Below, one piece after another: positions 1 to 64,000 of a stretch of 64,000 nt of DNA. Source of the stretch: Oscillospiraceae bacterium (GTDB lineage Bacteria > Bacillota > Clostridia > Oscillospirales > Acutalibacteraceae); contig JAIRXU010000008.1 in assembly GCA_031268095.1 (NCBI GenBank), forward strand, positions 15,622 to 79,621. The letters run 5' to 3'. A model generated the notes under the pieces. That model ran no database searches, had not been told where the DNA came from, and saw only the letters and a program-made list of their open reading frames with translations. The position numbers and the translations under genes were made by a program. Positions within the stretch are counted from its first letter, which is position 1. Every line of letters starts with the position of its first letter.

Positions 1-1829
1 CCCTCGGGAAGATCATCAACAAATGCATCCGGGTGCACGGCACCGCCATCGCCGCCGACGTGCTGGACCGCATCAAAGCCCAGGGCTACCGTTACTCTAC
101 CCGCTCCGGAATCACTGTCGCCGTGTCTGACGCGACCATCCCGCCGCAGAAGGCGACCCTCATCGCCGAGGCGGAAACGAAGATTCTGGGCATCAACCGG
201 CAGTTCAACCGGGGCCTGCTCTCCAACAGCGAACGTTCCGACCGGGTCATTGCGACCTGGGAAGACTGCACCCATAAAGTGGCCGACGCGCTGAAAGAGA
301 ATTTCGACGAATACAACCCCATCAATATGATGCTGCGCTCCGGCGCCCGCGGCAACGACAGCCAGCTGCGCCAGTTGGCCGGGATGCGCGGCCTGATCGC
401 CAATACCGCCGGAAAAACCATCGAAGTCCCGATCCGTACCAACTACCGCGAGGGCCTCAACATTTTGGAATACTTCATCTCTTCCCGCGGCGCGCGGAAG
501 GGCCTGGCTGACACTGCCTTGCGCACCGCCGACTCCGGTTATCTCACCCGCCGGCTGGTGGACGTCTCCCAGGACGTGATTATCCGTGCGGAGGACTGCG
601 GCTGCGCGGAAGGATCCGAAGTCTACGATATCTTTGCCGACGGGCGGAAGATCGTTTCGCTGGAAGAGCGCCTGACGGGCCGTTTCCTCTTTGAGGACGC
701 CTTTGATCCGGATACGGGCAAGCAGATTCAGAGCAAGGACGCTATGATGAGCGAGGACGACGCCGTGCGAGTTGCCGCCGCAGTCCGCCGCCGCTACGAA
801 AAAGCCGTAACCGAAGGCTTGGCCGCGCCTGGGGGCCGTCCCACCGCCACCATCCGTTCCCTGCTGACCTGCAACGCCGACCACGGCGTCTGCATCAAGT
901 GCTACGGCGCGAACCTGGCGACGGGAGATCCCGTTACTGTAGGCGAAGCCGTCGGCATCATCGCAGCCCAGTCGATCGGTGAGCCGGGCACGCAGCTGAC
1001 TATGCGCACCTTCCATACCGGCGGCGCGAAGGACAGCGGCGACATCACCCAGGGTCTTCCGCGCGTCGAAGAACTCTTCGAAGCCCGCAAACCAAAGCTG
1101 CTGGCCATCATCAGCGAGATTGACGGCGTCGTCTCTTTCCGGGAAATCAAGAAGAGCAAGAACGTTATCGTCACCGGCGAGGACCCGGAGAACCCCGACG
1201 AGCGGGCCTACCCCATCCCTTACGATCAGATCATCAAGGTGGTGGACGGGCAGCGGATCCGGAAAGGGGAAAACATCACCGAGGGCGCCCGCAACCCCCA
1301 CGACATCCTGGCCGTGCTGGGAATCCACTACGTGCACGACTACCTGATTGCCGAAGTGCAGCGCACCTACCGCATGCAGGGCGTAGACATCAGCGACAAG
1401 CACATTGAAGTCATTATCCGCCAGATGATGCGCAAAGTCCGGGTGACTGAGACGGGAGACAGCGACCTGCTGCCCGGCACTGTCATCGAAAAGCGGGAAT
1501 TGGGACAGGTCAACGAGACGATCCTGGCCGAAAAAGGCGAGGACGCCCGGCCGGTGGAGTGCGTTCCGGTGCTGATGGGGATCACGAAGGCCTCCTTGGC
1601 CACAGAATCGTTCCTCTCCGCCGCGTCCTTCCAGGAAACGACCCGCGTCCTGACGGACGCCGCCATTAAGGGCAAGAGCGACCCGCTGATCGGACTGAAG
1701 GAAAACGTCATTATCGGCAAGCTTCTGCCTTCCGGAACGGGGATGAAGTGCTACTCTGACGTTGAGTTGCTCTCCACCGAAGGTTCCCTCGCCCAGCAAT
1801 ATGCGGCTAGCCTTGCGGCGGAAGCCTGA
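1..1829 (+). CDS. rpoC: DNA-directed RNA polymerase subunit beta', C-terminal ~600 aa (5' end lies upstream of the window)
   Basis: Frame is open from the window edge (..[13 protein letters not shown]..). Universal beta' motifs [21 protein letters not shown] and [33 protein letters not shown] are present. Stop TGA at 1827-1829. Confidence 0.95.
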
Positions 1830-1857
1830 CGGATTATTTTTGAGGGAGGATGCATCT

Positions 1858-2310
1858 ATGCTGGCCATCGGCTGCGACCACGCCGCCACCGCGCTCAAGG
1901 AGGAACTCAAAGCCTACCTGGAAGATCGGGGGCTGGCTGTGCTGGATTTCGGCGTCTTTGGAGACGCAAAAGCGGACTACCCTATCTCAGCCTACCGGGT
2001 CGCCTCGGCGGTCGCCGCCGGGGAATGTGAGCGGGGCATTCTGCTTTGCGGCACCGGCGTCGGGATCTCCATTGCCGCCAACAAAGTCCGGGGCATCCGC
2101 GCCTGCTGTTGCAGCGAACCGTATTCCGCCCGTCTCTCCCGGCAGCACAACGACGCCAACATCCTCTGCATGGGTGCGCGGGTGGTGGGGTCAGAACTGG
2201 CGAAGATGATCCTGGACGCTTGGCTGGAGGCTGCATTTGAGGGCGGACGGCACCAGGCCCGGGTGGAACTGATCGGGAAGATCGAAGCCGGGACATTAGA
2301 CGCTGTATAG
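1858..2310 (+). CDS. rpiB: RpiB/LacA/LacB-family sugar-phosphate isomerase (ribose-5-phosphate isomerase B)
   Basis: MLAIGCDHAA.., LLCGTGVGISIAANKVRGIRA and RQHNDANILCMGARV are typical RpiB motifs. ATG 1858 is preceded by GAGGGAGGA. The ORF-track start at 1762 overlaps rpoC and is rejected. Confidence 0.85.
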   Translation: MLAIGCDHAATALKEELKAYLEDRGLAVLDFGVFGDAKADYPISAYRVASAVAAGECERGILLCGTGVGISIAANKVRGIRACCCSEPYSARLSRQHNDANILCMGARVVGSELAKMILDAWLEAAFEGGRHQARVELIGKIEAGTLDAV

Positions 2311-2322
2311 TGATTCACGAGA

Positions 2323-2374
2323 AATGAGGCCCTAGATCTTCCGTTCGGATGGATCTAAGGCCTCATTTTTATTT
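2323..2374 (+). terminator. Rho-independent terminator after rpiB; the hairpin could also serve the convergent permease gene
   Basis: 16-bp stem with one mismatch (aatgaggccctagatc 2323-2338 / gatctaaggcctcatt 2352-2367), followed by TTTTTATTT. Confidence 0.6.
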
Positions 2375-2398
2375 GTTATCCGCGTTATCCGCAAGTCT

Positions 2399-3841
2399 CT
2401 AGAGCAGCGCCAGGATCACGAAGTTGGCGATGAACAGCGCCGTTGCGACCCAGAGGATGGGATGGACGTCTTTGGCCTGTTTCTTGCAGACTTTGACAAT
2501 GCAGTAGAAAAAGAAGGACGCCGCGATACCGTAGGAAATGCTGTAAGCCATGGCCATAAACACCCCCGCGAAGAAGGCGGGGATCGCCTCGCCCAGCTCG
2601 TTCCATTTGATTTCCCGGAAGGACGAGAGCATCATGATCCCGACGGCAATCAGCGCCGCCGCCGTCGCCTGGCTGGGAACCACTCCGGCGATAGACACCA
2701 GCGGAATGCACAGAAGCATCATCAGCGCGGTAATGACGGAAGTGAAGCCCGTCCGGCCGCCCGCGCCGATCCCTGCCGCGCTTTCGACATACGTTGTAGT
2801 ATTGGATGTGCCAAAGAGCGCGCCGACGCTAGTGGCCACGGAATCGGCAAAGAGGGCCTTGTCCATCTTGGTTTTGAAGCCCTTGCTGTCCTGCATGGCC
2901 AGTTCGTCTGATTCGCTGAAAATCCCGGACTGCCGCCCTGTCCCAATAAAGGTGCCAATGGTGTCGAAGGTATCCGAAAGACTGAAAGCAAAGATGGTCA
3001 TCAGAACCAAGGGGATGCGGGATGCGTCGCCGAAAAGATGCTGCATCCCGTCTTTGCCAAAGGCGGCGCCGAACGTGGTTCCCAAAGCGGCGAAGGCTTC
3101 CCGCAGGCCCTCTGTTTTTCCTACATGGAAATCCGTCACCCCCAAGGGAATGCCGATGAGTGTCGTGACGATAATGCTGACCAAAATTGCGGCGGGGAAC
3201 GGTTTGCCCTTGATCTTCACCACCAGCAAGACCATCAGCAGCACCAGACCAATCAGCGAAAGCAAAACTCCGGGCGTATTGAAGTTGACCAAGCCCGGCA
3301 CCGCGGCCGACGTCGCCTCCGCCGCAGATGTTGCGGGGTCGGGGCCAAAAACGGTATACGTGCCGGGGTCCAGAGAAAACTTCAGCAAACCGGCATTCTT
3401 GACGCCGATATAGGCGATGAAGATGCCGATGCCGCCGCCAATGGCATGCTGAAGGCTGGGGGGAATGGAACGGATGATGCTGCGGCGCAGCTTCGTAACG
3501 GTGATCAGAATGTTGATGATTCCGCAGAGGAATACCATCGCCAGCGCTTCCTGCCAGCTGAACTTCAGCCCCATACAGACCGTATACGTAAAGAAAGCGT
3601 TGAGGCCCATCCCCGGCGCCTGTGCATAGGGGACATTGGCAAAGAGCCCCATCACCAGCGTCCCCGCCACGGAAGCAAAAATCGTTGCCAGGAAGACCGC
3701 GTTTTGGGGGATCCCGGTCTCCCCAAGAATCTGGGGGTTGACGAAAATGATATAGGACATGGCAAAGAAGGTGGTCAGGCCTGCGATGATTTCCCGCGGA
3801 ATGCTGCTGCCGCTTTGTTTAATTTTGAACAGGGCTTCCAT
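2399..3841 (-). CDS. NCS2/AzgA-family purine (adenine/guanine/hypoxanthine) permease
   Basis: N-terminus MEALFKIKQSGSSIPREIIAGLTTFFAMSYIIFVNPQIL and about 12 hydrophobic segments are typical of PbuG/AzgA permeases. Start moved from the ORF-track position 4015 to ATG 3839-3841 (GAGGAG 9 nt upstream), because the promoter lies inside the longer ORF. Confidence 0.85.
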   Translation of the reverse strand: MEALFKIKQSGSSIPREIIAGLTTFFAMSYIIFVNPQILGETGIPQNAVFLATIFASVAGTLVMGLFANVPYAQAPGMGLNAFFTYTVCMGLKFSWQEALAMVFLCGIINILITVTKLRRSIIRSIPPSLQHAIGGGIGIFIAYIGVKNAGLLKFSLDPGTYTVFGPDPATSAAEATSAAVPGLVNFNTPGVLLSLIGLVLLMVLLVVKIKGKPFPAAILVSIIVTTLIGIPLGVTDFHVGKTEGLREAFAALGTTFGAAFGKDGMQHLFGDASRIPLVLMTIFAFSLSDTFDTIGTFIGTGRQSGIFSESDELAMQDSKGFKTKMDKALFADSVATSVGALFGTSNTTTYVESAAGIGAGGRTGFTSVITALMMLLCIPLVSIAGVVPSQATAAALIAVGIMMLSSFREIKWNELGEAIPAFFAGVFMAMAYSISYGIAASFFFYCIVKVCKKQAKDVHPILWVATALFIANFVILALL

Positions 3842-3902
3842 GGACGCATTCTCCTCACTCTTTATGGTTTCGCCTTCGGTCTCCGCCGGACAGGCTGGCA
3901 AC

Positions 3903-3931
3903 AGTATACCAAATTTTCTCGGGAAATGCAA
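3903..3931 (-). promoter_or_regulatory. sigma-70-type promoter of the purine permease gene
   Basis: Minus strand reads TTGCAT, 17 nt, TATACT, with a TG-extended -10 (TGGTATACT). It lies about 60 nt upstream of the start codon. Confidence 0.5.
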
Positions 3932-4206
3932 TTGATTTGTGAAAAAAATCAGGCCTTGACTTTGCGGCGCAGGGCTGATACAATAGTTTCGTTGTCTTTG
4001 TTTGATAATCCTCATTTGCCGAGTGTTGCTCTTCGAGCGGAAAACCCCTTATTTCAAGCCATTCCTAGTAGTATTTTGTTCAAATCGCGTTTTTTTATGG
4101 TCAGCTTAGTAACATGTACAACCCCAAAAGCCAGTAATATCAAGGCTTTGCTAGCAACATTCAGCAAATGAGGATTTTTGTTTGATGATTCGAAGAGGAG
4201 GCCTTT

Positions 4207-5142
4207 ATGACCTGGACTGAACTGATCCTGACCGTCCCTGCCGCACACATCGACCAGGTCGGGGACATCGCCAACATGGTCGTTCCCTATGGGATCTATG
4301 TGGAAGACTACCGGGACCTTGAGGCGGAGGCCCGCGCCATCGCCCGGATCGACTTGATTGACGAAGCCCTGCTGGCGCAGGACCGAGCCGTCGGCCGGGT
4401 ACACGTCTACCTTCCCCCGCAGGAGAACCCCGCCGAGGCTTCCGCCTTCCTGGCCGAGCGCACCGCCGCCGCCGGGATTCCCCTGGAACTGGAGACCCGC
4501 CCTTGCCGCGACGAAGACTGGGAAAACAACTGGAAGGCCTACTTTCATCCTCTGCCGGTTGGGCGCAAACTGCTGGTTCAGCCGGATTGGGAACCCCTGG
4601 ACCCCGCACAGGCAGCGGGGCGGGCTGTGCTGCGGCTGGAACCCGGCCTGGCCTTCGGCTCCGGGACCCACGCCACCACCCGCCTCTGCCTGGAGGCGCT
4701 GGAGGAAACTGTCCGGCCCGGCGCGGCGGTGCTGGACGTCGGCTGCGGCTCTGGAATCCTGGCGGTGGCAGCGCTGCTGCTGGGAGCGGAACGCGCCGTC
4801 GGGGTGGATATCGACGCCCTGGCGGTCCGCACCGCCGCCGAGAACGCCGTCCGCAACGGCTTCGCTCCTCCGGCCCTAACCTTCCTGGAAGGCAATCTCA
4901 CCGACCAGATTCAGGGATCCTTCGACATTCTCTGCTCCAACATCGTTGCTGACGTCATCCTGCGGTTGATTCCGGACGTGCGCAGGTTCTTTCGCTCCGA
5001 CGACAACCGCGGCGTCTGGATCAGTTCCGGAATCATTCTTCCAAGGGAAGCGGAAGTGGCCTCCGCCATGGAAGCGGCTGGTTTTACCATCCTCCGCCGG
5101 GCAGAAGAAGGCGGCTGGGTCTGTTTCGCCGCGCATTGCTGA
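4207..5142 (+). CDS. prmA: ribosomal protein L11 methyltransferase
   Basis: MTWTELILTVPAAHIDQVGDI.. N-terminal domain and the SAM-binding motif VLDVGCGSGILAVAALLLGA..AVGVDID. RBS GAGGAGG 5 nt upstream of the ATG. Confidence 0.9.
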   Translation: MTWTELILTVPAAHIDQVGDIANMVVPYGIYVEDYRDLEAEARAIARIDLIDEALLAQDRAVGRVHVYLPPQENPAEASAFLAERTAAAGIPLELETRPCRDEDWENNWKAYFHPLPVGRKLLVQPDWEPLDPAQAAGRAVLRLEPGLAFGSGTHATTRLCLEALEETVRPGAAVLDVGCGSGILAVAALLLGAERAVGVDIDALAVRTAAENAVRNGFAPPALTFLEGNLTDQIQGSFDILCSNIVADVILRLIPDVRRFFRSDDNRGVWISSGIILPREAEVASAMEAAGFTILRRAEEGGWVCFAAHC

Positions 5143-5177
5143 CTGCTCCATCCACTCATCTTACGCAAAAAACAAGC

Positions 5178-5215
5178 AAAAGCCGCCCGACGGACGGCTT
5201 TTGGTTTTGGTTTGT
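5178..5215. terminator. bidirectional intrinsic terminator between the convergent prmA and the P/Q-rich gene
   Basis: Stem AAAAGCCG (5178-5185) / CGGCTTTT (5195-5202). It is flanked by an A-run upstream and by TTTTGGTTTTGGTTTG downstream. Confidence 0.6.
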
Positions 5216-6274
5216 TTAATAGCTCTCTGTGTACCGCATAGCGGCGCGGACGGTCGCCAAATCACGGCCCAAATCGCCCAATTCGTCGTATAGCTGATCC
5301 AGCAGATACACGGTCTCCTGGTCCAGGGCGGGCGGCGGGTTGTACCCATAATCCCCAGGCACCCGATAGGTATCGTTCTGGCGCAGCTTAGCCCGCACCT
5401 GTTCAATCCGGCTGAGGATACGGTTGGCGGTCGATTGCAGTTTCTCCGCGGAATTCGCCGTCATGCCTGCGGCACGGGGATCTCCCTGCCGGGGAGGATA
5501 CGGCGGCTGCATCGGCTGCGCAGGCGCATCGCTGTAGGAGGACACTTGGCGGTCCGGAGGATAGTAAGCGTCAGCCCGGGGATCCCGCTGCCCTTGCTGC
5601 GGCGGGAACTGAGGATCCGGCAGCGCGCTCGGCTGGGGACGCTGCGGCGGCCGCTGCTGGCCATACGGGCTCTGCGGCGGATAGGGCGCAGGCTGCTGCT
5701 GGGGATAGCCAGGCTGCGGCGGCCGCTGACCATACGCCTGCGGCGCGGCGGCGCCGGGTCCCTGCGGACCCTGACCCTGCGGACCCTGCGGGGGGTAAGG
5801 CGGCTGCTGGGCGTAAGGAGCCCCTGGCTGGGACACAGGCTGCCCCCCCGGGGCAAACGAAGATGTTTGCTGCGGCGGATATTGCGGCGCGTACGGGCGC
5901 TGGGCAGACTGCGGCGGCTGGCTGGCCCCCGCCGGAGAAAAAGCCGGAGCGGGCGCCTGCGGACCTTGCGGACCCTGTTGCGGGGGAGGATAGGCCGGAT
6001 ACGCCGACATGCTCCCCTGCGGCGGAGCTTGCTGCGCAGGCATGCCCTGCGGCGGGATGCCCGGCTGGGGGATCGGAGGGTAAGCGTTCTGTTGTGATTT
6101 CAAGCGTTCCAATTCTCGTTCCAACTCCTCATTGCGGCGTTTTTCGTCCTCATAAGAGGCGACCAGGGCTTTTACCTTGGAGCGCAGCAGTTCTTTTTTT
6201 TCTTCTCGTTCCCCGGCTTCGGCGGGCTCGTAAGGATTGACGCTGCCGCGGCCGGGGGCGTTGTTGTTATCCAT
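5216..6274 (-). CDS. hypothetical protein: N-terminal coiled coil, ~200-aa Pro/Gln/Gly/Tyr low-complexity core, ~80-aa C-terminal domain
   Basis: ATG 6272-6274 with AAGGA upstream. It has its own promoter and terminator. Composition is dominated by degenerate PPQG/YPPQ/PQGP units. No family recognised. Confidence 0.6.
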   Translation of the reverse strand: MDNNNAPGRGSVNPYEPAEAGEREEKKELLRSKVKALVASYEDEKRRNEELERELERLKSQQNAYPPIPQPGIPPQGMPAQQAPPQGSMSAYPAYPPPQQGPQGPQAPAPAFSPAGASQPPQSAQRPYAPQYPPQQTSSFAPGGQPVSQPGAPYAQQPPYPPQGPQGQGPQGPGAAAPQAYGQRPPQPGYPQQQPAPYPPQSPYGQQRPPQRPQPSALPDPQFPPQQGQRDPRADAYYPPDRQVSSYSDAPAQPMQPPYPPRQGDPRAAGMTANSAEKLQSTANRILSRIEQVRAKLRQNDTYRVPGDYGYNPPPALDQETVYLLDQLYDELGDLGRDLATVRAAMRYTESY

Positions 6275-6369
6275 TTTCGGTCATCCTTCCGTCCTTTTGG
6301 TGGCGTTCCCACAGACCGCCCGGCAGGGGCCGACAGAACCGCCGCATCCTGTTTGTTTTTGTTGTTCTA

Positions 6370-6398
6370 ATGATACATGCTTTGCTTTTATTTGTCAA
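6370..6398 (-). promoter_or_regulatory. sigma-70-type promoter of the P/Q-rich gene
   Basis: Minus strand reads TTGACA, 17 nt, TATCAT, with a TG-extended -10 (TGTATCAT). Confidence 0.5.
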
Positions 6399-6463
6399 CA
6401 CAATAAACCGCGAAATCGCCTGGTTTTTGCGGATTTTCTCCTCAATTCCCTGAAATTGTTACT

Positions 6464-7522
6464 TTATTCAGGCAGATCCGTCAAATCTCGGAATTCATAT
6501 CCCATGCTTCTGGCCTTATCGATGATCCCCGCCAACCCTTCCGCGTTGTCCCAGGAAACACTGTGCAGCAGAATAATTGCCCCGGGGTGCAGCCGGGCCA
6601 CCACGGTATCAATGGCGTACTGCGCGCCCTTGCGGCTGTTGATGTTCCAGTCCGCATAGGACGAGGACCAGAACACGCTGGTGAATCCCAGGGACTGGAC
6701 GGCCTCCAGGGCACTCTCATTGTATTCTCCCTTCGGGAAGCGGAAGAACGGTGCAGAGTATCCGAAGTGTTCGCGCAGATAATTGTCAAATTCCAGCACT
6801 TCTTTCGCCATTCTCGTCCGGTCGATCTCTGCAAAAGAAGGATGCTTGCAGGAATGGTTGCCGAGGATATGCCCTTCCTTGATCATCCTCGTCACCATTT
6901 CCGGCGCGGATTTGACCTCTTCCAATGTGCAGAAAAAAGCGGCGGGGACCTTTTTGTCCCGCAAGGTATCCAATATCATCCCTGTGCAGCCGTTTTCGTA
7001 GCCGCAGTCAAAGGTCAGATAGAGCACCTTTTCCGTGCTTTTGTCGTCGTAGGCAACGGCAGCGTACTGTTTGGCCTCAAAGAACTTTTGATTTTCCACT
7101 GAAATGCTGTGGGGCGCCTCATTTTTTGCCGCGCCGTAAGCGTGCTCAATTTTCTTGGTCGGCAGGCCCTTACTATTATTGGGATCGGCAATTTCGACCG
7201 CCCGGGCGGGCAGCGGCAGAAAGCCCGTGTAGGTCGTGGCGCTTGGGCTGGGCGCGCCGGTCTGGATCAATGGACGGCTCGCCGCCGGAGGCACGTCGGC
7301 AGCCAGGCCCGGGACGGACGTATCCCCGATCAAGGAATCGCTCGGCTGGGGAAAGGCTGGGATATCCGCTGGCTGGGAAGTCGTGGACGTTGTAAGCGAT
7401 GATTTTTCCGGCGGCACGTCATCCGCTCCGCAGCCTGCAATTCCGGTGAGCACTGTCAAAATAAGCAGACACACCAGCACCCGGCGGCTCAGTTTCTCGT
7501 ATTTTCCAAAATTCGTATGCAC
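6464..7522 (-). CDS. polysaccharide deacetylase (NodB domain) lipoprotein, PdaA-like
   Basis: Lipobox LTGIAG-C after a hydrophobic N-terminus. YLTFDCGYENGCTGMILDTL, GNHSCKHPSF and ILLHSVS are NodB/PdaA-type motifs. GTG start 7520-7522 with AGGAGGG 7 nt upstream. Confidence 0.8.
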   Translation of the reverse strand: MHTNFGKYEKLSRRVLVCLLILTVLTGIAGCGADDVPPEKSSLTTSTTSQPADIPAFPQPSDSLIGDTSVPGLAADVPPAASRPLIQTGAPSPSATTYTGFLPLPARAVEIADPNNSKGLPTKKIEHAYGAAKNEAPHSISVENQKFFEAKQYAAVAYDDKSTEKVLYLTFDCGYENGCTGMILDTLRDKKVPAAFFCTLEEVKSAPEMVTRMIKEGHILGNHSCKHPSFAEIDRTRMAKEVLEFDNYLREHFGYSAPFFRFPKGEYNESALEAVQSLGFTSVFWSSSYADWNINSRKGAQYAIDTVVARLHPGAIILLHSVSWDNAEGLAGIIDKARSMGYEFRDLTDLPE

Positions 7523-7628
7523 GGCAAAACCCTCCTGCGTCGAATTTGAGTTCGGTCAGAAGGTAGTATTCCCTGACGGAACAGGGTTATTACTTCAAGA
7601 TTCTGGAGTCAGGGGCCGGCTGCTCCGC

Positions 7629-8324
7629 TCATTTCCCGCGGGATTCCGTGTCCTCCGTCAGCAGGAACGCAAGGTTCCAAAGGGCAATCAGCCCGGCCAG
7701 CAGGCCCAGCATTAGCACGGCGCTGGAAAGTTTCAGCTGTTCTATCCGCGGATCGAGGAAGGCGCCGACGATGCTGCCCAGCGACCCTGCGTCGATGACC
7801 GACAGGAGATTGAAGTCAGGGGCTGTCACCGATTTTTCGAAGAAAGAAAAACTGATTTGCGCGGCAATCAGCAGCAGAACCGTCGTTCCGGAAAGGACAA
7901 ACACGGGCCGTTTTTTGCGGCCGCTGACGCCGACAATTCCCCCCGCCAACAACACCAGCGCGGCCAAGAGGATCAGCCCCAAGGCAACCAGCGCGGGCCG
8001 CAGCAGGAGCAGGATTTCCCGGTCCGGCGGGTTGTTCCGCAGGGTATGGTAGGCGCTGCGCAGGCCTTCTTGGCCTACGACGTCCCAAACCCAGCGGGGG
8101 CTGATGAACTCTTGCCAGTCGGGGACGCTGTCCCCCAGCCCGAGGTTCACGACGAGACGGATCATCGAATTAAAGATCAGATCCGGGATGACCAGCAGCG
8201 CCGCCGCCAGGGTCATCGTCCGCCGGATGATCTCTGCGCCGCTGGTTCTGCGGCGGCCGGGCTTGGCTTGGCTGGCCGCGCCCGGTTTTCCGTTCTGATG
8301 GATTCGGTTGCTCTGATTGCCCAT
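7629..8324 (-). CDS. hypothetical integral membrane protein
   Basis: About 5 hydrophobic segments. ATG 8322-8324 is preceded by GGAGGGAG, so it is preferred to the ORF-track start at 8345. Confidence 0.6.
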   Translation of the reverse strand: MGNQSNRIHQNGKPGAASQAKPGRRRTSGAEIIRRTMTLAAALLVIPDLIFNSMIRLVVNLGLGDSVPDWQEFISPRWVWDVVGQEGLRSAYHTLRNNPPDREILLLLRPALVALGLILLAALVLLAGGIVGVSGRKKRPVFVLSGTTVLLLIAAQISFSFFEKSVTAPDFNLLSVIDAGSLGSIVGAFLDPRIEQLKLSSAVLMLGLLAGLIALWNLAFLLTEDTESRGK

Positions 8325-8871
8325 GGGAACTCCCTCCGTTTTCACTATTCGCCCGGTCTGCTGCGGACAGGGGATCAGCCCACAAAGGCGCTATTCTCCC
8401 AGGCCGCGCGATATCCTCATCCTGCATTTCATGCGCTTGCGCAGAGCCAAAAACCGTAAACGTGGCATTGTCAAACCAAAGGCTGTATTGGGAATTAAAG
8501 ATCCAGCATACGTAAATAAACGGCGCAAACAAGGTCTCTCTCACGAGACTTAGGCCGATATTATCAGCCGCAAACGTACCCTTGAAGGACCCCAGCGCCC
8601 GCACCCAGCATACCTGGCCCTGCACGGCGCGGTAGGTTCCGTCCTCAAAGATGGCGGTGACATAGCGGCGGTAGCAGTGGTCGCCCAGCGGGTCGTTCAC
8701 CGTGATCTTGGCTTTGCTGTCGGTTGCCCCTTCGATGGTCTTTTCGTTTCTTGTGGCTTTGGGATACTTCGACCAAGTGCGCGCGTCAGCCTCGACCCAG
8801 CGGTATGTCAGCGTCGCGCCTTCCGGGGCCGCAGCCTTAACCTCCAGGGTAAATTCGTAACCGGCGAGCAC
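8170..8871 (-). CDS. hypothetical protein, possibly a gene remnant (Ig-like 'LTYRW' segment); its tail overlaps the next gene
   Basis: The open frame runs without any ATG/GTG/TTG from inside the glnS 3' end (8986) down to GTG 8871. Its last ~50 codons are Arg/Gly/Pro-rich and overlap the downstream gene 7629-8324 by 155 nt, as an out-of-frame read-through would. Confidence 0.3.
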   Translation of the reverse strand: MLAGYEFTLEVKAAAPEGATLTYRWVEADARTWSKYPKATRNEKTIEGATDSKAKITVNDPLGDHCYRRYVTAIFEDGTYRAVQGQVCWVRALGSFKGTFAADNIGLSLVRETLFAPFIYVCWIFNSQYSLWFDNATFTVFGSAQAHEMQDEDIARPGRIAPLWADPLSAADRANSENGGSSHGQSEQPNPSERKTGRGQPSQARPPQNQRRRDHPADDDPGGGAAGHPGSDL

Positions 8872-8971
8872 AGCCTTGGTCTTGGGCAGGCCTTGGGTAA
8901 CGGATCTCTTCGCTGAAAACGGAACCCGCGATCCTCCCGTGATTTTTCCCGGAAACGATGACAGTGTGAAA

Positions 8972-10660
8972 TTACCACGATGAGTTCAGCGCTACAGTGC
9001 GGTTGAACACCGGCCGTTCCGGTGTGCTGTCCGGGTCCAGGCAGAAGTATCCCTGGCGCATGAACTGGGCGGCCTTGGGTGTTTGGGGGACGCTGTCCGA
9101 TTCCTCTGAGAGGTCCGCGCCGACGGTGAATTCGGCCAGGGCGGCCGCGTCAATCTTGCCGCTTTCTATCTTCACCAGGGAATTCGGATTAACCACCGCT
9201 TCGTAATTTTCCTCGGCGGAGGGATTCTCCACGGTGAACAGCCGGTCGTAGAGCCGGACTTCCGCTTCCGCGGCGCTGGCGGCGCTGACCCAATGGAGCG
9301 TTCCGCGGACCTTGCGCCCGTCGGGGGAATTCCCGCCGAAACTCTCGGGGTCGTAGGTGCAGCGCAGAAGCGTCACCTCGCCGGATTCATCCGTTTCATA
9401 TCCCACGCAGCGGACAAAGTACGCGCCCTTCAGCCGAACCTCATTGCCGGGAAACAGGCGGAAATATTTCTTCGGCGGATCGATTTGAAAATCATCCTGC
9501 TCTACGAAAATTTCCCGGGAGAAGGTCACGGCGGCGCTGCCCCATTCCGGATGATCCGGGTGGCGTTCCACCGTAATCTGCTCCGTTTTGCCCTCGGGGT
9601 AATTTTCGATGACCACCCGCAGAGGGCGGAGCACCGCCATGACCCGGGGAACACTTTGATTGAGGTTGTCGCGGACGCAGGCTTCCAGCAGGCCGTAATC
9701 CACAACGCTGAAAGCTTTCGCTACGCCAACGCGCTCCACGAAATCCAGGATGGCGGCCGGCGGGTAGCCCCGGCGGCGCATGCCGCAGATTGTCGGCATA
9801 CGGGGATCATCCCAGCCGGAGACGATGCCTCTCCGGATCATGGCCAGGCATTTACGCTTGCTGGTCAGGCAGTAATTGAGGTTCAGGCGGGCAAATTCAA
9901 TCTGGCGCGGCGGTTCGGCGAAGCCTATTTCCCGGATGAACCAGTCGTATAGAGGCCGGTGGTTCTCGAATTCCAGCGAACAGAGGGAGTAGGTCACGCG
10001 CTCAGCGGCGTCGCTCAGCGGATGCGCGAAATCGTACATCGGATAGACACACCATTTGTCACCGGTCTGATGATGGGGCACATGGGCAATGCGGTAAATC
10101 ACCGGGTCGCGCATGTTGAGGTTGGGCGACGCCATGTCAATTTTGGCCCGCAGCGTCCGCGTCCCGTCCGGAAATTCCCCGGCGGTCATGCGGCGGAACA
10201 GGTCCAGGTTTTCTTTCGCCGGGCGCTCCCGGTAGGGACTGTCTTTCCCCGGCTCGGTCAGCGTCCCCCGGTAATCCCGGACTTCCTCGGCGGTCAGGTC
10301 GCAGACGTAGGCCTTCCCTTTCTCGATCAGCCGAAAAGCGCACTCATGCAGGAAGTCGAAGTAGCTCGACGCGTAGAAACAGTCCTTCCACCGGAACCCC
10401 AGCCACAGCATATCCCGCTGGATGGCCTCGACGTACTCCTCGTCCTCCTTCATCGGGTTCGTGTCGTCAAAACGCAGGTTGAATTCCCCGCCATATTTGC
10501 GGGCCGCCTGGTAACTGATCGAGATGGCTTTTGCGTGCCCGATGTGCAGATAGCCGTTCGGCTCCGGGGGAAAGCGCGTCTGGACGCGGGTGTTGAGGCC
10601 ATTGGCGAGGTCTTCGTCAATGAAATCATGGATGAAGTTGGAGGAGGTGAGTTCGGACAT
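8972..10660 (-). CDS. glnS: glutamine--tRNA ligase
   Basis: Class I signature PEPNGYLHIGHAKA (HIGH) and LTSKRK (KMSKS-like). Full-length similarity pattern to GlnRS, including the C-terminal anticodon-binding beta-barrels. Confidence 0.95.
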   Translation of the reverse strand: MSELTSSNFIHDFIDEDLANGLNTRVQTRFPPEPNGYLHIGHAKAISISYQAARKYGGEFNLRFDDTNPMKEDEEYVEAIQRDMLWLGFRWKDCFYASSYFDFLHECAFRLIEKGKAYVCDLTAEEVRDYRGTLTEPGKDSPYRERPAKENLDLFRRMTAGEFPDGTRTLRAKIDMASPNLNMRDPVIYRIAHVPHHQTGDKWCVYPMYDFAHPLSDAAERVTYSLCSLEFENHRPLYDWFIREIGFAEPPRQIEFARLNLNYCLTSKRKCLAMIRRGIVSGWDDPRMPTICGMRRRGYPPAAILDFVERVGVAKAFSVVDYGLLEACVRDNLNQSVPRVMAVLRPLRVVIENYPEGKTEQITVERHPDHPEWGSAAVTFSREIFVEQDDFQIDPPKKYFRLFPGNEVRLKGAYFVRCVGYETDESGEVTLLRCTYDPESFGGNSPDGRKVRGTLHWVSAASAAEAEVRLYDRLFTVENPSAEENYEAVVNPNSLVKIESGKIDAAALAEFTVGADLSEESDSVPQTPKAAQFMRQGYFCLDPDSTPERPVFNRTVALNSSW

Positions 10661-10708
10661 GGGGAGGACTCCTTTCGTTATTTGGACTCCAAATCCGCAG
10701 GAACGTAC

Positions 10709-11816
10709 CTATCTTGGCGCATTCGGATTGGTGAACTGTTTTCCAGCCTGCAGTGGCGGCGTCTTGGGTCCGCCTCTCGTATCGGAAATTGGAGATCCTA
10801 TAGATTCTAGTATCTCCGAAACGGCGTTGCTTGCTGCTACACCTCTGAATAGCTTATTAAATTCCAGCGAAATAAAAATTCTCTCGGCTAACTCTGGCTG
10901 ATACGGCGCGCCGGCCGCCTCAAAAAAACGCTTTTTGCATTGCATCTCCAAATCCTCAAGACCATCTGTGACTAAGCGCCGCCGATAATATTGGACTGGG
11001 GTGAATTTTTCAATCTTGGCGCAGTAATCTGGTTAAAAATCGAAAATAAACAGACGAACCGAAGGATCGGTCAACCGCACAAGTATTGTACGCCAATATG
11101 TTTGATCTGTTTTGCCCAGGGAGCTTCCAAATATCACCATCAGCTGACAGTCCGTCATACGCAGCAAAACTTCTTTTCGGGCGGAACGGACGTCAGCGTC
11201 ACTGCATACGATATCCTTCGATATCAAATATTCGTTTTGGCTGGAGAAGCACTCCGCAGAATATTGCGTTGCATTGTCGCACCCAACGATGATAAAATTC
11301 GCCAAGGTTCCATGGAGCTGAAAAAAATTGGCTTCTACTACGGGGATGTTCCTGCCCGCTGCGCGAATGGAATTTCCAATTTTTGGAAAATCGCTTGCGT
11401 CTGTGTAATTGAATGTAGCAACATCGATGTGAATGCGAGAGGATTCGTTCAGGGAACCGCGCAGCCAAGCTTCGAAGTTTTCGCGGGAACCGCGGGACAA
11501 ATATTGGCCAAGCTCAAGAGGAAGCGAATATTTTATACTAGGCATTCTCCGGGACGCATATTTCAAATACTCCTGAAGATCTTCATAGGCATCACAGATT
11601 GCCCCGAAAAATTGTTCTCGCCGTTCTTTGGTTTTCGGCGCTTTGCTTAGATCGCCAAGCGCGTACTCAAAATCAGACCAAGTATTGTAATCCTTCTCGA
11701 TGGCCTGGTAAATCATATTGGTTTCCTTGTTTTCCCGCACATACTTCGACTGATAAAAATCCCGGTAGCTCGTCTTCAGGCCTTGCCGCATTGCCAAACA
11801 TCCACATGATATTCAT
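10709..11816 (-). pseudogene. AbiH-family abortive-infection protein homologue, disrupted by a 5' frameshift and an in-frame TAA
   Basis: GLKTSYRDFY.. and ..MVIFGSSLGKTDQTYWRTI resemble AbiH (PF14253) N- and C-terminal motifs. ATG 11814-11816 gives MNIMWMFGN (compare IIGNGFD) in another frame. TAA at 11033-11035 is followed in the same frame by the 80-aa ORF 10709-10951. The region is AT-richer than its flanks. Confidence 0.55.
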
Positions 11817-11849
11817 ATGTATTGCCCCCGTCGCTGATGTTGCGCGCCC

Positions 11850-12062
11850 TCAGCGGTAAACGCCGGGCTCGTCCCTGTCTATATTGACCGTCCCTCCGCA
11901 TTTGCGACAGCGGTAGACCTTGCGGATAACGCTGACCCAGTATTCTTCCGGCTCCATGCAGACCCACTGCTCGTAGGGACCGTCGAAGAATTGTGTCTCC
12001 TCGACGAATTCCAGGTCGTGGACGGCCTGGTCCGGATTCACTGCCCCGCACTTGACGCACAT
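11850..12062 (-). CDS. C-terminal continuation of the Cys-repeat protein (same frame as 12111-12542, downstream of the in-frame TGA)
   Basis: Contains the last repeat units (..FDGCMCVKCG.., ..YRCRKCGG..). It is in frame with the upstream ORF and has no convincing RBS of its own. Confidence 0.4.
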   Translation of the reverse strand: MCVKCGAVNPDQAVHDLEFVEETQFFDGPYEQWVCMEPEEYWVSVIRKVYRCRKCGGTVNIDRDEPGVYR

Positions 12063-12110
12063 ACAGCCGTCAAAGGCATGACCCTGGCCGCGGTGCTTGC
12101 CGCAGCGAAC

Positions 12111-12542
12111 TCAGGTACAGCCGTCAAAGGTATGCGCCGATTCGTCCGGGTTGATCTCCCCGCATGTTCCGCAGCGACAGCTGTCCCAGGTATGTTTTAC
12201 TTTCCCGCAGCGCTTGCAGGTGCAGCCGTCCCAGTCGTGGTTCTGATCGCGGTGCTTGCCGCAGCGTGTGCAGGTGCAGCCATCCCAGTCGTGATAGACA
12301 AATCCGCATTTGCGGCAACGGCAGTGGTCATCCAGATCATGCATCTCCCGTTTGTCATCAAGATAGTACGCCTTGGTCCCGCACTGCTTGCAAATGCAAC
12401 CGTCCCAGTCATGGTAGGAGAGGCTGCCGTAATAGTGGGAAGCTTTTGCCCCGCAGTCGCTGCTCTCGCAGCCATCCCAATGATGATCCCAAGGTTCCTC
12501 AGCGCTGTAGCATGGAGCGTCCGGGTTGTTTTCGTATTTCAT
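12111..12542 (-). CDS. Cys/His/Trp-rich repeat protein (H-D-W-D-G-C-x-C-x-x-C-G units), ending at TGA 12111-12113
   Basis: ATG 12540-12542 with GAGGAAGG 7 nt upstream. There are six to seven tandem zinc-ribbon-like units. No family recognised. Confidence 0.6.
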   Translation of the reverse strand: MKYENNPDAPCYSAEEPWDHHWDGCESSDCGAKASHYYGSLSYHDWDGCICKQCGTKAYYLDDKREMHDLDDHCRCRKCGFVYHDWDGCTCTRCGKHRDQNHDWDGCTCKRCGKVKHTWDSCRCGTCGEINPDESAHTFDGCT

Positions 12543-12626
12543 CGCGGCACCTTCCTCTGCTCGAATTCATAGCTTTCCCAAGATATCCACCGCCGAACCG
12601 GCGACAAATCCGGCTTTTTGCTGTTG

Positions 12627-12656
12627 TTATCCACATTTTCCACCGGGTTTTCCACC
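12627..12656 (+). promoter_or_regulatory. cluster of three DnaA-box-like 9-mers
   Basis: TTATCCACA (perfect, 12627-12635), TTTTCCACC (12636-12644) and TTTTCCACC (12648-12656), all in the same orientation. They lie about 90-115 nt upstream of the Cys-repeat gene start. Confidence 0.4.
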
Positions 12657-12725
12657 GAGCAAGGGCGAGTTTGACCAAAAACAGGGGAAAATCTTCGGCG
12701 AAACGACGAAAGCGGGCATGACCGT

Positions 12726-13787
12726 TTAGCGCTCATGCAGATTTCCCGTCAGGGTAATTCCCCCGTTCGGAGACAAGGTGGCGATCACGCCGTTCTCTTT
12801 GACAGTGGAAAAAACCGACGTATGAGACACCATCGTCAGATTCCACTTGACGTTGGGGTAGATCTGCCCCAGCCCGTTGGTGACGATCCCGACCTTGGGG
12901 CGCAGGGCGCGCAGGAGGCGCATGGAATTGCTCATCGCGTAGCCATGGTGGCAGAGCTTCAGCAGGTCCACCCGGCCGATTTCCGGCGCCAGGCGGGATT
13001 CCATGCCGTGCAGATTGGATGCGTCGGCGGCCAAGAGGGCTTTCGTCCCGCCGCAGGTTATCAGCGTCAGAACAGAATTATCGTTCTCGCCTTTGTACTT
13101 GGGATTTTCGTAGCTGTCCAGGTTCAGAAAGCGCAGCGTCATGTCTCCGAAGGCGAACGGCTCCGCCGGGGGATGTTCCTCAATGGGGAAACCCCGCTCT
13201 TCCGCGGCGGCCACCACCTCTCGGTGGATGCTGTCAATATCCCAGCTTTCGATTTCATACTCATGCTGGTTGGTGGTTTGCAGCGACCGGAGGTAGCATG
13301 TCTTCACCGTAATATCCGGATCCCGGAGAATCCCGGAGAAGCCTCCCGCATGGTCGTAGTGGTAATGTGTACACAAAATGAAGTCCAGCGTCACCTTGCC
13401 GTCCAGCCCGGCGGCGACCTTCTTGAGGTAGTCGATCACCCGCTGCTCATAGCCTTCCCGCCGGGCGGACTTGCGGGGGTTATTGCTCCCCCAGCCGCTG
13501 TCCACCATCGCGAACCGCCCGCCGCTCTCTAGTAGGATGCAGTCGGAGTTATCGGTATTCAGGAAGTGGATCTTATTGCCCTGCCCGGCGGCTTGTCCGT
13601 CCGATGCTTCTGCGGACCCGCGGTCCGCCCCCGCGGGGTAGCCCGCAAAGGTCTCTTGGGTCACCGGGTATCGCCGCTCGTATTGGTTGCAGAGCAAAAC
13701 GGTCATAATGTCCAGCGCAAAAACGCTGAACAGGATGGCCATCATGACAATGGTGATTATTTTTCCGGCGCGGTGTTTTGCGTTCAC
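12726..13787 (-). CDS. membrane-anchored MBL-fold metallo-hydrolase (ComEC/Rec2-related beta-lactamase domain)
   Basis: HYHYDHAGG (HxHxDH), LLKLCHHG, and an N-terminal TM helix. GTG at 13785-13787 is preceded by AAGGAAGG. An alternative GTG at 13841 abuts the upstream stop. Confidence 0.8.
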   Translation of the reverse strand: MNAKHRAGKIITIVMMAILFSVFALDIMTVLLCNQYERRYPVTQETFAGYPAGADRGSAEASDGQAAGQGNKIHFLNTDNSDCILLESGGRFAMVDSGWGSNNPRKSARREGYEQRVIDYLKKVAAGLDGKVTLDFILCTHYHYDHAGGFSGILRDPDITVKTCYLRSLQTTNQHEYEIESWDIDSIHREVVAAAEERGFPIEEHPPAEPFAFGDMTLRFLNLDSYENPKYKGENDNSVLTLITCGGTKALLAADASNLHGMESRLAPEIGRVDLLKLCHHGYAMSNSMRLLRALRPKVGIVTNGLGQIYPNVKWNLTMVSHTSVFSTVKENGVIATLSPNGGITLTGNLHER

Positions 13788-13841
13788 ATTTGACCTTCCT
13801 TCGCCTGGGGTTGAGGGAGCGCTGCGGACTGGGCGGGACAC

Positions 13842-14084
13842 TTAGTCAAACTCATCTTCCAGCTCCAGCTGGACAGACGCCAGCAGACTTTTGAGCTCCG
13901 CAGCCTCTTCCCGGCTGAGCGTGACGCCTTTGCCCATCTTCTCGTGCTCCGGGGCCCATTCCCGGATATCATACTTCGGTTCCCGCCCGTTCCAGCTGAT
14001 CAGGTTAAACTCCTTCGTCCAGCCCCGGGACGTCTCCGAAAGAACGCCCAATTCTTCCACGATCTCATACGTAAACTCTGCCAT
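13842..14084 (-). CDS. YdbC-like PC4-fold ssDNA-binding protein
   Basis: MAEFTYEIVEELGVLSETSRGWTKEFNLISWNGREPKYDIREWAPEHEKMGKGVTL matches the bacterial PC4/YdbC pattern. ATG 14082-14084 follows GAGGAGGA. Confidence 0.75.
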   Translation of the reverse strand: MAEFTYEIVEELGVLSETSRGWTKEFNLISWNGREPKYDIREWAPEHEKMGKGVTLSREEAAELKSLLASVQLELEDEFD

Positions 14085-14258
14085 CCTAGTTATCCTCCTC
14101 ATATCTGATGGGGTTTCCTACTGTATCGTATTCATCAACGCGAAAAAAGACACATGAAAATTACAACAGATACGGAAACCCGGGCGCAGGCAATTCCCTC
14201 CTGCACCCGTTTCCCCGCCATACGCCGCTCCAAGCGATTCGCGGTGCCCCGCATGCCG

Positions 14259-16322
14259 CTACTTGCTCCAGGTTGCCTGATAAACTGACAGGAAACCCAC
14301 ATGATCAAGGTCCCTGCCCTGGGGGTTGGCCTCCGCCAGGAAGCCCTGACGGGAGGGCGAACTCCCCGCGAGGGCGAAGGTCTTCCCGTCCTTGGCGGCA
14401 ACGGCGTTGACCCAGTCCTTCCCCTCGCCGGAGAGGTTCATCATCCGGATGGGCCGGCCGTCCTCTCCCAGGATATACAGGAACCCGTCCTGCTCCCCGC
14501 CCATATATTGGTGATCCAGCCAGTCGTACTTAAACTTCTGCTGCAATACCGGATCCGTACTGTAGCCCGCCAGGACGTATCCGCCGTCGATCACAGCGAT
14601 ACCGGTGGCATAATCATCTGTGACGTCGCCGTAACTGCGGATCCAGGCCACCGTCCCGTTGGCGCGGTACTTGAGGGCAACGGCGTCCCGCTGCCCCCGG
14701 GCGGCGAATGCCGAGCCGAGTTCGCCGGAGAAACTGCCGCTGCGGTAGGAGATCATACTGACCACCGCCGCCACGGCGACCCCGCCGTCCGGCGTCACCG
14801 CCAAATCCCGAATGGAATCCTCGCCGCGCCCGGCGAAAGGTTTGATCCACTCCGTTTCACCGTTTTTGTTCAGGCGCATCAGCAGCGCGTCCTGCTGCCC
14901 CGCCCCGGTGATGTTCTGGAAGTCATAGTCCGTCGCGCTCGTGTTGATTGCGACGTATACCGCGCCGCCTGCGATCTCCGCCGCTACGGCGGAAATCCGG
15001 CTGGCCCTGGTCCCGGTCAGCGCCCGCTTCCAGTACACCGTCCCGTTCGCGTCATATTTCAAAATCAGCGCCTTCTCGGCGGCAACGGTCCGCACCACGT
15101 CCCCGACCTGGGTAATGAAATCCGGCAGGCCCACAAAATCCTGGTCTGCGGAACTGGTGTATCCGCCAACCACAAATCCGCCGTCCGGTGTGGCATTCAC
15201 GGCGGTGAAGCCGTCTTCCCGGCTGCCGATCGCGGATTTCAGCCAGATCTGCTCGCCTGACGCGCTGAGTTTCGCCATGACAGCGTCGCTATTGAGACCG
15301 GGTGACGTAGGGACGGAGAGATTCTTTGAAAACGTCCAGCCAACGGCAACAATGCTGCCGTCCTTGAGCTGGGTCAGGTCCTCAAAGTCGAATTCCATGG
15401 ATCCGCCATAATAGCGCTTCCACTGCTCCGCGCCCGTGGCGCTGTACTTAATCACCGCGGAAGCGTAGTCCTTCAGGCCCGCAGGGATGCCAGGAGCCTG
15501 GCTGTCCACCAGCGCCAACGCCAGCCAGCCGCCGTCCGCCGCGGGGATCACCTTCGTGAACCGCTGGTGCCCTTTGCCGCCGAAGGTGGTCAGGTTCTGC
15601 CGCTGCGCGCCAGTGAGAGACGGCGCTGTGTCGTTTTTCTTGGTGGTGGGCGGATCCGTCACGACGTTGATATTCCCTTTCCCCGGCGGTTCGGCCACCG
15701 GCCCGCCGTTCGGGTTAGTGGGCGGCGGCTGTGTTGGGGCGGGAACACCGGGCTTCACCGTCGGCAGCGGCTGCAAATTAGCGTCCGTCGGGATTTGGAC
15801 TCCCGCCGCGTCGGTGGGAATGACGCGGTTTTTTTCGTCCCGGGGAGGCGGCAGCGCGGCCCCCCGGGCGGTGGACCGTTCTGTCATTTGATACTTCGGC
15901 CCGAAGGTGTCGATCACGACGTCATACCCTGTGGTATCCTTGATTTCCTTGACGACCAGGTCTTTCTGGGCTTGATCCAGCTTGGACCAGTCGCCGTCCC
16001 AAGTGATGGCGTCGATCTCCGCCCGCTGCGCGTCGGTCAATGTCCCGCCGCCGAACGAAGCTGCCTTCTGCCGCTTGAGGACTTGTTCCACGATGGTTTT
16101 CAGTTCGTTTTGGGTCAAGGGCGTCTGCACTTGCTCCGGTGAAGATACCAACGCGGACCAGCCCTGGCCTTCCCCGTCAGTGCCCTCAGCGGGCTTGGTG
16201 ATTTCCGGCGACTCGGTGGGCTTGTCCTTCCCGCCATGCTGGCAGGCTCCCAGCGCCCCCAGCATGGCAACGGTCAGGAACACCGCCACGAACGCGAGCA
16301 ACAGCCGTTTCGTCTGTTTCAT
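14259..16322 (-). CDS. secreted lipoprotein with beta-propeller-like 'DGG-aliphatic-x-G-Y/W-T/S' repeats
   Basis: Signal peptide plus lipobox (MLGALGA-C). Recurrent units include TPDGGFVVGGYTSS, TPDGGVAVAAVVS and VIDGGYVLAGYSTD. A Pro-rich linker follows the N-terminal domain. Confidence 0.7.
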   Translation of the reverse strand: MKQTKRLLLAFVAVFLTVAMLGALGACQHGGKDKPTESPEITKPAEGTDGEGQGWSALVSSPEQVQTPLTQNELKTIVEQVLKRQKAASFGGGTLTDAQRAEIDAITWDGDWSKLDQAQKDLVVKEIKDTTGYDVVIDTFGPKYQMTERSTARGAALPPPRDEKNRVIPTDAAGVQIPTDANLQPLPTVKPGVPAPTQPPPTNPNGGPVAEPPGKGNINVVTDPPTTKKNDTAPSLTGAQRQNLTTFGGKGHQRFTKVIPAADGGWLALALVDSQAPGIPAGLKDYASAVIKYSATGAEQWKRYYGGSMEFDFEDLTQLKDGSIVAVGWTFSKNLSVPTSPGLNSDAVMAKLSASGEQIWLKSAIGSREDGFTAVNATPDGGFVVGGYTSSADQDFVGLPDFITQVGDVVRTVAAEKALILKYDANGTVYWKRALTGTRASRISAVAAEIAGGAVYVAINTSATDYDFQNITGAGQQDALLMRLNKNGETEWIKPFAGRGEDSIRDLAVTPDGGVAVAAVVSMISYRSGSFSGELGSAFAARGQRDAVALKYRANGTVAWIRSYGDVTDDYATGIAVIDGGYVLAGYSTDPVLQQKFKYDWLDHQYMGGEQDGFLYILGEDGRPIRMMNLSGEGKDWVNAVAAKDGKTFALAGSSPSRQGFLAEANPQGRDLDHVGFLSVYQATWSK

Positions 16323-16459
16323 CTGCCAAACCTTCTTTCCCTATTATAAGGTGGATTTGATTTTACCACATTTTCGCCGCCTTTGCAAGCACTTCTAGCG
16401 GCACGACTATAATTTTGTCGGAAAAGAAGGCGAATTTCCTTCGGAGACTGCGGCAATTC

Positions 16460-16726
16460 CTACCGCAAGGCCAACAGCAGCACCGCGCAAATTCCCGCGC
16501 CCAGCGCCGCCGCGCAAAGCAGCGTCGCCACACTCAGCGCCCGGGAACGCCAAAGGCGAGTGGGCGGCGGGGCGCCGGCGGTGGAAGCGACAGCCTGGGC
16601 CCGGTCCCGCAGCGTCCCCTCGCTCAGTGCGGAAAATTCCGGTTTGACGAAAAAAATCACCCGCTCGAAAAATTCGCAGTCGCTTTCGAGCACCTCAATC
16701 ACCCGGTGGTTGACTCCTTTTATCAT
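16460..16726 (-). CDS. small protein with a C-terminal TM anchor, unknown function
   Basis: MIKGVNHRVIEVLESDCEFFERVIFFVKPEF.. followed by a hydrophobic C-terminus (ATLLCAAALGAGICAVLLLAL). Confidence 0.5.
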   Translation of the reverse strand: MIKGVNHRVIEVLESDCEFFERVIFFVKPEFSALSEGTLRDRAQAVASTAGAPPPTRLWRSRALSVATLLCAAALGAGICAVLLLALR

Positions 16727-16875
16727 ACACTATTCCATCCTTTCGCTTTGGCGGATCCCACGGTTCGGTTTTGTGGTTCCCGGTTATTTTGGACCGCCGC
16801 GCGGAGGAATATGCAGGCGGGAGGCCGGAAACCCTGCCTCCCGCGGAACCTATGAAATTGGGATCCCCGATCCCG

Positions 16876-17442
16876 TCAGGGGATTTGGAAGCTGTCGTCC
16901 TGCCGCGCGGCAGCGGCAGACTCCGCGGTCTTGGATTTCTCCGGTCCCGACCTTTCCCCAAAGTAGGGGACGCCCCGCCCCAAACAGCGCAAGACGCCGT
17001 TTGCCATCAGCGGAAGCGTTGCCGCCAGCAGCAGCCAAAACCCGACCCCCGCCGTCACGTTCACAATGTTGCCGCCCGGATACAGCGCCAACAACAACTC
17101 TCCCCGCAGCACTCTCTGCGCGACGAACAGCTGCCAGAAGAGAAACCCAACTTGCAGCGCGGAAATGGCCAGATAGACATACCGCGAGAGCAGCGCAAAA
17201 TCCTTGTTCCGCCAAGTCAGCAGCCAAATCACCGCCGCCAGAGCCGGATACAGGACTACTTGGACAATCACCGCCGCCGGGAGCGCGTAGACCGACCGGC
17301 TGAAAACCGTCATATGGCCGTTGTCTACGGCCTGCGCCCGGGCAAAGGGCAGGAAGGCCAGCAGCAGATAGAGCGCCGCAATCAGCAGAGGAAGATAGGC
17401 CAGGACCTTCCGGAGGCCTGGCGGGGCGGAAAACCGTTGCAA
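16876..17442 (-). CDS. hypothetical integral membrane protein
   Basis: About 5 hydrophobic helices. TTG start with AAAGGTGG 7 nt upstream. It lies 52 nt downstream of the SipW-like gene. Confidence 0.55.
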   Translation of the reverse strand: MQRFSAPPGLRKVLAYLPLLIAALYLLLAFLPFARAQAVDNGHMTVFSRSVYALPAAVIVQVVLYPALAAVIWLLTWRNKDFALLSRYVYLAISALQVGFLFWQLFVAQRVLRGELLLALYPGGNIVNVTAGVGFWLLLAATLPLMANGVLRCLGRGVPYFGERSGPEKSKTAESAAAARQDDSFQIP

Positions 17443-17494
17443 ATCAGTTCCACCTTTCCAAAGTTCCCGGCTCCGCCCGTCCGGCGAAGATCGG

Positions 17495-19210
17495 CTAAAA
17501 ATCTTTGCATCCGCGCAGGAACCGGTCTACCCAATCTTCCTTGCGGAATGCGGAGCAGTTGTTGAGCACTGTCAGCAGTTCATCCATCCAGGCCGGGGCG
17601 GCGTCCTGTCCCGCAGCGGGCAGCATGCTGACAATGATGGTTTCTTCCGCGGGCGCTTTCGCCGCCTGCGCCGCGGCCGCCAGCAGGACCGACGGGACCG
17701 TGGGAACCTCGGCGGCAGCCGGGGACGCCAGTTGGGAGACCGCCAGTTTGCGTTTCAAGCCCGCCGGGTCTGTCAAGTCGGACAGGGATGCGACCCGCCG
17801 GGACGGGGCGGCAGCGGTTGCCGCGGCTGCGGTCCGCTTGGGCGCGCGGGGCGGCGGGGGCGGCACCGGAACGATGACCGGCGTACGCTCGGAAATCACA
17901 TGCGCGGCGGTCGGGATACCGCACGGCTCTTTTGCCGGTGCTTCCAGCGAGGCAGGCTTCAGTTCTTCCGGCAACGGCGCGGCCGGTTCCGCCGAAATTG
18001 GCTGCGGCACTTCCGCCGGCAGCGTCTTTTCGGCCGGCGCGGCCGGCGACGGGCTCATCAGCAATTCTTCCAGAGAACGGTTCATCCTGCGCAGCTTCTC
18101 TTCCGGGCCGCTTTCCCGGGCAGGCGGCGCGAAGTGCGGCGGCGGCAGTGCAGATTCCTCCGCGGAAGATTCTTTCACGGAAAAATCTTCTGCCGTGTCC
18201 GCAACGGACCGGGGCAGGATATCCGATGGCTGAATCGCCGGGCGCGGCGGCAGCTGGGGCTCCGGCAAAGCGGATTTTTCCGGGGACATCAACGGCGCAG
18301 GCGGCTGGACCGACGAGACATGCGGGAAGGCCGGAAACTCTGGCAGCGCCGATTCTTTTGGAAACTCCCGCGCCGGCGGGAGCTGGAACGATTCGACGCG
18401 AACCGGCTCCCCCTGCCCGAACAGGTCCAATGGATTGGGTTGATCAAATGATCCCATGGGATCCTGCGCGCTCCCCAAAGCTGCCGCTTCCGATTCCAAG
18501 GACATCCCCTGCGGTTCCCCAACCGCCAAAACTCCCTCTCTCCCGCTTGCCGGCGCTTCCTCCGGCGCCTGATGTTCTCTCCCCCGCCGCTTTTGATTTT
18601 CTCCATTTTCCCTCTGATTTTTTTTGCGCTGTTTGCCCGCACGGGCCGCATAGACTATGATACAAATGATAATGCTCAGCAGCGCCAGCCCGCCCAGCGG
18701 GGCGGCAACATACAGCAGAAACCCTTGCACGGTATTGATCTTGGTGACAAAATTTAAAATCACAATGGTTTTGTAGCGGTAATTGGATTGGCTGACCGGC
18801 GGAGAATCGGACGTTGGGTTGTGGTCGCCTTTGGTGATCTTATAGACGCCCCGGTCCTCGACGATGCGATGCGTATTCAGTGTCTTGCCGTCTTCCTTGG
18901 TGAAGGTAATCACGTTGCCTTCCTTCAGGTCGGCAAACGGCACGGCGCGGTCAATGACCAGCGCGCCGGGCAGGATGGTCGGCGACATGGACTCGGTCGT
19001 CACCCGGACAGGCCGGAAGCCATACCAAGTTCCCGCCCATCCGCTGATGACATTGGTCAGCGCCAGCGGCAGAATTGCCAGCACCAACAGCAGCGAAAGC
19101 AGAATGATCATCAGGTTGAGCAAGGTATTCTGGGATTTTTCTTTCTTTCCGGCATGCCCGGAATGTTTGCCGGACGCGCCGGCGGGGTTGGGGTTCGACG
19201 CCTGTTTCAT
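17495..19210 (-). CDS. ER/archaeal-type (SipW-like) signal peptidase I with a ~390-aa Pro/Ala/Glu-rich C-terminal extension
   Basis: TM helix, then TTESMSPTILPGALV (catalytic Ser box) and ITKGDHNPTSD (His box), then a second TM helix. ATG 19208-19210 follows AGGAGG, so it is preferred to GTG 19237. Confidence 0.8.
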   Translation of the reverse strand: MKQASNPNPAGASGKHSGHAGKKEKSQNTLLNLMIILLSLLLVLAILPLALTNVISGWAGTWYGFRPVRVTTESMSPTILPGALVIDRAVPFADLKEGNVITFTKEDGKTLNTHRIVEDRGVYKITKGDHNPTSDSPPVSQSNYRYKTIVILNFVTKINTVQGFLLYVAAPLGGLALLSIIICIIVYAARAGKQRKKNQRENGENQKRRGREHQAPEEAPASGREGVLAVGEPQGMSLESEAAALGSAQDPMGSFDQPNPLDLFGQGEPVRVESFQLPPAREFPKESALPEFPAFPHVSSVQPPAPLMSPEKSALPEPQLPPRPAIQPSDILPRSVADTAEDFSVKESSAEESALPPPHFAPPARESGPEEKLRRMNRSLEELLMSPSPAAPAEKTLPAEVPQPISAEPAAPLPEELKPASLEAPAKEPCGIPTAAHVISERTPVIVPVPPPPPRAPKRTAAAATAAAPSRRVASLSDLTDPAGLKRKLAVSQLASPAAAEVPTVPSVLLAAAAQAAKAPAEETIIVSMLPAAGQDAAPAWMDELLTVLNNCSAFRKEDWVDRFLRGCKDF

Positions 19211-19262
19211 TGCGAAGCCTCCTAGTCTCGTTTTCACGTCCTAACGGGTGAGCGGAGAGCGC

Positions 19263-20966
19263 TCAACCCGCTCTGCTTTTTTCCAGTGCCTGCTGCATGT
19301 ATTGGACCAACTTGCTCAAGCCCTTGTCGTTCATGGTCTTGACAAACGCATCCCAATCGCCGTCCAGATTCTTGGCGCCGGTAACGAACTCCCTCGAGGT
19401 TTTGTTGAGGGTATCGATCAGGTCGCTGTAGACGTTCGCATCACTGCCGTTGTTGAGTTCTTCACTCTGCTCGGCGGTAAGGATCAGTTCCGGCAATTCG
19501 TAGCGCAGGCAGGCGCGTCCGATGGGTTCGTAGTACTGACGGGTTACCTGGTTCAGGTAGCCTTGCCAATTCAGCGGGCTAAGCAGATCGGCGCTGCCGT
19601 TTTGGTCCGGGGTGGCCTGCTGCGCCAGCTTCCGGTCAGCGGACATCCAGTAGGGCAGCTCACCCCGGATGGCGCCGTAAATGGCGGTCCCGTCTACCGC
19701 TTTGTCCGCCAGCCGCCAGGTTGCCTGCGCGCCGCCCATGGCTTGAATGCGGTTATCCGCCGGGAACCAGCCAACGCTTTCCGCGCCGTAGAGCACCGTA
19801 AGCGATCCGTGCTCGGAAAGCATCGCGTCCCCGAATCGCAGCGCCAGTTTCTGCCTCTTGTCGCTCAGCCGGGAGGGCACCAGGAAACCGCCCAGCTTCA
19901 CCTGGCTGCGGCGGACCAGCGTACCCTGCTGGCTGCCGTTTTTCAGCGGGGGCAACGGAACGTAAACGGCGGCCCGGGCGGTGTCGTTGAAGAGGGCATA
20001 GAGGTCTTTGGCAAGGATCACGCCGTATTTTTCATTGGCGCGGCTGCCGCCCAGGAAAACCTCCGTCCCCTGCTGGAAAACGTTCTGGTCCAGCAGGCCT
20101 TCGCCGTAGAGGGTGCGCAGGTAAGACAGCGCCTGCCGGAATCCGGGTCCGGTGACCGCGGCGGTCACGCTGCCGTCTTCGGCCAGGCCCAGGAAATTGC
20201 TGTCGGCCAGGTCGTAGTCGGTGTTGACGAAGGCATGGATGAGGTACCCCAAGGTCGTAGCATTGCCTTGCCCGCCGTAAGCTGCGCCCAGCGGGATCTC
20301 GTCGGCCGCGGAACCGTTGCGGTTGCAGTCCTCCGTCTGGAACTTCCGCAGCACGGCCAGCAGCTCATCCGTGGTGGCGGGCATCTGCATTCCCACCCGT
20401 TGCAGCCATTCGGCGTTGATCCAAGCCTTTTGCGGGTATTCCTCGCTGAGGGATTCCTGGAAAGCGGGCAGAGAGTAAATACCGCCGTCCAGCATCAGCT
20501 CCGGCAGACGGGCCGTGTCGCTGCGGATCACTTCGGAAAAATTCGGCATCAGTTTGTCGTCTTGGGCCATGTTGGTGAGGTTGAGGAAGGCGCCCTGCTG
20601 GGTCAGCGCCGTCAGCTGGCTCAGCTCCAGCCCTGTGCCGAGGTAGCAGTCCGGCAGGTCCGCGCCTTCCTTGGGCAGGTCTTCCGCCATTTTGGCGTAG
20701 ACCTTCTCGTTCTCCGCCCCATAATCCAGCCACTTGATCCGCACATGCAACTCATCTTCGAACGCCTTGGTGATCCCGGCCTCGTCCCAGAATTTGATGA
20801 CATCACTGCGGGCGGCAACCTTGATGGTATCCTTGCGGTAGGTTACCAGAAAGAAGACGCCGGTTCCCAGAAGCAGACAGGCCACCAGAATCACCGCGAT
20901 GATCTTCCCGATCGGGCCCTTTTTCTCGTCCTTTTTTGCCTTGTTCGCTTTTTTCTCTTTTGCCAT
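19263..20966 (-). CDS. extracellular solute-binding-protein family 1 homologue (large LplA/YtcQ-like type), TM-anchored, with no cognate ABC genes nearby
   Basis: Lys-rich N-terminus plus a TM helix (IIAVILVACLLLGTGVFFLV). The overall SBP pattern includes the C-terminal ..NLDGDWDAFVKTMNDKGL... ATG 20964-20966 replaces the ORF-track start at 21194. Confidence 0.75.
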   Translation of the reverse strand: MAKEKKANKAKKDEKKGPIGKIIAVILVACLLLGTGVFFLVTYRKDTIKVAARSDVIKFWDEAGITKAFEDELHVRIKWLDYGAENEKVYAKMAEDLPKEGADLPDCYLGTGLELSQLTALTQQGAFLNLTNMAQDDKLMPNFSEVIRSDTARLPELMLDGGIYSLPAFQESLSEEYPQKAWINAEWLQRVGMQMPATTDELLAVLRKFQTEDCNRNGSAADEIPLGAAYGGQGNATTLGYLIHAFVNTDYDLADSNFLGLAEDGSVTAAVTGPGFRQALSYLRTLYGEGLLDQNVFQQGTEVFLGGSRANEKYGVILAKDLYALFNDTARAAVYVPLPPLKNGSQQGTLVRRSQVKLGGFLVPSRLSDKRQKLALRFGDAMLSEHGSLTVLYGAESVGWFPADNRIQAMGGAQATWRLADKAVDGTAIYGAIRGELPYWMSADRKLAQQATPDQNGSADLLSPLNWQGYLNQVTRQYYEPIGRACLRYELPELILTAEQSEELNNGSDANVYSDLIDTLNKTSREFVTGAKNLDGDWDAFVKTMNDKGLSKLVQYMQQALEKSRAG

Positions 20967-21265
20967 AGTTGCAGACTCCGTTTCTATCGAATGTTTGGGA
21001 TCCGTCGCGGAGGGAACGCCGCCATGAAACAGGCGCCCATGATGCCGTTCCCTCTGGGATGGATTTCCTTCATTTGCTATGTCGCGTAACGGGATGAAGC
21101 GCCGTTGTCCGAAGCTGCCCCGGGGACCTGCCCCGGGGTCTTTCCTTCGCCTCTCTCCCTGTTCTTCCCCTGCTCTCTCCCGCTCCGGTACCACACCAGA
21201 GCGGGAGAGATTTCTCCGTGCACCATGCGATGCTTTTGATCAAATGGATCGTGCCGCGGAAAAGG

Positions 21266-24200
21266 TCAGGAACGGGAATGCTTCTTGCGGTACGTCTTGC
21301 GCAAGAACACCACTAGAACAATAATCGCTGCGGAACCCAGCAGGAGGACGATCGCCCAGATGGCCGTCGGCTCATTCATTTTCGGGACGTAACTGTCGCC
21401 GCCGGAGCTGTTGGATCCATTCGAGCCGCTGGAACCATTCGAGCCGTTGGATCCATTCGAACCGCCCGAGCTGTTGGAGCCGCCGACAGTATTGGTGTTG
21501 CTGCTCGAGTTATCGCTCGAATTGTTGGCAGAATTGTCGTTGGTGTTCGTGTTGGAATTGTTGCTGCTGTTGTCAACGTTGATGACCGTATCGCCGCCGG
21601 TGCCGGTGCCGGAACCGCCGGGCAGGTTGATGTTGATATCAATGTTGATATCCCCATTGACGCCGCCAGAACCACCGGAGCCGCCGTTTCCGCCGGAGCC
21701 GCCCGAGTTGCCGCCGCAGTTGCCGCAGGCGCAGGCCCCGCCGCCGTTCCCATTTCCGCTCCCGTTTCCGCAGGTACAGGTGCTGCCGTTTGTGCCGCAG
21801 GAGCAGCCGGGATTCGTCGGGTTACCAGGATTCGTCGGCTGGCAGGTGCAACCGTCGCCCGGATTGCTGGGATCCGTCCCGCCGGGGCCCTTTGTCCCCT
21901 TGTTGAGTACGACCGGGTTCGACGCGCTGCCGCCTGCGTAAGCGACGTTGCGGATGGTGCCCGTTTCGCTGTTGGTTACCTTGGCCTGGAAGGACACTTC
22001 CGTGCTGGCGTAAGGCGCGAGGGACGCGATGATCCAGGTCACGATCCCGTCAGCGTAAGTGCCGTTGGCGGAGGCGCTGTTCGCGACATAGGAGGTCCCT
22101 TCCGGAATGGCGTCGGTCACGGCAACGTTCTTTGCCTGCAAGCCGGAATTGTTGCGGGCGCGCAGGGTGAAGGTGACGACGTCGTCTTTGGACACCACCT
22201 GGTTGACCGCCGTGTTCGTGAACTTCTCCAGGCTGATGGAAGACTTTTGGTTGCTGTGGTAGACCGGGTTGCTCGGGACGCTGCCGCTGCCGCCGGGGCC
22301 GCTCACGGTCGCCTGGTTGCGAATTGGCTGCTGCTCTTCGCCCGCGCCCAGCGCATTGACGGTCACCTTGAAGGAGAGTGTCCGGACTTGCCCGACGGAG
22401 AGCGCGCCCACCGCCCAGGTAATGGTCCGGCCGCTGATGGTGCCGCCGTTGTCGATGGAGCCTTCGACCAGCGTCGTCCCCGCCGGGATTTCATCCGTGA
22501 CGGTTGTGCCGGTCACCGTTGCGGCGCCCAGGTTGGTCACATCAATGGAATAGGTGATCACGTCGCCTTGCGTGACGGCGGTCCCCGCCGCGGGGCTCGC
22601 GTGCTTCATCGCGCCAACACCCTTGAAGCTCGGCTGATAGACGGGATTGTCCACCGCGTTGCCAGGTGTGCCGTTCACAAAGGCCTGATTGTGGATGACC
22701 GTGGTGATGTCTTCTGTCGCCGGAGCATTCACTGTCGCCTGGAAGGAGACGGTCTTGGATGCGCCCGCACCGAGGGAAGCGAGGTTCCAGACCAGGTTCT
22801 GGCTGGTCCGCACACCGCCGTCACTGGCGCTGCCTTCCACAAAGGTGGTTCCCGCGGGGATTGTATCCGTTATGGTGATATTTCTGCGCGCGGCGGAGCC
22901 GAGGTTGGTCACCGTCAGACTGTAGGTGATGGTATCGCCCACTTGCACCTGGGTGTAGTTGGCGCGGCCCGCTGATTTTTGCAGAAGGAGATCCCCTTGG
23001 GCCGGAGACGTCGTCTGGGTGTGGAACACTTGGTTGGTGTTGCGTTCCCCGTTGGGGCCGCCGACGTAAGCGATGGCATCCAGCACACGGAACGGCTGGT
23101 TCGCGCCAAGTTCCTGCACCGTGACGGTGAAGCTCACGTTCTTGGTCGTGCCCTTGAGGAGGCTCGGGATGGTCCAGCGGATTTCGCCCGCGTTGAGGAC
23201 GCCGCCGTCCGTCGCGGAATCCGCGAGGTACACTGTGCCGGACGGGACGGGAATGCGGACAGGGACGTCAGTCAAGTCCGTATTGCCGTTGTTGATGGCC
23301 ATAATGGTGTACGTGATGGTGTCGCCCACCTGGACTCTGCTCTTGGAAACCGGGGCAGTGAAGAGGTAACCGTCCGTATGCGGCTGACTGAAGCTGCCGG
23401 GGTTCACAACGATTTCCTCATTGCCTTCCTTGCCGTTCACCACCGGCGTGTTGCGGATGTACTTCACAGAATTCGCGCCCGCAGGCAACGGGAGGACCAC
23501 CGCGCGGAAACTGACGGACTTACTTTGCTTGCCGCCCAGGGTTGGGATGATCCAGGTGACCGTATTGGTCCCGGCGGCGTAGGTTCCGCCGTCGCTGGCG
23601 GAGCCGTTCACAAAGCCGAGTCCTTCCGGCAAGGTGTCGCCGACGGTGACGTTCGTCGCGGCGAGGGTGCTGTCATTGTAGACCGTCAGGGTATAGGTGA
23701 TCTCCTGGCCAGCCGTTACGGTCGTATTCGAGGGCGGGTTGGAGATCTTGCTGCCGCTGAGGAATTCATCCGCCGGCGGAACCACAATGATAATTTCGTT
23801 GGTGGCCGCTTCCGAGCTGCCGCTGGGATTCGGCGTATAGTAGGCGGTATCCCGAATGATCCCGGGGGTGGTAGAATTGTTGGCGTTGACGGTGACTTCA
23901 AACCAGACCGTCTGGCTTGCGCCGGGGGCGATGGACGCCACCGTCCAGCTGACCTCGTTGTTTGTGCTGTTATACGATCCGCCGGCTGAAATATTGTTGG
24001 CATAGGAGGCCCCGGCCGGGATGGGGTTGCGGACCGGGATGTTGTACGCCGGCGACGATCCGTTGTTGACCAGCACGACGGAATACCGTACCGTAGATCC
24101 GGGCGGGAGCAAGGACCCGTTGATCGGATTCGAGCTCAGCGTCGCGGAGACCAGCGGCATCTGGCCGTTGACGGAATGGAAGATAGGGTTCGAGTAGTAG

Positions 24201-27200
24201 AGGAAGCTTTCCGCCGTGGCCTGGGCCGTGTTCAGGATCACCGCACCCGTTGCCGCCGCGGAATCGACCTTCACCTTGAACGTCAGCGTCCGGGTTTCGT
24301 TCCCAGCCAGCTGGGCGATCTGGAAGGTGACGTTTCCGCCGGAGAGGATGCCGCCGGAACCGGATACGTAGGAGGTTCCAGCCGGAACCGGATCGCTCAC
24401 CAGGATGTTGTTGACCGGCGCGGTGCCCGGGTTGCGGACGGTCAGGGTATAGGCAATCTCACTGTTCGGCGTGACCTGGCTGCCCGCGGGTGGGCTGGCC
24501 GTCTTCGTCAGCTGGATGGGGTGCGGGGGCGGTGTGCCGACATTGATGATCACTTCGTTGCTCTCGCGGCTGATGCCGTTGACCACCGATTCGCCGACGT
24601 TGCGCAGCAGCACACCGGAGGTTCCGGCCGGCAGGACGCTGGCGACCGCTTCGAAGAAGGCGTGTACCGTGTCGCCGGGAGCGACGGAGGGGATCAGCCA
24701 GGTCAACTGCACCTGCCCGCCTTCCAGCGTCGTTACATGCGCGTAATTGCCGATGGCGCCGCCGTCGCCGCCGCCGACCGTGTACTGGCCGGAGCCCTCC
24801 TGATATTTCGTGCCGCCGGGGACAATGTCTTCCAGCAGGACGTTCGTCAGGTTCGAGGTTCCTGTGTTGGTCAGGTAGAGGTGATAGATGATCACGTCGC
24901 CGGGCTGAACCGTGGAACCGTCGATCGGCGTGGAACCCTTAGAGAAAGCGTAGTTCGCGGTTCCCGGATAGTGCTCTGTGGCGTTGGAGTTGACCGTCCG
25001 GCCGCCATAAGTCGCTTGGGCGACGTTTTGGATCGTCGATTGGGCGGAGGAGAGCACCCGCACGGAGAAGTGGAAGGTCACGCTCTGGTTGGCGTTGAGG
25101 CGATTGACGTGCCAATAAATACTGCCGCCCAGAAGGATGCCGCCATTGTCCGCGGAGTTGGGTTCATAAACAGTTCCCGCCGGAATCGGATCATAGACGT
25201 CAATGTCTTCCGCCCGTTGGCTGTTGGGGTTGCTGACGGTGATGGTGTAGGTCACCAGCTGGTTGGGCAGGACCGGCGAGCCCGAGGCAGGCAGGGCTGT
25301 CTTGCTGACGGAAATGGGGGTGACGGCTCCCTGAGCCTGCTGCTCGTGGCTGACGCGGTTGCTGACCGCGGGGCCGTCTGAGGTCAGCGCGTAGGCCTGA
25401 TTGCTCAGCCGACGGGCGCTGCTCCCCTGCGGAAGGGTGCCGACGGTCACCTGGAAACTGACGGTGACGCTCTCCCGGGCCGGGATATTGGTCAGGACCC
25501 AGTGCAGGCGGCCGCTGCTGTTTTCGAGGCTGCCGCCGTTGGTCGCCGTGCCGTTCTGGTATTCCGTCCCCGCGGGAATGTCGTCAAATACCTGGACGTT
25601 GGCAAGGGGGCTGTCGCTGTAATTGAACACGTCCACATAATAAGTGATCGTTTCGCCCTGGGAAACATTGCTGCCGCTGGGCGGAGCAGAGCGCTTGAGA
25701 ACCTGCACCGGCACTTGATTTGTGGTACCCGGATAATGATGGGTCGGGTTGGAGCGGATTGTCTGGCCGCTGTAGGTGGCCGTCGCGGTGTTCTCCAGCA
25801 GGCCCACCCAGTCGCCGCCGTTAACCGTCACCGAGAAGGTCAGCGCCTTCGACTGCCCAGGCGACAGGGACGCGATGGTCCACTGCACCTTGCCGGCGTT
25901 CAGCGTCCCGTTGTCCGAAGCGGAATCCGCAACATACGCGGTGTTCGCCGGAAGCGGATCTTCCACCAGGATGTTGGTGGCCTCCATAGAGGAGTTGTTG
26001 GTCACGGTGATGGTGTACCGAATGGTTGCGCCCTTTTGGACGGTGGATCCCGTGACCGGCGACGCCGTCTTGATCATTTGCAGGGTATTGGTGTCGCGTA
26101 TCACGTTATGCAGGACGACATTCGAGTAATGGGGGCCGTCGCTCTCGAGGATATGGCCCTGGTTGCGCAGCTGGAGGAAATTGACGCCGTCCGGCAAATC
26201 GTCCACCTTGACGCGGAACGTGACGCTGGTGGTCCGTCCCGCCGCGATGCTGGCGATGATCCACTCCATCTGAACGTCGTTCAGGACGCCGTTGGGGATG
26301 GCGGTGTTTTGTACATACGTTACGCCCTTGGGCAGGTAATCGAACACCCGGACGTTGGTCGCCGCAGAGGTTCCGTTGTTCTTGATATCAAGATAGTACG
26401 TGATTTCGTCCCCTGCATGGACGACGCTCCCCGCCGCCGGAATGGCGCGCTTGGTGACGGTCAGGTTTTCCGTTGTCGCCATGTAATGCGCTGTTTCGTT
26501 TGTTTCCACCGCGGTGGCATTGTTGACAGAAACCGTCGCGTGGTTGCGGATCACATTGTCTGTCCCGGTGACAGTTGCCTGGAACGTCAGCTGGCGGATC
26601 GTGCCGGCAGCGAGCCCGGAGATGTTCCAGACCAGCGTGCCGCCTTGCAGCGTGCCGCCGTCGGAGGCGGAACCAGGGATGTATGAGGTCCCGGCGGGAA
26701 TAATGTCGTTCACCCGGATGTTGGTGACAGGGCTGGTGCCCGGGTTCTGAATGTTAATCGCGTAGGTAATCACATCGCCCGTTTCAACCGGTGAACCGCT
26801 GGAAGGAATTGCCGACTTGGATGCGTTGACCGGCGGAGTCTCGCCCGTAACGTAATGCGTCACCTGGTCGGACAACCAAGTCCCCCCCGGAACCAGCAGC
26901 TGCGCTGTGTTGGTCACTTGGTAATTGTAGCCCAGCGCCAACGTTTTGACCTTGAAGGTCACTTCTACTGTCTTGCCGGGTTCAATCTTGGCAATGGTCC
27001 AAGTCAGCGCGTTGTCCGCGAAGGTCGCGGCGGGATTGGCGGAACCGGAGACATAGGTCGTGTTCGCCGGGATGCTGTCGCGCACGTTCATGTTCAGCAG
27101 GTCGTTTGTGCTGCCGTTGGTGACGGTGATGCTGTAGGCAATCTCCGTGCCGGCTTCCACGGTGGATCCCGTGACAGGAACGGCCTTTTTGCCGATGCGC

Positions 27201-30200
27201 GGCCCGCCGGTGTCGCCCGCGATCACATAATGAATCACTTCCGGCGCGTATTTGCGCTTGCCCGCGCTGGTGGCGTAGGCGCTGTTGTGGACGGTCCGCT
27301 GGAAAATACCGGACTGCAGCTGATCCATCTTGGCGCGGAAGGTCACCTGTGCGGTGCCGTTGGCCGCAATGGTGGGAATGGTCCAGACCACCTGTCCGCC
27401 GACCAGAACGCCGCCGTTGTCTGCCGAGTTGGCAACATAGGTGGTGTACGCCGGAATCGGGTCATAGATCGTCACATTGGTCATCGGCGCGGGAGACAGG
27501 TTGGTCACGGTAACGGTATAGGTGATCTCCGTGCCGGGCGCAACGGTGCTGTACTCCTCCGGATTGGCGGTCTTGGTGACGATGAAATCATCCGGAATCG
27601 GGTTCACCTCGTGGTTGACGGGATTGGAATCCCGCGTCACCGGCGTGGCTCCGTCGAGGTAGCTGACCGTCCCCTTGTTGACAACCTGACGGTAGGTCAG
27701 CTCGCCCAGCGAGTCCACCGTTACCTGGAAGCTCAGCACAATGGGCGTCGCGCCGCCGGCCATGCTCCCCAGGGACCAGATGACTTTTTTGTCCGCCGTG
27801 CTGTAGCTCCCGCCATGATCCGCCGAGCCAGGCACGTAAGTGGTGCCGACAGGGATCAGGTCCTCGACGACCAGGCTCTGCGCCGTGCCCAGACCGATGT
27901 TCGAAACCGTCAGACGGTACGTAATCGTGTCGCCCGGAAGGACATTGCTGCCGGTGGTGGGCGTCGCGTCCTTGGCAACCTGGACATAGGGATGATCAGG
28001 CTCCGGATCGTCGGGCATGACGTAATGGACGGTGGTGTTGGTTGGCTTGCCCTTGGCGTAGGCGATGTTATAGATGGTGCGCATCGACTCGCCGGGGGTG
28101 AGGTTGTTGGCCCGCACCCGGAATGTGACGGAAGCGGTGCCGTGCAGCGCCGGGATAGTGGGGATATTCCAGGCAATCTGCCGGGTGATGGGGTTGAACG
28201 TGCCGCCGCTGTCCGCGGAGATAAAGTCAAAATACGTGGACAGTACGTCGGTCACCGGAACGTTAAGCATAGGTTTGGGGCCGTAGTTGCGCACCGTGAT
28301 GGTGAAGTCCACCGTATCTCCCGGTTTGACGGCCTGTCCGCTCTCGGGCGAAGCGGTCTTTTCGGCGGAGAAGGCCATCGGGTAGGCGATGTGGATCACA
28401 TCGTTGGTCGGAAGATCCGGGATCCCGGGATTGATTGGTGTCCCGCCGCCCTCGTTATAATAGGCGGTGTTGATGATCTCGCGGCTCTCCATCAGCGCGG
28501 GCAGGTCATCCACCGTCACCTGGAAACTCAGCGTAATTGAAGCGCCGGACGCCAGAGATGGAATTTGCCAGGTGATGCGCCGGTTTGGCGGGTAATAGAC
28601 GCCGTTGGGCGTGGCGCTCTCCGGAACGAAGGTGGTTCCCACCGGAACGGTATCAATCACGGGAATGTTATAAATCGTGCCGGTACCGTTGTTGGTGAAG
28701 GTGATGTAGTAAGTAATGATATCTTCCGGCGCAACTTCAGACATATGCGGCGGGTCGGCGCTCTTGACGGCGCCCAGCACCGGCGGGACAACCGTATGCG
28801 TCACCTCGTTGGTGGGCTTGTCGTCTACGATGGCGACGTTGACCACTTCCAGCTCCGTCTCGCCCGCCGGGAGGGGATTGGCCCGGACCGTGAAGCCGAC
28901 AAAGGCCGTGGACCCCGCCTGGATGTTGGTCACGGACCACTCGACCCGGTTCAGCGCGGCATTATAGTAACCGTTGCCGCGGATGGATCCGGGCACAAAG
29001 GTGGTGCCTGCCGGAATCTCGTCATATACGAGGGTATTGAGGGCCATCAAGGTTCCTTCGTTGCGCAGCCCGACGGTGTATTCAATGTAACTGCCCACCC
29101 GGACGGTGCTGCCGGAGGCCGGGACCGCCGACTTGAAGGGAATCACGCGCGCCTTGTTGACGTTATGGATGACTGTGTTGGTTGGCGTCTCCGGATCCTC
29201 GCCCCCCTGGCCGTAAAGGGCGGTGTTCTCGATCTTCCGCCGGGCCAGGCCCTCGGGCAGCTGATTCGGATAGACGTCAAAGCTCAGGTGTTTCTCCGCG
29301 CCGGCCTCGAGCGTGTTGATGATCCAGGTGATCTCCTCCGCGACGGTGACGCCGCCGTTGGTGACGCTGTCCTTGATCAGAGTGGTGTACTGCGGGACCA
29401 GATCCTTGACCTTGATGTTGTAGTCCGCCACATCGCCGGTGTTCTTGACGGTGATGGTGTAGCGGATCACCTGGCCTTCCAGCACCTCGCTCAGGTGCGG
29501 CGGCTCGGCGCTCTTGGTGGCGACGATGTGCGGCGAAGCGACGTCGTGAACCGTCTGATTGGTCGGCGCGCCGTTGACCAGCGCCACATTGAGGATCTTT
29601 GCGGAGGTCCGGCCGTCGGGCAGGCGGGAAACTTTGACCTTGAAGGTCACCGTTTCCGTCGCGCCGGGGGCAACGGACGCGATGGTCCAGCGGACCAGGT
29701 TGTCGCCGGGATCATAGGCGCCGCCCGCATTGGCGGAACCGGCCACATAGGTGGTGCCCGCCGGGATGTAATCCAGGACCACGACGTTGGTTACCGCTGC
29801 CGCGCCGGGATTCTCCACGCGGATGGTGTAGAGGATTTCGGCCCCTACCAGCACCCTGGACAGGCTTGGCGGGTCGGCGGATTTGTAGGCGGAAATCGGG
29901 GCGTTCTTCTGGAAATGCATCACCTGGTTGGTGCCCCGGTTGTTGATGAACGCGCGGTTGAGGATGGTCCGCTGAATGAGGTTCTGCGGCATTGCCAGGA
30001 CCTTGACCCGGAACGTAAAGGCCATGGTCGCGCCGGGCGCCAGGGTGGCAATGGTCCAGCGCATCTCGTTGGCGGCGGCGATGTAGCCGCCGGTCGAACC
30101 GGCCGGGGCGGGAGAAGCCGCGTAGTACTGCGTTCCGGCAGGGATGGCGTCGGTTATCACCGTCCCGGTGGCGGGCAGCACGTCGTCGTTGGTCACGGTG

Positions 30201-33200
30201 ACGATATACGTAATGACGTCATTTTCCACCACTTCCGTGCCGGGAGCCGGATTGGAGGTCTTGAGGGTATTCAGTGCGTTTTTGCCCTTGACGTAATGGT
30301 AGACGGGGTTGGTCGCTAAGTTGTCCACCACCGCGCGATTGACCAGCGTCCGCTCGAGTTCCCCTGTATTGAGCGGATCCGCCGTCACTTTGAACTTCAA
30401 TACCACGCTCCCGCCGGCGGGGATGCTGTTGATGGTCCAGGTGATGACGCCCGAGCCCGCGTTGTAGCTCGCGGCGATGCCCAGCGCCGGATTTTGGGTG
30501 GCCGAGGCGGCGACATAGGCCGTATACTGGGGCACCTGATCGGTGACAATGAGGTTGCTGCGCGGCGAAGTCGCGTGATTGAAGACCTCAATGCTGTACT
30601 CGATCACATCGTCCTGCTCGACCATGGAGCCGGTGACCGGGTCGGCGCTTTTCTCGCCGTAGACGTCCGGGCGGACCACCTTGTGGATCACCTGCTGGGT
30701 GGCGGAACCGCTGACGATGGCGGTATTATAAATATAGTGTTCCGTTTCGCCGGACTTGAGCTGCCCGGCCGTGACCTCAAAGTGCAGGTCGATGCTATCC
30801 CCCGCCGCGAGCAGCGGGATCACCCACTGTACCCAGTTGTAGCTGGGATCATAGAGGCCGGCATTGTCGGCGGAGCCGGTAACATAGGACGTTTCCGCCG
30901 GAATGTAGTCATATACGGGGATATTTTCCACCGCCACAGCGGCGCGGTTGGTGACGGTGATGGTATACTGCACCGTCTTCCCTGCGTAAATGGTGGTATT
31001 GGTGGGCGGCTCAGCGGACTTGGTGCCTTCCACCGGCGGCAGAATGACGTAATGGGAAACTTCATTGGAAGGAATCGTCGGCAGGCCGGGATCGTCGGCG
31101 GTGCCGCCGCCGTTGCCGGTGTAGGCGACGTTGTCGATGCGGCCCTGGCTTTTGCCGAAGGGCAGCTCGTTCACCGTAACGGCGAAGGAGACGGTCTCCG
31201 TCGCTCCCGGGGCAATCGACGGAATGACCCAGTCAATGTTCTTCGTCGCATTGTTATAGAGTCCGCCGGCGGTGATGGATCCGGCCTTCAGCGTCGTCCC
31301 CTGGGGGATGGTATCCCGCACGGGCACGAAAGCGATGGCTTTATCTGTCACGTTCTTGAGGGCGACGGTGTACGTGACGGTCTGGCCGACATAGACTTCG
31401 CTGCCGTCTGCGGGATCGGCGGATTTGGTGGGCACGATCTTGGGCTGCGTAATTTCGTGCTCGACTTCGTTGGACGGCACGTCCGGAATGCCGGGCTTGT
31501 CTTTCGTCCCGCCTTCGCCCGCGATGGCGACGTTAATGGCCTTGCGAGCATACTCGCCTTCCGGCAGGGGATCCGCAGTAACCTTAAATGTCAGGGTATA
31601 GCTGTCTCCCGGCTCAATGAAACGGAGCACCCATTCCACCCGGTTGGTGACGTGGTTCTCTTCCCGAACCAGGCGGCCGCCGTCTGAGGCGGAGCCGGGG
31701 ACATACGTGGTCCCCAGAGGAACGGTATCCCAGACCGGGAGGTATTCCAGCAGGTCTCCGCTGTGGTTGGTGACGGTGATGGTATACTTGATTTGCTGCC
31801 CGGGCGCGACGACGCTGCCATCGGGCGGATCCGCGATCTTGTCCACATCAATGAGGTACGGCACAACGGTGTGCTCTGCTTCGTTGGTATTTTCACCGGG
31901 GGTGTCGTAGCCGTAGATCACCGCGTGGTTCTTGATGACCCTGGACAGCTGGCCGTAAGCCAGGGGATTGACCCGAACCTTGAACGTGACGTACACTTCG
32001 CCGCCGATGGGTGCCGTGGTGCCGCCCGCCGCGCCGGTGGGTTCCAGCCGCGGGATGGTCCAAATCACCCGGCCGGTGGAGGCCTCGTACTTGCCGGTGC
32101 CATCGCCGGTGCCGGTCAGGGATCCTGGCACATACGTCGTTCCGGCGGGGATCGCGTCAATGATTTGGACGTTGGTATCCGCCAGGGTACCCACATTGCG
32201 GACCGTGATGGTGTAGGTGATGATGTCGCCGGGGCGGACGCGGGTGATATTCCCGGCCGTGCTCTCTTTGGGCGCGGCGCTCTTGCTGTACTCCAGCACC
32301 GGCTTCTTGACATGGTGCCGGACGACGTTGGTCTCCGAGCCGTCCACCGTCGCGAGGTTGGTGATGGTGGCGCTGCCTGTCCCGGCGGGGAGCCGGTCAA
32401 CGATGACCTCAAACGTCAGCTCTCGGATCTCGCCGACAGACCAGGTTGCGAAATTCCAGGTGATGGTCCCGCCGCTTTCTGTGCCCCCGTGGGAGATGCT
32501 GCCGGGCACGAGGGTTGTGCCGACAGGGACCTGATCGGTGACAACCAGATTCCGGGACTTCATGTCGCCAACGTTCTGCACCTGAATTTTATAGGTGATA
32601 CGCTGGCCTTCGATGACGTCGGACTCCGTCGGCGGGACCGCCGTTTTTTCATACAGAGGCAGGTCTTTGCCGACTGTGTGGGTGACAGTGTTGGTGACGA
32701 TCTCATCAACATAGGCAAAGTTGTTGATCGTCCCGACCAAGTCGCCTTCCGGCAGCGCGTTCGTCGTCACCTGGAAGGTGATGGTCTCCGTCCCGTTGGG
32801 GGGGATGCTGGCGATGGTCCAAGTCAGCTCCCCGCCGGCGTTCAGCGTTCCGCTGCTGGCGACGTTGGCGGAAGTGGATGCGGAACCGGCGACGTACGTC
32901 GTTCCCAGCGGGATCTTGTCCCGCACAAGCACCTTTGTGGCCTCTTCGGAGCCCTTGTTCATCACCTCGATGGTGTAGGTGACGGTCTCGCCTTCGTGCA
33001 GCCGGGAACTGGTGGTTTTATCGGCGGACTTCACGCCGTAGACAAAGTAATTCGTCTGGTTATGGATGACATGGTTGGTCTCGAAGTCGGCCACTTTGGC
33101 GACGTTGTCAATGATCCGCTTGTCCAGGTTTTCGGGCATCCGCTCCACTTTGACTTGGAAGCTCAGCACAGCCTTCTTCCCCGCCGCCAGCGCTTTGATA

Positions 33201-36058
33201 TTCCAGTTGAGGCTGTTATCCGCGCTGTTGAAGCTCTTGGCGGAAGCTGTATCTTCTGTGCCGTCGATCTTGACGGAAATGGAGTTCGGAACATAAACGG
33301 TCCCTGCCGGAATCGAATCCTGCGCCGGAATATTGTACGTCGTGTCCGCGCCGGGATTGAAGACGTCAATGTAATACGTAATCACCGTGTCTTCATGGAC
33401 GATGGAATTTTCCACCGGGTCGGCGTATTTCACGGCGGTTTTGGATCCCGCGTACTGGTAATGCTCCGTCTCGTTGGTATTGATGCCGTTGACGTAGGCT
33501 ACATTGCGGAATTCCCGCTGGCTGATGCCCTGGGGCATCACTTTGACCTTGGCCTGGAAGCGCACGACCGTGCTTTCCAGCGGTTTGAGTTCGCTGATCA
33601 CCCAGTAGAAGTTATAGCCGTCCGTGTCCGCCTGGGGCGTTCCCGCAGGATAGTACGTCCCGGTGATGGTACCGCCCATCATGGTGGCCGTCCCGTTGGT
33701 GAGCGAGCCCGGAACATAGTCCAGATTGTCCGGCAGCTGGTCGGTGACAATGGTATTATAAGCTGGTTCCGAGCCGGTGTTGGTCACCTCCACCAGGTAG
33801 GTGATGATATCGTTTTCATATACTGTTGTTCCCGTGATGGGGATGGATTTCTTCACGCCAATGATGTTGGCTGAACCGACATAGTGGGTGGTCTGGTTCG
33901 TCGGAGAATCGTCCACCGTGGCGACGTTCTCCAGCGTCCGGAACTTCACGCCGTCGGGCAGTTCATCCACATGGACGGTGAAACTGAAGCTCTTCTCCTC
34001 GTTCCCCTGGAGCACAGGCACAAGCCATGTCAGTTTCTTGTGTCCTGTCGGGAGGGTCGTGATGCTGTTGGGCGTCGGGGTGGGTGCCGGGGTGCCGAGC
34101 AGCGTCGTGCCGTCCGGCGTCTGGTCCGTCACGGTAATATCCCGGATCACATCCGGCCCGCTGTTATAAATGGTGACGGTATATGTAATGTTGCTGCCGA
34201 CTTTGACGATGCTCCCCGAGGGCGGCACGGAAGTCTTCACCGCGTTGAGCACACCGGAATAGACGAAGTGCCAGGTGGGGTTGCCGGGAATGTTGTTGAG
34301 GTAGGGCTGGTTCTGGATCATTGCGAACTGTACGCCTTTGTCCAGCGCGTCCACCGTGACCTTGAACTCAAAGACCGCTTTCTTTCCGGCTTTAATGAAA
34401 ACATTGTCCCAGACGATTTCGCCGTTGACGATCTGGGCAGCGGAGGCGGTGAAGTCTCCTGGCGCGCCCGCGCTCGTCACCAGCCGGCCGGATCCTGCGA
34501 CATAGGAGGTCCCGGGCGGGATTGTGTCGCGGACGACGTTGCCGCCGCTGTCCTGCGGGCCGCTGTTATAGACGGTGAGGGTATAGGTGATGGTCCCCCC
34601 CTGCGGGACCTTTGATCCCGTCGGCGGGTCGGCGGTCTTCACCAGCTGGAGGTCCGAGGCGCACTGCTCGTATGTCCATTCGTTGGTGTGCTCCCCGTCC
34701 TCGCCGAAGGCGACGTTGATGATGAAGCGCGGGCACTCGTTCAGGCCCATCTCATCCGCTGTGACGCGGAACTTCAGCTCCCGCGTTTCCTTGATCTCAA
34801 TGTTCTTCAGCACCCAGGTAATGGTTCTTGTCGTGGCGTTGTAGGTCCCTCCGGCGGTGATGGAGCCGGGCACCAGCGTCACGTGAGCGGGTAGCGGATC
34901 GGTCACAGTATAGCTTTCCACCGCGTAGTCGCCCCGGTTGGAAACTTCAATGGTATATTCAATCTCCGTCCCGGCCTTCAGCAGGGACCCTTGTGGAAGG
35001 GAGCCTTTTTTATTCATGCCGATGTCGGGTTCGAGAAAGATCTTCCCTTCCGCTTTGTAGTAACGATCCCGGCCTTCAACCCCGGAAAAGAGGATCTGGT
35101 CGGCCGCTTCTTCGCCCACGCCGCCGCCGACGCCGTCATAAATCCAAAGCAGCAGCGGGCCCAGATCTTCGGTCCTGGCGTAAGGGATATCGGTTCGCTT
35201 GAGCGTGATGGTAAACAGATGGTCCGCCGGGTTGGTGCCGCTGGGGGCGTAAAAGGTATACATACTGCCCGAAATGTCGACTTGGATGCCGTTGGGATTG
35301 GCGCCGACGACGGCGAGCTTGGGCCGCCGGGTGCCGGGGTAAACGGTCATGTCCTGGAACGTTTGCTCGTAGCGGGAGGTGCTGCTGTTCCATTTCAGAT
35401 CCAGGTGCAGCGTTGTGCTGGTCGAAAGGAAGCTCGGATCCAGCAGGTAAACGTGCACTTCCTCGACGATCTGATTATAGATCTTGACGACTTCTGGGTA
35501 GTTGAGCTGATTGTAGATGTCGTTGTTGGTTCGGTTGTAGTTCGCGTCGCGGTAGCCCAGCTCGCTTTCCCAAATCAGCATTTGGGTCGCGCAGTGGGCC
35601 GCTTGCCGGTTGGCCGCCGTGTCGGTCAGGCCGAAATCTGACACGGGGCGGTTCGGGTAACCGAAGAGCGCCGTGCGCGCCATGTTTTCCTTGATCGTCG
35701 CGCTCAGGGCTCGGGCCGCCGCGCCGCCGCCGAAGAGCAACTCCGCCTGGTGCATGCCCGAGGACACCGCGCGGCCTTTTTGGGCGCAAAAGCCCTCCCA
35801 GCCGCCGCCCGCCGTCGGGTAGGTCAGGCCGCTGCCCCCCGCGATGCTGGTGATGACATCGCCGGTGTAGGGATCCCGAATCGTAATTTGCACCTTGTTG
35901 GTATACTGCGTCAGGTGGCCGATGCTGATGTTGAGCCAGCTGCCGTCCGTCGGTTCCGCCAGCGACTGGGTAACCAGCATGGAAAACTGACCCAGGATCA
36001 TTATCAGGACCAGCAGTGCGGCGACCGCCGCACTTTTTGCCTTGATTTTCGGTTTCAT
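21266..36058 (-). CDS. giant (4,930 aa) cell-surface adhesin: signal peptide, putative thioester domain, ~34 DUF11-type repeats, CxC cluster, N/S/G stalk, sortase-type C-terminal anchor
   Basis: Single uninterrupted ORF with RBS AAGAGGG 6 nt before ATG 36056-36058. Signal peptide ..VTQSLA/EP. The repeat motif D-x-[IVL]-P-x-G-T-x-[YF]-V-x-G-S was counted 34 times by eye. The C-terminus is YVPKMNEPT, a 21-aa hydrophobic helix, then RKTYRKKHSRS. Confidence 0.9.
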   Translation of the reverse strand: MKPKIKAKSAAVAALLVLIMILGQFSMLVTQSLAEPTDGSWLNISIGHLTQYTNKVQITIRDPYTGDVITSIAGGSGLTYPTAGGGWEGFCAQKGRAVSSGMHQAELLFGGGAAARALSATIKENMARTALFGYPNRPVSDFGLTDTAANRQAAHCATQMLIWESELGYRDANYNRTNNDIYNQLNYPEVVKIYNQIVEEVHVYLLDPSFLSTSTTLHLDLKWNSSTSRYEQTFQDMTVYPGTRRPKLAVVGANPNGIQVDISGSMYTFYAPSGTNPADHLFTITLKRTDIPYARTEDLGPLLLWIYDGVGGGVGEEAADQILFSGVEGRDRYYKAEGKIFLEPDIGMNKKGSLPQGSLLKAGTEIEYTIEVSNRGDYAVESYTVTDPLPAHVTLVPGSITAGGTYNATTRTITWVLKNIEIKETRELKFRVTADEMGLNECPRFIINVAFGEDGEHTNEWTYEQCASDLQLVKTADPPTGSKVPQGGTITYTLTVYNSGPQDSGGNVVRDTIPPGTSYVAGSGRLVTSAGAPGDFTASAAQIVNGEIVWDNVFIKAGKKAVFEFKVTVDALDKGVQFAMIQNQPYLNNIPGNPTWHFVYSGVLNAVKTSVPPSGSIVKVGSNITYTVTIYNSGPDVIRDITVTDQTPDGTTLLGTPAPTPTPNSITTLPTGHKKLTWLVPVLQGNEEKSFSFTVHVDELPDGVKFRTLENVATVDDSPTNQTTHYVGSANIIGVKKSIPITGTTVYENDIITYLVEVTNTGSEPAYNTIVTDQLPDNLDYVPGSLTNGTATMMGGTITGTYYPAGTPQADTDGYNFYWVISELKPLESTVVRFQAKVKVMPQGISQREFRNVAYVNGINTNETEHYQYAGSKTAVKYADPVENSIVHEDTVITYYIDVFNPGADTTYNIPAQDSIPAGTVYVPNSISVKIDGTEDTASAKSFNSADNSLNWNIKALAAGKKAVLSFQVKVERMPENLDKRIIDNVAKVADFETNHVIHNQTNYFVYGVKSADKTTSSRLHEGETVTYTIEVMNKGSEEATKVLVRDKIPLGTTYVAGSASTSANVASSGTLNAGGELTWTIASIPPNGTETITFQVTTNALPEGDLVGTINNFAYVDEIVTNTVTHTVGKDLPLYEKTAVPPTESDVIEGQRITYKIQVQNVGDMKSRNLVVTDQVPVGTTLVPGSISHGGTESGGTITWNFATWSVGEIRELTFEVIVDRLPAGTGSATITNLATVDGSETNVVRHHVKKPVLEYSKSAAPKESTAGNITRVRPGDIITYTITVRNVGTLADTNVQIIDAIPAGTTYVPGSLTGTGDGTGKYEASTGRVIWTIPRLEPTGAAGGTTAPIGGEVYVTFKVRVNPLAYGQLSRVIKNHAVIYGYDTPGENTNEAEHTVVPYLIDVDKIADPPDGSVVAPGQQIKYTITVTNHSGDLLEYLPVWDTVPLGTTYVPGSASDGGRLVREENHVTNRVEWVLRFIEPGDSYTLTFKVTADPLPEGEYARKAINVAIAGEGGTKDKPGIPDVPSNEVEHEITQPKIVPTKSADPADGSEVYVGQTVTYTVALKNVTDKAIAFVPVRDTIPQGTTLKAGSITAGGLYNNATKNIDWVIPSIAPGATETVSFAVTVNELPFGKSQGRIDNVAYTGNGGGTADDPGLPTIPSNEVSHYVILPPVEGTKSAEPPTNTTIYAGKTVQYTITVTNRAAVAVENIPVYDYIPAETSYVTGSADNAGLYDPSYNWVQWVIPLLAAGDSIDLHFEVTAGQLKSGETEHYIYNTAIVSGSATQQVIHKVVRPDVYGEKSADPVTGSMVEQDDVIEYSIEVFNHATSPRSNLIVTDQVPQYTAYVAASATQNPALGIAASYNAGSGVITWTINSIPAGGSVVLKFKVTADPLNTGELERTLVNRAVVDNLATNPVYHYVKGKNALNTLKTSNPAPGTEVVENDVITYIVTVTNDDVLPATGTVITDAIPAGTQYYAASPAPAGSTGGYIAAANEMRWTIATLAPGATMAFTFRVKVLAMPQNLIQRTILNRAFINNRGTNQVMHFQKNAPISAYKSADPPSLSRVLVGAEILYTIRVENPGAAAVTNVVVLDYIPAGTTYVAGSANAGGAYDPGDNLVRWTIASVAPGATETVTFKVKVSRLPDGRTSAKILNVALVNGAPTNQTVHDVASPHIVATKSAEPPHLSEVLEGQVIRYTITVKNTGDVADYNIKVKDLVPQYTTLIKDSVTNGGVTVAEEITWIINTLEAGAEKHLSFDVYPNQLPEGLARRKIENTALYGQGGEDPETPTNTVIHNVNKARVIPFKSAVPASGSTVRVGSYIEYTVGLRNEGTLMALNTLVYDEIPAGTTFVPGSIRGNGYYNAALNRVEWSVTNIQAGSTAFVGFTVRANPLPAGETELEVVNVAIVDDKPTNEVTHTVVPPVLGAVKSADPPHMSEVAPEDIITYYITFTNNGTGTIYNIPVIDTVPVGTTFVPESATPNGVYYPPNRRITWQIPSLASGASITLSFQVTVDDLPALMESREIINTAYYNEGGGTPINPGIPDLPTNDVIHIAYPMAFSAEKTASPESGQAVKPGDTVDFTITVRNYGPKPMLNVPVTDVLSTYFDFISADSGGTFNPITRQIAWNIPTIPALHGTASVTFRVRANNLTPGESMRTIYNIAYAKGKPTNTTVHYVMPDDPEPDHPYVQVAKDATPTTGSNVLPGDTITYRLTVSNIGLGTAQSLVVEDLIPVGTTYVPGSADHGGSYSTADKKVIWSLGSMAGGATPIVLSFQVTVDSLGELTYRQVVNKGTVSYLDGATPVTRDSNPVNHEVNPIPDDFIVTKTANPEEYSTVAPGTEITYTVTVTNLSPAPMTNVTIYDPIPAYTTYVANSADNGGVLVGGQVVWTIPTIAANGTAQVTFRAKMDQLQSGIFQRTVHNSAYATSAGKRKYAPEVIHYVIAGDTGGPRIGKKAVPVTGSTVEAGTEIAYSITVTNGSTNDLLNMNVRDSIPANTTYVSGSANPAATFADNALTWTIAKIEPGKTVEVTFKVKTLALGYNYQVTNTAQLLVPGGTWLSDQVTHYVTGETPPVNASKSAIPSSGSPVETGDVITYAINIQNPGTSPVTNIRVNDIIPAGTSYIPGSASDGGTLQGGTLVWNISGLAAGTIRQLTFQATVTGTDNVIRNHATVSVNNATAVETNETAHYMATTENLTVTKRAIPAAGSVVHAGDEITYYLDIKNNGTSAATNVRVFDYLPKGVTYVQNTAIPNGVLNDVQMEWIIASIAAGRTTSVTFRVKVDDLPDGVNFLQLRNQGHILESDGPHYSNVVLHNVIRDTNTLQMIKTASPVTGSTVQKGATIRYTITVTNNSSMEATNILVEDPLPANTAYVADSASDNGTLNAGKVQWTIASLSPGQSKALTFSVTVNGGDWVGLLENTATATYSGQTIRSNPTHHYPGTTNQVPVQVLKRSAPPSGSNVSQGETITYYVDVFNYSDSPLANVQVFDDIPAGTEYQNGTATNGGSLENSSGRLHWVLTNIPARESVTVSFQVTVGTLPQGSSARRLSNQAYALTSDGPAVSNRVSHEQQAQGAVTPISVSKTALPASGSPVLPNQLVTYTITVSNPNSQRAEDIDVYDPIPAGTVYEPNSADNGGILLGGSIYWHVNRLNANQSVTFHFSVRVLSSAQSTIQNVAQATYGGRTVNSNATEHYPGTANYAFSKGSTPIDGSTVQPGDVIIYHLYLTNTGTSNLTNVLLEDIVPGGTKYQEGSGQYTVGGGDGGAIGNYAHVTTLEGGQVQLTWLIPSVAPGDTVHAFFEAVASVLPAGTSGVLLRNVGESVVNGISRESNEVIINVGTPPPHPIQLTKTASPPAGSQVTPNSEIAYTLTVRNPGTAPVNNILVSDPVPAGTSYVSGSGGILSGGNVTFQIAQLAGNETRTLTFKVKVDSAAATGAVILNTAQATAESFLYYSNPIFHSVNGQMPLVSATLSSNPINGSLLPPGSTVRYSVVLVNNGSSPAYNIPVRNPIPAGASYANNISAGGSYNSTNNEVSWTVASIAPGASQTVWFEVTVNANNSTTPGIIRDTAYYTPNPSGSSEAATNEIIIVVPPADEFLSGSKISNPPSNTTVTAGQEITYTLTVYNDSTLAATNVTVGDTLPEGLGFVNGSASDGGTYAAGTNTVTWIIPTLGGKQSKSVSFRAVVLPLPAGANSVKYIRNTPVVNGKEGNEEIVVNPGSFSQPHTDGYLFTAPVSKSRVQVGDTITYTIMAINNGNTDLTDVPVRIPVPSGTVYLADSATDGGVLNAGEIRWTIPSLLKGTTKNVSFTVTVQELGANQPFRVLDAIAYVGGPNGERNTNQVFHTQTTSPAQGDLLLQKSAGRANYTQVQVGDTITYSLTVTNLGSAARRNITITDTIPAGTTFVEGSASDGGVRTSQNLVWNLASLGAGASKTVSFQATVNAPATEDITTVIHNQAFVNGTPGNAVDNPVYQPSFKGVGAMKHASPAAGTAVTQGDVITYSIDVTNLGAATVTGTTVTDEIPAGTTLVEGSIDNGGTISGRTITWAVGALSVGQVRTLSFKVTVNALGAGEEQQPIRNQATVSGPGGSGSVPSNPVYHSNQKSSISLEKFTNTAVNQVVSKDDVVTFTLRARNNSGLQAKNVAVTDAIPEGTSYVANSASANGTYADGIVTWIIASLAPYASTEVSFQAKVTNSETGTIRNVAYAGGSASNPVVLNKGTKGPGGTDPSNPGDGCTCQPTNPGNPTNPGCSCGTNGSTCTCGNGSGNGNGGGACACGNCGGNSGGSGGNGGSGGSGGVNGDINIDININLPGGSGTGTGGDTVINVDNSSNNSNTNTNDNSANNSSDNSSSNTNTVGGSNSSGGSNGSNGSNGSSGSNGSNSSGGDSYVPKMNEPTAIWAIVLLLGSAAIIVLVVFLRKTYRKKHSRS
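21395..21715 (-). repeat. low-complexity coding tract (Gly/Ser/Asn stalk) with short imperfect DNA tandem repeats
   Basis: Protein reads GGNSGGSGGNGGSGGSGG..NSSNNSNTNTNDNSANNSSDNSSSN..GSNGSNGSNGSSGSNGSNSSGG. The DNA shows reiterated GGATCCATTCGAGCC-like units. Confidence 0.8.
21896..35026 (-). repeat. array of ~34 diverged ~105-125-aa DUF11/'conserved repeat domain' modules (coding)
   Basis: Each unit reads roughly ..G(D/E)x(I/V)TYT(I/L)xVxNxG..A.N(V/I).V.D.(I/L)PAGT.YV.GS...GG.......(I/V).W.I..L..G....(L/V).F.V.V. The units are diverged at the nucleotide level; I saw no long identical DNA repeats. Confidence 0.8.
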
Positions 36059-36080
36059 AACTAACCCTCTTCCTTTCTTT

Positions 36081-36096
36081 GATCTTTTTCAAGATC
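36081..36096 (-). promoter_or_regulatory. hairpin/palindrome in the 5' leader of the giant gene
   Basis: GATCTT-TTTC-AAGATC, about 20 nt upstream of the RBS. Confidence 0.25.
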
Positions 36097-36197
36097 TCCA
36101 CGCTCTCCCATTTTGCTTGACTCTTCCTTTGCTTCCCCTCATGGACATCAGTACGTTGGACTTCCTTTGTTTTTTTCTCGGGTCATCTATCGTCATC

Positions 36198-36215
36198 AAA
36201 TTCCCTTGGGAATTT
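36198..36215 (-). promoter_or_regulatory. 18-bp perfect palindrome between the sortase stop and the giant gene
   Basis: AAATTCCC-TT-GGGAATTT, 16 nt downstream of the sortase stop. It is not followed by a T-run, so an operator is more likely than a terminator. Confidence 0.25.
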
Positions 36216-36230
36216 TACATTGCTAAACGG

Positions 36231-37916
36231 TTACCGCATGGCCGCCGGATACAGCGGCGAAGGATTGCGGGCGGCGGTGCTGACGTCGATCTCCTCGCCT
36301 TCCCGGATCTGCCGCGCCATGACCACCAGCCGCGCTTCCCGGAAGTCGTAGGCGCAGGTGGTGAGGCTGAGCACCCGATCTCCCGGCCGGAGATCCACCG
36401 GCGTGAAGAAAAGCGAGCGCTGGCGGACTTCCGCCGCGAAACTGTCGATGTTGGCTCCCGCCGTCTGGCGTTCCAGCCGCCATTCGAAAAAGTGTCCGTT
36501 GTCCTGGGCAGGATCTGAGTTGGTGATAAATACCGCAAAAATCACCCAGTTGTGCTCTTCATAAATCGTGTCAAACGAAAACGTTGGATTCTTGAGGTAA
36601 AAGGATAGATCGCGGTACTTTGCCAGCCGGCCGAACATCGCCCCGTTGCGGCAATTATGGCCGTAAATCGCCAGATTGCTGCCTGTTTGCAGCGGCAGGA
36701 CAATGTTGCTGCTGTCCAGGAACAGGGCTCCGTACCGGCTGTATTTCTTGTCCTCGTTGTGGTCGAGGTAAAAATCGTTGTCTCCGCCCTTCATCACCGG
36801 CAAGTCCACTCCGACGGCGGGGATGGAAAGCCAGCCGGTCAAGTCGCTGTTGCGGCTATAGAGCGCGGAAAACTTCGACAGCTGTCCGCCGTTGCCGTCC
36901 GGCGTCTGCGGCGCCGCCGCGGGCTTGCTCTGCCCCTCCGCCGCGCCCGAAGGCTCGCTCTGATGATACAGTCCCGCGAGTTCCTTCGCCTTTGCCCGCT
37001 GCCGGGGCGCTTCCGTGGCGTAGTTGATCAGAAATCCCGCCGCAAAGAGAAACGCCGCGCCTGCCAGCGCCAAAACAGCCGCCGTCGCCGCCTGAAATGC
37101 TTTCCGCCGCTTCACGCGTTCCACGGGCGGCAGCGGCGCCCAGCCAGCTGCGTCCCGCTTCCGTTTTCGTTTTTTGGCGCGCGGGGGAGACGGTTCACTC
37201 GGCCGAACTACCGAAACGCCGAAAGCGAAGGGATTGACGGGCGGCGGCTTGTCCGGAACCGGCGCGGCCGACTGCTGGGCCCGGCCTTTGTCCGCTAAGC
37301 TCGCCGACGCCTCCAGACTTCCCAGGTACTCCAGCACCCGGCGCGCCCGCGCAGGCACGGCGGACACAACGTAGAGTGTCTTCGGACCGCCAGGGGTCCG
37401 GACCGTCATTTCCGCCGCCAGCGGGGTTCCCTGGTCTTCCATCCAGCGAAACGACACTGCGTTGACCGGCGTTCCCGCCGCCGCCGCCGCGGTCTTGCTC
37501 AGCGCCGCCGGCTCCGGAATATCTTCGCCCCAAAAGCCGCCCACCGTCACAACATAGGGAACCGCCGGTTCCCGCGTCAGAACCTCCCGCAGGGCGGGGA
37601 GCAATTCCTCCGGCGCGGCCAGCCGCCGCACCGCGCAGGGGCGGCACAGAAGCTCTTCGCACACTGGGGCGGCGGAGGTCCCCAAGAGGAAAACCGGTAC
37701 CGGCAGGCCCTGCCATTCCGCTTGCGCATTCCACAGATCCAACCGTTCACCCTCTTCCGTTTTCCTCGTTTTTTCCTGCTCTATTTTCTCGTTTGCGCCC
37801 GCCGCCGCCCTATGCTTCTTACCAGATGCGCTGGTCACGCCGCGCTGCCTGCGCAGTTCCTTCCGGCAGCGACCTTCCCAATTTCTCCCGCGCAGCGTGC
37901 TGGCGCGTTGCTGCAT
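36231..37916 (-). CDS. srtB: class B sortase with a ~270-aa cytoplasmic N-terminal extension
   Basis: C-terminal ~230 aa carry LTGWLSIPAVGVDLPVMKGGDNDFYLDHN, IYGHNCRNGAMFGRL (His), LSLTTCAY (Cys) and ARLVVMAR (Arg). A TM helix (AATAAVLALAGAAFLFAAGFLI) is preceded by a KKRKRKR patch and an unassigned domain. Confidence 0.8.
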   Translation of the reverse strand: MQQRASTLRGRNWEGRCRKELRRQRGVTSASGKKHRAAAGANEKIEQEKTRKTEEGERLDLWNAQAEWQGLPVPVFLLGTSAAPVCEELLCRPCAVRRLAAPEELLPALREVLTREPAVPYVVTVGGFWGEDIPEPAALSKTAAAAAGTPVNAVSFRWMEDQGTPLAAEMTVRTPGGPKTLYVVSAVPARARRVLEYLGSLEASASLADKGRAQQSAAPVPDKPPPVNPFAFGVSVVRPSEPSPPRAKKRKRKRDAAGWAPLPPVERVKRRKAFQAATAAVLALAGAAFLFAAGFLINYATEAPRQRAKAKELAGLYHQSEPSGAAEGQSKPAAAPQTPDGNGGQLSKFSALYSRNSDLTGWLSIPAVGVDLPVMKGGDNDFYLDHNEDKKYSRYGALFLDSSNIVLPLQTGSNLAIYGHNCRNGAMFGRLAKYRDLSFYLKNPTFSFDTIYEEHNWVIFAVFITNSDPAQDNGHFFEWRLERQTAGANIDSFAAEVRQRSLFFTPVDLRPGDRVLSLTTCAYDFREARLVVMARQIREGEEIDVSTAARNPSPLYPAAMR

Positions 37917-37957
37917 TGCCCTGATATTACCTCTGTTTACCCTTAATGAGTGGAGAC

Positions 37958-37986
37958 ATTATAGTCATTTATTTTACGGATGTCAA
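37958..37986 (-). promoter_or_regulatory. perfect-consensus sigma-70 promoter upstream of the sortase/adhesin genes
   Basis: Minus strand reads TTGACA (37981-37986), a 17-nt spacer, then TATAAT (37958-37963). It is about 40 nt upstream of ATG 37916. Confidence 0.6.
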
Positions 37987-38183
37987 CTCATCTTCGTAAC
38001 AAAAATGATTTTTTCTCCGACATTTTTTGCTGAAAATCGCATTGTGACAGGAAAAGGGAACATTCTCTGTCGGCTTTTCTCTAAATTTGCAATCATCTGT
38101 TTCTTTTCCCCGTTTTGTCAATTGCCGCTTTAAAATCCGTATGATAAACCGCTGAATTGCATGCTTTATTCTGCTCTTTGCTA

Positions 38184-38208
38184 AATAAAAAGGCCCGCTT
38201 TCGCGGGC
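38184..38208 (-). terminator. intrinsic terminator ending the spoVA operon
   Basis: Minus strand reads GCCCGC-GAAA-GCGGGC followed by CTTTTTATTT. Confidence 0.7.
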
Positions 38209-38220
38209 AGGCGCTGTTTT

Positions 38221-38367
38221 TTATTTCCATTGTCGGGCCAACCGCGTCGCTCCCACCGCCAGCGCGGCGGCGGCGCAGCCGAGCGCGATGCCCCGGCCAG
38301 CCTTCATCAGCGCGGCGGCTTTGTACGCGTAACGATACACTTTCAGCGCACCCGATAGTTCTTTCAT
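38221..38367 (-). CDS. 48-aa Ala/Lys-rich small protein occupying the position where spoVAE normally sits
   Basis: ATG 38365-38367 with GGGAGA 7 nt upstream. Sequence MKELSGALKVYRYAYKAAALMKAGRGIALGCAAAALAVGATRLARQWK has one hydrophobic segment. The terminator follows directly. Confidence 0.45.
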   Translation of the reverse strand: MKELSGALKVYRYAYKAAALMKAGRGIALGCAAAALAVGATRLARQWK

Positions 38368-38416
38368 ACGCCATCTCCCTTTTTTATCGATTGAAAATCG
38401 TTTGAAAGTTTTCATG

Positions 38417-39457
38417 TCATGATTCCGCTTGCAGCTCCACCGCGTGGGCGACGCCTGGGATGCTCTCTCCCTGGAGGGGAGAAACGACGGAAAGCAGCGC
38501 GCCCGTCCCGACGAAGAGAACCCGGCGCAACCGCCCGGCTTCCATCTCCGGCAGGACCTTCGCGCACAGAACCGCCGCCGAACAGCCGGTTCCCGATCCC
38601 CCTGCCGCCACTTCCTGCCGATCCAAATCATACAGCAGCAACCCGCCGTCCCGGTGCGCATCGGCGAACGCCGCGGTTTTTTCCGGACCAAGTTCCGCTT
38701 GGAGGAGTTCCCGCAGCAGCCGGCTGCCCACCTGTCCCAGATCGCCGGTCAGAATCCAGTCAAAGTCAGCGGGCTCGGTGCCGGTGTCGGCCCAGAAACG
38801 GCAGAGGGTATCGCAGGCGGCGGGCGCCATGGCGGCGCCCATGTTGTTGGCGTCGGTGACTCCCAGGTCCCGCACACGGCCCACTGTCACGGCGGAAACC
38901 CGGATGGGACGGCGGGCGGCTGCGGGAGCCGCGTCCAAAAGGACTGCTCCGGCGGCAGTGGCGGTTCGTTGCGCGCTGGGGGGAATTTGCCCGCCGAATT
39001 CCAGCGGAAAACGGAACTGCTTTTCCGCCGAACAGAAGTGGGAGGATGCGGCCGCCATGGTCCGCCGCGCCCCGCCGCCGTCAATGGCCAGCGCCGCCAT
39101 GCCCAGCGCCAGCGCAAACGTGGAGCACGCGCCGTAGAGCCCAGCCAGGGGCATGTCCATATCACGCAGGGAAAACGACGTCGCCATGCACTGATTGAGC
39201 AGATCTCCCCCAAAGAAGAGGTCCACATCCCGGGCGGCTCTTCCCGCGTCCCGCAGTGCCAGCCGCAGAGCGGATTTGTGCATCTCAATTTCCGCCTGCT
39301 CCCAGCGCTCCTGTCCCGCGCGCGCGTCCGGGAAAATCTGACAGAACCCGCTTCTGAGGGGACCTTCCCCCTCCAATTTCCCGCCCACACAGGCAAACCC
39401 CGCAATGGTTGATCCTGCGGTCAATGCAATGGTCGAAGCGCCCCTCCTCGTCGCCAT
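38417..39457 (-). CDS. spoVAD: stage V sporulation protein AD
   Basis: Thiolase-like SpoVAD pattern: FFGGDLLNQ, GLYGACSTFA, AASSHFCSAEKQFRFPLEFGGQ, GDLGQVG, GGSGTGCSA, ESIPGVAH. Confidence 0.9.
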   Translation of the reverse strand: MATRRGASTIALTAGSTIAGFACVGGKLEGEGPLRSGFCQIFPDARAGQERWEQAEIEMHKSALRLALRDAGRAARDVDLFFGGDLLNQCMATSFSLRDMDMPLAGLYGACSTFALALGMAALAIDGGGARRTMAAASSHFCSAEKQFRFPLEFGGQIPPSAQRTATAAGAVLLDAAPAAARRPIRVSAVTVGRVRDLGVTDANNMGAAMAPAACDTLCRFWADTGTEPADFDWILTGDLGQVGSRLLRELLQAELGPEKTAAFADAHRDGGLLLYDLDRQEVAAGGSGTGCSAAVLCAKVLPEMEAGRLRRVLFVGTGALLSVVSPLQGESIPGVAHAVELQAES

Positions 39458-39508
39458 GGAACCCCTCCTCCGTCTCCGATCTATACTTACTTCTCTATAC
39501 TACTTCAT

Positions 39509-39958
39509 TTACTTCTTCATCGTGGTAATCACGTAATAAATCACGCCGTAAACAGCGCAGACGCCGCTGCCCCACGCCAGCACAGGACCCGCCAGGCGGA
39601 AGATATTCTGCCCTACGCCCATGATCTTCCCATCGCTTTGGAATTCAATCGCCGGCGCCACCACCGCGTTGGCGAAGCCCGTGATGGGGACCCCCGTCCC
39701 CGCGCCGGCCACCTTGGCAATGCGGTCGAACACGCCAAAGACGGTGAGGATCGCTGTGAGAACCACCAGCGTGACCGGAACCAGAGACTGGCACATCTCC
39801 TTGGAAAAGCCCAGACGGGCGTACAGCCGCCAGAAGCCTTCTCCCAGCGCGCAGATCCCGCCGCCGACGACAAAACTCATGACGAGGTTCCTGCCGAACC
39901 GGCTGGGCGGTGTGGCTTTCTTGGTCATTTGATCGTATTCTTCCCGGGATACGGACAT
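39509..39958 (-). CDS. spoVAC: stage V sporulation protein AC
   Basis: FVVGGGICALGE.., GVFDRIAKVAGAGTGVPITGFANAV and FRLAGPV match SpoVAC. ATG 39956-39958 follows AGGAGGAA. Confidence 0.9.
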   Translation of the reverse strand: MSVSREEYDQMTKKATPPSRFGRNLVMSFVVGGGICALGEGFWRLYARLGFSKEMCQSLVPVTLVVLTAILTVFGVFDRIAKVAGAGTGVPITGFANAVVAPAIEFQSDGKIMGVGQNIFRLAGPVLAWGSGVCAVYGVIYYVITTMKK

Positions 39959-40082
39959 GGCGTTTCCTCCTGTCAAATTTCATTGATTCATGCGCTTGAC
40001 GCGCTTACTTTGCCGTCTTTTAACTACAGTATAAACTATAGTATATCCAGCCCCGGCCCAAAAACCAAGGCGAATCCGATGG

Positions 40083-40123
40083 ATAAAATTGGAATCCCCC
40101 GGTTCGTCCGAAACCGGGGGATT
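40083..40123 (-). terminator. intrinsic terminator after the MFS gene
   Basis: Perfect 12-bp stem AATCCCCCGGTT / AACCGGGGGATT with a 7-nt loop, then CCAATTTTAT on the minus strand. Confidence 0.75.
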
Positions 40124-40133
40124 GGGGGACCGT

Positions 40134-42437
40134 TTATTTTTTCTTTTTGGCCGCCTTTTCCAGCCTGCGTTCTTCTTTGAGCCGCTCCGTCTCGAGCTTC
40201 CGGGCCTCCCGTTCCAGCGCCGCTGCTTCGTCGGCCTTGCGCTCATTTTCAGCCGTCTGCGTGACGGCTTCGTCGTACTGGGCAAGGATGGCTTCCAGAT
40301 GCGTCTGGTTTTCCATTTCGGTCAGCAAGCGGCGCGCGTCCGTGAAGGGCTTCGCGGAGTTGATGAACTTGCTGCGCTCAGCCTCCATGGCCTTGATGGC
40401 CGCGTTTTTCGATTTGGCTTGCTCCCGGCTGTCTTCCGGCAGGTCGTAGAGCGCTTCGCAGGCGGCGAGGTCAGGCTCCTGAATGTCGTGATTGGGGTAG
40501 CAGCGGGTCACATTGCTCTGCGCCCTGCGCAGGGCGTTGTTATGCTCGCGCTCGATGGCCCGGAGCTTCGGGTCCGCCGAAAGCGGCACGGGCGTGAAGC
40601 GGTAAAGCCCTTCCAGCCCGGCGTCGCTGATCTGCCGCGCCAGCTCGACCTTCCGCCGAATTTCCGGGGTCTCAAATTTTTTCAGTTCGTCTACCACATA
40701 ATTAGCCACGGAAATGTCTTCGTTGCGAATCTTGGCTTCCAGGCGCTGCTTGCGGGTCATGCCGGGGGCAAGCGTCACCGGCGGCGCGCCGAAGTCCGCC
40801 CGGGCCTGACGGATGATATCCACGCCCTCCACCATTTGCCCAGGCGTGCAGACGCCGTTGCCGTAGTCTTCCAGCATCGCGCGGACACGCAGCACACGGG
40901 CCATGGCCCGCTGCTTCTTCTCGGAAATATCATAGAAGAACATCGGGATAACATTCGCCATCGCGCCGATGACGGAGGCGACAATCATGGTCTTTGACAT
41001 TTTGTGATAAACAGCGGGATCTTTCAGGGCAAAGAGCATGTTCGGGTTTCCGTAATTATCCACCGCCTGATTGCCTTTATAAATGCCGCCGCGCCGCAGC
41101 AGCGCGGGTTTGACAAAATTGGTGCCCATGCCGATAATGGATCCGACGTATCCCACCAGGCCGAACATACCGTCGATGCGTTCCCCGGAAAGGTACTGCT
41201 GCGCGTCACGGATGTCGGCGTCAATCGCCGGGCCGATGGTCTGCTGCACAGTGCCCAGGAAAAAGTTCACGTAGCGGAAAACCGCGAAGGGAATCAGCAG
41301 GTTGTACGTATTGTACGTCACCCCCAGTAGCAAGATATTCAAAACGTTGCTGCCAATCAGGACCGCCCGTTTCCCGAACCGTTTGGTCAGGAGCGGCGTT
41401 AGCAGCATCGCCCAAAGCGCGGCGTTGGAAACGAGAAAATCCACCAGCGCCCTCTGCTCTCCCGTGAAGCGTTCCTGATATGTAAATGCCCATTCCCAAA
41501 TATCTCCTGACGCGCCCTCCAAAAAGCCAACCCAGCCGGCGGCGCAGATGATCCAGAAATTCTTATTTTTCGCTACGGACCGGAACGCCTGAATAATATT
41601 GATTTTATTGATATGCTCGCGGCTTTGGATGATCCGTTCGTGGGTGGTGTAGTATCCTACGTAACTCATGGCTACACCCAGCAGCGTGATGGGAATGAAC
41701 GCATATTTATAGAGCGTAATATCAGCCGTGCGGTTGGGCAAGTGCCCGGAAATCATGGTAATAATCGGATTATAGATCGTCGGCGCGAGCGACCAGACGA
41801 TCGATGTGATGGCGATGACGTTCTGCCGTTCCTGGCTGTTGGGCGAAAGCACCCGCACCAGGTCGTTGAACCCCAGCGAATAAAACGGCCAGACCAGCTG
41901 GATCCCCAAGAACAGGAACATGATGATGCCGACTTTCATCCAATACCCGGTCCCGGTCAGGCCGCCGTCTGGCAGCCACTGATAGGGGAACCACACCACG
42001 GCGAACGCCAGCAGGACGGTAGGAATCCCGAAGCGCTTGATAAACGGGCGGAAGCGGCCGTTGCGGTTGCGGGAATTATCCACGACATGGCTGCGGAACA
42101 TCGTCAGCCAAAAACAAACAAATGTGTTCAGCACATTCATCATGGTCACATGGGTCGGATCCACGCCGAGGGCTTGGGCGATCACGGCGTTGGTGCCGTC
42201 CAGTCCGATCTTGCTCACCAGCGCGATCGCGCAGTAATAGCCGAACATTCCGACGGAATATCCCGCGATTTCCTTGTACGGGACATAGTTTCCCTTCGCC
42301 GGTTTGCTCCAGTGCAGTGCGGCTTCCGAAACAAAGCCGTTGATCTTGGCGGCAAGCCCGCCTCCCGCGTTTGCCATGGCGCTATATCTCTCCTTGTTTG
42401 ATTTTGTTTGTTCCGGACTGTGCCGGGTCTCAGTCAT
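40134..42437 (-). CDS. MFS/GPH-family transporter (~12 TM) fused to a ~290-aa cytoplasmic coiled-coil/Lys-Glu-rich tail
   Basis: The N-terminal ~470 aa show the glycoside-pentoside-hexuronide symporter-like TM pattern. The tail ends ..AAALEREARKLETERLKEERRLEKAAKKKK. The start ATG overlaps the upstream stop by 8 nt. Confidence 0.8.
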   Translation of the reverse strand: MTETRHSPEQTKSNKERYSAMANAGGGLAAKINGFVSEAALHWSKPAKGNYVPYKEIAGYSVGMFGYYCAIALVSKIGLDGTNAVIAQALGVDPTHVTMMNVLNTFVCFWLTMFRSHVVDNSRNRNGRFRPFIKRFGIPTVLLAFAVVWFPYQWLPDGGLTGTGYWMKVGIIMFLFLGIQLVWPFYSLGFNDLVRVLSPNSQERQNVIAITSIVWSLAPTIYNPIITMISGHLPNRTADITLYKYAFIPITLLGVAMSYVGYYTTHERIIQSREHINKINIIQAFRSVAKNKNFWIICAAGWVGFLEGASGDIWEWAFTYQERFTGEQRALVDFLVSNAALWAMLLTPLLTKRFGKRAVLIGSNVLNILLLGVTYNTYNLLIPFAVFRYVNFFLGTVQQTIGPAIDADIRDAQQYLSGERIDGMFGLVGYVGSIIGMGTNFVKPALLRRGGIYKGNQAVDNYGNPNMLFALKDPAVYHKMSKTMIVASVIGAMANVIPMFFYDISEKKQRAMARVLRVRAMLEDYGNGVCTPGQMVEGVDIIRQARADFGAPPVTLAPGMTRKQRLEAKIRNEDISVANYVVDELKKFETPEIRRKVELARQISDAGLEGLYRFTPVPLSADPKLRAIEREHNNALRRAQSNVTRCYPNHDIQEPDLAACEALYDLPEDSREQAKSKNAAIKAMEAERSKFINSAKPFTDARRLLTEMENQTHLEAILAQYDEAVTQTAENERKADEAAALEREARKLETERLKEERRLEKAAKKKK

Positions 42438-43140
42438 CCCATTCGCAGATAAACACTTTGTCGCTGCCGAAATCGCTGGCCTGCCAGGTGCCGTCAGGAT
42501 AAAGCGCGGTCAGCACGGCGTATTTCGCCGTGCCATAAAGACCGGCGGGTTCGCCCTCGTGCCAGTTGGAAAATGTGATGTTCTGACGGAAGAACTTTCC
42601 GTCCGCCTTCTCTTTCTGGACCCACATCCACTGATCCGCCTTTTTCTCGTCGGAGTAGCCGAAGGCGGCGACGGTTAACTTGTTCGCCGTCATTGCGCCG
42701 TACAGGAACAGGTTCTCTTCCACCGAAGAGATGGTCGCCAAATGCCCGCCCTGTTTTTTGCAATAGCGTTTTGCCTGGTCCCAGGTCTGTTCCTTATGTT
42801 CGAACCGATAGAAGCGGTAGGTATGCCCCCCGGTCTGCGTCGGGCCGGACAGCGCGGTTGGTTCCGCCGTTTTCGCCTGCATCCACCGTATGCCCAGCGC
42901 CGCGCAGACCGCCAGCGCCACCACGCCCAGCGCGATCAGTCCGGCCAGGACTTTTTTCCCGAGGGTTCTGCGCTTGTCTTTGCGCCCGGCGCCGCCGCCT
43001 TCCTCTTCGGCCTGCGCCGGAGGATCCGCCGACGCGGGTGGGTCCGCCGGCGCGGGTGGCTTTTGCTCTGTCTCCGATTCCTGCGCTGCGCCGGTTTCGT
43101 CCAGGACGTCCGGTGCCGGCGCCGACTCTCTTCTCTTCAA
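42430..43140 (-). CDS. TM-anchored protein with a canonical C-type lectin-like domain
   Basis: WDQAKRYCKKQGGHLATISSVEENLFL, WMWV, FSNWHEGEP and VFICEW reproduce the CTLD (PF00059-like) signature. It has an N-terminal acidic/Pro-rich region plus a TM helix. TTG start with AGAGGGGG 6 nt upstream. Confidence 0.7.
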   Translation of the reverse strand: MKRRESAPAPDVLDETGAAQESETEQKPPAPADPPASADPPAQAEEEGGGAGRKDKRRTLGKKVLAGLIALGVVALAVCAALGIRWMQAKTAEPTALSGPTQTGGHTYRFYRFEHKEQTWDQAKRYCKKQGGHLATISSVEENLFLYGAMTANKLTVAAFGYSDEKKADQWMWVQKEKADGKFFRQNITFSNWHEGEPAGLYGTAKYAVLTALYPDGTWQASDFGSDKVFICEWDD

Positions 43141-43271
43141 AAGATACCCCCTCTTTCTGATGCTACGTTATTAAAAATATTATATGCCATTCCCGCCAAA
43201 AAAGCAAGAGAAAAAACCTGGTTTTTGAGAAAACAGCACAAAACCCTCTCCTTTCCTGAAAATACCAGCGC

Positions 43272-43300
43272 TTGACTTTTCCGCCGTTTCGGGGTACAAT
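43272..43300 (+). promoter_or_regulatory. sigma-70-type promoter of the P-loop kinase gene
   Basis: TTGACT, 17 nt, TACAAT. Confidence 0.5.
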
Positions 43301-43315
43301 AGATATACTATATCT
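43301..43315 (+). promoter_or_regulatory. 15-bp perfect palindrome at the predicted transcription start (candidate operator)
   Basis: AGATATA-C-TATATCT lies immediately after the -10 and 12 nt before the RBS AAGGAGAG. Confidence 0.3.
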
Positions 43316-43335
43316 AAGAAGGAGAGCAACAGCTT

Positions 43336-43890
43336 ATGAAAGTCATTGCGGCAGTCGGCAAAAACGGCACGGGGAAAGATTTTTTTCTGGAGTATATCCG
43401 GGACAAATATGCCCTCCCCATGGTTTCCATCGGCGATATCGCGCGCGAGCTAGCAGCCCGGGACGGCCTGGAACTGACGAGAGAAAACCTGCATAAAACC
43501 TCCCAGAAATACATGGGCCAGTTTGGGCAGACCTTTTTCCCGGAACAGATCGTCAAAAAAATCCGCGAGAGCGGCGCGCTGGTGTATCTTGTCAGCGGGA
43601 TCCGTCCCCCGTCGGACGTGCAGTTTTTCAAGGACGCGTTCGGCGACGACTTCCTGCTGGTGGATATCGTCATCAGCGACGATGAGGTCCGCTACGCCCG
43701 CATGCTGGCCAGAGGATCCGCCCGGGACGGTAACAGCGCAGAGAAACTCCGGGAGTTCGACGCGGGCGAAGAGAGCAAGTTTCATACCTCCGAAAGCGAG
43801 AAACTGGCCAGTGTCACCATCTATAACGACGGCGGCAAGGAAGACTTCTTCGCAGCCATCGAAGGGTTCTATGAGGCGCATGTGAAATAA
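43336..43890 (+). CDS. P-loop nucleoside/nucleotide-kinase-like protein (AAA/dephospho-CoA-kinase-like fold)
   Basis: Walker A AVGKNGTGKD near the N-terminus. Size is ~184 aa. The substrate cannot be inferred. Confidence 0.7.
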   Translation: MKVIAAVGKNGTGKDFFLEYIRDKYALPMVSIGDIARELAARDGLELTRENLHKTSQKYMGQFGQTFFPEQIVKKIRESGALVYLVSGIRPPSDVQFFKDAFGDDFLLVDIVISDDEVRYARMLARGSARDGNSAEKLREFDAGEESKFHTSESEKLASVTIYNDGGKEDFFAAIEGFYEAHVK

Positions 43891-43907
43891 CTCCGTCCAA
43901 AAAACAT

Positions 43908-43947
43908 CCCCGGAAGATCAATGCTTCCGGGGGTCGCTGTTTTTTTG
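43908..43947 (+). terminator. intrinsic terminator after the kinase gene (possibly bidirectional)
   Basis: Stem CCCCGGAAG / CTTCCGGGG with a 7-nt loop. T7 run at 43940-43946 downstream and an A-run upstream. Confidence 0.6.
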
Positions 43948-44039
43948 CGGTTCCTCCCAGGCCCAACCCCAAACGCCGCTGCCCATCTGCTGCGCACCGT
44001 TTTCCCAACGCGGCGCTGCTTCGTCTGTTGCTCAAGTTT

Positions 44040-44699
44040 TCACTCGCTCCCGTAGCACTCTTCGGCCTCCGCCAGCAGGGCTTCATAGAACGCCTGCGCG
44101 GCGGCCTTTCGTTTCGCGGCGAGGGCTGTGCCGTGCGCCGTATAGAACCGGCCGTAGACGGATTCCAGTTTGTATTTGTATTCCCGGAAAAACGAATGCT
44201 CTCGGTCGCCGTCTCCGCCGGAGACTGTGCCGTCCTCCCGCAGGGAGTAGAGCGGTCCGGCCACCTGCGCAATATAAAATAAGGTCCGGGCAACCCCCAT
44301 CGCGCCGCAGACGTCCAGTTTGTCCGCGTCAAAGAGGATTTTTGCTTCCAAGCTTTGCGGCGGCGCGTCCGAGCGGTAGCGGTGTGTTAGGACGCAGGCA
44401 TGGACGGCCTGCGCAAATGCATCTGAATAGCCGTTCCCCCGCAACCAGGCGCGGGCCTTTTCCGCCCCGCAGTGGGCATGGTCCACCCGCGGGTCCGCGA
44501 ACTGTTCGGCCCGCCCGATGTCATGCAGCAGGCAGGCCACCGTCAGCAGTTCCCGGTCCGCGCCGCGTTCCTGCGCGGCAATCGTCAGGGCGTAGCGCAG
44601 AATGCGGTAGACATGCTCCCGGTCGTGGGCGGAATCCGCCATGCATTCTTGCATGTAGGCTTCGGCGGCGGGCTGATCGGTTCGGACAGGCGCGGTCAC
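44040..44699 (-). CDS. HD-domain phosphohydrolase
   Basis: ..HVYRILRYALTIA.. and LLHDIGR (the HD motif). The GTG start overlaps the upstream TGA (GTGA). Confidence 0.8.
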   Translation of the reverse strand: MTAPVRTDQPAAEAYMQECMADSAHDREHVYRILRYALTIAAQERGADRELLTVACLLHDIGRAEQFADPRVDHAHCGAEKARAWLRGNGYSDAFAQAVHACVLTHRYRSDAPPQSLEAKILFDADKLDVCGAMGVARTLFYIAQVAGPLYSLREDGTVSGGDGDREHSFFREYKYKLESVYGRFYTAHGTALAAKRKAAAQAFYEALLAEAEECYGSE

Positions 44700-45448
44700 G
44701 CAGCGGATCCTCTGGTCAAAAAGCGGTAGCTGGCCGCCAGTTCCTCCAGCGGGTCCGCGCCGTAGCAGTCGTCCTGCTCAACAAAGGCATATTTCGTACC
44801 GATTTCCCCGAACGCCGCGAGGACCGGCGGCCAGTCGAAGTTCCCGCTGCCGACGGCCGCGAACCGCTGCGCGCCGCCGTCTATCGCCAGATCTTTGACA
44901 TGGCAAAGATCAATCCGCCCGCGCAGGGACCGGATCACCGTGGGGACATGCTTGCCGCCGTGGTGCACCCAGTACGTATCCAAAATGAAGCCCAGCAGCG
45001 CGGGATCGCTCTCCTGGACCAGAATGCTCCAGAGGTCCCCTTCCGGGAACCGCTGGAATTCGAAGCTGTGGTTATGATACTGGAATTTCAGCCCCGCCGC
45101 CGCGAAAGCCTCCATCGCCGGGCGGAACTCCCGCAGGAAAGCCCGCGCTCCGGCGACTGTCCGTTCCCCGGGGAGAGACCCAACCCCCACATACGGGCAG
45201 TCCATCCGCTGATGGTCCGCGATCACTGCCGCGGTATCGTGCAGGATGCGCTCCGCCGGGGTGTGGGTCACGACAATCCGCAGGCCCAAGGCGTCGCACA
45301 GGTCCTTCAACCGCGCGGGATCATAGGGGAAACCGGACACCTGAATCGTCCGGTATCCCATATCTGCGATGCGCGTCAAGGTCTTCTGCTGGTCTTCCGG
45401 GGTCTGCATGAGGTCCCGGACGGTATAGAGCTGTGCCCCGATCTCCAT
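44696..45448 (-). CDS. sugar phosphate isomerase/epimerase (xylose-isomerase-like TIM barrel)
   Basis: MEIGAQLYTVRDLMQT.., YHNHSFEF and VKDL are typical AP-endonuclease-2/IolE-like barrel motifs. Confidence 0.8.
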   Translation of the reverse strand: MEIGAQLYTVRDLMQTPEDQQKTLTRIADMGYRTIQVSGFPYDPARLKDLCDALGLRIVVTHTPAERILHDTAAVIADHQRMDCPYVGVGSLPGERTVAGARAFLREFRPAMEAFAAAGLKFQYHNHSFEFQRFPEGDLWSILVQESDPALLGFILDTYWVHHGGKHVPTVIRSLRGRIDLCHVKDLAIDGGAQRFAAVGSGNFDWPPVLAAFGEIGTKYAFVEQDDCYGADPLEELAASYRFLTRGSAA

Positions 45449-45498
45449 GGAACCGCCTCCTGTTGACTGTTAAGCCTTGCGTTTTTTAGAATTTTTCC

Positions 45499-45539
45499 GG
45501 AAATGCCGTTAGGCTTTCTGGGAATGCCGTTAGGCTTTC
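45499..45539 (-). repeat. tandem duplication (2 x ~20 nt, period 21) of the extreme 3' end of fba, including its stop codon
   Basis: AATGCCGTTAGGCTTTC occurs at 45502-45518 and 45523-45539. The second copy contains the fba stop at 45530-45532. Confidence 0.8.
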
Positions 45540-46465
45540 CCTGAGCAACCCAGCACCGTCTCAATCTTGTGTTCCACCATCGCCTGAATCGCGTCGCGGG
45601 CGGGCTTCAGGTACTGGCGGGGATCGAAGTGGGCGGGATGTTCCGCCAGGTGCTTGCGCAGCGCGGCGGTCATCGCCAGGCGCAGGTCGGAGTCTATGTT
45701 GATCTTGCAGACAGCGGAGCGGGCGGCCTGCCGGAGCATCTCTTCCGGGATACCGACGGCGTCGTCCATTTTTCCACCATACTGGTTGATCTGCGCGACA
45801 AACGCGGGCACAACGGAGCTGGCCCCGTGCAGGACAATCGGGAACCCGGGCAAGCGGCGGCTCACTTCCTCGAGGATATCAAAGCGCAGCTGGGGCTTCT
45901 GGCCGGGCTTGAACTTGAACGCGCCGTGGCTGGTGCCGATGGCGATGGCCAGGGAATCCACCCCCGTGCGCCCCACAAAATCTTCCACCTGCTCTGGTTT
46001 GGTATAGGACGCGTCTTCGGCAGAGACGTTTACTTCGTCCTCGATCCCCGCCAGCTGGCCCAGTTCGCCTTCCACAACGACGCCGCGCGCATGGGCGTAC
46101 TCGACAACTTTTTTGGTCAGGGCCACATTTTCTTCGTATGAAAAATGAGAACCGTCGATCATGACGGAGGTAAAGCCGCCGTCGATGCAGCTCTGGCAGG
46201 TCTCGAAATCCGGACCATGATCCAGATGCAGGGCGATCGGCAGACCGGTCTCCAGCTCCGCCGCCTCCACCAGCTTGGTCAGGTACGTATGGTTGGCATA
46301 AGCGCGCGCGCCCTTAGAGACTTGCAGGATCAGCGGAGCCTGGCACTTCTGCCCCGCCTGAACGATTCCTTGAATGATCTCCATGTTGTTGACGTTGAAC
46401 GCCCCGACGGCGTAGCCGCCCGCGTAGGCGTCGGCAAACATCTTCGTTGTGGTAACCAGCGGCAT
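45530..46465 (-). CDS. fba: class II fructose-1,6-bisphosphate aldolase
   Basis: MPLVTTTKMFADAYAGGYAVGAFNVNNME.., LHLDHG, VMIDGSH, GELG, HGAS. RBS AGGAGGAA. Confidence 0.93.
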   Translation of the reverse strand: MPLVTTTKMFADAYAGGYAVGAFNVNNMEIIQGIVQAGQKCQAPLILQVSKGARAYANHTYLTKLVEAAELETGLPIALHLDHGPDFETCQSCIDGGFTSVMIDGSHFSYEENVALTKKVVEYAHARGVVVEGELGQLAGIEDEVNVSAEDASYTKPEQVEDFVGRTGVDSLAIAIGTSHGAFKFKPGQKPQLRFDILEEVSRRLPGFPIVLHGASSVVPAFVAQINQYGGKMDDAVGIPEEMLRQAARSAVCKINIDSDLRLAMTAALRKHLAEHPAHFDPRQYLKPARDAIQAMVEHKIETVLGCSGKA

Positions 46466-46516
46466 GATAAATTCCTCCTATATTGGGGTTGTATTTTTGA
46501 CTTTTCCCGCGCATTT

Positions 46517-46545
46517 ATTATAGCACAGCCGACGGGACGTTGCAA
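46517..46545 (-). promoter_or_regulatory. sigma-70-type promoter of fba
   Basis: Minus strand reads TTGCAA, 17 nt, TATAAT. Confidence 0.55.
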
Positions 46546-46569
46546 GAAAAATTTTAGGAACGCCTGCCG

Positions 46570-48167
46570 TCATTCCGTTTTTTCCGCCATGGCAACCCTG
46601 ATCTGCCCGTCTTCCGGGCGAATCGCCGTTGCCCCGTCATAAAATCCCCGGATCAGGCGCGTGGCGTAAGAAAAATTCCGGTATGTGCATTCTGCCCGAC
46701 GGCCAGCAATCTCCCGCCGGGGCAACGCCGGCGCACCGGGGGATTCCCTTCGGACCAGGGAGAACCCCCCGGGGCGCTCGGCCCGCATCGTGATTTCTTC
46801 CGGCGCAAATACCACTGAAACCGTCCCGCAGGGCGTTCCCGTCAGCGTCAGGCGAGCGGTCTCCCCGTCCGGCTCGTCGTAGGATGCGTCGGCGAATAAT
46901 AGCTCCTCCCCGCCTGCGCAGGGCACCCCCGGTCAACCGCCTGCTGCTTCGCTTCATCCGCAGCTCCTCCCCGCCTGCGCAGGGCACCCAGCCGGCCAGG
47001 ATCCCCTTCCCGCTGGCGCGGTAGCCGTCCAAGCAAAGGGAGGGTTTCGAAGCAGAGCACGTCCCTGTCCTCTCTGGCCTGAAGATAGCGTTCCGGGAAA
47101 TCCTCCCGGAACAGGAAGCAATCCCGCAGGCGGATCCGTCCTTCCTCCAGCAGGAGATTGGCGCGGTAATTCCGGCAGTTATACCAGAGGGAACGGCGTT
47201 CGCCTTTCTGCACAGACATGGCCGACGCAGGGGTCAGAGCAAACGAGCGGGAGAACCAGCGCCCGCTCTCGCCGAGGGTCTCCGCCTCCAGCCGGCCCGC
47301 CGCCCGGAGCGCCGCGATTTTCTCCAGCTGCGGCTCCAGCACCGTCATCTGCGGCCAGCCGAAGGAATTTTCCTGCCCGGCCTGGGTATAGGCGTACGCC
47401 AGAGAGCATCCGTTGAAATTCTCCCGGAAGTACCAATCCACCCAGGCTGGGTTCCCGCCGCCCCGGGCGCTGGAGGGTTCGAGCGTGATCACCTGCTGCC
47501 AGGGGGCCGGTTCCCCGTCCGGGCCGAGGCCGTCATCGTACTGGTCCAGGGGGTCGGACCCCAGCATCCGGAATACGGGGACCCCCAGCTGCCGGGCGGA
47601 ACTTTGCGCCGGGCAAAACATGTTCTGTTCCGACGGAAAATACGCGCCGTTATAGTACCCGCCCCAGAGCGTATAGCCGTCGGTCCCGACCTGATCCTTG
47701 CAGTTGCAGGAGGCGTCCAGGCCATACGTTTTGTGGGTATAGCAGAGGGTATGGGCGTCGATGGTCCAGGACCCCATCACCTTCGGATAGGCGCCAAAGA
47801 CTTCCCGGAACTTTGCGAAAGCGCTGTCCACCAGCCGCTCCCGCTCTTCGGGGAGGTAACCGACGCTGAAGCCGCAGCGGGCGTGCCAGTCCCAGGGAAA
47901 GCGCCCGCGCCAAGGCAGTCCCGCCGCCGCGCAGAGGGGCTCCACCATCTCCAGCCAAAGCCCCAGCTCGAAACGGTCCCCGGCCGCGCGGAGCGGTTCG
48001 GTGAACCGGGGATCCAATAGGGCGTCGTATTGCAGCAGGAAGGTGCCGGGCAGGTCATACCGCTCCAGCAGGGCCATCTGCCGGCGCATCGGCTCCAGCA
48101 GATCCACCGGCTCGCGGGGTTCACAGCCCCGGAGGAAATTCACAATATTGACGATGTTTCGCATCAT
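46570..48167 (-). pseudogene. conserved hypothetical protein (N-terminus MMRNIVNIVNFLRGCEPR..) whose C-terminal third is split over three frames
   Basis: Frame 1 (46848-48167) becomes Arg-rich nonsense after ..CFETLPLL. Protein-like sequence continues in frame 2 (LDGYRASGKGILAGWVPCAGGEEL) and then in frame 3 (PCAGGEELLFADASYDEPDGETARLTLTGTPCG...). A 28-bp direct repeat at 46901-46928 and 46962-46989 brackets the second shift. Confidence 0.5.
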
Positions 48168-48185
48168 AGGGCCTCCTCGTTCGTA

Positions 48186-48911
48186 TTACCCGTCCTGCTC
48201 TCTGCGCAGAAGATCGGCCAAGAGACTGACAAAGAACGTCTGCGTAAATTGTAGCCCATGTGATTCGGAGAAACAGTCGCCGTCCGCGAAGATAGCGTAG
48301 TCGAGCGCATAGTTCAATTCATCATAATACGGACTAAACCAACTGTGATCACTGTAGACCGCGCGCTGGTCGCCGTGGATGGGGAAGGACGCGGCCAATG
48401 CATTTATTTCCTCTCCCTCGCGCTGTTTCAGATTTTTTTCCTGCTGATCCAGCAGGACGAGCGCCGCTTCCTGTTGCTTCCGCTCTTTCCGCCGCGCGCC
48501 GCCAAGTCGGCGCAGGTCTTCCTTAATATTCTTGCGCTGTAGGTTGATTTGCGCCAACCGCGGGGCATTGGCCATTTGCACCAGCCTAGTCGCATGACCA
48601 GCGCGCGCCTCCCGCTCGTTCATCCGCACGGTTCCGTCAGGGCCAACGTATTTCTGAAACTTGTCCTTCCAGCATGGCGGTGGAACGGCGGCGACAAATT
48701 CGTGGACCAGCGCTTGCTGCTCCTCATTCAGCTCCAGCTTGACGTAATCCGCAGCGCTGCCGCCGATTTTACGGAACGCTTCCTGCGTCGCTGCGGCCCG
48801 CGCCGCTTGCTCCGCCGCCTCCTGCTCCAGCCGCTGCCGTTCCTGCTTCTTGCGCAGCTCTTCTTCCCATGTCCGGTCCAGGATCTCCTGCGCTTGCCGC
48901 CTCATGTCCAT
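48186..48911 (-). CDS. hypothetical coiled-coil protein, translationally coupled to maf
   Basis: ATG 48909-48911 (or ATG 48903-48905, which forms an ATGA overlap with the maf stop). Glu/Arg/Gln-rich helices and a C-terminal ..YSDHSWFSPYYDELNYALDY.. domain. No family recognised. Confidence 0.55.
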   Translation of the reverse strand: MDMRRQAQEILDRTWEEELRKKQERQRLEQEAAEQAARAAATQEAFRKIGGSAADYVKLELNEEQQALVHEFVAAVPPPCWKDKFQKYVGPDGTVRMNEREARAGHATRLVQMANAPRLAQINLQRKNIKEDLRRLGGARRKERKQQEAALVLLDQQEKNLKQREGEEINALAASFPIHGDQRAVYSDHSWFSPYYDELNYALDYAIFADGDCFSESHGLQFTQTFFVSLLADLLRREQDG

Positions 48912-49480
48912 GGCTCCGCCTCCATTGTCCGCAGCGTCCGGATCAGCCGCGCCAGGGGCAGACCGACAACGTTGCAGTAGTCCCCTGTGATCCCCTCCGC
49001 CAGCAGCGCGCCCCTGCCCTGGATCCCGTAGGCCCCGGCCTTGTCCCTGGGCTCGCCGGAGCGGATATAGGCTGCAATTTCCCCGTCGGTCAGGGCATAA
49101 AACCGCACCCGGGTTTCCTGATAAAACCCGCAACCCCGTTCTCCTCTCCGCAGGCAGACGCCGGTGAAGACGCTGTGTTCCCGGCCGGACAGCGCCCGGA
49201 GCATCCGCGCCGCGTCGCCGTCGTCCCTCGGCTTGCCAAAAAGCGCGCCGTCCAGCGAGACGACGGTATCCGCCGCGATGATTACCGTATCATCCGCAGG
49301 GCACAGCAAATCGGCCACCGCCGCCGCTTTGCGGGCCGCGATAGCCTGGGCCGCCTCCCCGGGGGAAAGCGCCGGTTCCGGTGTTTCGTCCGCCGCAGCG
49401 GCGCAAATTGTAAAATCCAGCCCCGCCAGCAACAGCAATTCCCTGCGCCGGGGCGAGGCGGAAGCCAAGATATAGTTCAT
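48902..49480 (-). CDS. maf: Maf-family nucleoside-triphosphate pyrophosphatase
   Basis: MNYILASASPRRRELL.., ADTVV and GAYGIQG motifs. The start is set at ATG 49478-49480, not the ORF-track 49552. Confidence 0.9.
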   Translation of the reverse strand: MNYILASASPRRRELLLLAGLDFTICAAAADETPEPALSPGEAAQAIAARKAAAVADLLCPADDTVIIAADTVVSLDGALFGKPRDDGDAARMLRALSGREHSVFTGVCLRRGERGCGFYQETRVRFYALTDGEIAAYIRSGEPRDKAGAYGIQGRGALLAEGITGDYCNVVGLPLARLIRTLRTMEAEPWT

Positions 49481-49508
49481 GCGGTCCTTCCCTGGATGGG
49501 CAGCGGAT

Positions 49509-49886
49509 CTATTTTGCCGGAATGACCTCAATCCAATATCCGTCCGGATCATTCACAAAATAAACGCCCATATCGGTGTTTTCGTAGCAAATGCAGCCCA
49601 TCTGGCTGTGCAGCTCGTGGGCTGCCTCAAACGACGGCGTCATCACGGCGAGGTGAATCTCATTGTCTCCCAAGTCGTACGCGCCTTTCCAGTCTCGCAG
49701 CCAGGTTAGCTCCAACTGGAATCCGCCCGGTTCGGCCTCCAAAAAGACCAGGACAAAGCTGCCATCCTCCGCTTCCTTGCGGCGCACTTCCCGGAATCCA
49801 AGCGCCTCGCTGTAAAATTGCACACTGGCCGTTAAATCCGCCACATTCCGGTTGGCGTGGACAAGCCGAAACCCCAAATCCGCCAT
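49509..49886 (-). CDS. VOC-family (glyoxalase I-like) protein
   Basis: ..LVHANRNVADLTASVQFYSEALGF.., ..LELTW.. and ..NDPDGYWIEVI.. fit the paired beta-alpha-beta-beta-beta glyoxalase pattern. Confidence 0.85.
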   Translation of the reverse strand: MADLGFRLVHANRNVADLTASVQFYSEALGFREVRRKEAEDGSFVLVFLEAEPGGFQLELTWLRDWKGAYDLGDNEIHLAVMTPSFEAAHELHSQMGCICYENTDMGVYFVNDPDGYWIEVIPAK

Positions 49887-50122
49887 GGATATTCCTCCTT
49901 TTCACTTTTTCAGCTTGTTTGGCTGTTGAGAACTTCTGATAGGCAAGTATACGCCTGTTCGGGAAAAAATGCAAGAGGGTATGAGGGAAATAAAAATATT
50001 TTTTGGGAAATGAGCGCAGTTTCGTGACGCATTTTCGCGGACAAAGCCGCGATGCGCAGCCGACATCTCCCCCTTTGGGGTTCATGCCGCTCTCCGCGCG
50101 CCGCAGCTCTCGTTCCTGACGC

Positions 50123-50570
50123 TCAGTCGTAATCCGGGTCGTTCATCGCCTTCTGGTGCTCGCGCTCCAAGGCATCTGTCATGGCGTCCATGCTTGCTTC
50201 TGTGCGCGCACGCAGTTCGTCGGCCAAGGCGTCCGCTGCGGCGCGGAGTTCTTTCGCCCGTCCCTGCGCATTGCCGGCTTCCCGCTGAGACGAACTATTT
50301 ACCGCATAACTCAGCGGGTGCTCTTCTTCCCGCGCATAGGCTTCTTCCAGCCAAGCCGCCAGGTCCCTGGCCTCCCCTTCTGCGTCCTTTGCCGCCGCTT
50401 CCGCCGCGGCTGCCTCCGCCACAGCCTCCCCGTACGGCAATTCACGGACTAGCTCCAGCCGCTCCTGGAGGGCACGTTCGCCGGCCTGCGCTTTCAGCTT
50501 CGCCGCCGCCAGCGGATCTGGCTTAGACGGCGCCGGTGCGGGTTCCGGGATTGCCTCGCGGCAACTGGCG
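50123..50570 (-). CDS. Ala/Glu-rich helical ORF with no canonical start; overlaps the 3' end of the guanylate-kinase-like gene in another frame
   Basis: The protein-like part starts around ..EAIPEPAPAPSKPDPLAAAKLKAQAGERALQ.. and ends ..EREHQKAMNDPDYD. Everything upstream in the ORF-track call (to 50836) is out-of-frame overlap. There is an A5 run at about 50573. Confidence 0.3.
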
Positions 50571-51264
50571 CGTCTTTTTGAATCGTTTTGACGAAGGCCA
50601 GGAAGGTCTTTGCGATCTCCAGCGCGCCGGGAACAGCGACGAATTCTTGCAGCAACCCCCAAAGGCGGCCGTTGTCTTCGCCAAAGCAATTGGGAAAAAT
50701 CTCCGCGCCCCCGGCCAGGGCCGCCGCCAGTTCCTCCGGCGCTTTTTGGGCGCGGCCGCGCTGCTTTTCGGCGGTCTCCGTCCCCCGGTTGGCCAGCTTG
50801 GTCTGCATCACGGCCTTCAGCGCCGCGGCGGCGCATTCCTCCCCGGCGGACTGGAGTTCTTTCATGTCGAGAGGGGAAACAAAGATCTGCTTGGCGGGAA
50901 AGCCCTCGTTCCGGCAGAAATCCAGCACCGTTGGAACCTGCTCGTAATAAATCTCCAGCAGCACGACGTCGAACGCGGTCAGCTCTTCCCGCAGCGCGTC
51001 CAGGTCCATCATCTGCCAGTCGCCTTTCCCGTGAATCTGGAACAAAAGGCGGCCGGCAGATTCTACGTGCAGCCGGCGCAGCTCCGCCGCCGAGCGGAAG
51101 AAGTAGCTCTCCCCTTCGGCTTCGCCCGGGCGCATGCTGCGACTGGTATAGAGCACGTGTTTGCGCAGCCCCCGGCCGACAGCGCGGAGGTAGGCGGCCA
51201 GCGCGGCGGTCAACGGGCCTTTGCCCACGCCGCTGGGCCCCGACAGAATGATTAGCTTGCCCAC
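50494..51264 (-). CDS. guanylate-kinase-family P-loop protein (paralogue, longer than Gmk)
   Basis: ILSGPSGVGKG (P-loop) and TSRSMRPGEAEGESYFF (Gmk signature T-S-R-x-x-R-x-G-E-x-x-G-x-x-Y-x-F). The last ~20 aa are Arg-rich and look out of frame. Confidence 0.7.
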   Translation of the reverse strand: MGKLIILSGPSGVGKGPLTAALAAYLRAVGRGLRKHVLYTSRSMRPGEAEGESYFFRSAAELRRLHVESAGRLLFQIHGKGDWQMMDLDALREELTAFDVVLLEIYYEQVPTVLDFCRNEGFPAKQIFVSPLDMKELQSAGEECAAAALKAVMQTKLANRGTETAEKQRGRAQKAPEELAAALAGGAEIFPNCFGEDNGRLWGLLQEFVAVPGALEIAKTFLAFVKTIQKDAPVAARQSRNPHRRRLSQIRWRRRS

Positions 51265-51333
51265 GGAACCATCCTCCTTAAATTAAATAAAACGGCGGAC
51301 AGCCAAAAACCGTCCGCCCGCGATCTCGGCGAT

Positions 51334-51645
51334 TCAGCCGATCTTTTTCCCGTCATCCAAATGAACCTTGCCCAAAAAGGGGATTTTCAGGAAGCCGGAG
51401 GCGGTTTCGCCTTCGAAGGTCAGGCTGAAGGGGATGTCCTTGCCCTTGAGCAGGCTGGTTGACGCTGTACCGGTGATCGTGTTGCCGTCCTGCGCGATGT
51501 TGGCAAACGCCAGGTCAGGCAGCTCCATGCCCGGGAGAATAATGTCGATTTCGTACTGATCCGGCGTACCGCCGACGATCAGCTGCGTGTCGCCGTTGAA
51601 AAACATGGTATCGATGTGAAACAGCCATTTGCCTTGTCCGATCAT
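51334..51645 (-). CDS. 103-aa hypothetical protein
   Basis: ATG 51643-51645 with AAGGATGG upstream. Sequence MIGQGKWLFHIDTMFFNGDTQLIVGGTPDQYEIDIILPG... It is divergent from the AraC-type gene. The ORF-track start at 51879 runs through the promoter region. Confidence 0.5.
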   Translation of the reverse strand: MIGQGKWLFHIDTMFFNGDTQLIVGGTPDQYEIDIILPGMELPDLAFANIAQDGNTITGTASTSLLKGKDIPFSLTFEGETASGFLKIPFLGKVHLDDGKKIG

Positions 51646-51724
51646 TGAGAAACCATCCTTTCGGAAGAAAAATTGGGACAGCCAGGTGATCAGGGACATT
51701 ATGAGCCTATTTTTAAAAAAAGTC

Positions 51725-51753
51725 TTGTACAATTCGTAGTTTTTTGATAAAAT
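51725..51753 (+). promoter_or_regulatory. sigma-70-type promoter of the AraC-type gene
   Basis: TTGTAC, 17 nt, TAAAAT, with a TG-extended -10 (TGATAAAAT). Confidence 0.45.
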
Positions 51754-51807
51754 AGTAAAAAAGCGGACCGGCGGACCGGCGCGAACTTTGGGAAGGAGGC
51801 GTTTGAG

Positions 51808-52215
51808 GTGAAAATGATCGGAACCCGGGAGAGAGCGGACCGCGCGGAGCGGCAAGACAGACTGCGCAGGTCCGCTCAATATCAGTCAGAGGTGGAGCGC
51901 TACGTCCGGGATCACCTGACCGGGCGCATTCGGGTGGCGGATATCGCGGAACTGCTGCGCATGAACGCCAGCCACCTCAACGCCAGCTTCAAGGCGGCGA
52001 CAGGCGAAAGTATTACCAGCTACATCCAGCGGCAGAAGATCGAGCTGGCCAAACGGCTGCTGGCTACCCGCCGCTCTCTGGCGGACATTTGGACGGAGCT
52101 GGCTTACTGCGACCAGAGCCACTTCACCCGCCAGTTCAAGCGTCTGACCGGTCTGACGCCGCTCCAGTACCGGCGGGCCCTGGGAGGACAGCATACAGAA
52201 TCCAGTGCAGTGTAA
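51808..52215 (+). CDS. short AraC/XylS-family transcriptional regulator (HTH domain only, no sensor domain)
   Basis: Two HTH units: VADIAELLRMNASHLNASFK.. and IWTELAYCDQSHFTRQFKRLTGLTPLQYRR. GTG 51808 lies 8 nt after GGAAGGAGG. Confidence 0.8.
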   Translation: MKMIGTRERADRAERQDRLRRSAQYQSEVERYVRDHLTGRIRVADIAELLRMNASHLNASFKAATGESITSYIQRQKIELAKRLLATRRSLADIWTELAYCDQSHFTRQFKRLTGLTPLQYRRALGGQHTESSAV

Positions 52216-52216
52216 G

Positions 52217-52660
52217 TCATTCACTGCAGACGCAGAACCTCCCGGAAGCTTGTTCCGGGGGGTTGGGGGGATTTTCTCTGGTTAGGCGGCCCGGTCTTCT
52301 CTGGCTTCTTCGGCAATCCGGTGAAGGGTGCCCGGCGCATGTTCCGGCGGGCACCAAAACGGTGGTCCCCGCGCCAATTTTTTTCCGGGCGGAACATGTA
52401 TACCGCTCCGGCCCCATCTCCACCAAAGCACAGCCTTCGGCGAGAAAGAGGACCTGGTCCGTCCGGAGATGCTGTTCCAGCCCGATTTCCCCGCCGACAG
52501 GGATACACATCAGTGTCAGCTGGAGGAAATTTCCCGTCCAAAGAGTCCGGCGGAAGCAGGTGTTTTCTCCCACCGCCCGGTCCAGCAGAACAATCAGCGG
52601 CCGCGATCCATAATCCGGAATCCTGCGCGCATATTTGCTGTGTTGGATTAATAAGATGAC
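52217..52660 (-). pseudogene. cupin-domain protein, apparently lacking a start codon and carrying an internal deletion/frameshift
   Basis: IPDYGSRPLIVLLDRAVGENTCFRRTLWTGNFLQLTLMCIPVGGEIGLEQHLRTDQVLFLAEG is a cupin motif-1 region. After ..VLVPAGT the motif-2 His/Asn are missing. The expected C-terminus PPEHAPGTLHRIAEEAREDRAA* is encoded by overlapping nucleotides in another frame. Confidence 0.5.
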
Positions 52661-52759
52661 AGATGAACCACTCCTTTCAGGCTCATCATATTGCGGCGCG
52701 GCGGCGGGTGTGCGGCAACTCCGCCGGATAAGAACAGTCCCCGGAAATTGTGCCGCCCT

Positions 52760-53962
52760 TTATAGCAGCCCGGCGGCAGCCCGGCGGAGATCCTCCGCCC
52801 GGTCCAGCCGTTCCCAAGGCAGGTCAAGGTCCGTGCGGCCGACATGCCCCAGCGCGGCAAGCTGGCGGTAAATGGGACGGCGCAGATCAAACGCCCGAAT
52901 GATTGCCGTGGGGCGCAGGTCGAACAGTTCCCGGACGAGCTCCCCCAAGGCGGCGTCCGGCAGTTTCCCTGTGCCGAAGGTTTCCGCCAGCACGGAGACG
53001 GGCCGGGCCACTCCGATGGCATAGGCCAGCTGGATCTCACATTTTTGGGCCAGCCCGGCGGCGACGATGTTCTTCGCAACATGCCGGGCGGCGTAGGCGG
53101 CGGAGCGGTCCACTTTGGTGGGGTCCTTACCGGAGAAGCAGCCGCCCCCGTGGCGGGCGTAGCCCCCGTAGGTATCGACGATAATTTTGCGTCCCGTCAG
53201 GCCGCTGTCTCCCTGGGGGCCGCCGATGACAAAACGGCCCGTGGGGTTGACGTAATACACGGTGGCATCGTCCAGCAGCGCGGCGGGAATGGTGGGGTTC
53301 ACCACCCGCTCAATCATGTCCGCCCGGATCTGCTCCAGGGAAACGGCGGCGCTGTGCTGGCTGGAGACGACGACGGTGTCTACCCGCAGCGGCGCGCCGT
53401 TCTCGGCGTATTCCACCGTGACCTGGGTTTTACCGTCGGGGCGGAGGTACGGCAGGGTTCCGTCCCGGCGAACCTCCGTGAGACGGCGGGCCAGGGCGTG
53501 GGCCAGGGAGATCGGCAGGGGCATATATTCCGATGTTTCGTCGCAGGCGAAGCCGAACATCATTCCCTGGTCCCCCGCGCCATTGGTCAGGTCTTCGTCC
53601 GCCGAAGCGGCCGTCTTCTGCTCCAGGGAATGATCCACCCCCAGGGCAATGTCCGCCGACTGCTCGTCAATGGCGGTCAGCACAGCGCAGGTGTTGCCGT
53701 CAAATCCTTTATCAGCGCTGTCGTACCCGATGTCGCAGATCACGTCCCGGGCGATTTTGGGAATGTCCACATAGCAACTGGTGCTGATTTCTCCCATGAT
53801 CAGCACCAACCCCGTCGTCGTGATGCACTCGCAGGCCACACGGCCCTGGGGGTCTTTGGCCAGGATCGCGTCCAGCACAGCGTCTGAGATCTGGTCGCAG
53901 ATTTTGTCTGGGTGGCCCTGGGTGACGGATTCGGACGTAAAGAGCTTGCGGTTGGATGGCAT
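52760..53962 (-). CDS. metK: S-adenosylmethionine synthetase
   Basis: [53 protein letters not shown] 53960-53962 lies 8 nt after AAGAGG. Confidence 0.95.
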
Positions 53963-54042
53963 AATGGGCACCTCTTTCCAGCAAAAATGATTTTTTTGGG
54001 GGGATCGCCGCGGCGCAACGGAGCACCGGGCGTTTTGGACAG

Positions 54043-54078
54043 AAAAAACCAGCGTCTTCGGCGCGCCAAAGACACTGG
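54043..54078 (-). terminator. riboswitch-controlled intrinsic terminator in the metK leader
   Basis: Minus strand reads CCAGTGTCTTTGG-CGCG-CCGAAGACGCTGG (13 bp, including 2 G.U pairs) followed by TTTTTT. Confidence 0.75.
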
Positions 54079-54090
54079 GAAATGTTGAGA

Positions 54091-54203
54091 GATCCTCTTA
54101 TCTTTCGGTCGCGCCGCAGGATGGAGCCCCTTGCGTCACGGACCGCCGCGCGTAGGTTGCCGGGCATCACAGAGCCTGTTCTCTCCGCCACTCTTTATAA
54201 GAT
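54091..54203 (-). promoter_or_regulatory. SAM-I (S-box) riboswitch aptamer
   Basis: Minus strand reads ATCTTATAAAGAGTGGCGGAGAGAACAGGCTCTGTGATGCCCGGCAACC....GGGGCTCCATCCTGC....GAAAGATAAGAGGAT. This matches the S-box consensus (CTTATCAAGAG.GG.GGAGGGA.....CCCGGCAACC...GGTGCTAA.TCC.GC...AGATAAG), and P1 TCTTAT/ATAAGA is present. Confidence 0.9.
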
Positions 54204-54245
54204 CGTGTTATGGCATTGTCAAGTTCCGGGGGGGGCTTGATTTGT

Positions 54246-54274
54246 ATGATAGCACATGCCGGGTAGATTGTCAA
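54246..54274 (-). promoter_or_regulatory. sigma-70-type promoter of the metK leader
   Basis: Minus strand reads TTGACA, 17 nt, TATCAT (TG-extended). It is about 35 nt upstream of riboswitch P1. Confidence 0.55.
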
Positions 54275-54318
54275 GAGGCCCGCAGCACGAAATGATGAAA
54301 TATCCAGAAAAAAATCAC

Positions 54319-54347
54319 TTGCAATTTCTGAAAATTTCGTGTATAAT
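54319..54347 (+). promoter_or_regulatory. sigma-70-type promoter of the phosphodiesterase gene (divergent from metK)
   Basis: TTGCAA, 17 nt, TATAAT, with a TG-extended -10 (TGTATAAT). Confidence 0.55.
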
Positions 54348-54383
54348 GCTAATGGCCAAATTAAAAAGAGTAGGAGTGAACGT

Positions 54384-55379
54384 ATGTTTAAGTTGATTCT
54401 TCGCATCGCCGCCTTCCTCGAAAGCCTCATCGCCTTCCTCGTTGTGCTCAGCGCCACGGGGGCCAAAACCGACGTCGGCGTTTATACCGACACGCTGGAC
54501 AAATCCGGCATCTTCGTCAACTGCGCTGACAGCTCCCTCCCCCAGACCGCCCTGCACGACATCGTCCTTGATCATTTCAAGGCGCCTCTGCCCGCCGGGA
54601 AGACCGTGAAAAAGTGCCTGGTAGTGGGCTTTGACGGCGCCCGCGCCGACGCGCTGTTCAACATGGTCAACGGCGCCAGCGGCATCCAGGAACTTGCCGC
54701 TTCCGGCGGGGTATATCAGATGTACGCGGGCGGAAAGATCCCGCACCTGCAAAGCACCGTCACCGCTCCCGGCTGGACGACGCTGCTGACCGGCGTTTGG
54801 GCCAACGGCAAGGGCGGCCACGGCGTCACCGCCAATGGCGTGACCAAAGCGGCGGACGCCCCGCCGATCGTTTTCACGCAGCTGTTCGATCTTGAAAAAG
54901 TCCAGAAAACCGCCTTCATTGTCTCCTGGGGCGGACACTTCACGGACGCCGAAGCATCGTACCGCAACGACATGGCCTATGCGGCCTCGAAGAGCTACAA
55001 TGCCCTCTGGCTGACCCAGCCGGACGACCGGACCAACGAGAACGGCCTGGGCACGTATGAACGGACGCTGCAGGAAGTGCAGGATCCCGCCGGGGCGGAC
55101 TTCACGTTCTGCATTCTGGAGCACTGCGACCACAATGGCCACGGCAGCGGCTACGGCAACTGGAATCCCGAATACATCGCGGCCTTCCGCGCGGCGGACA
55201 GCGAGGCCTTCCAGCTGATCCAAGCGGTCAAGGCCCGCGCTACTTTCGGCACGGAAGACTGGCTGATCCTCATCACTTCCGATCATGGCGGCATCGGGCA
55301 GGGACACGGCCAGCAATTCGCCGTCGAGCGGCAGATCTTCATCGCCAGCAATAAAGAACTGGGTGTAAGCGTGTCATAG
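54384..55379 (+). CDS. alkaline-phosphatase-superfamily protein (nucleotide pyrophosphatase/phosphodiesterase-like), secreted or membrane-anchored
   Basis: Hydrophobic N-terminus. VVGFDGARADAL, TAPGWTTLLTG, EHCDHNGHGSGYG and LITSDHGG are metal-ligand motifs of the NPP/AP superfamily. ATG 54384 follows AGGAGTG. Confidence 0.8.
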   Translation: MFKLILRIAAFLESLIAFLVVLSATGAKTDVGVYTDTLDKSGIFVNCADSSLPQTALHDIVLDHFKAPLPAGKTVKKCLVVGFDGARADALFNMVNGASGIQELAASGGVYQMYAGGKIPHLQSTVTAPGWTTLLTGVWANGKGGHGVTANGVTKAADAPPIVFTQLFDLEKVQKTAFIVSWGGHFTDAEASYRNDMAYAASKSYNALWLTQPDDRTNENGLGTYERTLQEVQDPAGADFTFCILEHCDHNGHGSGYGNWNPEYIAAFRAADSEAFQLIQAVKARATFGTEDWLILITSDHGGIGQGHGQQFAVERQIFIASNKELGVSVS

Positions 55380-55389
55380 AAACAGAACT

Positions 55390-55440
55390 GTCCCCGCGCC
55401 GACGAGACGCGGGGACGTTGATTTTGCTTTGATTTTATTT
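55390..55440 (+). terminator. intrinsic terminator after the phosphodiesterase gene
   Basis: Stem GTCCCCGCG / CGCGGGGAC with a 9-nt loop, then GTTGATTTTGCTTTGATTTTATTTTT. Confidence 0.7.
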
Positions 55441-55443
55441 TTA

Positions 55444-56482
55444 TCAGCCCAATTTCTTCGCTGCCCAGCGCGCCAGGCGCTTCACCAGCGGTTCTTTCGG
55501 CGGGTCCAGCACCAGGGCCAGGGCGTCCTCCCACCGCTGCCCCGCGACCGCTTCCCGGAATCCCGCGCGGCCGGACTGGTCCGCCCGGGGATAGTTCACC
55601 GCGTCCTGCACTTGCGGCAGCGTCCCATAGCGCAGCAACTCTTCCCGCAGCGCTTCCATGGAATAGCCGCCCTTCTCGCGGCAACCGCACAGGTGATAAT
55701 ATAATTCATTTTTCAGCTGCACCGCCGCGTAATATGCCGCCTCCCGGGGAATCAGCGGCTCCCGCTCCAATGTCTCCGTCAAAAGAGCGTGGAGCGCCAG
55801 GGAATCGTCAAAGAAATGCTTCATGAACCGGGAGGTTCCGCCACCCATGCGGTAGGAATACAGCGGCTCGCGCAGCATCACCAGGCAGCGGACGTGCGGC
55901 AGCAGACGCAGGTTGTTGCTAAGATCTTCTCCAAAGAACTGTACCACCACCGCAAAATCCAGAACCCGGCGAATCAGCGCGGCGGTGTATAACTTTCCAC
56001 ACATGTAGCCAGGGAATCCCGCAATACCATAATAGCTGAGTATTAGTTTCCGCAGAATCTCGTCATGAAAAGCCACTTGAACCGGCGGATCCGTTTTCTT
56101 CCGCGGTCCGCGGATTGGTCCCAGGAAACGGCGGACTTCAAACTGCACCAAATCCGCGCCGTACTGCTCCATCGCTTCCTTGGCCCTGCGCAGCGCTTCC
56201 GGCTCCAAGACGTCGTCCGAGTCCAGGAAGGTCATCTCCTCCCCCAGCGCCAGGGCAACTCCATACTGCCGGGTCCGTTCCGCGCCTTTGTTTTCCTGAT
56301 GGAATACCCTAATCCGCCGGTCCCTTTCCGCCAGCCGGTCGCAGAGCGCGGCGCAGGGCGGGGCGGAACCGTCGTCGATCAGAATCATCTCCCAGTCCGG
56401 ATAGGTCTGCCGCAGGACAGACTTCACGCAGGCCTTGAGAGGCCGGTTTGGTGTTGTAGACGGGAACAATGACGCTGATCAT
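55444..56482 (-). pseudogene. family 2 glycosyltransferase with a frameshift after codon ~13
   Basis: ATG 56480-56482 (AGGAGGG 5 nt upstream) gives MISVIVPVYNTKP.. (canonical GT2 beta-1), then goes out of frame. The long ORF (TTG 56469) resumes as ..PLKACVKSVLRQTYPDWEMILIDDGS..LDSDD. The shift maps to AAACCGGCCTCTCAAGG (~56437-56445). Confidence 0.6.
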
Positions 56483-56516
56483 GGCGACCCTCCTGGTTTT
56501 CAAAAAAATCAACGGA

Positions 56517-57881
56517 TCAGTTCCGGAAACTGTGGATCGGCGGGGGGATCCGTCCGCCGCGGCGGATGAACGCCTCGCAGGAAGTGCTGTTGACCGGCAT
56601 CACCGGGGCGGACCCCAGCAGACCGCCGAACTCTACGGTGTCCCCAACCTGCTTCCCTGCGGCGGGGATGATCCGCACGGCGGTGGTCTTGCCGTTGATC
56701 ATGCCGATGGCCATTTCGTCCGCGATGATCCCGGCGAGGGTTTCCGCTGAGGTGTCGCCGGGCACGGCGATCATATCCAGCCCGACAGAGCACACGCAGG
56801 TCATGGCCTCCAATTTTTCCAGCGTCAGCGCGCCGGACCGGGCCGCCTCAATCATACCGTGATCCTCGCTGACGGGAATAAACGCGCCGCTCAGGCCGCC
56901 AACATAACTGGAGGCCATCACGCCGCCTTTTTTGACGTTGTCATTGAGCATCGCCAGCGCCGCCGTCGTGCCGGGCGCACCCGCCTGGGCCAGCCCCATT
57001 TCTTGAAGGATCTCCGCGATGCTGTCCCCAACAGCGGGGGTCGGGGCAAGGGAGAGGTCGATGATCCCGAAAGGAACCCCCAGCCGCCGGGACGCCTCCA
57101 GCGCCACCAGCTGCCCCACCCGGGTGATTTTGAAGGCCGTTCGCTTCACCGTCTCGCAGACGGTCTCGAAATCCGCGCCCCGGACTTCTTCCAGCGCCCG
57201 CTTCACCACGCCCGGGCCGCTGACGCCGACGTTGATGACAAGGTCCCGCTCCCCTGCGCCGTGGAATGCCCCGGCCATGAAGGGATTATCCTCTACGGCG
57301 TTGCAAAACACCACCAGCTTCGCGCAGCCGACGGATCCCTGCGCCGCCGTTCGGGCGGCGGTTTCTTTGATCACGTGCCCCATGCGGGCGACGGCGTTCA
57401 TATTGATCCCCGCGCGGGAAGAGCCGACATTAACGCTGGCGCAGACCCGCTTCGTTTCCGCCAGCGCGGCGGGAATGGTGTGGGTCAGCGTGCGGTCGCT
57501 TTGGGTGCTGCCTTTTTGGACCAGCGCGGAAAAGCCGCCGAGAAAGTTGACGCCGACGGTTTCCGCCGCCCGGTCCAGCGTCTTGGCGACGGCGACAAAA
57601 CCTTCCGTATCCGTTCGCAGCCCGGCGGCCGCCTGGGCGACGGGCGTCACGGCGATACGCTTATTCACCACCGGGATCCCAAATTGCAGGGCGATATCAT
57701 CCCCGGCCTGGACGAGGTGTTCCGCGGCGCGGGTGATTTTGTCGTAGGCCTTTGCGCAGAATCGCTCCACCGTTTCCGCCGTGCAGTCCAGCAGGCTGAC
57801 GCCCATGGTGATGGTCCGCACGTCCAGATTCGCTTCGGCAATCATGCGGTTGGTTTCCTGAATTTCCATGCGAGAGATCAT
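56517..57881 (-). CDS. UPF0210/DUF711 (PFL-like) family protein
   Basis: [33 protein letters not shown].. and full-length conservation typical of UPF0210. GGAGG 6 nt before the ATG. Confidence 0.85.
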
Positions 57882-57924
57882 AGGGAACCTCCGTTATCAT
57901 AATGGGATGGCAGCGGGGGGCTCT

Positions 57925-59928
57925 TTATTTCGCCGGTTTTCTCGACGCCCGCAAAATCGCGTCCAGCACACAATCAACATAGAGTTTACTCGCCGGGTCT
58001 TTGGCGTCGGATGTTCGGAAGTGGATGCCATCCGCGGCAAGCAGGTCCGTGTGGCCGGAGATCGCGGCCGCCCAGTCCGCAACCGTCACATACGGATACT
58101 TCGCCTCCAGCGTCCGTTCGAACTCCATGGTTCGGTACGACGCCCAGGTTTTGTTCCAGCGGCCGTCATAGGGCGTCACAAAAATGAGGCGGCGCCCTGG
58201 ACCGAGGCCGTCAATAATCGCCTCAATCTGGCTTTCATAGTAGTCGCTGGCGTTGGTTCCCAGGGCAATAATCACATATTCCCGCAGTTCGTCCGCCCGC
58301 TGCATTTGCAGCATCATATCACGCCCCTGATAGAGGAACCGGGAGACCTGCGCGTCCACCTTACAGTCCGGCACCGCCTGGATCAATCCTTCCCGGGCGT
58401 CGAGGCAGATGGAATCTCCCAGGACGGTCGTGCCCCGCAGCACACCGCTGTCCTGCCGCCCGCCGGATACCTGCGCGTCCACCGGGATTTCGACGGATGT
58501 GTCCTGGCTGCGTTCCATGGCGGCGGCGCCTCCGGCATCCTCTATCGGGGACCCATTGAGCGCGGCGGCTTTGGCCCGGACTTGCTGCACGGCGTCTTTG
58601 TCCTGGCGCACACTCTCCAGCCAGTGCTGCGCGTCCAGGGACGTCAGTTTCGGCTGCCGGGCCAGGACCGCCAGATCCAGCGGCACAGCCAGGACCAGCA
58701 GCGCCGCCGTCAGCGTCCTGGGGTTCAGCGTCAGCTTCGTCGCGGACCCCGGGCCGCTTTTGCCGCGCCCGGACCATTCCCGGGGCGGCAGCTTCCCCCG
58801 GAAGAGGGGATCCAGCCGGTAATACGTCACAGCGGAGCAAGCCACTGCCGCCAGCAGCGTCACCAGCGAAGCCACAATGTTGTTGGGAATCACATGGGAA
58901 AAGACGATATACAGCGGCCAGTGAAACAGGTAGATATGATAAGACAGCTCCGCCGGGACGGAGAGCGCCCTGGGCTCGGCGAGCGTTTTGGGCGTGACTT
59001 CATGCAGCGCCCGGGCGGCGCAGATCAGCAGCGCGGCCAGCAGGGACGCCGCCGGCATGCCGAACCGGAAAGCAAACGCCTTCGAAAAGGAAACCGAAAC
59101 CGCCAGCGCGAGGATTCCTCCCAGGGACACCGCTCCGGCGGCGACGGAGAGCGCAGCGCAGCGGCGGGGGCTGCGCCGCATGGATTCCCGCCGGCTCTTT
59201 TTCAGCCGCAAGCCAAACAGGGCCCCTGCCGCGGAGCCGATCATGAAGGGGAATCCGTGGGAGCCGGAGCCAAAATAAGCCCGGGAAAAATCCGGCGCCG
59301 TCCCTGCTTCCGCCGGCGCAGCGCGCAGCGCGACAAGCATGCGGAGGTAGGAGGCGAGGGCAAGCGCCGCCGCGCAGAGAAACAGCCCCCAGCGCAGCAG
59401 AAACAGCCGCACCGCCGGGGACAGCGTTTGGTCTTTCCGTTTGTTTCGCTGCCGGTTGATCAGGTACACCAGCCCGGCGCAGAGCAGACCCCAAAACAGA
59501 TAGAAATGCGCCTCGACGGCCAGGGACCAGGTATGCAAAAACAGATGGGGCATGAACTTTGCTTCATAGGCCCCGCCGGTGAGAATCTCGAAATAGTTGG
59601 TCGCGAAACCCAGCACCCCGGCGGCCTGCCGCCCGATGCCGACGGTGAAGTCCTTGGAAACCAGCAGGGCAAAGGGGAGACCCAACACAAGGGAAAAAAG
59701 CAGCGGCGGGAAAATCCGCTGGAAGCGCCGTTTTCCGTACGCCAGCGCGCGGAACGTTTCACTTTTGCGGTACTCCTCGATCATCAGCGCGGTAATGAGA
59801 TAGCCCGAAAAGGTGAAAAATACGTCCACCCCGAGGAATCCGCCGGGCAGTACATCCGGGAAAAAATGATATACCAGCACCAGGGCAAGCCCCAGCACCC
59901 GGACGACACTCAGCCATTTGATCCTCAT
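57925..59928 (-). CDS. OatA-like O-acyltransferase (acyltransferase-3 membrane domain + C-terminal SGNH hydrolase domain)
   Basis: RVLGLALVLVYHFFPDVLPGGFLGVDVFFTFSGYLIT (AT3 motif) and about 10 TM helices. The C-terminal domain has VLGDSI (the GDS block). Confidence 0.85.
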   Translation of the reverse strand: MRIKWLSVVRVLGLALVLVYHFFPDVLPGGFLGVDVFFTFSGYLITALMIEEYRKSETFRALAYGKRRFQRIFPPLLFSLVLGLPFALLVSKDFTVGIGRQAAGVLGFATNYFEILTGGAYEAKFMPHLFLHTWSLAVEAHFYLFWGLLCAGLVYLINRQRNKRKDQTLSPAVRLFLLRWGLFLCAAALALASYLRMLVALRAAPAEAGTAPDFSRAYFGSGSHGFPFMIGSAAGALFGLRLKKSRRESMRRSPRRCAALSVAAGAVSLGGILALAVSVSFSKAFAFRFGMPAASLLAALLICAARALHEVTPKTLAEPRALSVPAELSYHIYLFHWPLYIVFSHVIPNNIVASLVTLLAAVACSAVTYYRLDPLFRGKLPPREWSGRGKSGPGSATKLTLNPRTLTAALLVLAVPLDLAVLARQPKLTSLDAQHWLESVRQDKDAVQQVRAKAAALNGSPIEDAGGAAAMERSQDTSVEIPVDAQVSGGRQDSGVLRGTTVLGDSICLDAREGLIQAVPDCKVDAQVSRFLYQGRDMMLQMQRADELREYVIIALGTNASDYYESQIEAIIDGLGPGRRLIFVTPYDGRWNKTWASYRTMEFERTLEAKYPYVTVADWAAAISGHTDLLAADGIHFRTSDAKDPASKLYVDCVLDAILRASRKPAK

Positions 59929-59959
59929 TCCCCGCCGTCTCCTTCTATTTTTTCTTTTG

Positions 59960-60733
59960 TCAGTTGGACTTCTTCCCTAAGTTCCAGATCCCCGCCGTCT
60001 TTGTTCCGTCGGTGTCGGTGAGGACGCCCAAGCCGTCAAACACGCCGTAGCGGAACGCGCCTTCATAGATCCAGCCTTCCGGGCTATGATATATTCCCTG
60101 GCCGTCATATCGCCCCGCCGCAAAGGACCCTTCGTAGATCTTTTGTCCGCCGGCGGAAATATAGGCTCCCTGCCCCTCGGCCAGCCCCTGGAGGAATGCG
60201 CCCTCATAGCGGCTGCCATCCGGAAAAAGAAACGTCCCCTCCCCGGTCTGGCCCCGTTCCCCCCAGATGCCCGTATAGGCCCAGCCATCCTCCGAAAGAA
60301 ACTTCCAAGCCTCGCCGTCTTCTTCCGGGGAAACCTTGCCGCCGTCTGGTCCGGTCAGCGTTCCTTCGCCGGTAACGACCCCTTTCGAGAACTTCCCGGT
60401 ATACGTCCAGCCGGCGGCAGTGAACGTTCCTTCGCCGTCAAACCGCCCGTCCCGGAACGCGCCGACATAGCTGCTGCCGTCGGCGAAGCGCAATTCTCCC
60501 GTGCCGTCGAACTTGCCGCCGGTCAGGAGCCCGTCGTAGGTCAGCGATCCGTCCGCGTAGCTTTTGCCTTTGACCGAAGAGGAACCGCCAAAAGCGCCCA
60601 GCGCATAGAGCGCGAGCGCAAAAAGACCCAAAGCGACGGTGAGCGTCGCAGCCGCAGGATGGATGGCTTTCTTCCGGCTGTTTTTTCGTTTTGCCGGCTC
60701 CCTCAAGTGTTCCGTGTTTCTCGCATTATCCAA
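59960..60733 (-). CDS. TM-anchored MORN-repeat protein (7 repeats)
   Basis: Seven Y-x-G-x-(4)-G-x-(3)-G-x-G units, e.g. YVGAFRDGRFDGEGTF and YEGSFAAGRYDGQGIY. There is an N-terminal TM helix. The TTG start is uncertain. Confidence 0.75.
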   Translation of the reverse strand: MDNARNTEHLREPAKRKNSRKKAIHPAAATLTVALGLFALALYALGAFGGSSSVKGKSYADGSLTYDGLLTGGKFDGTGELRFADGSSYVGAFRDGRFDGEGTFTAAGWTYTGKFSKGVVTGEGTLTGPDGGKVSPEEDGEAWKFLSEDGWAYTGIWGERGQTGEGTFLFPDGSRYEGAFLQGLAEGQGAYISAGGQKIYEGSFAAGRYDGQGIYHSPEGWIYEGAFRYGVFDGLGVLTDTDGTKTAGIWNLGKKSN

Positions 60734-60778
60734 AGCTGGTACCCTGCTCTAACTTCCATAATTGGATTACTGAATTTT

Positions 60779-60807
60779 ATTATATCATCTACGGCGTGGA
60801 TATGCAA
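60779..60807 (-). promoter_or_regulatory. sigma-70-type promoter of the MORN-repeat gene
   Basis: Minus strand reads TTGCAT, 17 nt, TATAAT, with a TG-extended -10 (TGATATAAT). Confidence 0.55.
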
Positions 60808-61036
60808 GACGCTGGCAAAAAAAATTTGTGACAGCCCAATCAAGTCCGAAAAACGACTTCGCCGGGCTCCGCCGGGGATGTTTCGCCCCGGCGCGGGGCT
60901 TCCCGCTTGGGATACCAGAGCCAGACACACCCACCCAGGTGCCAATCCCCCGGCATCCAGCGGTACTGCGCGGGCGGCGGAAACAGCACGGGCGCGGCGG
61001 AGAGAACCGGAGACGGCGGCGTTTTCTCCGTGACGC

Positions 61037-61107
61037 TGCGGGGGATTTCCGTTTGCGGAGAAATTTTCGCCTGCGGGGAAATTTCTGCCTGCGGAGAAAT
61101 GATTTTG
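61037..61107 (+). repeat. four tandem copies of a 17-18-bp unit TGCGGrGAAATTTyyGCC
   Basis: TGCGG recurs at 61037, 61054, 61072 and 61090. The units are TGCGGGGGATTTCCGTT, TGCGGAGAAATTTTCGCC, TGCGGGGAAATTTCTGCC and TGCGGAGAAATGATTTTG. Confidence 0.8.
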
Positions 61108-61166
61108 AGCATGGCGGGCATGAGAACGCCTCCTCTCCGGATGTTGGAGTCCACTCGTGTTATGGG

Positions 61167-61720
61167 TCAGCGCCGTGTCCCGTCAATATGGATGCCCCGG
61201 GTCTCAATGTAGCTGTACGTATTCAAGGGGCGGTTGTCGGCGTCGTTGGTGTGGGCGGCGACAAGGATATTGGACGGGTCCGCAGGCTGGCCGACAGAAA
61301 CCACCAAAAGCGTATGGCCAAAGTCTGTCTTTCCCGCGAACTTCAGCTGCACCAGATCCCCCTGCTGTACCTCTTCCGCGGGGATCACATGACCGTATGG
61401 GCCCGCGCCTTTGTTACGGACTAAGAAGTTATAGAGGAACGGTACGCCGGTCCAGGCCGGCGACCGGCGGTTCATGCTGTAATAAAACCAGCCGTTGTCC
61501 GGTTTCACGTTCATCGCGCCGCTGCCCGCATAGAGGCATTGGGAGATGAAATTTGCACCGTACCCAAAAAACCTATATGCCGCAAAAATTCCAGCGTAGG
61601 GCTATTGGGTATGGAATACTGGAACCATCCGCAATAAACCCATACCAGCAAAAGGCTGGTTTCCCGTTTTCTGGACGGAAGTTTTTGGAATAATCCGCCC
61701 GCGCACCCAATACATTGTAC
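61167..61720 (-). pseudogene. 'putative amidase domain' (PF12671-like) protein remnant
   Basis: ORF 61167-61514 carries the C-terminal half (GWFYYS..SPAWTGV..GDLVQL..GHTLLV..AAHTNDADNRPL). The in-frame upstream sequence reads *PYAGIFAAYRFFGYGANFISQCLYAGSGA, where the expected DCTNF Cys is replaced and there is a TAG at 61602-61604. Further N-terminal similarity lies in a different frame. Confidence 0.5.
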
Positions 61721-61746
61721 AAAAGCTGAATCGTGGGGGTGCAACC

Positions 61747-61896
61747 ATGGCAGACGGTAAGAAAATCATGCTTCCGAAGCAATTGCAAATCGAGATGATG
61801 AAATTCTTCTTGAAGACTTCCATTCCTCATAAAAAAATGCAATTGCAAGGGCGGCAGAAGCAGGCGCAACAAAACAATCCCCTATCGAAATTATAA
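61747..61896 (+). CDS. 49-aa basic small protein preceding a serine-recombinase start (below the ORF-track size cutoff)
   Basis: ATG 61747; MADGKKIMLPKQLQIEMMKFFLKTSIPHKKMQLQGRQKQAQQNNPLSKL; TAA 61894-61896. It is followed 18 nt later by GGAG and the recombinase ATG. Confidence 0.4.
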   Translation: MADGKKIMLPKQLQIEMMKFFLKTSIPHKKMQLQGRQKQAQQNNPLSKL

Positions 61897-61914
61897 GATA
61901 GGAGATTTGTTGTA

Positions 61915-61974
61915 ATGGAAACAGCTATTTACGTGAGGGTAGCTACCTACCAGAAAAACCAAGTCCCCATATAA
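61915..61974 (+). pseudogene. 5' stub (19 codons) of a serine recombinase gene
   Basis: METAIYVRVATYQKNQVPI* has the hallmark N-terminus of (large) serine recombinases (AIY-x-R-V-S/A-T..Q). It is cut off where the AT-rich element begins. Confidence 0.45.
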
Positions 61975-61980
61975 AATTAA

Positions 61981-62004
61981 AAAAGCCCGATTTACAAGGC
62001 TTTT
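61981..62004 (-). terminator. hairpin overlapping the stop of the 83-aa gene
   Basis: AAAAGCC / GGCTTTT stem with a 10-nt loop. On the minus strand it is followed by TTAATTTTAT. Confidence 0.45.
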
Positions 62005-62243
62005 GAGCGCGTGTAGTTATCCTCTGGCTCAATATCCAGCTGTTCAAAAATGAAATCATCATCAAACCACAGCAAGTCATTGATGGTCGTAATATCCACT
62101 GGCTCCGGGTAAAGCTCTGCAAGCAAATCCATAAAATCGTGCAGTTTATCATTTTCCATAATCATTAGCAGTGTTTCCAGGCCACCGCTCCATACTTCGT
62201 CTTTCAGTTCATAAGCACTTATATCTTTTATAATGCTTAACAT
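61992..62243 (-). CDS. 83-aa acidic hypothetical protein (element-borne)
   Basis: ORF with AT-rich codon usage consistent with its neighbours. It overlaps the upstream gene by 7 nt. Confidence 0.55.
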   Translation of the reverse strand: MLSIIKDISAYELKDEVWSGGLETLLMIMENDKLHDFMDLLAELYPEPVDITTINDLLWFDDDFIFEQLDIEPEDNYTRSKAL

Positions 62244-62512
62244 TTTTCACCTGTTTTTACTGGCGTTTTATATTCTAGCTCCAGCCTGACCTTTTCAAGT
62301 TCGGCAAGCAGTTCAACAAGCTTACCCGTGTCGATATCTTCAAGCTTTTTTGCTTTAACAATAATCATGTTAATCAAGCCCTCGACAAACACCACATCAT
62401 CAAACTGCTCCGTAATTCTTTGTTTTATTTCTTTTACCCCGTAGGTGGTATTGAATATCCCACAAGCAAGGCAAAAATCCGTTAGCTCACTCGCTAATTT
62501 TTTTCGTTCCAT
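62237..62512 (-). CDS. 91-aa hypothetical protein (element-borne)
   Basis: ORF lying 22 nt downstream of the ArpU-like gene. RBS GGGGGAAAATGG-like sequence upstream. Confidence 0.55.
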   Translation of the reverse strand: MERKKLASELTDFCLACGIFNTTYGVKEIKQRITEQFDDVVFVEGLINMIIVKAKKLEDIDTGKLVELLAELEKVRLELEYKTPVKTGEKC

Positions 62513-62534
62513 TCCATTTTCCCCCTCTAATTTT

Positions 62535-62978
62535 TTATACGACTAAATCTAAAACGTAAGCAAACTTATAAATTGCTTTTCGCTTTAGGCTCCTAAATGC
62601 TCTGTCGTCACTGCTGTTGAAACCGAGCAAGCCGACAACTTCATCTTGATATTTTCCATTAACGAAATATTCTGTGATGTATAATTGCTCCTGTGCGGTC
62701 AAGATACTTTGCGCCCAATGATACCCTGCCAAATGCTTTTTTACTTCTTCGCTTTTCTCGGCTTTGGCTGATAAATTGAATTCGTCTTTGCCTGTTGCAA
62801 CATACGGCTGTTTTTTGCTTTCATCAGTAACATCATGTTTGGCAACCAATCCTCTTTGCACGTTTAGCCGTGCTTGCTCCCATTTCAATTTTTCTAAATC
62901 CCCGAAATAGTCGCTTATTTTCGCCTTGGTTTCTTTTAAATTATAATCATTTAAATTCTTGGTTAATGACATCTTCAC
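62535..62978 (-). CDS. ArpU/RinA-like phage transcriptional regulator (sigma-70 region-4-like HTH)
   Basis: Size ~147 aa. The C-terminal ..HWAQSILTAQEQLYITEYFVNGKYQDEVVGLLGFNSSDDRAFRSLKRKAIYKFA.. resembles ArpU-family late regulators. Confidence 0.55.
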   Translation of the reverse strand: MKMSLTKNLNDYNLKETKAKISDYFGDLEKLKWEQARLNVQRGLVAKHDVTDESKKQPYVATGKDEFNLSAKAEKSEEVKKHLAGYHWAQSILTAQEQLYITEYFVNGKYQDEVVGLLGFNSSDDRAFRSLKRKAIYKFAYVLDLVV

Positions 62979-63293
62979 AATAATTCCCCCTTAACAAAAT
63001 TGTACCTCAATACCTCTGTAGGATATTGTCCGTTATTGACGAACATACAGCGTTATTGTCTGTTTATGCAATTTTCACATTTCAATTGCCCCCTTGCCAA
63101 ATCAAAAAGAACCCGCGTTTAACGAGTTCTCCTGTGCTGAGAATTTCAGCTACGATACCAATTATAACATTTCTAACGGACAATGGGAGGGTCAATACCT
63201 GTCATTTAGATGGCAAACAGCGGGCAAGAAAAAAACAGGTGTACCTTTGATGGTGACAACTGTTCTTGTGCAAGGTTAAGCCTCTTTTTTTCT

Positions 63294-63314
63294 AAATCGT
63301 GTAAAAATCGTGTA
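63294..63314 (+). repeat. 21-bp site AAATCGTGTAAAAATCGTGTA (copy 1; itself two ATCGTGTA 8-mers)
   Basis: An identical 21-mer recurs at 63507-63527. Confidence 0.8.
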
Positions 63315-63506
63315 CAGCGTTTCTATATATTGTTTAAGCCCTTTATTTAGGACATAAATTTCAAAATGGTGCCGATTCGCCGGGATAATTTTTACAAAAT
63401 CGAATCGTTTTATAATATTTTATGTTCGTTTGTTTTCCTTTATTTGTAAGGATTCTTGTGTACTATATACAAATCAGTATTTATCAAATTTTTGCAATCT
63501 TCAAAG

Positions 63507-63527
63507 AAATCGTGTAAAAATCGTGTA
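63507..63527 (+). repeat. 21-bp site AAATCGTGTAAAAATCGTGTA (copy 2), 8 nt from the integrase stop
   Basis: Identical to 63294-63314. The two copies are direct repeats 213 bp apart. Confidence 0.8.
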
Positions 63528-63534
63528 GATTTTA

Positions 63535-64000
63535 CTAAGAAAAGCTATTAAGAACCTCAACTGCTTTTTCTTCTTCCTTTGGATATAGGTGACAATAGGT
63601 ATTCCATGTTATCTCTATTCGTGCATGACCTAAGCGCCTTGCTACCTCCTGTATATTTATATTGTTATTCGCAAGCACAGATGCATGAGAATGTCTAAAA
63701 TCATGTATTCTGATTGTTTTTAATCCAGTCTTTTTTGAATACAATTTGTTTCTTCTTTGAATTGGACTATCTTTTATGCTATTGCATATTCTAAAATCAT
63801 CTGTGAAATTATGCAATAAAGCCTGTCTTGCTTTTTGTGCGTTTAATACTTCCATTAAGGGCAATGGCAATTGTAATGTCCTAAACGAGGATTTGCTTTT
63901 CGGTGCTGTTTCTATAATGCCACCCTTAAATCTTTGTGTAATGCTACGTCTAACCGTTAAAGGTCTCGTTTATATCAGACCATTTCAAGGCGTGTATTTC
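63535..64000 (-). pseudogene. tyrosine recombinase/integrase, C-terminal part, with a frameshift near 63965 (5' end outside the window)
   Basis: HDFRHSHASVLANNNINIQEVARRLGHARIEITWNTYCHLY (H-x-x-R, catalytic Tyr). Upstream ..PKSKSSFRTLQLP.. is in frame, but a TAA at 63970-63972 precedes it. The expected ..EIHALKWSDINE.. is in another frame. Confidence 0.7.

What the first reader, a model, noticed from the sequence alone, without database searches (positions are those of the whole stretch)
11850..12542. Zinc-ribbon-like H-D-W-D-G-C-x-C-x-x-C-G repeat protein interrupted by an in-frame TGA exactly at a conserved Cys position
Seen: ORFs 12111-12542 and 11850-12062 are in the same frame. They are separated only by TGA (12111-12113) and 16 sense codons. 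The successive units read HHWDGCESSDCG, HDWDGCICKQCG, HDLDDHCRCRKCG, HDWDGCTCTRCG, HDWDGCTCKRCG, HTWDSCRCGTCG, HTFDGCT*VRCG and HAFDGCMCVKCG, and the protein ends with CRKCGG. The stop replaces the middle Cys of C-x-C-x-x-C. A possible 6-bp stem (CUGCGG-CAAGCA-CCGCGG, with one G.U pair) starts 6 nt after the UGA. Known: UGA at a Cys-aligned position is the classic footprint of selenocysteine, but TGA is also one mutation away from TGC/TGT. Inference: the most likely explanation is a recent nonsense mutation or a base-call error, and Sec recoding is a formal alternative. I cannot name the repeat family. It sits next to a defence-type (AbiH-like) gene and behind a DnaA-box triad.
Basis: partly seen in the sequence, partly recalled or inferred. 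Interest (0 to 1): 0.6.

Follow-up and report, generated by a model that had tools for sequence, protein, structure and literature searches.

The report
Broken gene for unannotated zinc-knuckle repeats
One gene for a cysteine/histidine-rich repeat protein is cut by a stop codon that replaces an invariant cysteine; this is an ordinary knock-out mutation (or a sequence error), not selenocysteine, but the protein belongs to a large repeat family that no database describes.

Summary
The minus-strand frame 12542->11853 is a single 230-codon gene. It holds eight H-x-W-D-G-C-x-C-x-x-C-G units and a C-terminal cap. It has one in-frame TGA (12111-12113, codon 144), which replaces the middle Cys of unit 7.

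Selenocysteine is rejected:
- The 94%-complete genome has no selA, selB or selD. Its only "tRNA-Sec" hit is tRNA-Ser(UGA).
- None of the 16 genomes of the genus has selA.
- TGA ends 45% of the long frames.
- The downstream hairpin is coding-derived (z = -0.52) and Rfam finds nothing there.
- Of 513 family repeats with that position left free, all have Cys. A scan of 185,579 species genomes found no real repeat with TGA there.

About a quarter of all possible nonsense substitutions in this Cys-rich gene hit a Cys codon, so the position is not remarkable.

The gene lies in a strain-specific stretch next to a decayed AbiH gene. The best reading is a recent TGC->TGA nonsense allele.

The family itself is modestly new. 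It has at least 1,277 clusters across many phyla and no Pfam, NCBIfam, PHROG or PADLOC model. One His and three Cys are near-invariant per 18-residue unit. The repeats are fused to FISUMP, ankyrin or HEAT domains, and no gene partner is conserved.

The parts
11850..12542 (-). One gene of 230 sense codons plus the terminal TGA, encoding a Cys3His tandem-repeat protein. It is interrupted at codon 144.
   Evidence: Both halves match the same family proteins.
12550..12557 (-). Shine-Dalgarno-like GAGGAAGG, 7 nt before ATG 12540-12542.
   Evidence: Read from the sequence.
12045..12485 (-). Array of eight H-x-[WFL]-D-x-C-x-C-x-x-C-G units, at residues 20-31, 44-55, 68-80, 84-95, 102-113, 117-128, 137-148 and 155-166.
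   Evidence: AlphaFold2 gives pLDDT 86-97 for residues 81-170 with one small beta-hairpin per unit.
12111..12113 (-). In-frame TGA at the invariant middle Cys of unit 7. It is one substitution away from TGC, which is 22 of the 26 Cys codons of the gene.
   Evidence: Cys occupies this position in 513 of 513 family repeats.
12087..12106 (-). 7-bp GC-rich hairpin (GCUGCGG-CAAGCA-CCGCGGC) starting 5 nt after the UGA. It is a by-product of the codons for R-C-G-K-H-R-G.
   Evidence: z = -0.52; 58 of 200 shuffles fold as well. One search shows a 5-bp version after unit 4. Rfam finds nothing.
11895..12023 (-). C-terminal cap (H174 ... C194 ... Y-R-C211-R-K-C214-G-G) with a predicted three-stranded sheet. 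It lies downstream of the stop and is still intact.
   Evidence: The same cap occurs in homologues and in the two paralogues of this genome. The 86 downstream codons stay open, against P = 0.044 for shuffled sequence.
11033..11816 (-). Neighbouring AbiH-family gene remnant at 46% GC. The N-terminal GNGFD-type segment is in another frame.
   Evidence: (PF14253 profile positions 11-259 of 260 only), and the sequence.
12627..12656 (+). Triad of DnaA-box-like 9-mers upstream of the gene. It is an ancestral intergenic element and is not specific to this gene.
   Evidence: The triad is conserved with the same spacing in most of the 8 related loci.

Best explanation
This is a single accessory gene for a cytoplasmic protein built from eight 12-residue H-x-W-D-G-C-x-C-x-x-C-G units. 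Each unit is inferred to hold one Zn(II) through its one His and three Cys. A beta-sheet cap ending in a CxxC knuckle follows the units. A single C->A change on the coding strand turned the TGC of the invariant middle Cys of unit 7 into TGA. Translation therefore stops after residue 143. The product loses the metal site of unit 7, all of unit 8 and the cap, so the gene is a recent pseudogene or at best a truncated allele. Shown: the one-frame layout, the invariance of the position, the absence of recoding machinery, and the family. Inferred: zinc binding, the direction of the mutation, and that the change is real rather than an assembly error.
For: - One frame and a single stop.
- Both halves belong to one family whose members are uninterrupted.
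- With each position left free in turn, the middle Cys is Cys in 513/513 repeats, the His in 513/515, and the other two Cys in 513/531 and 513/515.
- No selA, selB or selD. The only 'tRNA-Sec' hit over the cut-off is tRNA-Ser(tga). selA is absent from all 16 genomes of the genus.
- TGA ends 1007 of 2218 long frames.
- 25% of the possible nonsense substitutions in the gene fall on Cys codons.
- The downstream 86 codons remain open and keep unit 8 and the cap, so the lesion is young.
- The gene is absent from 60 related genomes. In 8 related loci the conserved PC4 and MBL genes are followed directly by an aaRS gene.
- The adjacent AbiH gene is also damaged, which fits dispensable DNA under relaxed selection.
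Against:
- No second copy of the gene exists in the collections searched, so a consensus error cannot be excluded.
- Repeat number varies from 1 to 9 in the family and some members lack the cap, so the 143-residue product might still be functional.
- The gene has genome-like GC (58%) and a good ribosome-binding site, so it does not look long dead.
Confidence: 0.72

Rival explanations
1. Assembly or consensus error. The organism's gene is intact (TGC/TGT), and the TGA is a miscalled base or a minority variant fixed in the MAG consensus.
For: The genome is a 78-contig MAG with only 20 tRNA genes recovered. The site lies in internally repetitive DNA. Everything downstream is intact. The gene has been sampled only once.
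Against: From general knowledge, substitution errors in short-read consensus are much rarer than real nonsense alleles. The repeat units have diverged at the DNA level. The neighbouring AbiH lesion is an indel in non-homopolymer sequence, which points to real decay in this stretch.
Confidence: 0.17
2. The allele is functional despite the stop. Either the 143-residue product with six intact units is enough, or leaky UGA read-through by a near-cognate tRNA (Trp or Cys) gives some full-length protein.
For: Family members carry 1-9 repeats and some have no cap. From general knowledge, UGA is the leakiest stop codon in bacteria. The downstream frame is still open.
Against: No specific read-through signal was found. 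The next in-frame ATG (12060-12062) lies inside unit 8 without a ribosome-binding site. Unit 7 would lack an invariant ligand unless Cys were inserted.
Confidence: 0.08
3. Selenocysteine. The UGA is recoded by SelB and a SECIS element, giving a Sec ligand in place of Cys.
For: The UGA sits exactly at a Cys-aligned position. The local hairpin after it (-17.2 kcal/mol over 48 nt) is more stable than the equivalents after the other seven units (-9.1 to -12.5).
Against: - selA is absent and selB and selD are not found above the curated cut-offs. The best selD score is 29 bits against a cut-off of 125. The best selB-like hit is a 401-residue open frame at 184 bits against 242.
- No tRNA-Sec: the hit at 49 bits is tRNA-Ser(tga).
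- selA is missing in 16 of 16 genomes of the genus, ten of them at least 90% complete.
- The hairpin has z = -0.52 and is coding-derived, and Rfam finds no family there.
- No Sec/Cys pair exists anywhere in the family. The four TGA pattern hits in 185,579 genomes are all outside reading frames, against at least 118 loci with Cys.
Confidence: 0.02

Closest known systems
Zinc ribbons and zinc knuckles (for example ribosomal protein eL37, RNA polymerase subunits RPA12/Rpo12, NrdR N-terminus, retroviral-type CX2CX4HX4C knuckles)
   Same: It has a CxxCG knuckle on a short beta-hairpin and four invariant metal ligands per unit. The best, though insignificant, sequence and fold matches are zinc ribbons: eL37 at E = 0.022; RPA12, eukaryotic ribosomal proteins and NrdR at Foldseek E >= 0.4; Rpo12/RpoP at E = 0.021.
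   Different: The ligand pattern is H-x4-C-x-C-x2-C, packed into 11 residues and iterated every 18 residues. There is a conserved Trp and a D-G turn. It matches no Pfam or NCBIfam zinc-ribbon model at the default thresholds and no significant structural neighbour.
Bacterial SelB/SECIS-dependent selenoproteins with a Sec/Cys pair (for example E. coli FdhF)
   Same: An in-frame UGA sits at a position that is Cys in all homologues, and a hairpin follows it.
   Different: There is no Sec machinery in the genome or the genus, no homologue with UGA, and the hairpin is not significant.
Ordinary nonsense pseudogenes in accessory or defence islets
   Same: It is a single-base stop in a strain-specific gene beside a second decayed gene (AbiH). 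The downstream frame is still intact.
   Different: Nothing material. The only unusual point is that the gene family is undescribed.
FISUMP (Fib_succ_major, TIGR02145/PF09603), ankyrin and HEAT proteins that carry the same N-terminal repeats
   Same: They share the H-x-W-D-G-C-x-C-x-x-C-G module, starting 5-9 residues from the N-terminus. Among 97 family proteins, 16 carry FISUMP, 8 ankyrin and 5 HEAT domains.
   Different: The window protein has no such effector domain. It has only the repeats and a small beta-sheet cap, like its two membrane-anchored paralogues in the same genome.

Membership tests
Bacterial selenoprotein (UGA = Sec) | selA, selB, selD and tRNA-Sec are present in the genome | tested here: not met
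   Searches cover the window's own genome (94.4% complete). One search finds selA in 0 of 16 genomes of the genus.
Bacterial selenoprotein (UGA = Sec) | A SECIS stem-loop lies immediately downstream of the UGA | tested here: inconclusive
   A 7-bp hairpin exists, but its z-score is -0.52, it is coding-derived, and there is no Rfam match. No dedicated bacterial SECIS predictor was available.
Bacterial selenoprotein (UGA = Sec) | Some homologues carry UGA and others Cys at the same position | tested here: not met
   No real UGA case was found. All 513 repeats have Cys.
Zinc ribbon / zinc knuckle superfamily | Four conserved Cys/His ligands per unit, including a CxxC knuckle | tested here: met
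Zinc ribbon / zinc knuckle superfamily | Significant match to a curated zinc-ribbon model or to a solved zinc-ribbon fold | tested here: not met
   Pfam gives no family for P0001. Only 1 of 97 family members matches each of the models Zn_ribbon_NUD, DZR and Zn_Ribbon_1. The best Foldseek PDB hit has E = 0.42, and the best PDB phmmer hit has E = 0.022.
Zinc ribbon / zinc knuckle superfamily | Stoichiometric metal binding | not testable with these tools
   This needs ICP-MS or a PAR assay on recombinant protein.
AbiH (PF14253), for the neighbouring gene only | Full-length match, including the N-terminal G-N-G-F-D segment, in one frame | tested here: not met
   The match covers profile positions 11-259 of 260 (E = 2.4e-21). 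The MNIMWMFGN segment is in another frame.
Known anti-phage defence systems (PADLOC) | The repeat protein matches a defence-system component, or is conserved next to one | tested here: not met
   There is no PADLOC hit. The 143 neighbours of family genes fall into 216 Pfam families, none seen more than 4 times and no AbiH among the families listed.

The most novel reading that the evidence does not exclude
The H-x-W-D-G-C-x-C-x-x-C-G repeat is an undescribed, widespread class of tandem Cys3His mini zinc fingers with an 18-residue period and one metal per unit. It would form a rigid cytoplasmic rod or tether at the N-terminus of variable binding domains (FISUMP/lectin-like, ankyrin, HEAT) or behind a two-helix membrane anchor. 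The window holds a freshly broken copy of it.
Probability: 0.5. Interest if true: 0.4.

Novelty: new variant of a known kind. Interest (0 to 1): 0.27.

Why it matters
The headline idea of selenocysteine in a zinc site does not hold, and the stop codon is an ordinary lesion. The residual value is at family level. A Cys3His repeat is present in at least 1,277 protein clusters from Bacillota, Bacteroidota, Chloroflexota, Planctomycetota, Verrucomicrobiota, Desulfobacterota and other phyla. Nearly all of these come from uncultured organisms. The repeat has no model in Pfam, NCBIfam, PHROGs or PADLOC, and no paper was found that mentions the motif. A curated model would name many "hypothetical proteins". 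It would also stop gene callers from splitting or mis-annotating broken copies such as this one.

Tried and rejected
- A second copy or allele of the gene: none was found. The best hits are 39% identical in the 5.8-billion-protein set and 46% in the 1.8-billion representative set. Two metagenome contigs pattern scans returned nothing. Sixty related genomes returned nothing.
- The search for related loci with alignment A1 failed because no stretch was conserved enough. IUPAC DNA patterns replaced it.
- An alternative genetic code (TGA as sense) was rejected. TGA ends 45% of long frames, the genome is 59.7% GC, and GlnRS points to Acutalibacteraceae.
- Rfam scan of 11700-12800 at E <= 10 found nothing.
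- Fold searches against PDB and BFVD gave no hit with E <= 0.001.
- A literature search for the motif strings gave one irrelevant hit.
- A functional link to AbiH or to another conserved partner was rejected.
- A link to the DnaA boxes was rejected. The triad predates the gene at this site.
- Which four residues share one metal (within one unit, or a CxxC of one unit with H...C of the next) could not be decided, because model coordinates are not returned.

Full report
**1. The observation**

On the minus strand the frame from ATG 12540-12542 to TGA 11850-11852 is open for 230 codons, apart from one TGA at 12111-12113, which is codon 144. They are in the same frame and 16 sense codons apart. 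A regular-expression pass recovers the eight units exactly as quoted. The stop replaces the middle Cys of unit 7, HTFDGCT*VRCG. The gene has a GAGGAAGG ribosome-binding site 7 nt before its ATG. It is 58% GC with 71% GC3, like the genome at 59.7%.

**2. Selenocysteine**

The window lies on contig C53 of a 2.56-Mb, 78-contig assembly estimated at 94.4% complete.
- The SelA model finds nothing.
- The best SelD match scores 29 bits against a cut-off of 125.
- The SelB model finds only other translational GTPases, all below the cut-off. The best scores 184 bits against 242, in a 401-residue frame.
- ARAGORN finds no tRNA-Sec among the 20 tRNAs recovered.
- The single Rfam tRNA-Sec hit over threshold (49 bits) is tRNA-Ser with anticodon TGA. 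The same model also rings over its cut-off in 5 of 14 control genomes, more than the SelA, SelB or SelD models do (2 each).
- SelA is absent from all 16 genomes of the genus, ten of which are at least 90% complete. Incompleteness of this one MAG is therefore not the explanation.
- TGA terminates 1007 of 2218 frames of at least 300 codons, so TGA is the ordinary, and commonest, stop.
- The hairpin after the UGA exists as a 7-bp stem at 12087-12106, but the 67-nt region folds no better than its shuffles (z = -0.52; 58 of 200 fold as well).
- The stem is made by the codons for R-C-G-K-H-R-G, and a 5-bp version follows unit 4. Over 48 nt the local fold is somewhat more stable than after the other units: -17.2 against -9.1 to -12.5 kcal/mol.
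- Rfam finds nothing in 11700-12800 even at E <= 10.

**3. The family at this position**

The read-through protein (P0001) finds 35 homologues in the 5.8-billion-protein set, the best at 39% identity and none with a Pfam domain covering the repeat. A full HMMER scan of 1.84 billion representatives finds 1,277 clusters at E <= 1e-3 and 440 at E <= 1e-10. In both sets the window's two halves appear only as separately called fragments, and no intact near-identical copy exists.

I scanned one genome for each of 185,579 species with a back-translated pattern.
- H-x-W-D-G-C-x-TGA-x-x-C-G gives four hits. None lies in an open frame or near another repeat, so they are chance matches.
These contain 318 recognisable repeats, and none has a stop at any Cys position.
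- With the middle position left free, 513 of 513 repeats in 267 family proteins have Cys. The His is 513/515 and the other two Cys are 513/531 and 513/515.

So there is no Sec/Cys pair in the family. The stop removes an invariant residue.

**4. Is a stop on a Cys surprising?**

No. In the gene with TGC restored in silico for counting only, 106 single-base changes give a stop codon and 27 of them (25%) fall on Cys codons. TGC is the usual Cys codon here (22 of 26), and TGA is one transversion away.

**5. Age and context of the lesion**

The 86 codons after the stop remain open (P = 0.044 for shuffled sequence). They still encode a complete unit 8 and the C-terminal cap (H...C...Y-R-C-R-K-C-G). 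The same cap is found in homologues and in the two short membrane-anchored paralogues of this genome on C55 and C20. The lesion is therefore young, or not real.

The gene is not found in 60 related genomes. In 8 loci from the same genus the conserved PC4-like and MBL-hydrolase genes are followed directly by a GluRS-like gene. In a ninth locus the contig ends before that point. Here the repeat gene, a 46%-GC AbiH remnant and glnS follow instead. The AbiH ORF matches PF14253 only from profile position 11. Its N-terminal segment (MNIMWMFGN) is in another frame, so two adjacent accessory genes each carry a disabling lesion. GlnRS is 70% identical to that of Acutalibacteraceae MAGs from animal guts.

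**6. What the protein is**

The consensus unit from 253 repeats is H-D-W-D-G-C-K-C-x-R-C-G-K-T-R-D-E-x, with a modal period of 18 residues. AlphaFold2, run with a 30-sequence alignment, gives pLDDT 86-97 for residues 81-170. It predicts a small beta-hairpin in every unit (W-D / x-C strands around the D-G turn) and a three-stranded sheet for the cap. The N-terminal 70 residues are of low confidence.

Foldseek finds no significant neighbour in the PDB or BFVD. The best, insignificant, hits are zinc-ribbon proteins such as RPA12, eukaryotic ribosomal proteins and NrdR. phmmer against PDB sequences gives eL37 at E = 0.022. Pfam, NCBIfam, PHROGs and PADLOC have no model for the repeat. No paper in the library contains the motif in a relevant sense.

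Four near-invariant ligands per unit, one of them in a CxxCG knuckle, make one tetrahedral Zn(Cys3His) site per unit the most likely chemistry. This is inference. I could not decide whether the four ligands come from one unit or from two neighbouring units.

Family architecture takes three forms:
- Repeats at the extreme N-terminus followed by FISUMP (16 of 97), ankyrin (8), HEAT (5), DUF6273 (3), FGE-sulfatase (2) or TPR domains.
- Two transmembrane helices, then the repeats, then the cap.
- Soluble repeats plus the cap, as in this window.

Neighbouring genes are not conserved: 143 neighbours fall into 216 Pfam families, none seen more than four times. A repeat array fused to ligand- or protein-binding domains, without a signal peptide, suggests a structural, tethering or oligomerising module rather than an enzyme. 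The adjacency to AbiH is incidental.

**7. Verdict**

The TGA is an ordinary nonsense lesion in a dispensable gene (0.72). Less likely, it is a consensus error of the MAG (0.17). A tolerated truncation or leaky read-through cannot be excluded (0.08). Selenocysteine is effectively refuted (0.02). The part worth keeping is the description of a large, unannotated Cys3His repeat family.

Noticed in passing
window 12627-12656; L020-L027 (MBL-aaRS intergenic gaps): The DnaA-box triad is a perfect TTATCCACA with two weaker boxes at +9 and +21. It is conserved across the genus with the same orientation and spacing, roughly 50-130 nt beyond the end of the MBL-hydrolase match and before a GluRS-like gene. 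This holds in most of 8 related loci (L025 shows two boxes and L020 only degenerate ones). It is therefore an ancestral regulatory or titration element. In this genome the repeat gene, the AbiH remnant and glnS have come to lie behind it.
   Followed up: partly
window 11033-11816 (-): This is an AbiH-family gene at 46% GC in a 60% GC genome. The Pfam match starts at profile position 11, and the conserved N-terminal segment is encoded in a different frame, so a small indel lies in its most conserved motif. It is a decayed defence gene.
   Followed up: partly
window 8972-10660 versus L020-L027; G000 C61:17429-18751: In relatives a GluRS-like gene follows the MBL gene. In this genome glnS sits at that place and the closest GluRS-like match (49% identity) is on contig C61. 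The stretch between the DnaA triad and the aaRS gene is a rearrangement or insertion point.
   Followed up: partly
G000 C55:22565-22696 (L009 1351-1935, -) and C20:15715-15840 (L010 1378-1815, -): The same genome holds two intact short paralogues of 194 and 145 aa. Each has hydrophobic N-terminal segments (probable membrane anchor), one or two HDWDGCxCxxCG units, and the same Y-x-C-x-x-C-G cap.
   Followed up: partly
L033, L046, L082, L038, L097, L098 (genome-contig loci): Family genes often occur as two or three adjacent paralogues in one locus, for example three in a Christensenellaceae chromosome. This suggests local duplication and diversification.
   Followed up: no
window 12726-13841 (-): The MBL-fold hydrolase upstream has weak similarity to the ComEC C-terminal domain and to the MBL components of defence systems (LmuA-, DRT- and Avs1a-associated models, E = 1e-7 to 1e-11). 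It is conserved with the PC4-like gene throughout the genus, so it is probably a housekeeping gene.
   Followed up: partly

Follow-up and report, generated by a model that had tools for sequence, protein, structure and literature searches.

A conserved five-gene cluster with a class B sortase, a giant CLIPPER adhesin and a SipW-type signal peptidase as a probable surface-display operon of Oscillospiraceae

Results

The window, which is the whole stretch of 64,000 nucleotides analysed here from contig JAIRXU010000008.1 of an Oscillospiraceae bacterium, holds five co-directional minus-strand genes for a sortase, a giant adhesin, a solute-binding protein (SBP) homologue, a SipW-type signal peptidase and a protein with about four transmembrane (TM) segments. 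A preliminary description of this DNA had listed four of them as a module. All its features and coordinates were recovered and the gene cluster is conserved, but the module has five genes, as the 4-TM protein gene at 16876..17442 belongs to it. No contig but that of the window holds the complete set; at the other loci, the assemblies are broken at the giant gene.

Ahead of the sortase gene lies a perfect sigma-70-type promoter, TTGACA-17-TATAAT, at 37958..37986 on the minus strand. It was placed there already in the preliminary description, is the sole exact match in the window and was matched in 0 of 100 shuffles. The first ATG of the sortase ORF is 42 nt downstream of it, and the upstream operon has a terminator-like hairpin at 38212..38193. 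No terminator-like site was detected between the five module genes.

The sortase gene (MDR1463849.1, 36231..37916, minus strand) encodes 561 aa as annotated, with an N-terminal extension. The product matches Pfam Sortase, and all 15 of its sequence matches in the PDB are of class B, the class proposed earlier, with C. perfringens SrtB (5b23) as the best at 1.4e-30; against the equivalog model TIGR03064 it scores 127.6, under the cut-off of 153.75. Its TM anchor spans residues 276-300, and the catalytic His420 (IYGHN), Cys521 (LTTCAY) and Arg529 are invariant among the orthologues compared. The true start may be TTG 37742 instead, since the orthologues lack the first 58 residues, which are basic and unconserved.

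The sortase extension contains a predicted cytoplasmic alpha/beta domain at residues 66-215 (37272..37721, minus strand), modelled by AF2 with a pLDDT of 88. The weak structural neighbours of this model are the MoCF-type subdomains of gephyrin-E, MoeA and CinA. The domain occurs solely as a fusion to sortases, and in this sortase family only.

After a gap of 172 nt comes the giant (MDR1463848.1, 21266..36058, minus strand), an uninterrupted ORF of 14,793 nt for a fibrillar adhesin of 4,930 aa. From the N-terminus, it has a signal peptide, a thioester domain (TED) head, a CLIPPER/DUF11 stalk, a wall-spanning region rich in Gly, Ser, Asn and Cys, and a sorting signal. The signal peptide covers residues 1-34 (35957..36058, minus strand) with cleavage predicted from the sequence at SLA|EP, and its n- and h-regions are similar to those of two other giants, L001 and L003 (KIKxKSA...LLLIL...GQ...).

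The TED at residues 90-201 (35456..35791, minus strand) scores 32-34 bits in Pfam over a cut-off of 22, and its putative thioester residues are Cys91 in GFCAQ and Gln159 in TQMLIW. By profile matches, the stalk has about 35 CLIPPER/DUF11 (CnaA-like) units of about 125 aa at residues ~345-4720 (21899..35026, minus strand) (PMC12617251). By a regex count, the Lys...Asp...Asn pattern typical of isopeptide-forming domains occurs in at least 23 of the units, and the model TIGR04226 for the isopeptide-forming fimbrial domain matches the repeats. The thioester/DUF11 giant of the preliminary description is thus as it was described. Its thioester head does not belong to the conserved features of the module, however, because a Pfam-detectable TED was found in the window's giant alone and not in those of the orthologous loci.

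The cell-wall sorting signal of the giant (21266..21388, minus strand) consists of VPKMN (21374..21388), a Glu, the hydrophobic segment AIWAIVLLLGSAAIIVLVVFL and the basic tail RKTYRKKHSRS. No other protein in the window carries such a signal. The preliminary description had pointed to the stretch YVPKMNEPT for it; the signal is present, but the motif is VPKMN only, as aligned with VPxT[NGS] of the orthologues. Ten giants share a C-terminal signal in which a TM segment and a basic tail follow [VIA]P[KNQ]T[NGS]E, and the C-terminus of the L006 giant passes the LPXTG-anchor model TIGR01167. The [VIA]PxT[NGS] motif family is of the class B type.

VPKMNE of the window alone has Met (ATG, 21377..21379) at the scissile Thr position, where all nine orthologues have Thr. 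For this reason, it is uncertain whether this allele of the giant gets anchored.

The gap of 299 nt between the giant and SBP genes is structured, as proposed before, with z = -3.87 against shuffles. It contains a 17-bp perfect GC-rich hairpin without a U-tract (21174..21210, minus strand), about 55 nt past the stop codon of the giant. Comparable hairpins with dG of -29 to -38 kcal/mol occur at the equivalent position in seven other loci.

The SBP homologue (MDR1463847.1, 19263..20966, minus strand, 567 aa) has an N-terminal TM segment and no Pfam match. A sequence match to FusA (5g5y) in the PDB at 1e-26 and a match of its AF2 model to FusA/AlgQ at 4e-23 show the fold of a large oligosaccharide-binding SBP of the FusA/AlgQ type. 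Its distinct subfamily comprises 13 clusters at 38-54% identity, beyond which identity is at most 26%, and many of its Trp and Tyr residues are invariant. The earlier reading of a TM-anchored orphan holds: ABC permeases and ATPases are absent among about 30 large ORFs scanned in the window, and neither lies near the SBP gene in any of 10 loci. The L009 SBP is a lipoprotein with a lipobox instead of a TM anchor.

The SipW-type (S26B) peptidase gene (MDR1463846.1, 17495..19210, minus strand, 571 aa) begins 52 nt past the SBP stop, and its product scores 67.9 bits with TIGR02228 over a cut-off of 51.85, in agreement with the preliminary assignment. TM1 (30-51) is followed by the catalytic domain (Ser74, His114, Asp129), TM2 (163-189) and a cytoplasmic tail of 366 aa. 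The tail is rich in Ala, Pro and Glu and ends in DWVDRFL, and a D-W-x-[DE]-x-[LF]-like motif is conserved at the tail end in the orthologues. Since the three catalytic residues are invariant across eight orthologues, SipW is likely an active peptidase. The SipW-cognate signal model gives no match to the signal peptide of the giant, which resembles an ordinary Sec/SPase I signal, and TasA/BsaA-like proteins, the usual SipW clients, are absent at the locus.

The fifth conserved gene (MDR1463845.1, 16876..17442, minus strand) encodes the 4-TM protein of 188 aa, which has no family match. In the alignment, a conserved LP-x-A-x-A closes its first hydrophobic segment. Among the downstream genes noted earlier, this first small membrane protein is in the module, but the 88-aa ORF and the propeller lipoprotein are outside it.

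The search for a conserved neighbourhood that the preliminary description had proposed was positive. The order of giant, SBP and SipW recurs with 0-1 inserted genes in nine other distinct loci of termite-gut Oscillospiraceae/Bacillota MAGs (L006/7/17, L008/15, L009/10, L011/12/16, L013, L014, L018, L019 and L020), and the relatives that carry the module bear sample codes of termite-gut MAG surveys. The 4-TM gene is present in six of the seven loci with enough sequence. At 10 of 10 loci, the SBP-SipW-4TM unit directly follows a CLIPPER giant of the same orientation and it was never seen beside anything else, while its downstream neighbours vary at every locus.

The extended sortase precedes a giant in four other loci. 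A CLIPPER giant follows it in L001/2, L003 and L102; in L004/5, what comes after a closely related sortase is an ORF cut after 111 aa, with an N-terminus like that of the L102 giant. SipW, the module-type SBP and CLIPPER giants are all missing from 79 other class B sortase loci. In a second genome, the NCBI accession numbers of sortase P0004 and SBP P0014 are 1,075 apart, which suggests one MAG with its giant split between two contig ends.

Discussion

We read the module as a dedicated, lineage-specific surface-display operon and give this explanation, all its steps taken jointly, a probability of about 60%. A single strong promoter would drive all five genes, and the structural and accessory genes can probably differ in expression level owing to the stable hairpin behind the giant gene. 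The giant would leave the cell by Sec via its N-terminal signal peptide, and the TM segment and basic tail at its C-terminus would hold it in the membrane until the adjacent class B sortase would cleave the [VIA]PxT|[NGS] motif and join it to peptidoglycan. The product would be an isopeptide-stabilised CLIPPER stalk of about 35 domains with an adhesive head that varies and is a thioester domain in the window.

SipW would serve the display pathway as a catalytically competent accessory enzyme that most likely takes off the signal peptide of the giant, and may also work together with the sortase as SipA/LepA do with the class B pilus sortases. As that signal peptide lacks a SipW-cognate match, it is synteny that links SipW to the giant as its substrate. 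The SBP and the 4-TM protein would be obligate accessory factors, likely for glycan binding or nascent-chain handling at the membrane-wall interface. Of the earlier proposal of a cargo encoded with its dedicated enzymes, the co-conserved genes and the sole sorting-signal protein stand, and SipW is a candidate for the N-terminal cleavage.

SipW could instead be a partner or scaffold of the sortase, presenting the sorting signal or coupling through the cytoplasmic extensions, and leave the signal peptide of the giant alone. Streptococcal FCT-2/3/4, PI-2 and PI-2b pili depend on both a class B sortase and a signal-peptidase homologue (PMC7900414, PMC3019223). The unusual cytoplasmic extensions of both window enzymes, the restriction of the sortase N-domain to this family, the conserved end of the SipW tail and the ordinary look of the signal peptide all fit such a role. 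However, SipA/LepA lost the catalytic residues that are invariant in the eight SipW orthologues, which argues for selection on proteolysis, and we regard the scaffold role as rather unlikely. It is more doubtful still that the SBP, SipW and 4-TM genes form a separate unit, in which SipW would act on the SBP signal-anchor or the 4-TM protein and the adhesin would be a neighbour through shared regulation such as glycan sensing. A strong hairpin sets them apart from the giant at each locus examined, the SBP retains its oligosaccharide-binding fold and invariant aromatic residues, and the 4-TM protein has an A-x-A-like motif after TM1. Against this stand their exclusive place behind co-oriented giants despite the varied downstream neighbours and the lipobox of the L009 SBP, because of which SipW cleavage of the SBP is not general.

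The Met in VPKMN bears on the anchoring step of our display reading. The change from Thr could kill the motif and leave the giant of this genome tethered by its TM helix, or the Met could stem from an error in the assembly or consensus of the MAG; the invariant Thr of the nine orthologues and the single transition from ACG to ATG suit either case, and the protein cluster of the giant has one member, hence no independent copy. Yet apart from this residue the sorting signal is intact, as are the catalytic residues of the sortase. Listeria SrtB also accepts NPKSS, with Ser at the position of the Met, which counts against loss of anchoring, and we find both cases improbable. Least credible, to the point of being very improbable, is that the giant is a pilin-like subunit polymerised head-to-tail by the sortase, as Spy0129 does FctA. 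S. pyogenes class B sortases with VPxTG-like motifs do polymerise pili (PMC3019223), and TIGR04226 matches the repeats, but the window has a single sorting-signal protein and no separate major or basal pilin, and about 35 domains with one head already make a complete fibrillar adhesin (PMC12617251).

The individual parts of the module have familiar counterparts. Cluster-D SBPs (FusA, AlgQ1/2 and Blon_2347) share the fold, size and many conserved aromatic residues with the window SBP; they serve ABC importers, whereas the window SBP has no ABC partner nearby, is TM-anchored and is strictly syntenic with the giant and SipW. Thioester-domain fibrillar adhesins (SfbI, Cpa, 'TIE'-type and CLIPPER/DUF11 stalk) run in the same order from a signal peptide through a TED head and a stalk of tandem isopeptide domains to a sorting signal at the C-terminus. 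They are usually LPXTG-anchored, normally by an unlinked housekeeping class A sortase, whereas a class B sortase of its own and three more dedicated genes accompany the window giant.

The srtB gene of C. perfringens neighbours sipW-bsaABC, and signal-peptidase and sortase genes are frequent in BsaA/TasA loci (PMC11580942). As in the window, a SipW-type peptidase in this Clostridia locus adjoins a class B sortase, the nearest solved relative of the window's sortase domain (5b23), and isopeptide-bonded surface or matrix proteins. The SipW clients there are the TasA-like BsaA and BsaB, assembled by donor-strand exchange, and srtB is divergently oriented, its role being unproven (PMC11580942); the window genes are all co-directional, include no TasA-like one and have a CLIPPER giant as their cargo.

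The streptococcal FCT-2/3/4, pneumococcal PI-2 and GBS PI-2b loci likewise combine a class B-fold sortase (SrtC1/Spy0129), a type I signal-peptidase homologue (SipA/LepA) that the pili need and, in the operon, a thioester-bearing, isopeptide-stabilised surface protein, the tip adhesin Cpa (PMC7900414, PMC3019223). The sorting motifs are Val/Pro-rich xPxTG variants in both, VPPTG and EVPTG in the pili and VPKTG, VPQTG and VPKTN in the module giants. The pili polymerise separate pilin subunits, whereas the whole fibre of the window is one protein of 4,930 aa. SipA/LepA, a homologue of S26A, has no catalytic residues, and the window peptidase is of S26B with invariant Ser, His and Asp and a long cytoplasmic tail. 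The orphan SBP, the 4-TM protein and the sortase cytoplasmic domain are all present in the window and missing from the pilus loci. In view of the streptococcal and C. perfringens precedents, the preliminary claim that no sortase had been described with a SipW-type peptidase at a thioester adhesin was too strong: the locus is not an unprecedented type of system but a conserved form of the sortase display loci already known.

Layout and transcription of the locus

The promoter, ORFs and gaps named in the preliminary description are all present at their positions on the minus strand of this Oscillospiraceae MAG. The promoter, TTGACA-17-TATAAT (37986..37958, minus strand), is the sole exact match in 64 kb and occurs in 0 of 100 shuffles. 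It is followed on the same strand by the sortase ORF (36231..37916), the ORF of the giant adhesin (21266..36058; 14,793 nt, 4,930 aa), the solute-binding-protein (SBP) homologue (19263..20966) and the SipW-type peptidase (17495..19210), with intergenic gaps of 172, 299 and 52 nt. The fifth gene of the module (16876..17442) encodes a 4-TM protein of about 180 aa. The five proteins are MDR1463845-49, from one 85,498-bp contig.

A terminator-like hairpin just ahead of the promoter belongs to the upstream spoVA-type operon. On the minus strand, no terminator-like sites were detected between the module genes, and an Rfam search of 16000..38500 returned no match. The interval from the giant's stop codon to the first codon of the SBP contains a very stable, GC-rich and perfect hairpin in all eight loci compared (21174-21210, minus strand, in the window, and L006, L008, L009, L011, L013, L014 and L018 among the related loci of other genomes and metagenomes). 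Its stem is 11–19 bp, its ΔG is −29 to −38 kcal/mol, and a U-tract is mostly absent. The position is conserved and the sequence is not, and such a hairpin would fit an element that stabilises or attenuates the transcript and so tunes the ratio of structural to accessory products.

Downstream of the five genes, an 88-aa ORF (16460..16726) was rejected as a part of the module, having no counterpart in the related loci. The SBBP/propeller-repeat lipoprotein (14259..16322, minus strand), with a weak match to NF047494, is placed outside the module because it is not conserved in those loci; it also has a promoter-like site of its own at 16388-16360.

Some other features of the window were recorded. 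An AbiH-like abortive-infection protein (11033-11797, minus strand; Pfam AbiH, 2.4e-21) is encoded where G+C falls to 52%, against about 60% for the window, and its gene may be a defence gene inserted there. Small Cys/His-rich, zinc-ribbon-like proteins with repeated H-x-W-D-G-C-x-C-x-x-C-G units are encoded at 12111-12542 and 11850-12062 (both minus strand). A 236-aa protein (42430-43140, minus strand) carries a C-type lectin domain (Pfam Lectin_C, 4e-11), a domain uncommon in bacteria. At the window edge, 62001-64000, G+C drops abruptly from about 60% in the remainder of the window to 36.5%, which could mark a mobile element or other foreign DNA.

Conservation of the gene order

The CLIPPER giant, the SBP and the SipW-type peptidase follow one another in the same orientation in nine of nine further distinct loci. 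These loci came from look-ups of SBP-subfamily members and from a GTDB genome scan, which gave 0 loci with a single SBP sequence and 7 with the SBP family alignment. One unrelated gene is inserted in the order of L009 (a 358-aa coiled-coil protein between SBP and peptidase, 11648-12724) and one in that of L013 (235 aa, 10673-11380). The 4-TM gene comes next in six of the seven loci with enough sequence, and past it the neighbours differ locus by locus. In L009, a PedC-like thiol-disulfide isomerase (14136-14630) takes the place of the 4-TM gene.

At the sortase end of the module, the N-extended enzyme directly precedes a CLIPPER giant in L001/2 (a slashed name denotes one distinct locus), L003 and L102, with differing upstream neighbours. 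L004/5 has the sortase and then an ORF that resembles the N-terminus of the L102 giant and is cut after 111 aa. All five genes stand on one contig in the window only, because the giant gene usually breaks assemblies. In one other MAG, the NCBI accession numbers of sortase and SBP are 1,075 apart, a spacing that fits a single genome in which two contig ends each carry part of the giant. Upstream of its extended sortase, L102 also encodes a second small divergent sortase (5425-6072, minus strand) and a MerR-type regulator (4501-5400, minus strand), both on the opposite strand.

A metagenome scan with the sortase alignment gave almost only generic class B sortases, and the sortase end of the 221-kb L018 contig was not among its matches. 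The generic sortases provided 79 control loci, and with the profiles built here none of the 79 showed a SipW-type peptidase, the module SBP or a CLIPPER giant. The co-conservation that the preliminary description put forward as a check is borne out, with the giant–SBP–SipW set in nine other loci and the pairing in 0 of 79 controls. The GTDB matches come from MAGs labelled as Oscillospiraceae or Bacillota. The sample codes Emb289, Lab288 and Co191 on three of the matches are those of higher-termite gut surveys (PMC7024585).

The giant adhesin and its sorting signal

From N to C, the giant comprises a signal peptide (1-34), a thioester domain (TED), about 35 CLIPPER/DUF11 units, a Gly/Ser/Asn/Cys-rich region and a tripartite sorting signal. 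The TED scores 32–34 bits in Pfam against a cut-off of 22. By the criteria of a Cys motif [YFL]C-psi-[DENQ] and a Gln motif Q-x-phi-phi-W, it contains FCAQ (Cys91) and TQMLIW (Gln159) for a putative thioester bond. The stalk matches DUF11 (6.6e-53), TIGR01451 and TIGR04226, and a regex count finds the Lys/Asp/Asn isopeptide pattern (K...D...N) in at least 23 of the about 35 units. With tandem domains between head and anchor, the giant belongs to the CLIPPER/DUF11 isopeptide-domain fibrillar adhesin family defined in PMC12617251. The adhesive head varies among the giants. Pfam TED is matched by the window's giant only, the L001 and L003 giants show a YCIE motif but give no TED match, and those of L102 and L004 have a head of a different kind.

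In the window, the sorting signal is confined to one ORF, the giant. The C-termini of ten giants align as [VIA]P[KNQ]T[NGS]E, 4–5 residues, W-A-[IV], a TM segment and a basic tail. The nine orthologous giants read VPNTN, VPKTN, VPQTG, VPKTS, APKTG, VPKTG, IPKTN, IPKTS and IPKTN. This is a class B-type pattern rather than LPXTG, and cleavage by the sortase is predicted. Known class B motifs are NPQTN for S. aureus SrtB and VPPTG and EVPTG for S. pyogenes Spy0129 (PMC3019223).

The window's giant reads VPKMNE, with a Met codon (ATG, 21377-21379, minus strand) replacing the scissile Thr of nine of nine orthologues. The codon is a single transition away from ACG. The VPKMN may be a variant that is still tolerated, an allele that has lost anchoring, or an error in the consensus sequence.

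The sortase

The catalytic domain matches Pfam Sortase (1.3e-12), and its His420, Cys521 and Arg529 are invariant in eight homologues. All 15 of the 15 PDB sequence matches are SrtB-class enzymes, from C. perfringens (the best, 1.4e-30), B. anthracis, Listeria, C. difficile, S. aureus and Spy0129. The enzyme is a class B sortase (MEROPS C60B) of a divergent subfamily, not a canonical Isd-type SrtB, because its 127.6 bits with TIGR03064 fall under the equivalog cut-off of 153.75.

Upstream of the TM anchor (residues 276-300) is a conserved, cytoplasmic domain of about 150 residues (37272-37721, minus strand; AF2 model, pLDDT 88). It matched nothing in Pfam and NCBIfam. Its model has a weak likeness to MoCF-type subdomains such as those of gephyrin-E, MoeA and CinA (best E = 2e-3, TM 0.57), too weak for membership in the MoCF/gephyrin-E family, which we rejected. 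When 1.84 billion representative proteins were searched with a profile, the domain turned up in about 10 clusters, and every full-length member is a sortase. Translation of the sortase could plausibly start at the TTG at 37742, which has a GGAAGAGGG Shine-Dalgarno sequence, because residues 1-58 of the annotated protein are basic, unconserved and missing in orthologues.

The SipW-type peptidase

The peptidase passes TIGR02228 (67.9 bits against 51.85) and misses the cut-off of the Bacillus SipW equivalog NF046067 (52.6 against 190). As judged by its Ser/His/Asp set without a Ser-Lys dyad, it is an S26B enzyme. Its proteolytic activity appears to be under selection because Ser74 (SMSP), His114 (NTHRI) and Asp129/135 (GDxxxxxD) are invariant in eight orthologues. 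These orthologues were gathered through synteny; a full-length search returned the query alone, which we attribute to the low-complexity tail.

The enzyme has two TM segments and a cytoplasmic tail of 366 aa rich in Ala, Pro and Glu (17495-18590, minus strand). Tails of the orthologues range from about 90 to 370 residues, and at their termini the tails share a short D-W-x-[DE]-x-[LF]-like motif, which reads DWVDRFL in the window (17516-17536, minus strand).

It is synteny that points to maturation of the giant by this peptidase, because the giants' signal peptides resemble ordinary Sec signals and the cluster encodes no SipW client of the TasA, BsaA or camelysin type. The idea that the giants carry a TasA-type signal peptide cognate to SipW was considered and rejected; their N-termini matched no NCBIfam model, the SipW-cognate signal-peptide model included.

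The SBP and the 4-TM protein

The SBP matches FusA (5g5y) in sequence (9.6e-27), and its model matches FusA and AlgQ in Foldseek (3.8e-23; pLDDT 73.5, with residues 385-452 poorly modelled). It is, as modelled, a two-lobed SBP fold of the oligosaccharide cluster. Neither the SBP nor the 4-TM protein matched Pfam or NCBIfam. The SBP subfamily is sharply bounded, with 13 clusters at 38–54% identity and the next at 26% or less, and many Trp and Tyr residues are invariant across it. Anchoring is via an N-terminal TM segment, and in L009 via a lipobox.

The SBP was described as an orphan, and indeed no ABC permease or ATPase is found among the about 30 large ORFs scanned in the window. The gene lists of seven related loci likewise include no cognate permease or ATPase; for L018–L020, the check covered ORF lists or profile hits only.

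A possible display pathway

How several-thousand-residue adhesins are exported, folded and anchored in Gram-positive cells is poorly understood. The module offers a strictly co-conserved natural parts list for a single-chain 'pilus', namely a sortase of its own, a SipW-type peptidase that appears to be active, a sugar-binding protein lacking a transporter (the SBP) and a 4-TM protein. The preliminary description assigned SipW-like cleavage to the N-terminus of the giant and SrtB anchoring to its C-terminus, a division of labour that is plausible but unproven. The giant probably lets the cells adhere to wood particles, to protists or to the wall of the gut, a role that we infer because the hosts are uncultured termite-gut Oscillospiraceae.

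A bolder proposal is that the D-W-x-[DE]-x-[LF] tail of the peptidase docks on the MoCF-like domain of the sortase, and that signal-peptide removal and C-terminal sorting of the half-megadalton giant are thereby coupled, while the SBP acts as an outer-face chaperone or a wall-glycan guide. We regard this as unlikely, with a probability of roughly 0.15. If true, such a coupled machine would be a new accessory pathway for giant-adhesin display in Gram-positive bacteria. The motif [VIA]PxT[NGS]E, defined for a new class B sortase subfamily, may also find use in orthogonal ligation.

Relation to described systems

The preliminary description knew of no system pairing a sortase and a SipW peptidase around a thioester mega-adhesin, which overstates the novelty. 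The pili S. pyogenes FCT-2/3/4, S. pneumoniae PI-2 and GBS PI-2b already bring a thioester adhesin together with a class B sortase and a signal-peptidase homologue (PMC7900414, PMC3019223). In C. perfringens, srtB adjoins sipW-bsaA-bsaB-bsaC, and the BsaA/TasA loci of Clostridia often hold signal-peptidase and sortase genes (PMC11580942).

The FCT/PI-2 pili differ from the module in their pilins and in their signal-peptidase homologue. They have a separate major pilin, and sometimes a basal pilin too, each carrying its own sorting signal, whereas the window has a single sorting-signal ORF. Their SipA/LepA is an S26A homologue that is essential and catalytically dead, with an obscure mechanism (PMC7900414, PMC3019223), whereas the module peptidase is of the S26B type with its catalytic residues intact. 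Why the streptococcal class B sortase pili need a signal-peptidase homologue is unexplained (PMC7900414).

The features new against the known systems are the single-chain giant cargo and the S26B enzyme with intact catalytic residues, together with the obligate orphan SBP, the 4-TM protein and the cytoplasmic extensions on both enzymes. The partnership of sortase and signal peptidase is widened from S26A pseudo-enzymes to S26B enzymes. In sum, the module is a variant of the sortase-dedicated adhesin loci, limited to a small uncultured lineage.

Follow-up and report, generated by a model that had tools for sequence, protein, structure and literature searches.

SrtB of C. difficile, a class B sortase of the Clostridia, acts on (S/P)PxTG substrates, and its motif xPxTG[D/E] is cut between the Thr and the Gly (PMC4155245). 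Residues downstream of the pentapeptide enhance this cleavage (PMC4155245, PMC5118464), and in a model of the enzyme an active-site Arg hydrogen-bonds the hydroxyl of the P1 Thr (PMC5118464). The Isd-type SrtB signals are NPQTN in S. aureus, NPKTG in B. anthracis and NAKTN/NPKSS in Listeria (PMC8225981, PMC11987632), and an acidic residue at P2' is a requirement of the B. anthracis enzyme (PMC11987632). In the FCT pilus of S. pyogenes, a class B sortase, SrtC, is found with SipA/LepA and the thioester tip adhesin Cpa, the motifs being VPPTG, QVPTG and EVPTG (PMC7900414).

The locus compared here with these systems belongs to an uncultured Oscillospiraceae bacterium and lies in a window of 64,000 nt, the whole stretch of DNA that was analysed (GCA_031268095.1, contig JAIRXU010000008.1, 15,622-79,621). 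Its cassette comprises the following genes:

36231..37916, (-) strand: class B-type sortase, 561 aa (PF04203, 48 bits, and PDB matches)
21266..36058, (-) strand: giant adhesin gene, 4930 aa (open reading frame list and translation)
19263..20966, (-) strand: gene for a TM-anchored solute-binding-protein-like (SBP-like) protein, following directly on the tail in all orthologous loci
17495..19237, (-) strand: SipW/archaeal-type signal peptidase I, extended by a long Pro/Ala-rich region (TIGR02228, 67.9 bits; cut-off 51.85)

The giant adhesin harbors, in this order, a signal peptide, a thioester domain (TED), some 34-40 DUF11/CLIPPER isopeptide-type repeats and the C-terminal tail. The signal peptide, MKPKIKAKSAAVAALLVLIMILGQFSMLVTQSLA/EP, was read off the sequence and is kept in the orthologues. 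The thioester domain matches Pfam PF08341 with 31.1 bits (cut-off 22), and PF01345 (DUF11) marks 34 stretches of the repeat region, which also matches TIGR01451 and TIGR04226 (isopeptide domain). The protein thus combines the thioester domain and the tandem DUF11/CLIPPER repeats by which a TED-CLIPPER fibrillar adhesin is defined, and its 14.8-kb reading frame runs without interruption.

The last 209 residues of this 4,930-residue protein are, judged by their sequence and homology, its cell-envelope anchor. The first-pass annotation had described this tail, and translation of 21269-21895 on the (-) strand gives exactly the 209 C-terminal residues that it claimed, ending in VPKMN-EPT, a 21-aa hydrophobic helix and RKTYRKKHSRS. 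From the repeats to the C-terminus, its parts are:

21860..21895, (-) strand: linker TKGPGGTDPSNP, joining the last CLIPPER repeat to the Cys cluster (translation)
21710..21859, (-) strand: CxC cluster GDGCTCQPTNPGNPTNPGCSCGTNGSTCTCGNGSGNGNGGGACACGNCGG, residues 4734-4783, with 9 Cys and 4 CxC pairs (translation and homologous clusters in relatives)
21389..21709, (-) strand: Gly/Ser/Asn low-complexity stalk, 107 aa (composition; pLDDT <50)
21356..21388, (-) strand: sorting motif V-P-K-M-N-E-P-T-A-I-W, P4 to P7' (alignment of 15 tails)
21302..21364, (-) strand: hydrophobic helix AIWAIVLLLGSAAIIVLVVFL, 21 aa (sequence; the only confidently modelled helix)
21269..21301, (-) strand: basic cytoplasmic tail RKTYRKKHSRS (sequence; stop codon at 21266-21268)

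The stalk, presumed to span the cell wall, comprises residues 4784-4890 and is 75% Gly/Ser/Asn. It had been put at about 105 aa with an INIDININ segment; the tract and the segment are both there, and the length is corrected to 107 aa. INIDININ (residues 4804-4811, nt 21626-21649) is an alternating, strand-like segment, and similar (I/V-N/D)n segments occur in the tails of relatives. In a single-sequence AlphaFold2 model only the helix is confident (tail residues 177-205), the remainder having pLDDT <50. The curated C-terminal sorting-domain models of NCBIfam, searched at E<=10 with the last 59 residues and with the signal peptide, gave no match above cut-off; below it were Loki-CTERM, at 9 bits (cut-off 19.9), and three others. 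A homologous-protein search restricted to the tail found no match at E<=0.001, because of its low complexity.

Relatives of the tail were sought among the members of the genus, in metagenome contigs reached via the SBP-like neighbour and with a global profile search, which together gave about 20 tails for comparison. The family is rare, as the tail profile found only 9 cluster representatives among 1.84e9 proteins. In every relative found, VPKMNE (the pentapeptide being residues 4891-4895, nt 21374-21388) aligns with [V/I/A]-P-[K/Q/R/N]-T-[G/N/S]-E, so that VPKMN, which the first-pass annotation had picked as the candidate recognition motif, is homologous in position to their sorting pentapeptide. 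The pentapeptides of the relatives include VPKTS, VPKTN, IPKTN, VPNTN, IPKTS, VPQTS, VPKTG, VPQTG, VPRTG, APKTG and VPNSG. Across the 15 tails of the alignment the Pro and the Glu are invariant and the Trp is present in 14. Reading the motif as x-P-K-x-N was fair, because many tails in the genus have Asn at position 5, but the family motif is really [VIA]PxT[GNS]E. NEPTA or EPT was rejected as the true motif, its Pro being directly followed by Thr and its place being taken by EAS in relatives.

The more distant orthologues of the tail carry VPKTGE, VPQTGE and APKTGE, the motif passing by degrees into canonical xPxTG[DE] across the wider clade, and other sorted proteins across the bacterial family end in xPxTG[D/E]. 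On these alignments the family motif is [V/I/A]-P-x-T-[G/N/S]-E-x4-W, and it is derived from the clostridial class B motif xPxTG[D/E], not from NPQTN. Its invariant Glu fits the acidic P2' requirement of B. anthracis SrtB (PMC11987632). The pentapeptide of a sortase substrate is expected to have Pro at position 2 and Thr at position 4 and to lie 17-45 residues from the C-terminus; VPKMN has the Pro and begins 40 residues from the end, but its position 4 is Met. Three further hallmarks of such a substrate are present, namely a helix with a positively charged tail (AIWAIVLLLGSAAIIVLVVFL and RKTYRKKHSRS), a signal peptide and a linked cognate sortase gene. A rare class B signal, [V/I]PKT[N/S]EASALW, is thereby defined together with its own enzyme, and the two therefore form a new enzyme/motif pair to test, which matters since sortase signals are used for surface-proteome prediction and sortases as protein-ligation tools. 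Three peptides around the motif, DSYVPKMNEPTA, DSYVPKTNEPTA and GYVPKTSEASAL, would serve for comparing sortase cleavage.

The sortase at 36231..37916 is presumed to be the cognate enzyme of the giant adhesin. About 270 aa of N-terminal cytoplasmic sequence precede its TM segment and its catalytic domain (about residues 330-561), in which the motifs YGHN, LTTC and ARLVV(M)AR (ARLVVMAR in this protein) align with those of the orthologues, the catalytic His, Cys and Arg being present. Its best NCBIfam match is TIGR03064 (sortase_srtB) over residues 334-532, at 127.6 bits and so below the cut-off of 153.75. All 15 of its PDB matches at E<=0.001 either bear the name sortase B or, in the case of 1rz2, 5jcv and 3psq, are taken here to be class B sortases; the best is 5b23 (8.5e-30). 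The enzyme had been called adjacent to the tail: it does adjoin the 5' end of the giant gene, 172 nt upstream of it, but the tail itself is 14.8 kb away. Five species have a class B-type sortase gene immediately before the giant gene (that of the window, G066, G159, G160 and G154). The catalytic domain of the window's enzyme is 61% identical to those of G066 and G159, which are also 61% identical to each other. Being intact and as conserved as the orthologues are among themselves, the sortase probably has a retained substrate, possibly the giant adhesin, a point against an impaired signal. The catalytic His-Asn is followed by Cys in the window's sortase and by Thr in four orthologues, and this HN-C versus HN-T difference is the only lineage-specific change found in the enzyme when looking for co-evolution.

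The order giant gene, SBP-like gene, SipW-like gene is kept in five genomes, and the SipW-like gene, the last of the conserved cassette, follows the SBP-like gene in G066, G159, G160, G154 and G155. A second sortase of the same genome, a paralogue with 52% identity, is encoded immediately before a TED protein that ends in VPQTSEASASG, a helix and RIRRRDWE. When genome contigs were searched for related loci with the sortase catalytic domain, no confirmed relative was found, and in 20 regions from other genera of the family, centred on their best sortase homologues, C-terminally sorted proteins were almost lacking within 10-15 kb; the sortase-neighbour approach therefore works only inside the genus.

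The four CxC pairs and one further Cys claimed for nt 21716-21850 are where they had been placed, at residues 4737/4739, 4752/4754, 4761/4763, 4776/4778 and 4781. The giant adhesin has 13 Cys in all, none of them in the 4270-residue repeat region and 9 within 45 residues, a concentration with P ~1.5e-12 for one 45-aa window (binomial, Bonferroni-corrected). Homologous clusters are found in G066, G159, G154, G160, G153, G156, L102, L105, L107 and P0025, that of G154 being the His-rich DCYHNCVHECIHNCVHEC, and the clusters of relatives add His, Asp or Glu ligand-type residues. The number of CxC pairs per relative ranges from 0 to 32, several relatives being without a cluster. Given this distribution, the cluster is best described as a real, optional and fast-evolving module that appears not to be needed for anchoring.

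Searches with six CxC clusters against Pfam (E<=10), with two against the PDB by phmmer (E<=10) and with CxC clusters against NCBIfam gave no match, and no metallothionein profile in Pfam or solved structure in the PDB was matched by the clusters. Fungal and plant copper metallothioneins, such as the CuMT of Neurospora crassa, consist of G-C-x-C-G/S runs spaced by small residues. The same dense CxC spacing with small residues is present in the cluster, a metallothionein likeness at the level of pattern; in a single pairwise BLASTP, the G159 cluster shared 14/27 identities with N. crassa Cu-metallothionein (E 1e-4). The view that the cluster has no obvious precedent thus holds as far as database families go, but most orthologues have the cluster too, and it resembles Cu-metallothionein. 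Among the functions that had been proposed for it, this recurrence and this look favour metal binding. Nothing supports thioether crosslinks; these and radical-SAM cross-links were rejected for want of a supporting gene and because the cluster is an optional one. Glycosylation at an N-x-C sequon was also discarded, the sequon not being conserved across clusters. The spacer of Gram-positive adhesins can evidently carry fast-evolving cysteine arrays, and if these arrays bind metal, adhesion structures would be linked to metal handling in anaerobic gut bacteria.

The model that we tentatively prefer, with confidence a little short of even, is that the tail is the class B sorting anchor of a TED-CLIPPER adhesin, weakened by the Met, and that the CxC cluster is a separate optional module. 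What has been observed for it is the sequence, its homology, synteny and rarity, from which the cleavage site, the wall linkage, the effect of the Met and metal binding are inferred. The tail would be the envelope-proximal end of the fibrillar adhesin, ending in the class B sorting signal of the lineage. In the relatives, the adhesin would be exported by the Sec pathway, its conserved signal peptide probably being removed by the SipW-type peptidase of the cassette, and the helix and basic tail would hold it in the membrane until the upstream-encoded sortase cuts after the Thr and joins it to peptidoglycan, with the Gly/Ser/Asn tract as a disordered wall-spanning spacer. In the window's genome, a single C-to-T transition would have turned the Thr codon ACG into the Met codon ATG, leaving the rest of the signal intact. 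The Met most likely makes a poor sortase substrate, so that much of the adhesin would stay TM-tethered, its stalk being plausibly long enough to cross the wall. The CxC cluster, on the outer wall face, may be a metallothionein-like thiolate site for a soft metal (Cu/Zn) or a redox-sensitive cross-link, in a stalk module that seems to grow and shrink quickly.

The Met is what sets this tail apart. The P1 residue is Thr in 18 relatives, Ser in one and Met solely in the window's giant adhesin, where it is encoded by ATG at nt 21377-21379, one C-to-T transition from the Thr codon ACG. The signal had been announced as a new variant with Met at position 4; it is indeed novel in sequence, but as a one-off in one genome and not as a conserved variant motif. 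Met lacks the hydroxyl on which models of class B sortases rely (PMC5118464), which makes functional recognition of VPKMN doubtful, and we lean slightly towards a signal impaired by the Met and an adhesin mainly held in the membrane. The differences beside the motif, EPTAIW instead of EASALW, are inside the range seen in the wider clade, so that the signal shows no trace of long-term decay, and the idea of accelerated decay was rejected.

It could be argued that the signal is fully functional, with a sortase that accepts Met at P1 and cuts VPKM|N, a natural substrate without a hydroxyl residue there. This is possible, although we hold it to be somewhat less probable than an impaired signal. 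The sortase, with its His, Cys and Arg motifs, is intact and no more diverged than its orthologues, the giant reading frame is intact too, and P3 Pro, P2' Glu, Trp, helix and basic tail are all retained; in addition, the lineage-specific Cys after the catalytic His-Asn, a Thr in four orthologues, lies beside the active site. However, this change has no known link to specificity, Met occurs in no other tail among the approximately 20, class B motifs have Thr and rarely Ser (PMC8225981, PMC4155245), and the contact of the Arg with the Thr hydroxyl would be lost (PMC5118464). A bolder proposal is unlikely: that the sortase has shifted to Met at P1, which would give the first natural signal outside Thr, Ser or Ala-like chemistry, and that the CxC cluster is a new expandable Cu/Zn-thiolate or redox cross-linking module, wall-proximal in giant adhesins of Gram-positive gut bacteria and kin to the tiny CGCGNN membrane peptides of sister genera. 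With the scissile Thr replaced by Met and the sortase intact, the locus offers a natural experiment on P1 strictness; if the Met just disables sorting, the anchor is otherwise typical and the change an ordinary lesion specific to this lineage.

The Met could also be a consensus error or a minor allele of the metagenome-assembled genome, the true signal being VPKTNE, and a 78-contig assembly, 94% complete, in which ATG is one transition from ACG would leave room for it. No identical or near-identical sequence or strain was found in sequence collections as a cross-check, an exact look-up of the SBP-like protein gave no record and its closest homologue is 54% identical. Single-base consensus errors are rare in short-read assemblies, however, and nothing else in the 14.8-kb reading frame looks damaged, which leaves this explanation improbable. 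Still less probable is that the tail family is not processed by a sortase at all and is a type I membrane anchor, with PxT.E..W as a juxtamembrane motif of another role. The sub-cut-off TIGR03064 score and the scarcity of sorted neighbours around the closest sortase homologues in other genera would agree with it, but the position, spacing and composition are those of a tripartite sorting signal, the motif grades into the canonical one, the sortase gene keeps its place beside the giant gene in five species and the same genome has another sortase/substrate pair. Use of the signal for polymerising or joining proteins in a pilus-like manner, as by the class B SrtC with SipA and Cpa in S. pyogenes, instead of peptidoglycan anchoring, is very improbable, since despite the same trio of class B-type sortase, signal-peptidase-family gene and TED adhesin with VPxTx (PMC7900414), there is no pilin-sized substrate gene in the cassette or the window, the peptidase scores as a genuine SipW/archaeal-type enzyme and the adhesin already has its own stalk of about 40 domains.

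Among the closest known systems is C. difficile SrtB, also a clostridial class B enzyme, whose substrates have xP[K/Q]TG, an acidic residue, a helix and a basic tail, as here (PMC4155245, PMC5118464). Unlike those signals, the tail family has Val/Ile at P4, Asn/Ser at P1' in the genus, always Glu at P2' and then Trp, and the window's tail has Met at P1; the window's sortase also differs in being dedicated, encoded beside its giant substrate and provided with an N-terminal cytoplasmic region of about 270 aa. The Isd-type systems share with this locus a sortase encoded with its substrate, tolerance of Asn at P1' and Ser at P1 (compare VPNSG of one relative), but the substrate here is a TED/CLIPPER adhesin and not a NEAT haem protein, P4 is hydrophobic and not Asn, and no Isd-type SrtB signal with Met at P1 is known. 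Like the FCT pilus cluster, the cassette brings a TED adhesin together with a class B sortase and a member of the signal peptidase family, and its motif likewise starts with V-P or x-V-P and ends in T. In contrast to the pilus, it lacks genes for a separate shaft or a basal pilin, and a single 4930-aa chain contains the stalk; its peptidase is of the SipW/archaeal type and is probably active, and an SBP-like membrane protein belongs to the cassette. The LPQTxE signals of Lactiplantibacillus plantarum, in which the P1' Gly is variously replaced and the P2' Glu is fixed, recall VPQTSE and VPKTNE (PMC3619620), but they serve a housekeeping class A sortase, have Leu at P4 and belong to an unrelated lineage (PMC3619620). 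Unlike Cu-metallothioneins, the CxC cluster is Asn-rich, varies from 0 to 32 pairs and is located inside a giant extracellular protein beside the wall. Finally, the CLIPPER (DUF11) fibrillar adhesins have a stalk of tandem CLIPPER and CLIPPER_2 isopeptide-type domains and an N-terminal adhesive domain, as does the giant adhesin (bioRxiv 10.1101/2025.04.25.650565), to which this locus adds the anchor tail, the CxC module and the sortase/SBP/SipW cassette, all absent from that survey (bioRxiv 10.1101/2025.04.25.650565).

The 209 residues quoted in the first-pass annotation are the translation of 21269-21895 (minus strand) and form the C-terminus of the 4930-aa product of ORF 21266..36058 (minus strand), a giant protein built as follows, from its N-terminus:

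Part 1: signal peptide
Part 2: thioester domain (PF08341, 31.1 bits; cut-off 22)
Part 3: 34 scored DUF11 stretches, which also match the isopeptide model TIGR04226
Part 4: tail, 21269-21895 (minus strand)

DUF11 has recently been renamed CLIPPER, and an intramolecular isopeptide bond has been shown in it (bioRxiv 10.1101/2025.04.25.650565). Nine of the 13 Cys residues of the protein are found at residues 4737-4781 (nt 21716-21850), as four CxC pairs and one extra Cys, and there are none across the 4270-residue repeat region (corrected binomial probability of the clustering, ~1.5e-12). After this cluster comes a tract of 107 aa with a Gly/Ser/Asn content of 75%, which contains INIDININ, and then VPKMN (nt 21374-21388), EPT, a 21-aa helix and RKTYRKKHSRS. 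The earlier description of the tail holds in every detail. The helix is the only confident part of an AlphaFold2 single-sequence model of the tail.

The gene belongs to a cassette of four minus-strand genes, arranged as follows:

36231..37916, minus strand: class B-type sortase
21266..36058, minus strand: giant protein
19263..20966, minus strand: TM-anchored solute-binding-protein-like (SBP-like) gene
17495..19237, minus strand: SipW/archaeal-type signal peptidase (TIGR02228, 67.9 bits, above cut-off)

The sortase scores 127.6 bits against TIGR03064, below the cut-off of 153.75, and harbors the His, Cys and Arg motifs. All 15 of its PDB matches (E<=0.001; best 5b23, E 8.5e-30) are deposited as sortase B or are chains that we take to be class B sortases (1rz2, 5jcv and 3psq). 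In its YGHNC motif (36231-37916, minus strand) the residue after His-Asn is Cys, with Thr in four orthologous sortases and Leu in a paralogue. Within residues 1-300, the orthologues show weak conservation of a cytoplasmic N-terminal region of ~270 aa (32-33% identity over 126-236 aa), and the closest sortase homologues from the family's other genera lie in open frames of at least 900 aa; therefore, a long N-terminal extension seems typical of this clade. In four related genomes (G066, G159, G160 and G154) the sortase also lies directly 5' of a gene that encodes the conserved signal peptide. This peptide (35950-36058, minus strand; ..K.KSA.V..LLV.A.ILGQ.S....T.S.A) is kept across orthologues (L035, L110, L111, L094), and the N-terminal adhesive domain that follows has been exchanged, the alignment being confined to residues 4-36, which suggests a signal peptide dedicated to the SipW-type peptidase of the cassette. 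The SBP-like gene, found directly after the tail in every orthologous locus, is very rare (14 of 5.8 billion proteins, E<=1e-30); its relatives are labelled 'putative aldouronate transport system substrate-binding protein' by JGI, and no transporter genes accompany it.

The genome of the window (G000; 2.56 Mb, 59.7% GC, 78 contigs, 94% complete) has four sortase genes in total, one of which belongs to a second, compact sortase/substrate pair:

G000 contig C63, 19691-20776 and 20815-22530, plus strand: 361-aa paralogous sortase and 571-aa protein (loci L004, L093)

This paralogue, 52% identical to the sortase of the window and without most of the long N-terminal region, lies directly 5' of the gene for the 571-aa protein, which has a thioester domain in common with the giant protein (37% identity over 337 aa), a stalk of Pro/Thr/Ser (TSSTVPG) repeats and a C-terminus reading KVT-VPQTS-EASASG, helix, RIRRRDWE. 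Two further candidate substrates have canonical-looking signals and adjoin no sortase gene: 646 aa on contig C46 (ORF end 27925, minus strand; AFPPTGDA, helix, RRRRT) and 166 aa on C6 (ORF end 6918, plus strand; LPPTGSS, helix, KKKEA).

Searching with a profile of three tails brought up orthologues of the tail in eight further species of the genus. Seven carry a helix and basic tail after the motif, and five of these are directly followed 3' by the same SBP-like and SipW-like genes.

Motif region in the seven genus tails, by genome
G066: YVPKTSEASALW
G159: AVPKTNEASALW
G154, G153, G156: NIPKTNEASALW
G160: KVPNTNEASAMW
G155: DIPKTSEASALW

The eighth, weaker match (G157, E 4.5e-5) reads PPKTGG and is left out of the alignment of 15 tails. 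More distant metagenome orthologues, reached via homologues of the SBP-like gene, read APKTGE, VPQTGE, VPRTGE, VPNSGE and VPKTGE; the 15-tail profile retrieved only nine of 1.84 billion representative proteins at E<=0.001, adding VPKTNEASAMW, IPKTSEASALW and VPKTGESSVNW. With Met of VPKMN-E as P1, Pro at P3 and Glu at P2' are invariant in the alignment and a later Trp is present in 14/15, and the lineage motif is [V/I/A]-P-[K/Q/R/N]-T-[G/N/S]-E. Sorted proteins elsewhere in the family end in xPxTG[D/E], a motif that C. difficile SrtB cuts between Thr and Gly (PMC4155245). Because the relatives' tails, the alignment and these family ends agree, VPKMN, proposed earlier as the candidate recognition motif, does occupy the position of the true motif. 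B. anthracis SrtB has been shown to require an acidic P2' residue (PMC11987632), in keeping with the invariant Glu here, and the fixation of Glu with loss of Gly recalls L. plantarum LPQTxE (PMC3619620).

At position 4, 18 relatives have Thr and one has Ser (VPNSG); Met is found in the window alone. We know of no precedent for Met at P1; Ser has one in the Listeria NPKSS motif (PMC8225981). In a model of C. difficile SrtB with PPKTG, the Thr hydroxyl forms a hydrogen bond with the active-site Arg (PMC5118464), a bond that Met cannot make. We tentatively favour an impaired VPKMN signal, with the giant protein kept in place mostly by its TM helix. Against a dead signal, however, the catalytic domain of the sortase shares 61% identity with its counterparts in G066 and G159, the value that these two show to each other; comparison of the SBP-like proteins nevertheless suggests that the species of the window is the more distant one, and the enzyme is therefore not decaying. 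Moreover, the other differences in the signal (EPTAIW vs EASALW) are within the variation of the wider clade. That the sortase accepts Met is possible, although rather unlikely; the only visible change limited to its lineage is the Cys after the catalytic His-Asn. The Met codon (ATG) is one transition from ACG; an assembly artefact or minor allele is improbable. Still less probable is that the tail is not a sortase signal at all; it has every structural feature of a substrate except Thr at position 4.

The CxC cluster had been said to have no obvious precedent. It has no match in Pfam, NCBIfam or the PDB, but it is not peculiar to this genome: (G)-C-x-C-(G/Q/P) units recur at the same site, immediately behind the final CLIPPER repeat, in G066, G159, G160, G153, G156, G154, three metagenome orthologues and the relative protein P0025. 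They are absent from G155, loci L101 and L106, and proteins P0022, P0024, P0026 and P0027, and CxC pairs per tail range from 0 to 32 among relatives. Stalk types vary too among relatives (Gly/Asn/Ser, Pro-Asp-Thr repeats, PGTPG repeats, NWNWNW runs, short strand-like segments of alternating (I/V)-(N/D)). Given this patchiness, copy number and variety, the cluster is an optional, rapidly evolving stalk module outside the sorting signal. The tail of the G154 orthologue (L145, G154:C1:198500-204400) contains 68 Cys, with 32 CxC pairs; in it are ~13 tandem N6-C-N-C-G units, poly-Thr spacers, a run of NWNWNWNWNW and a His-rich His/Cys segment, DCYHNCVHECIHNCVHEC.

In CxC spacing and small-residue surroundings, the cluster is similar to copper metallothioneins. 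In a single comparison, that of G159 and N. crassa CuMT align with 14/27 identities (E 1e-4), which is no more than a lead. Some relatives' clusters also have His, Asp and Glu, as would suit metal ligation, and metal binding is a plausible, if doubtful, role; disulfide cross-linking or rigidification is somewhat less likely. The CxCG/Asn idiom of the cluster in the adhesin also occurs in tiny (45-60 aa) predicted membrane peptides of other genera of the family (L127, G032:C5; L138, G105:C35; L139, G031:C1; L143, G099:C80; L144, G041:C4), laid out as M-C-N-(G)-L-F-G-N-S-C-x-W, hydrophobic helix, CC-G-N-N, (G-C-G-C-G-N-N)n. Neither Pfam nor NCBIfam matches them at E<=10. Two further CxC-rich proteins of the family are one that is collagen-like, with GxT repeats and the segment CGCGNPCDCGSPCGDFGPCDCGCC in its N-terminal part (L126, G070:C33), and one that is acidic, of 212 aa, with CDCGPDCDCGCNEGEPCTCGPVCDCGC and an end that resembles a zinc ribbon (L132, G138:C123).

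The first-pass observation is thus confirmed and its interpretation supported in part: the tail is a putative class B sorting signal, rare and lineage-specific, whose P1 Met is unique and of uncertain competence; the tail also bears a previously undescribed, metallothionein-like stalk module. In mechanism, the system most like it is that of C. difficile SrtB; as a gene cluster, the cassette comes closest to the S. pyogenes FCT pilus, with class B SrtC, signal-peptidase-like SipA, the thioester tip adhesin Cpa and VPPTG/QVPTG/EVPTG motifs (PMC7900414). Pilus-like joining by the sortase is the least probable reading of all; unlike the FCT pilus, the cassette has no separate pilin, and its stalk is one chain.
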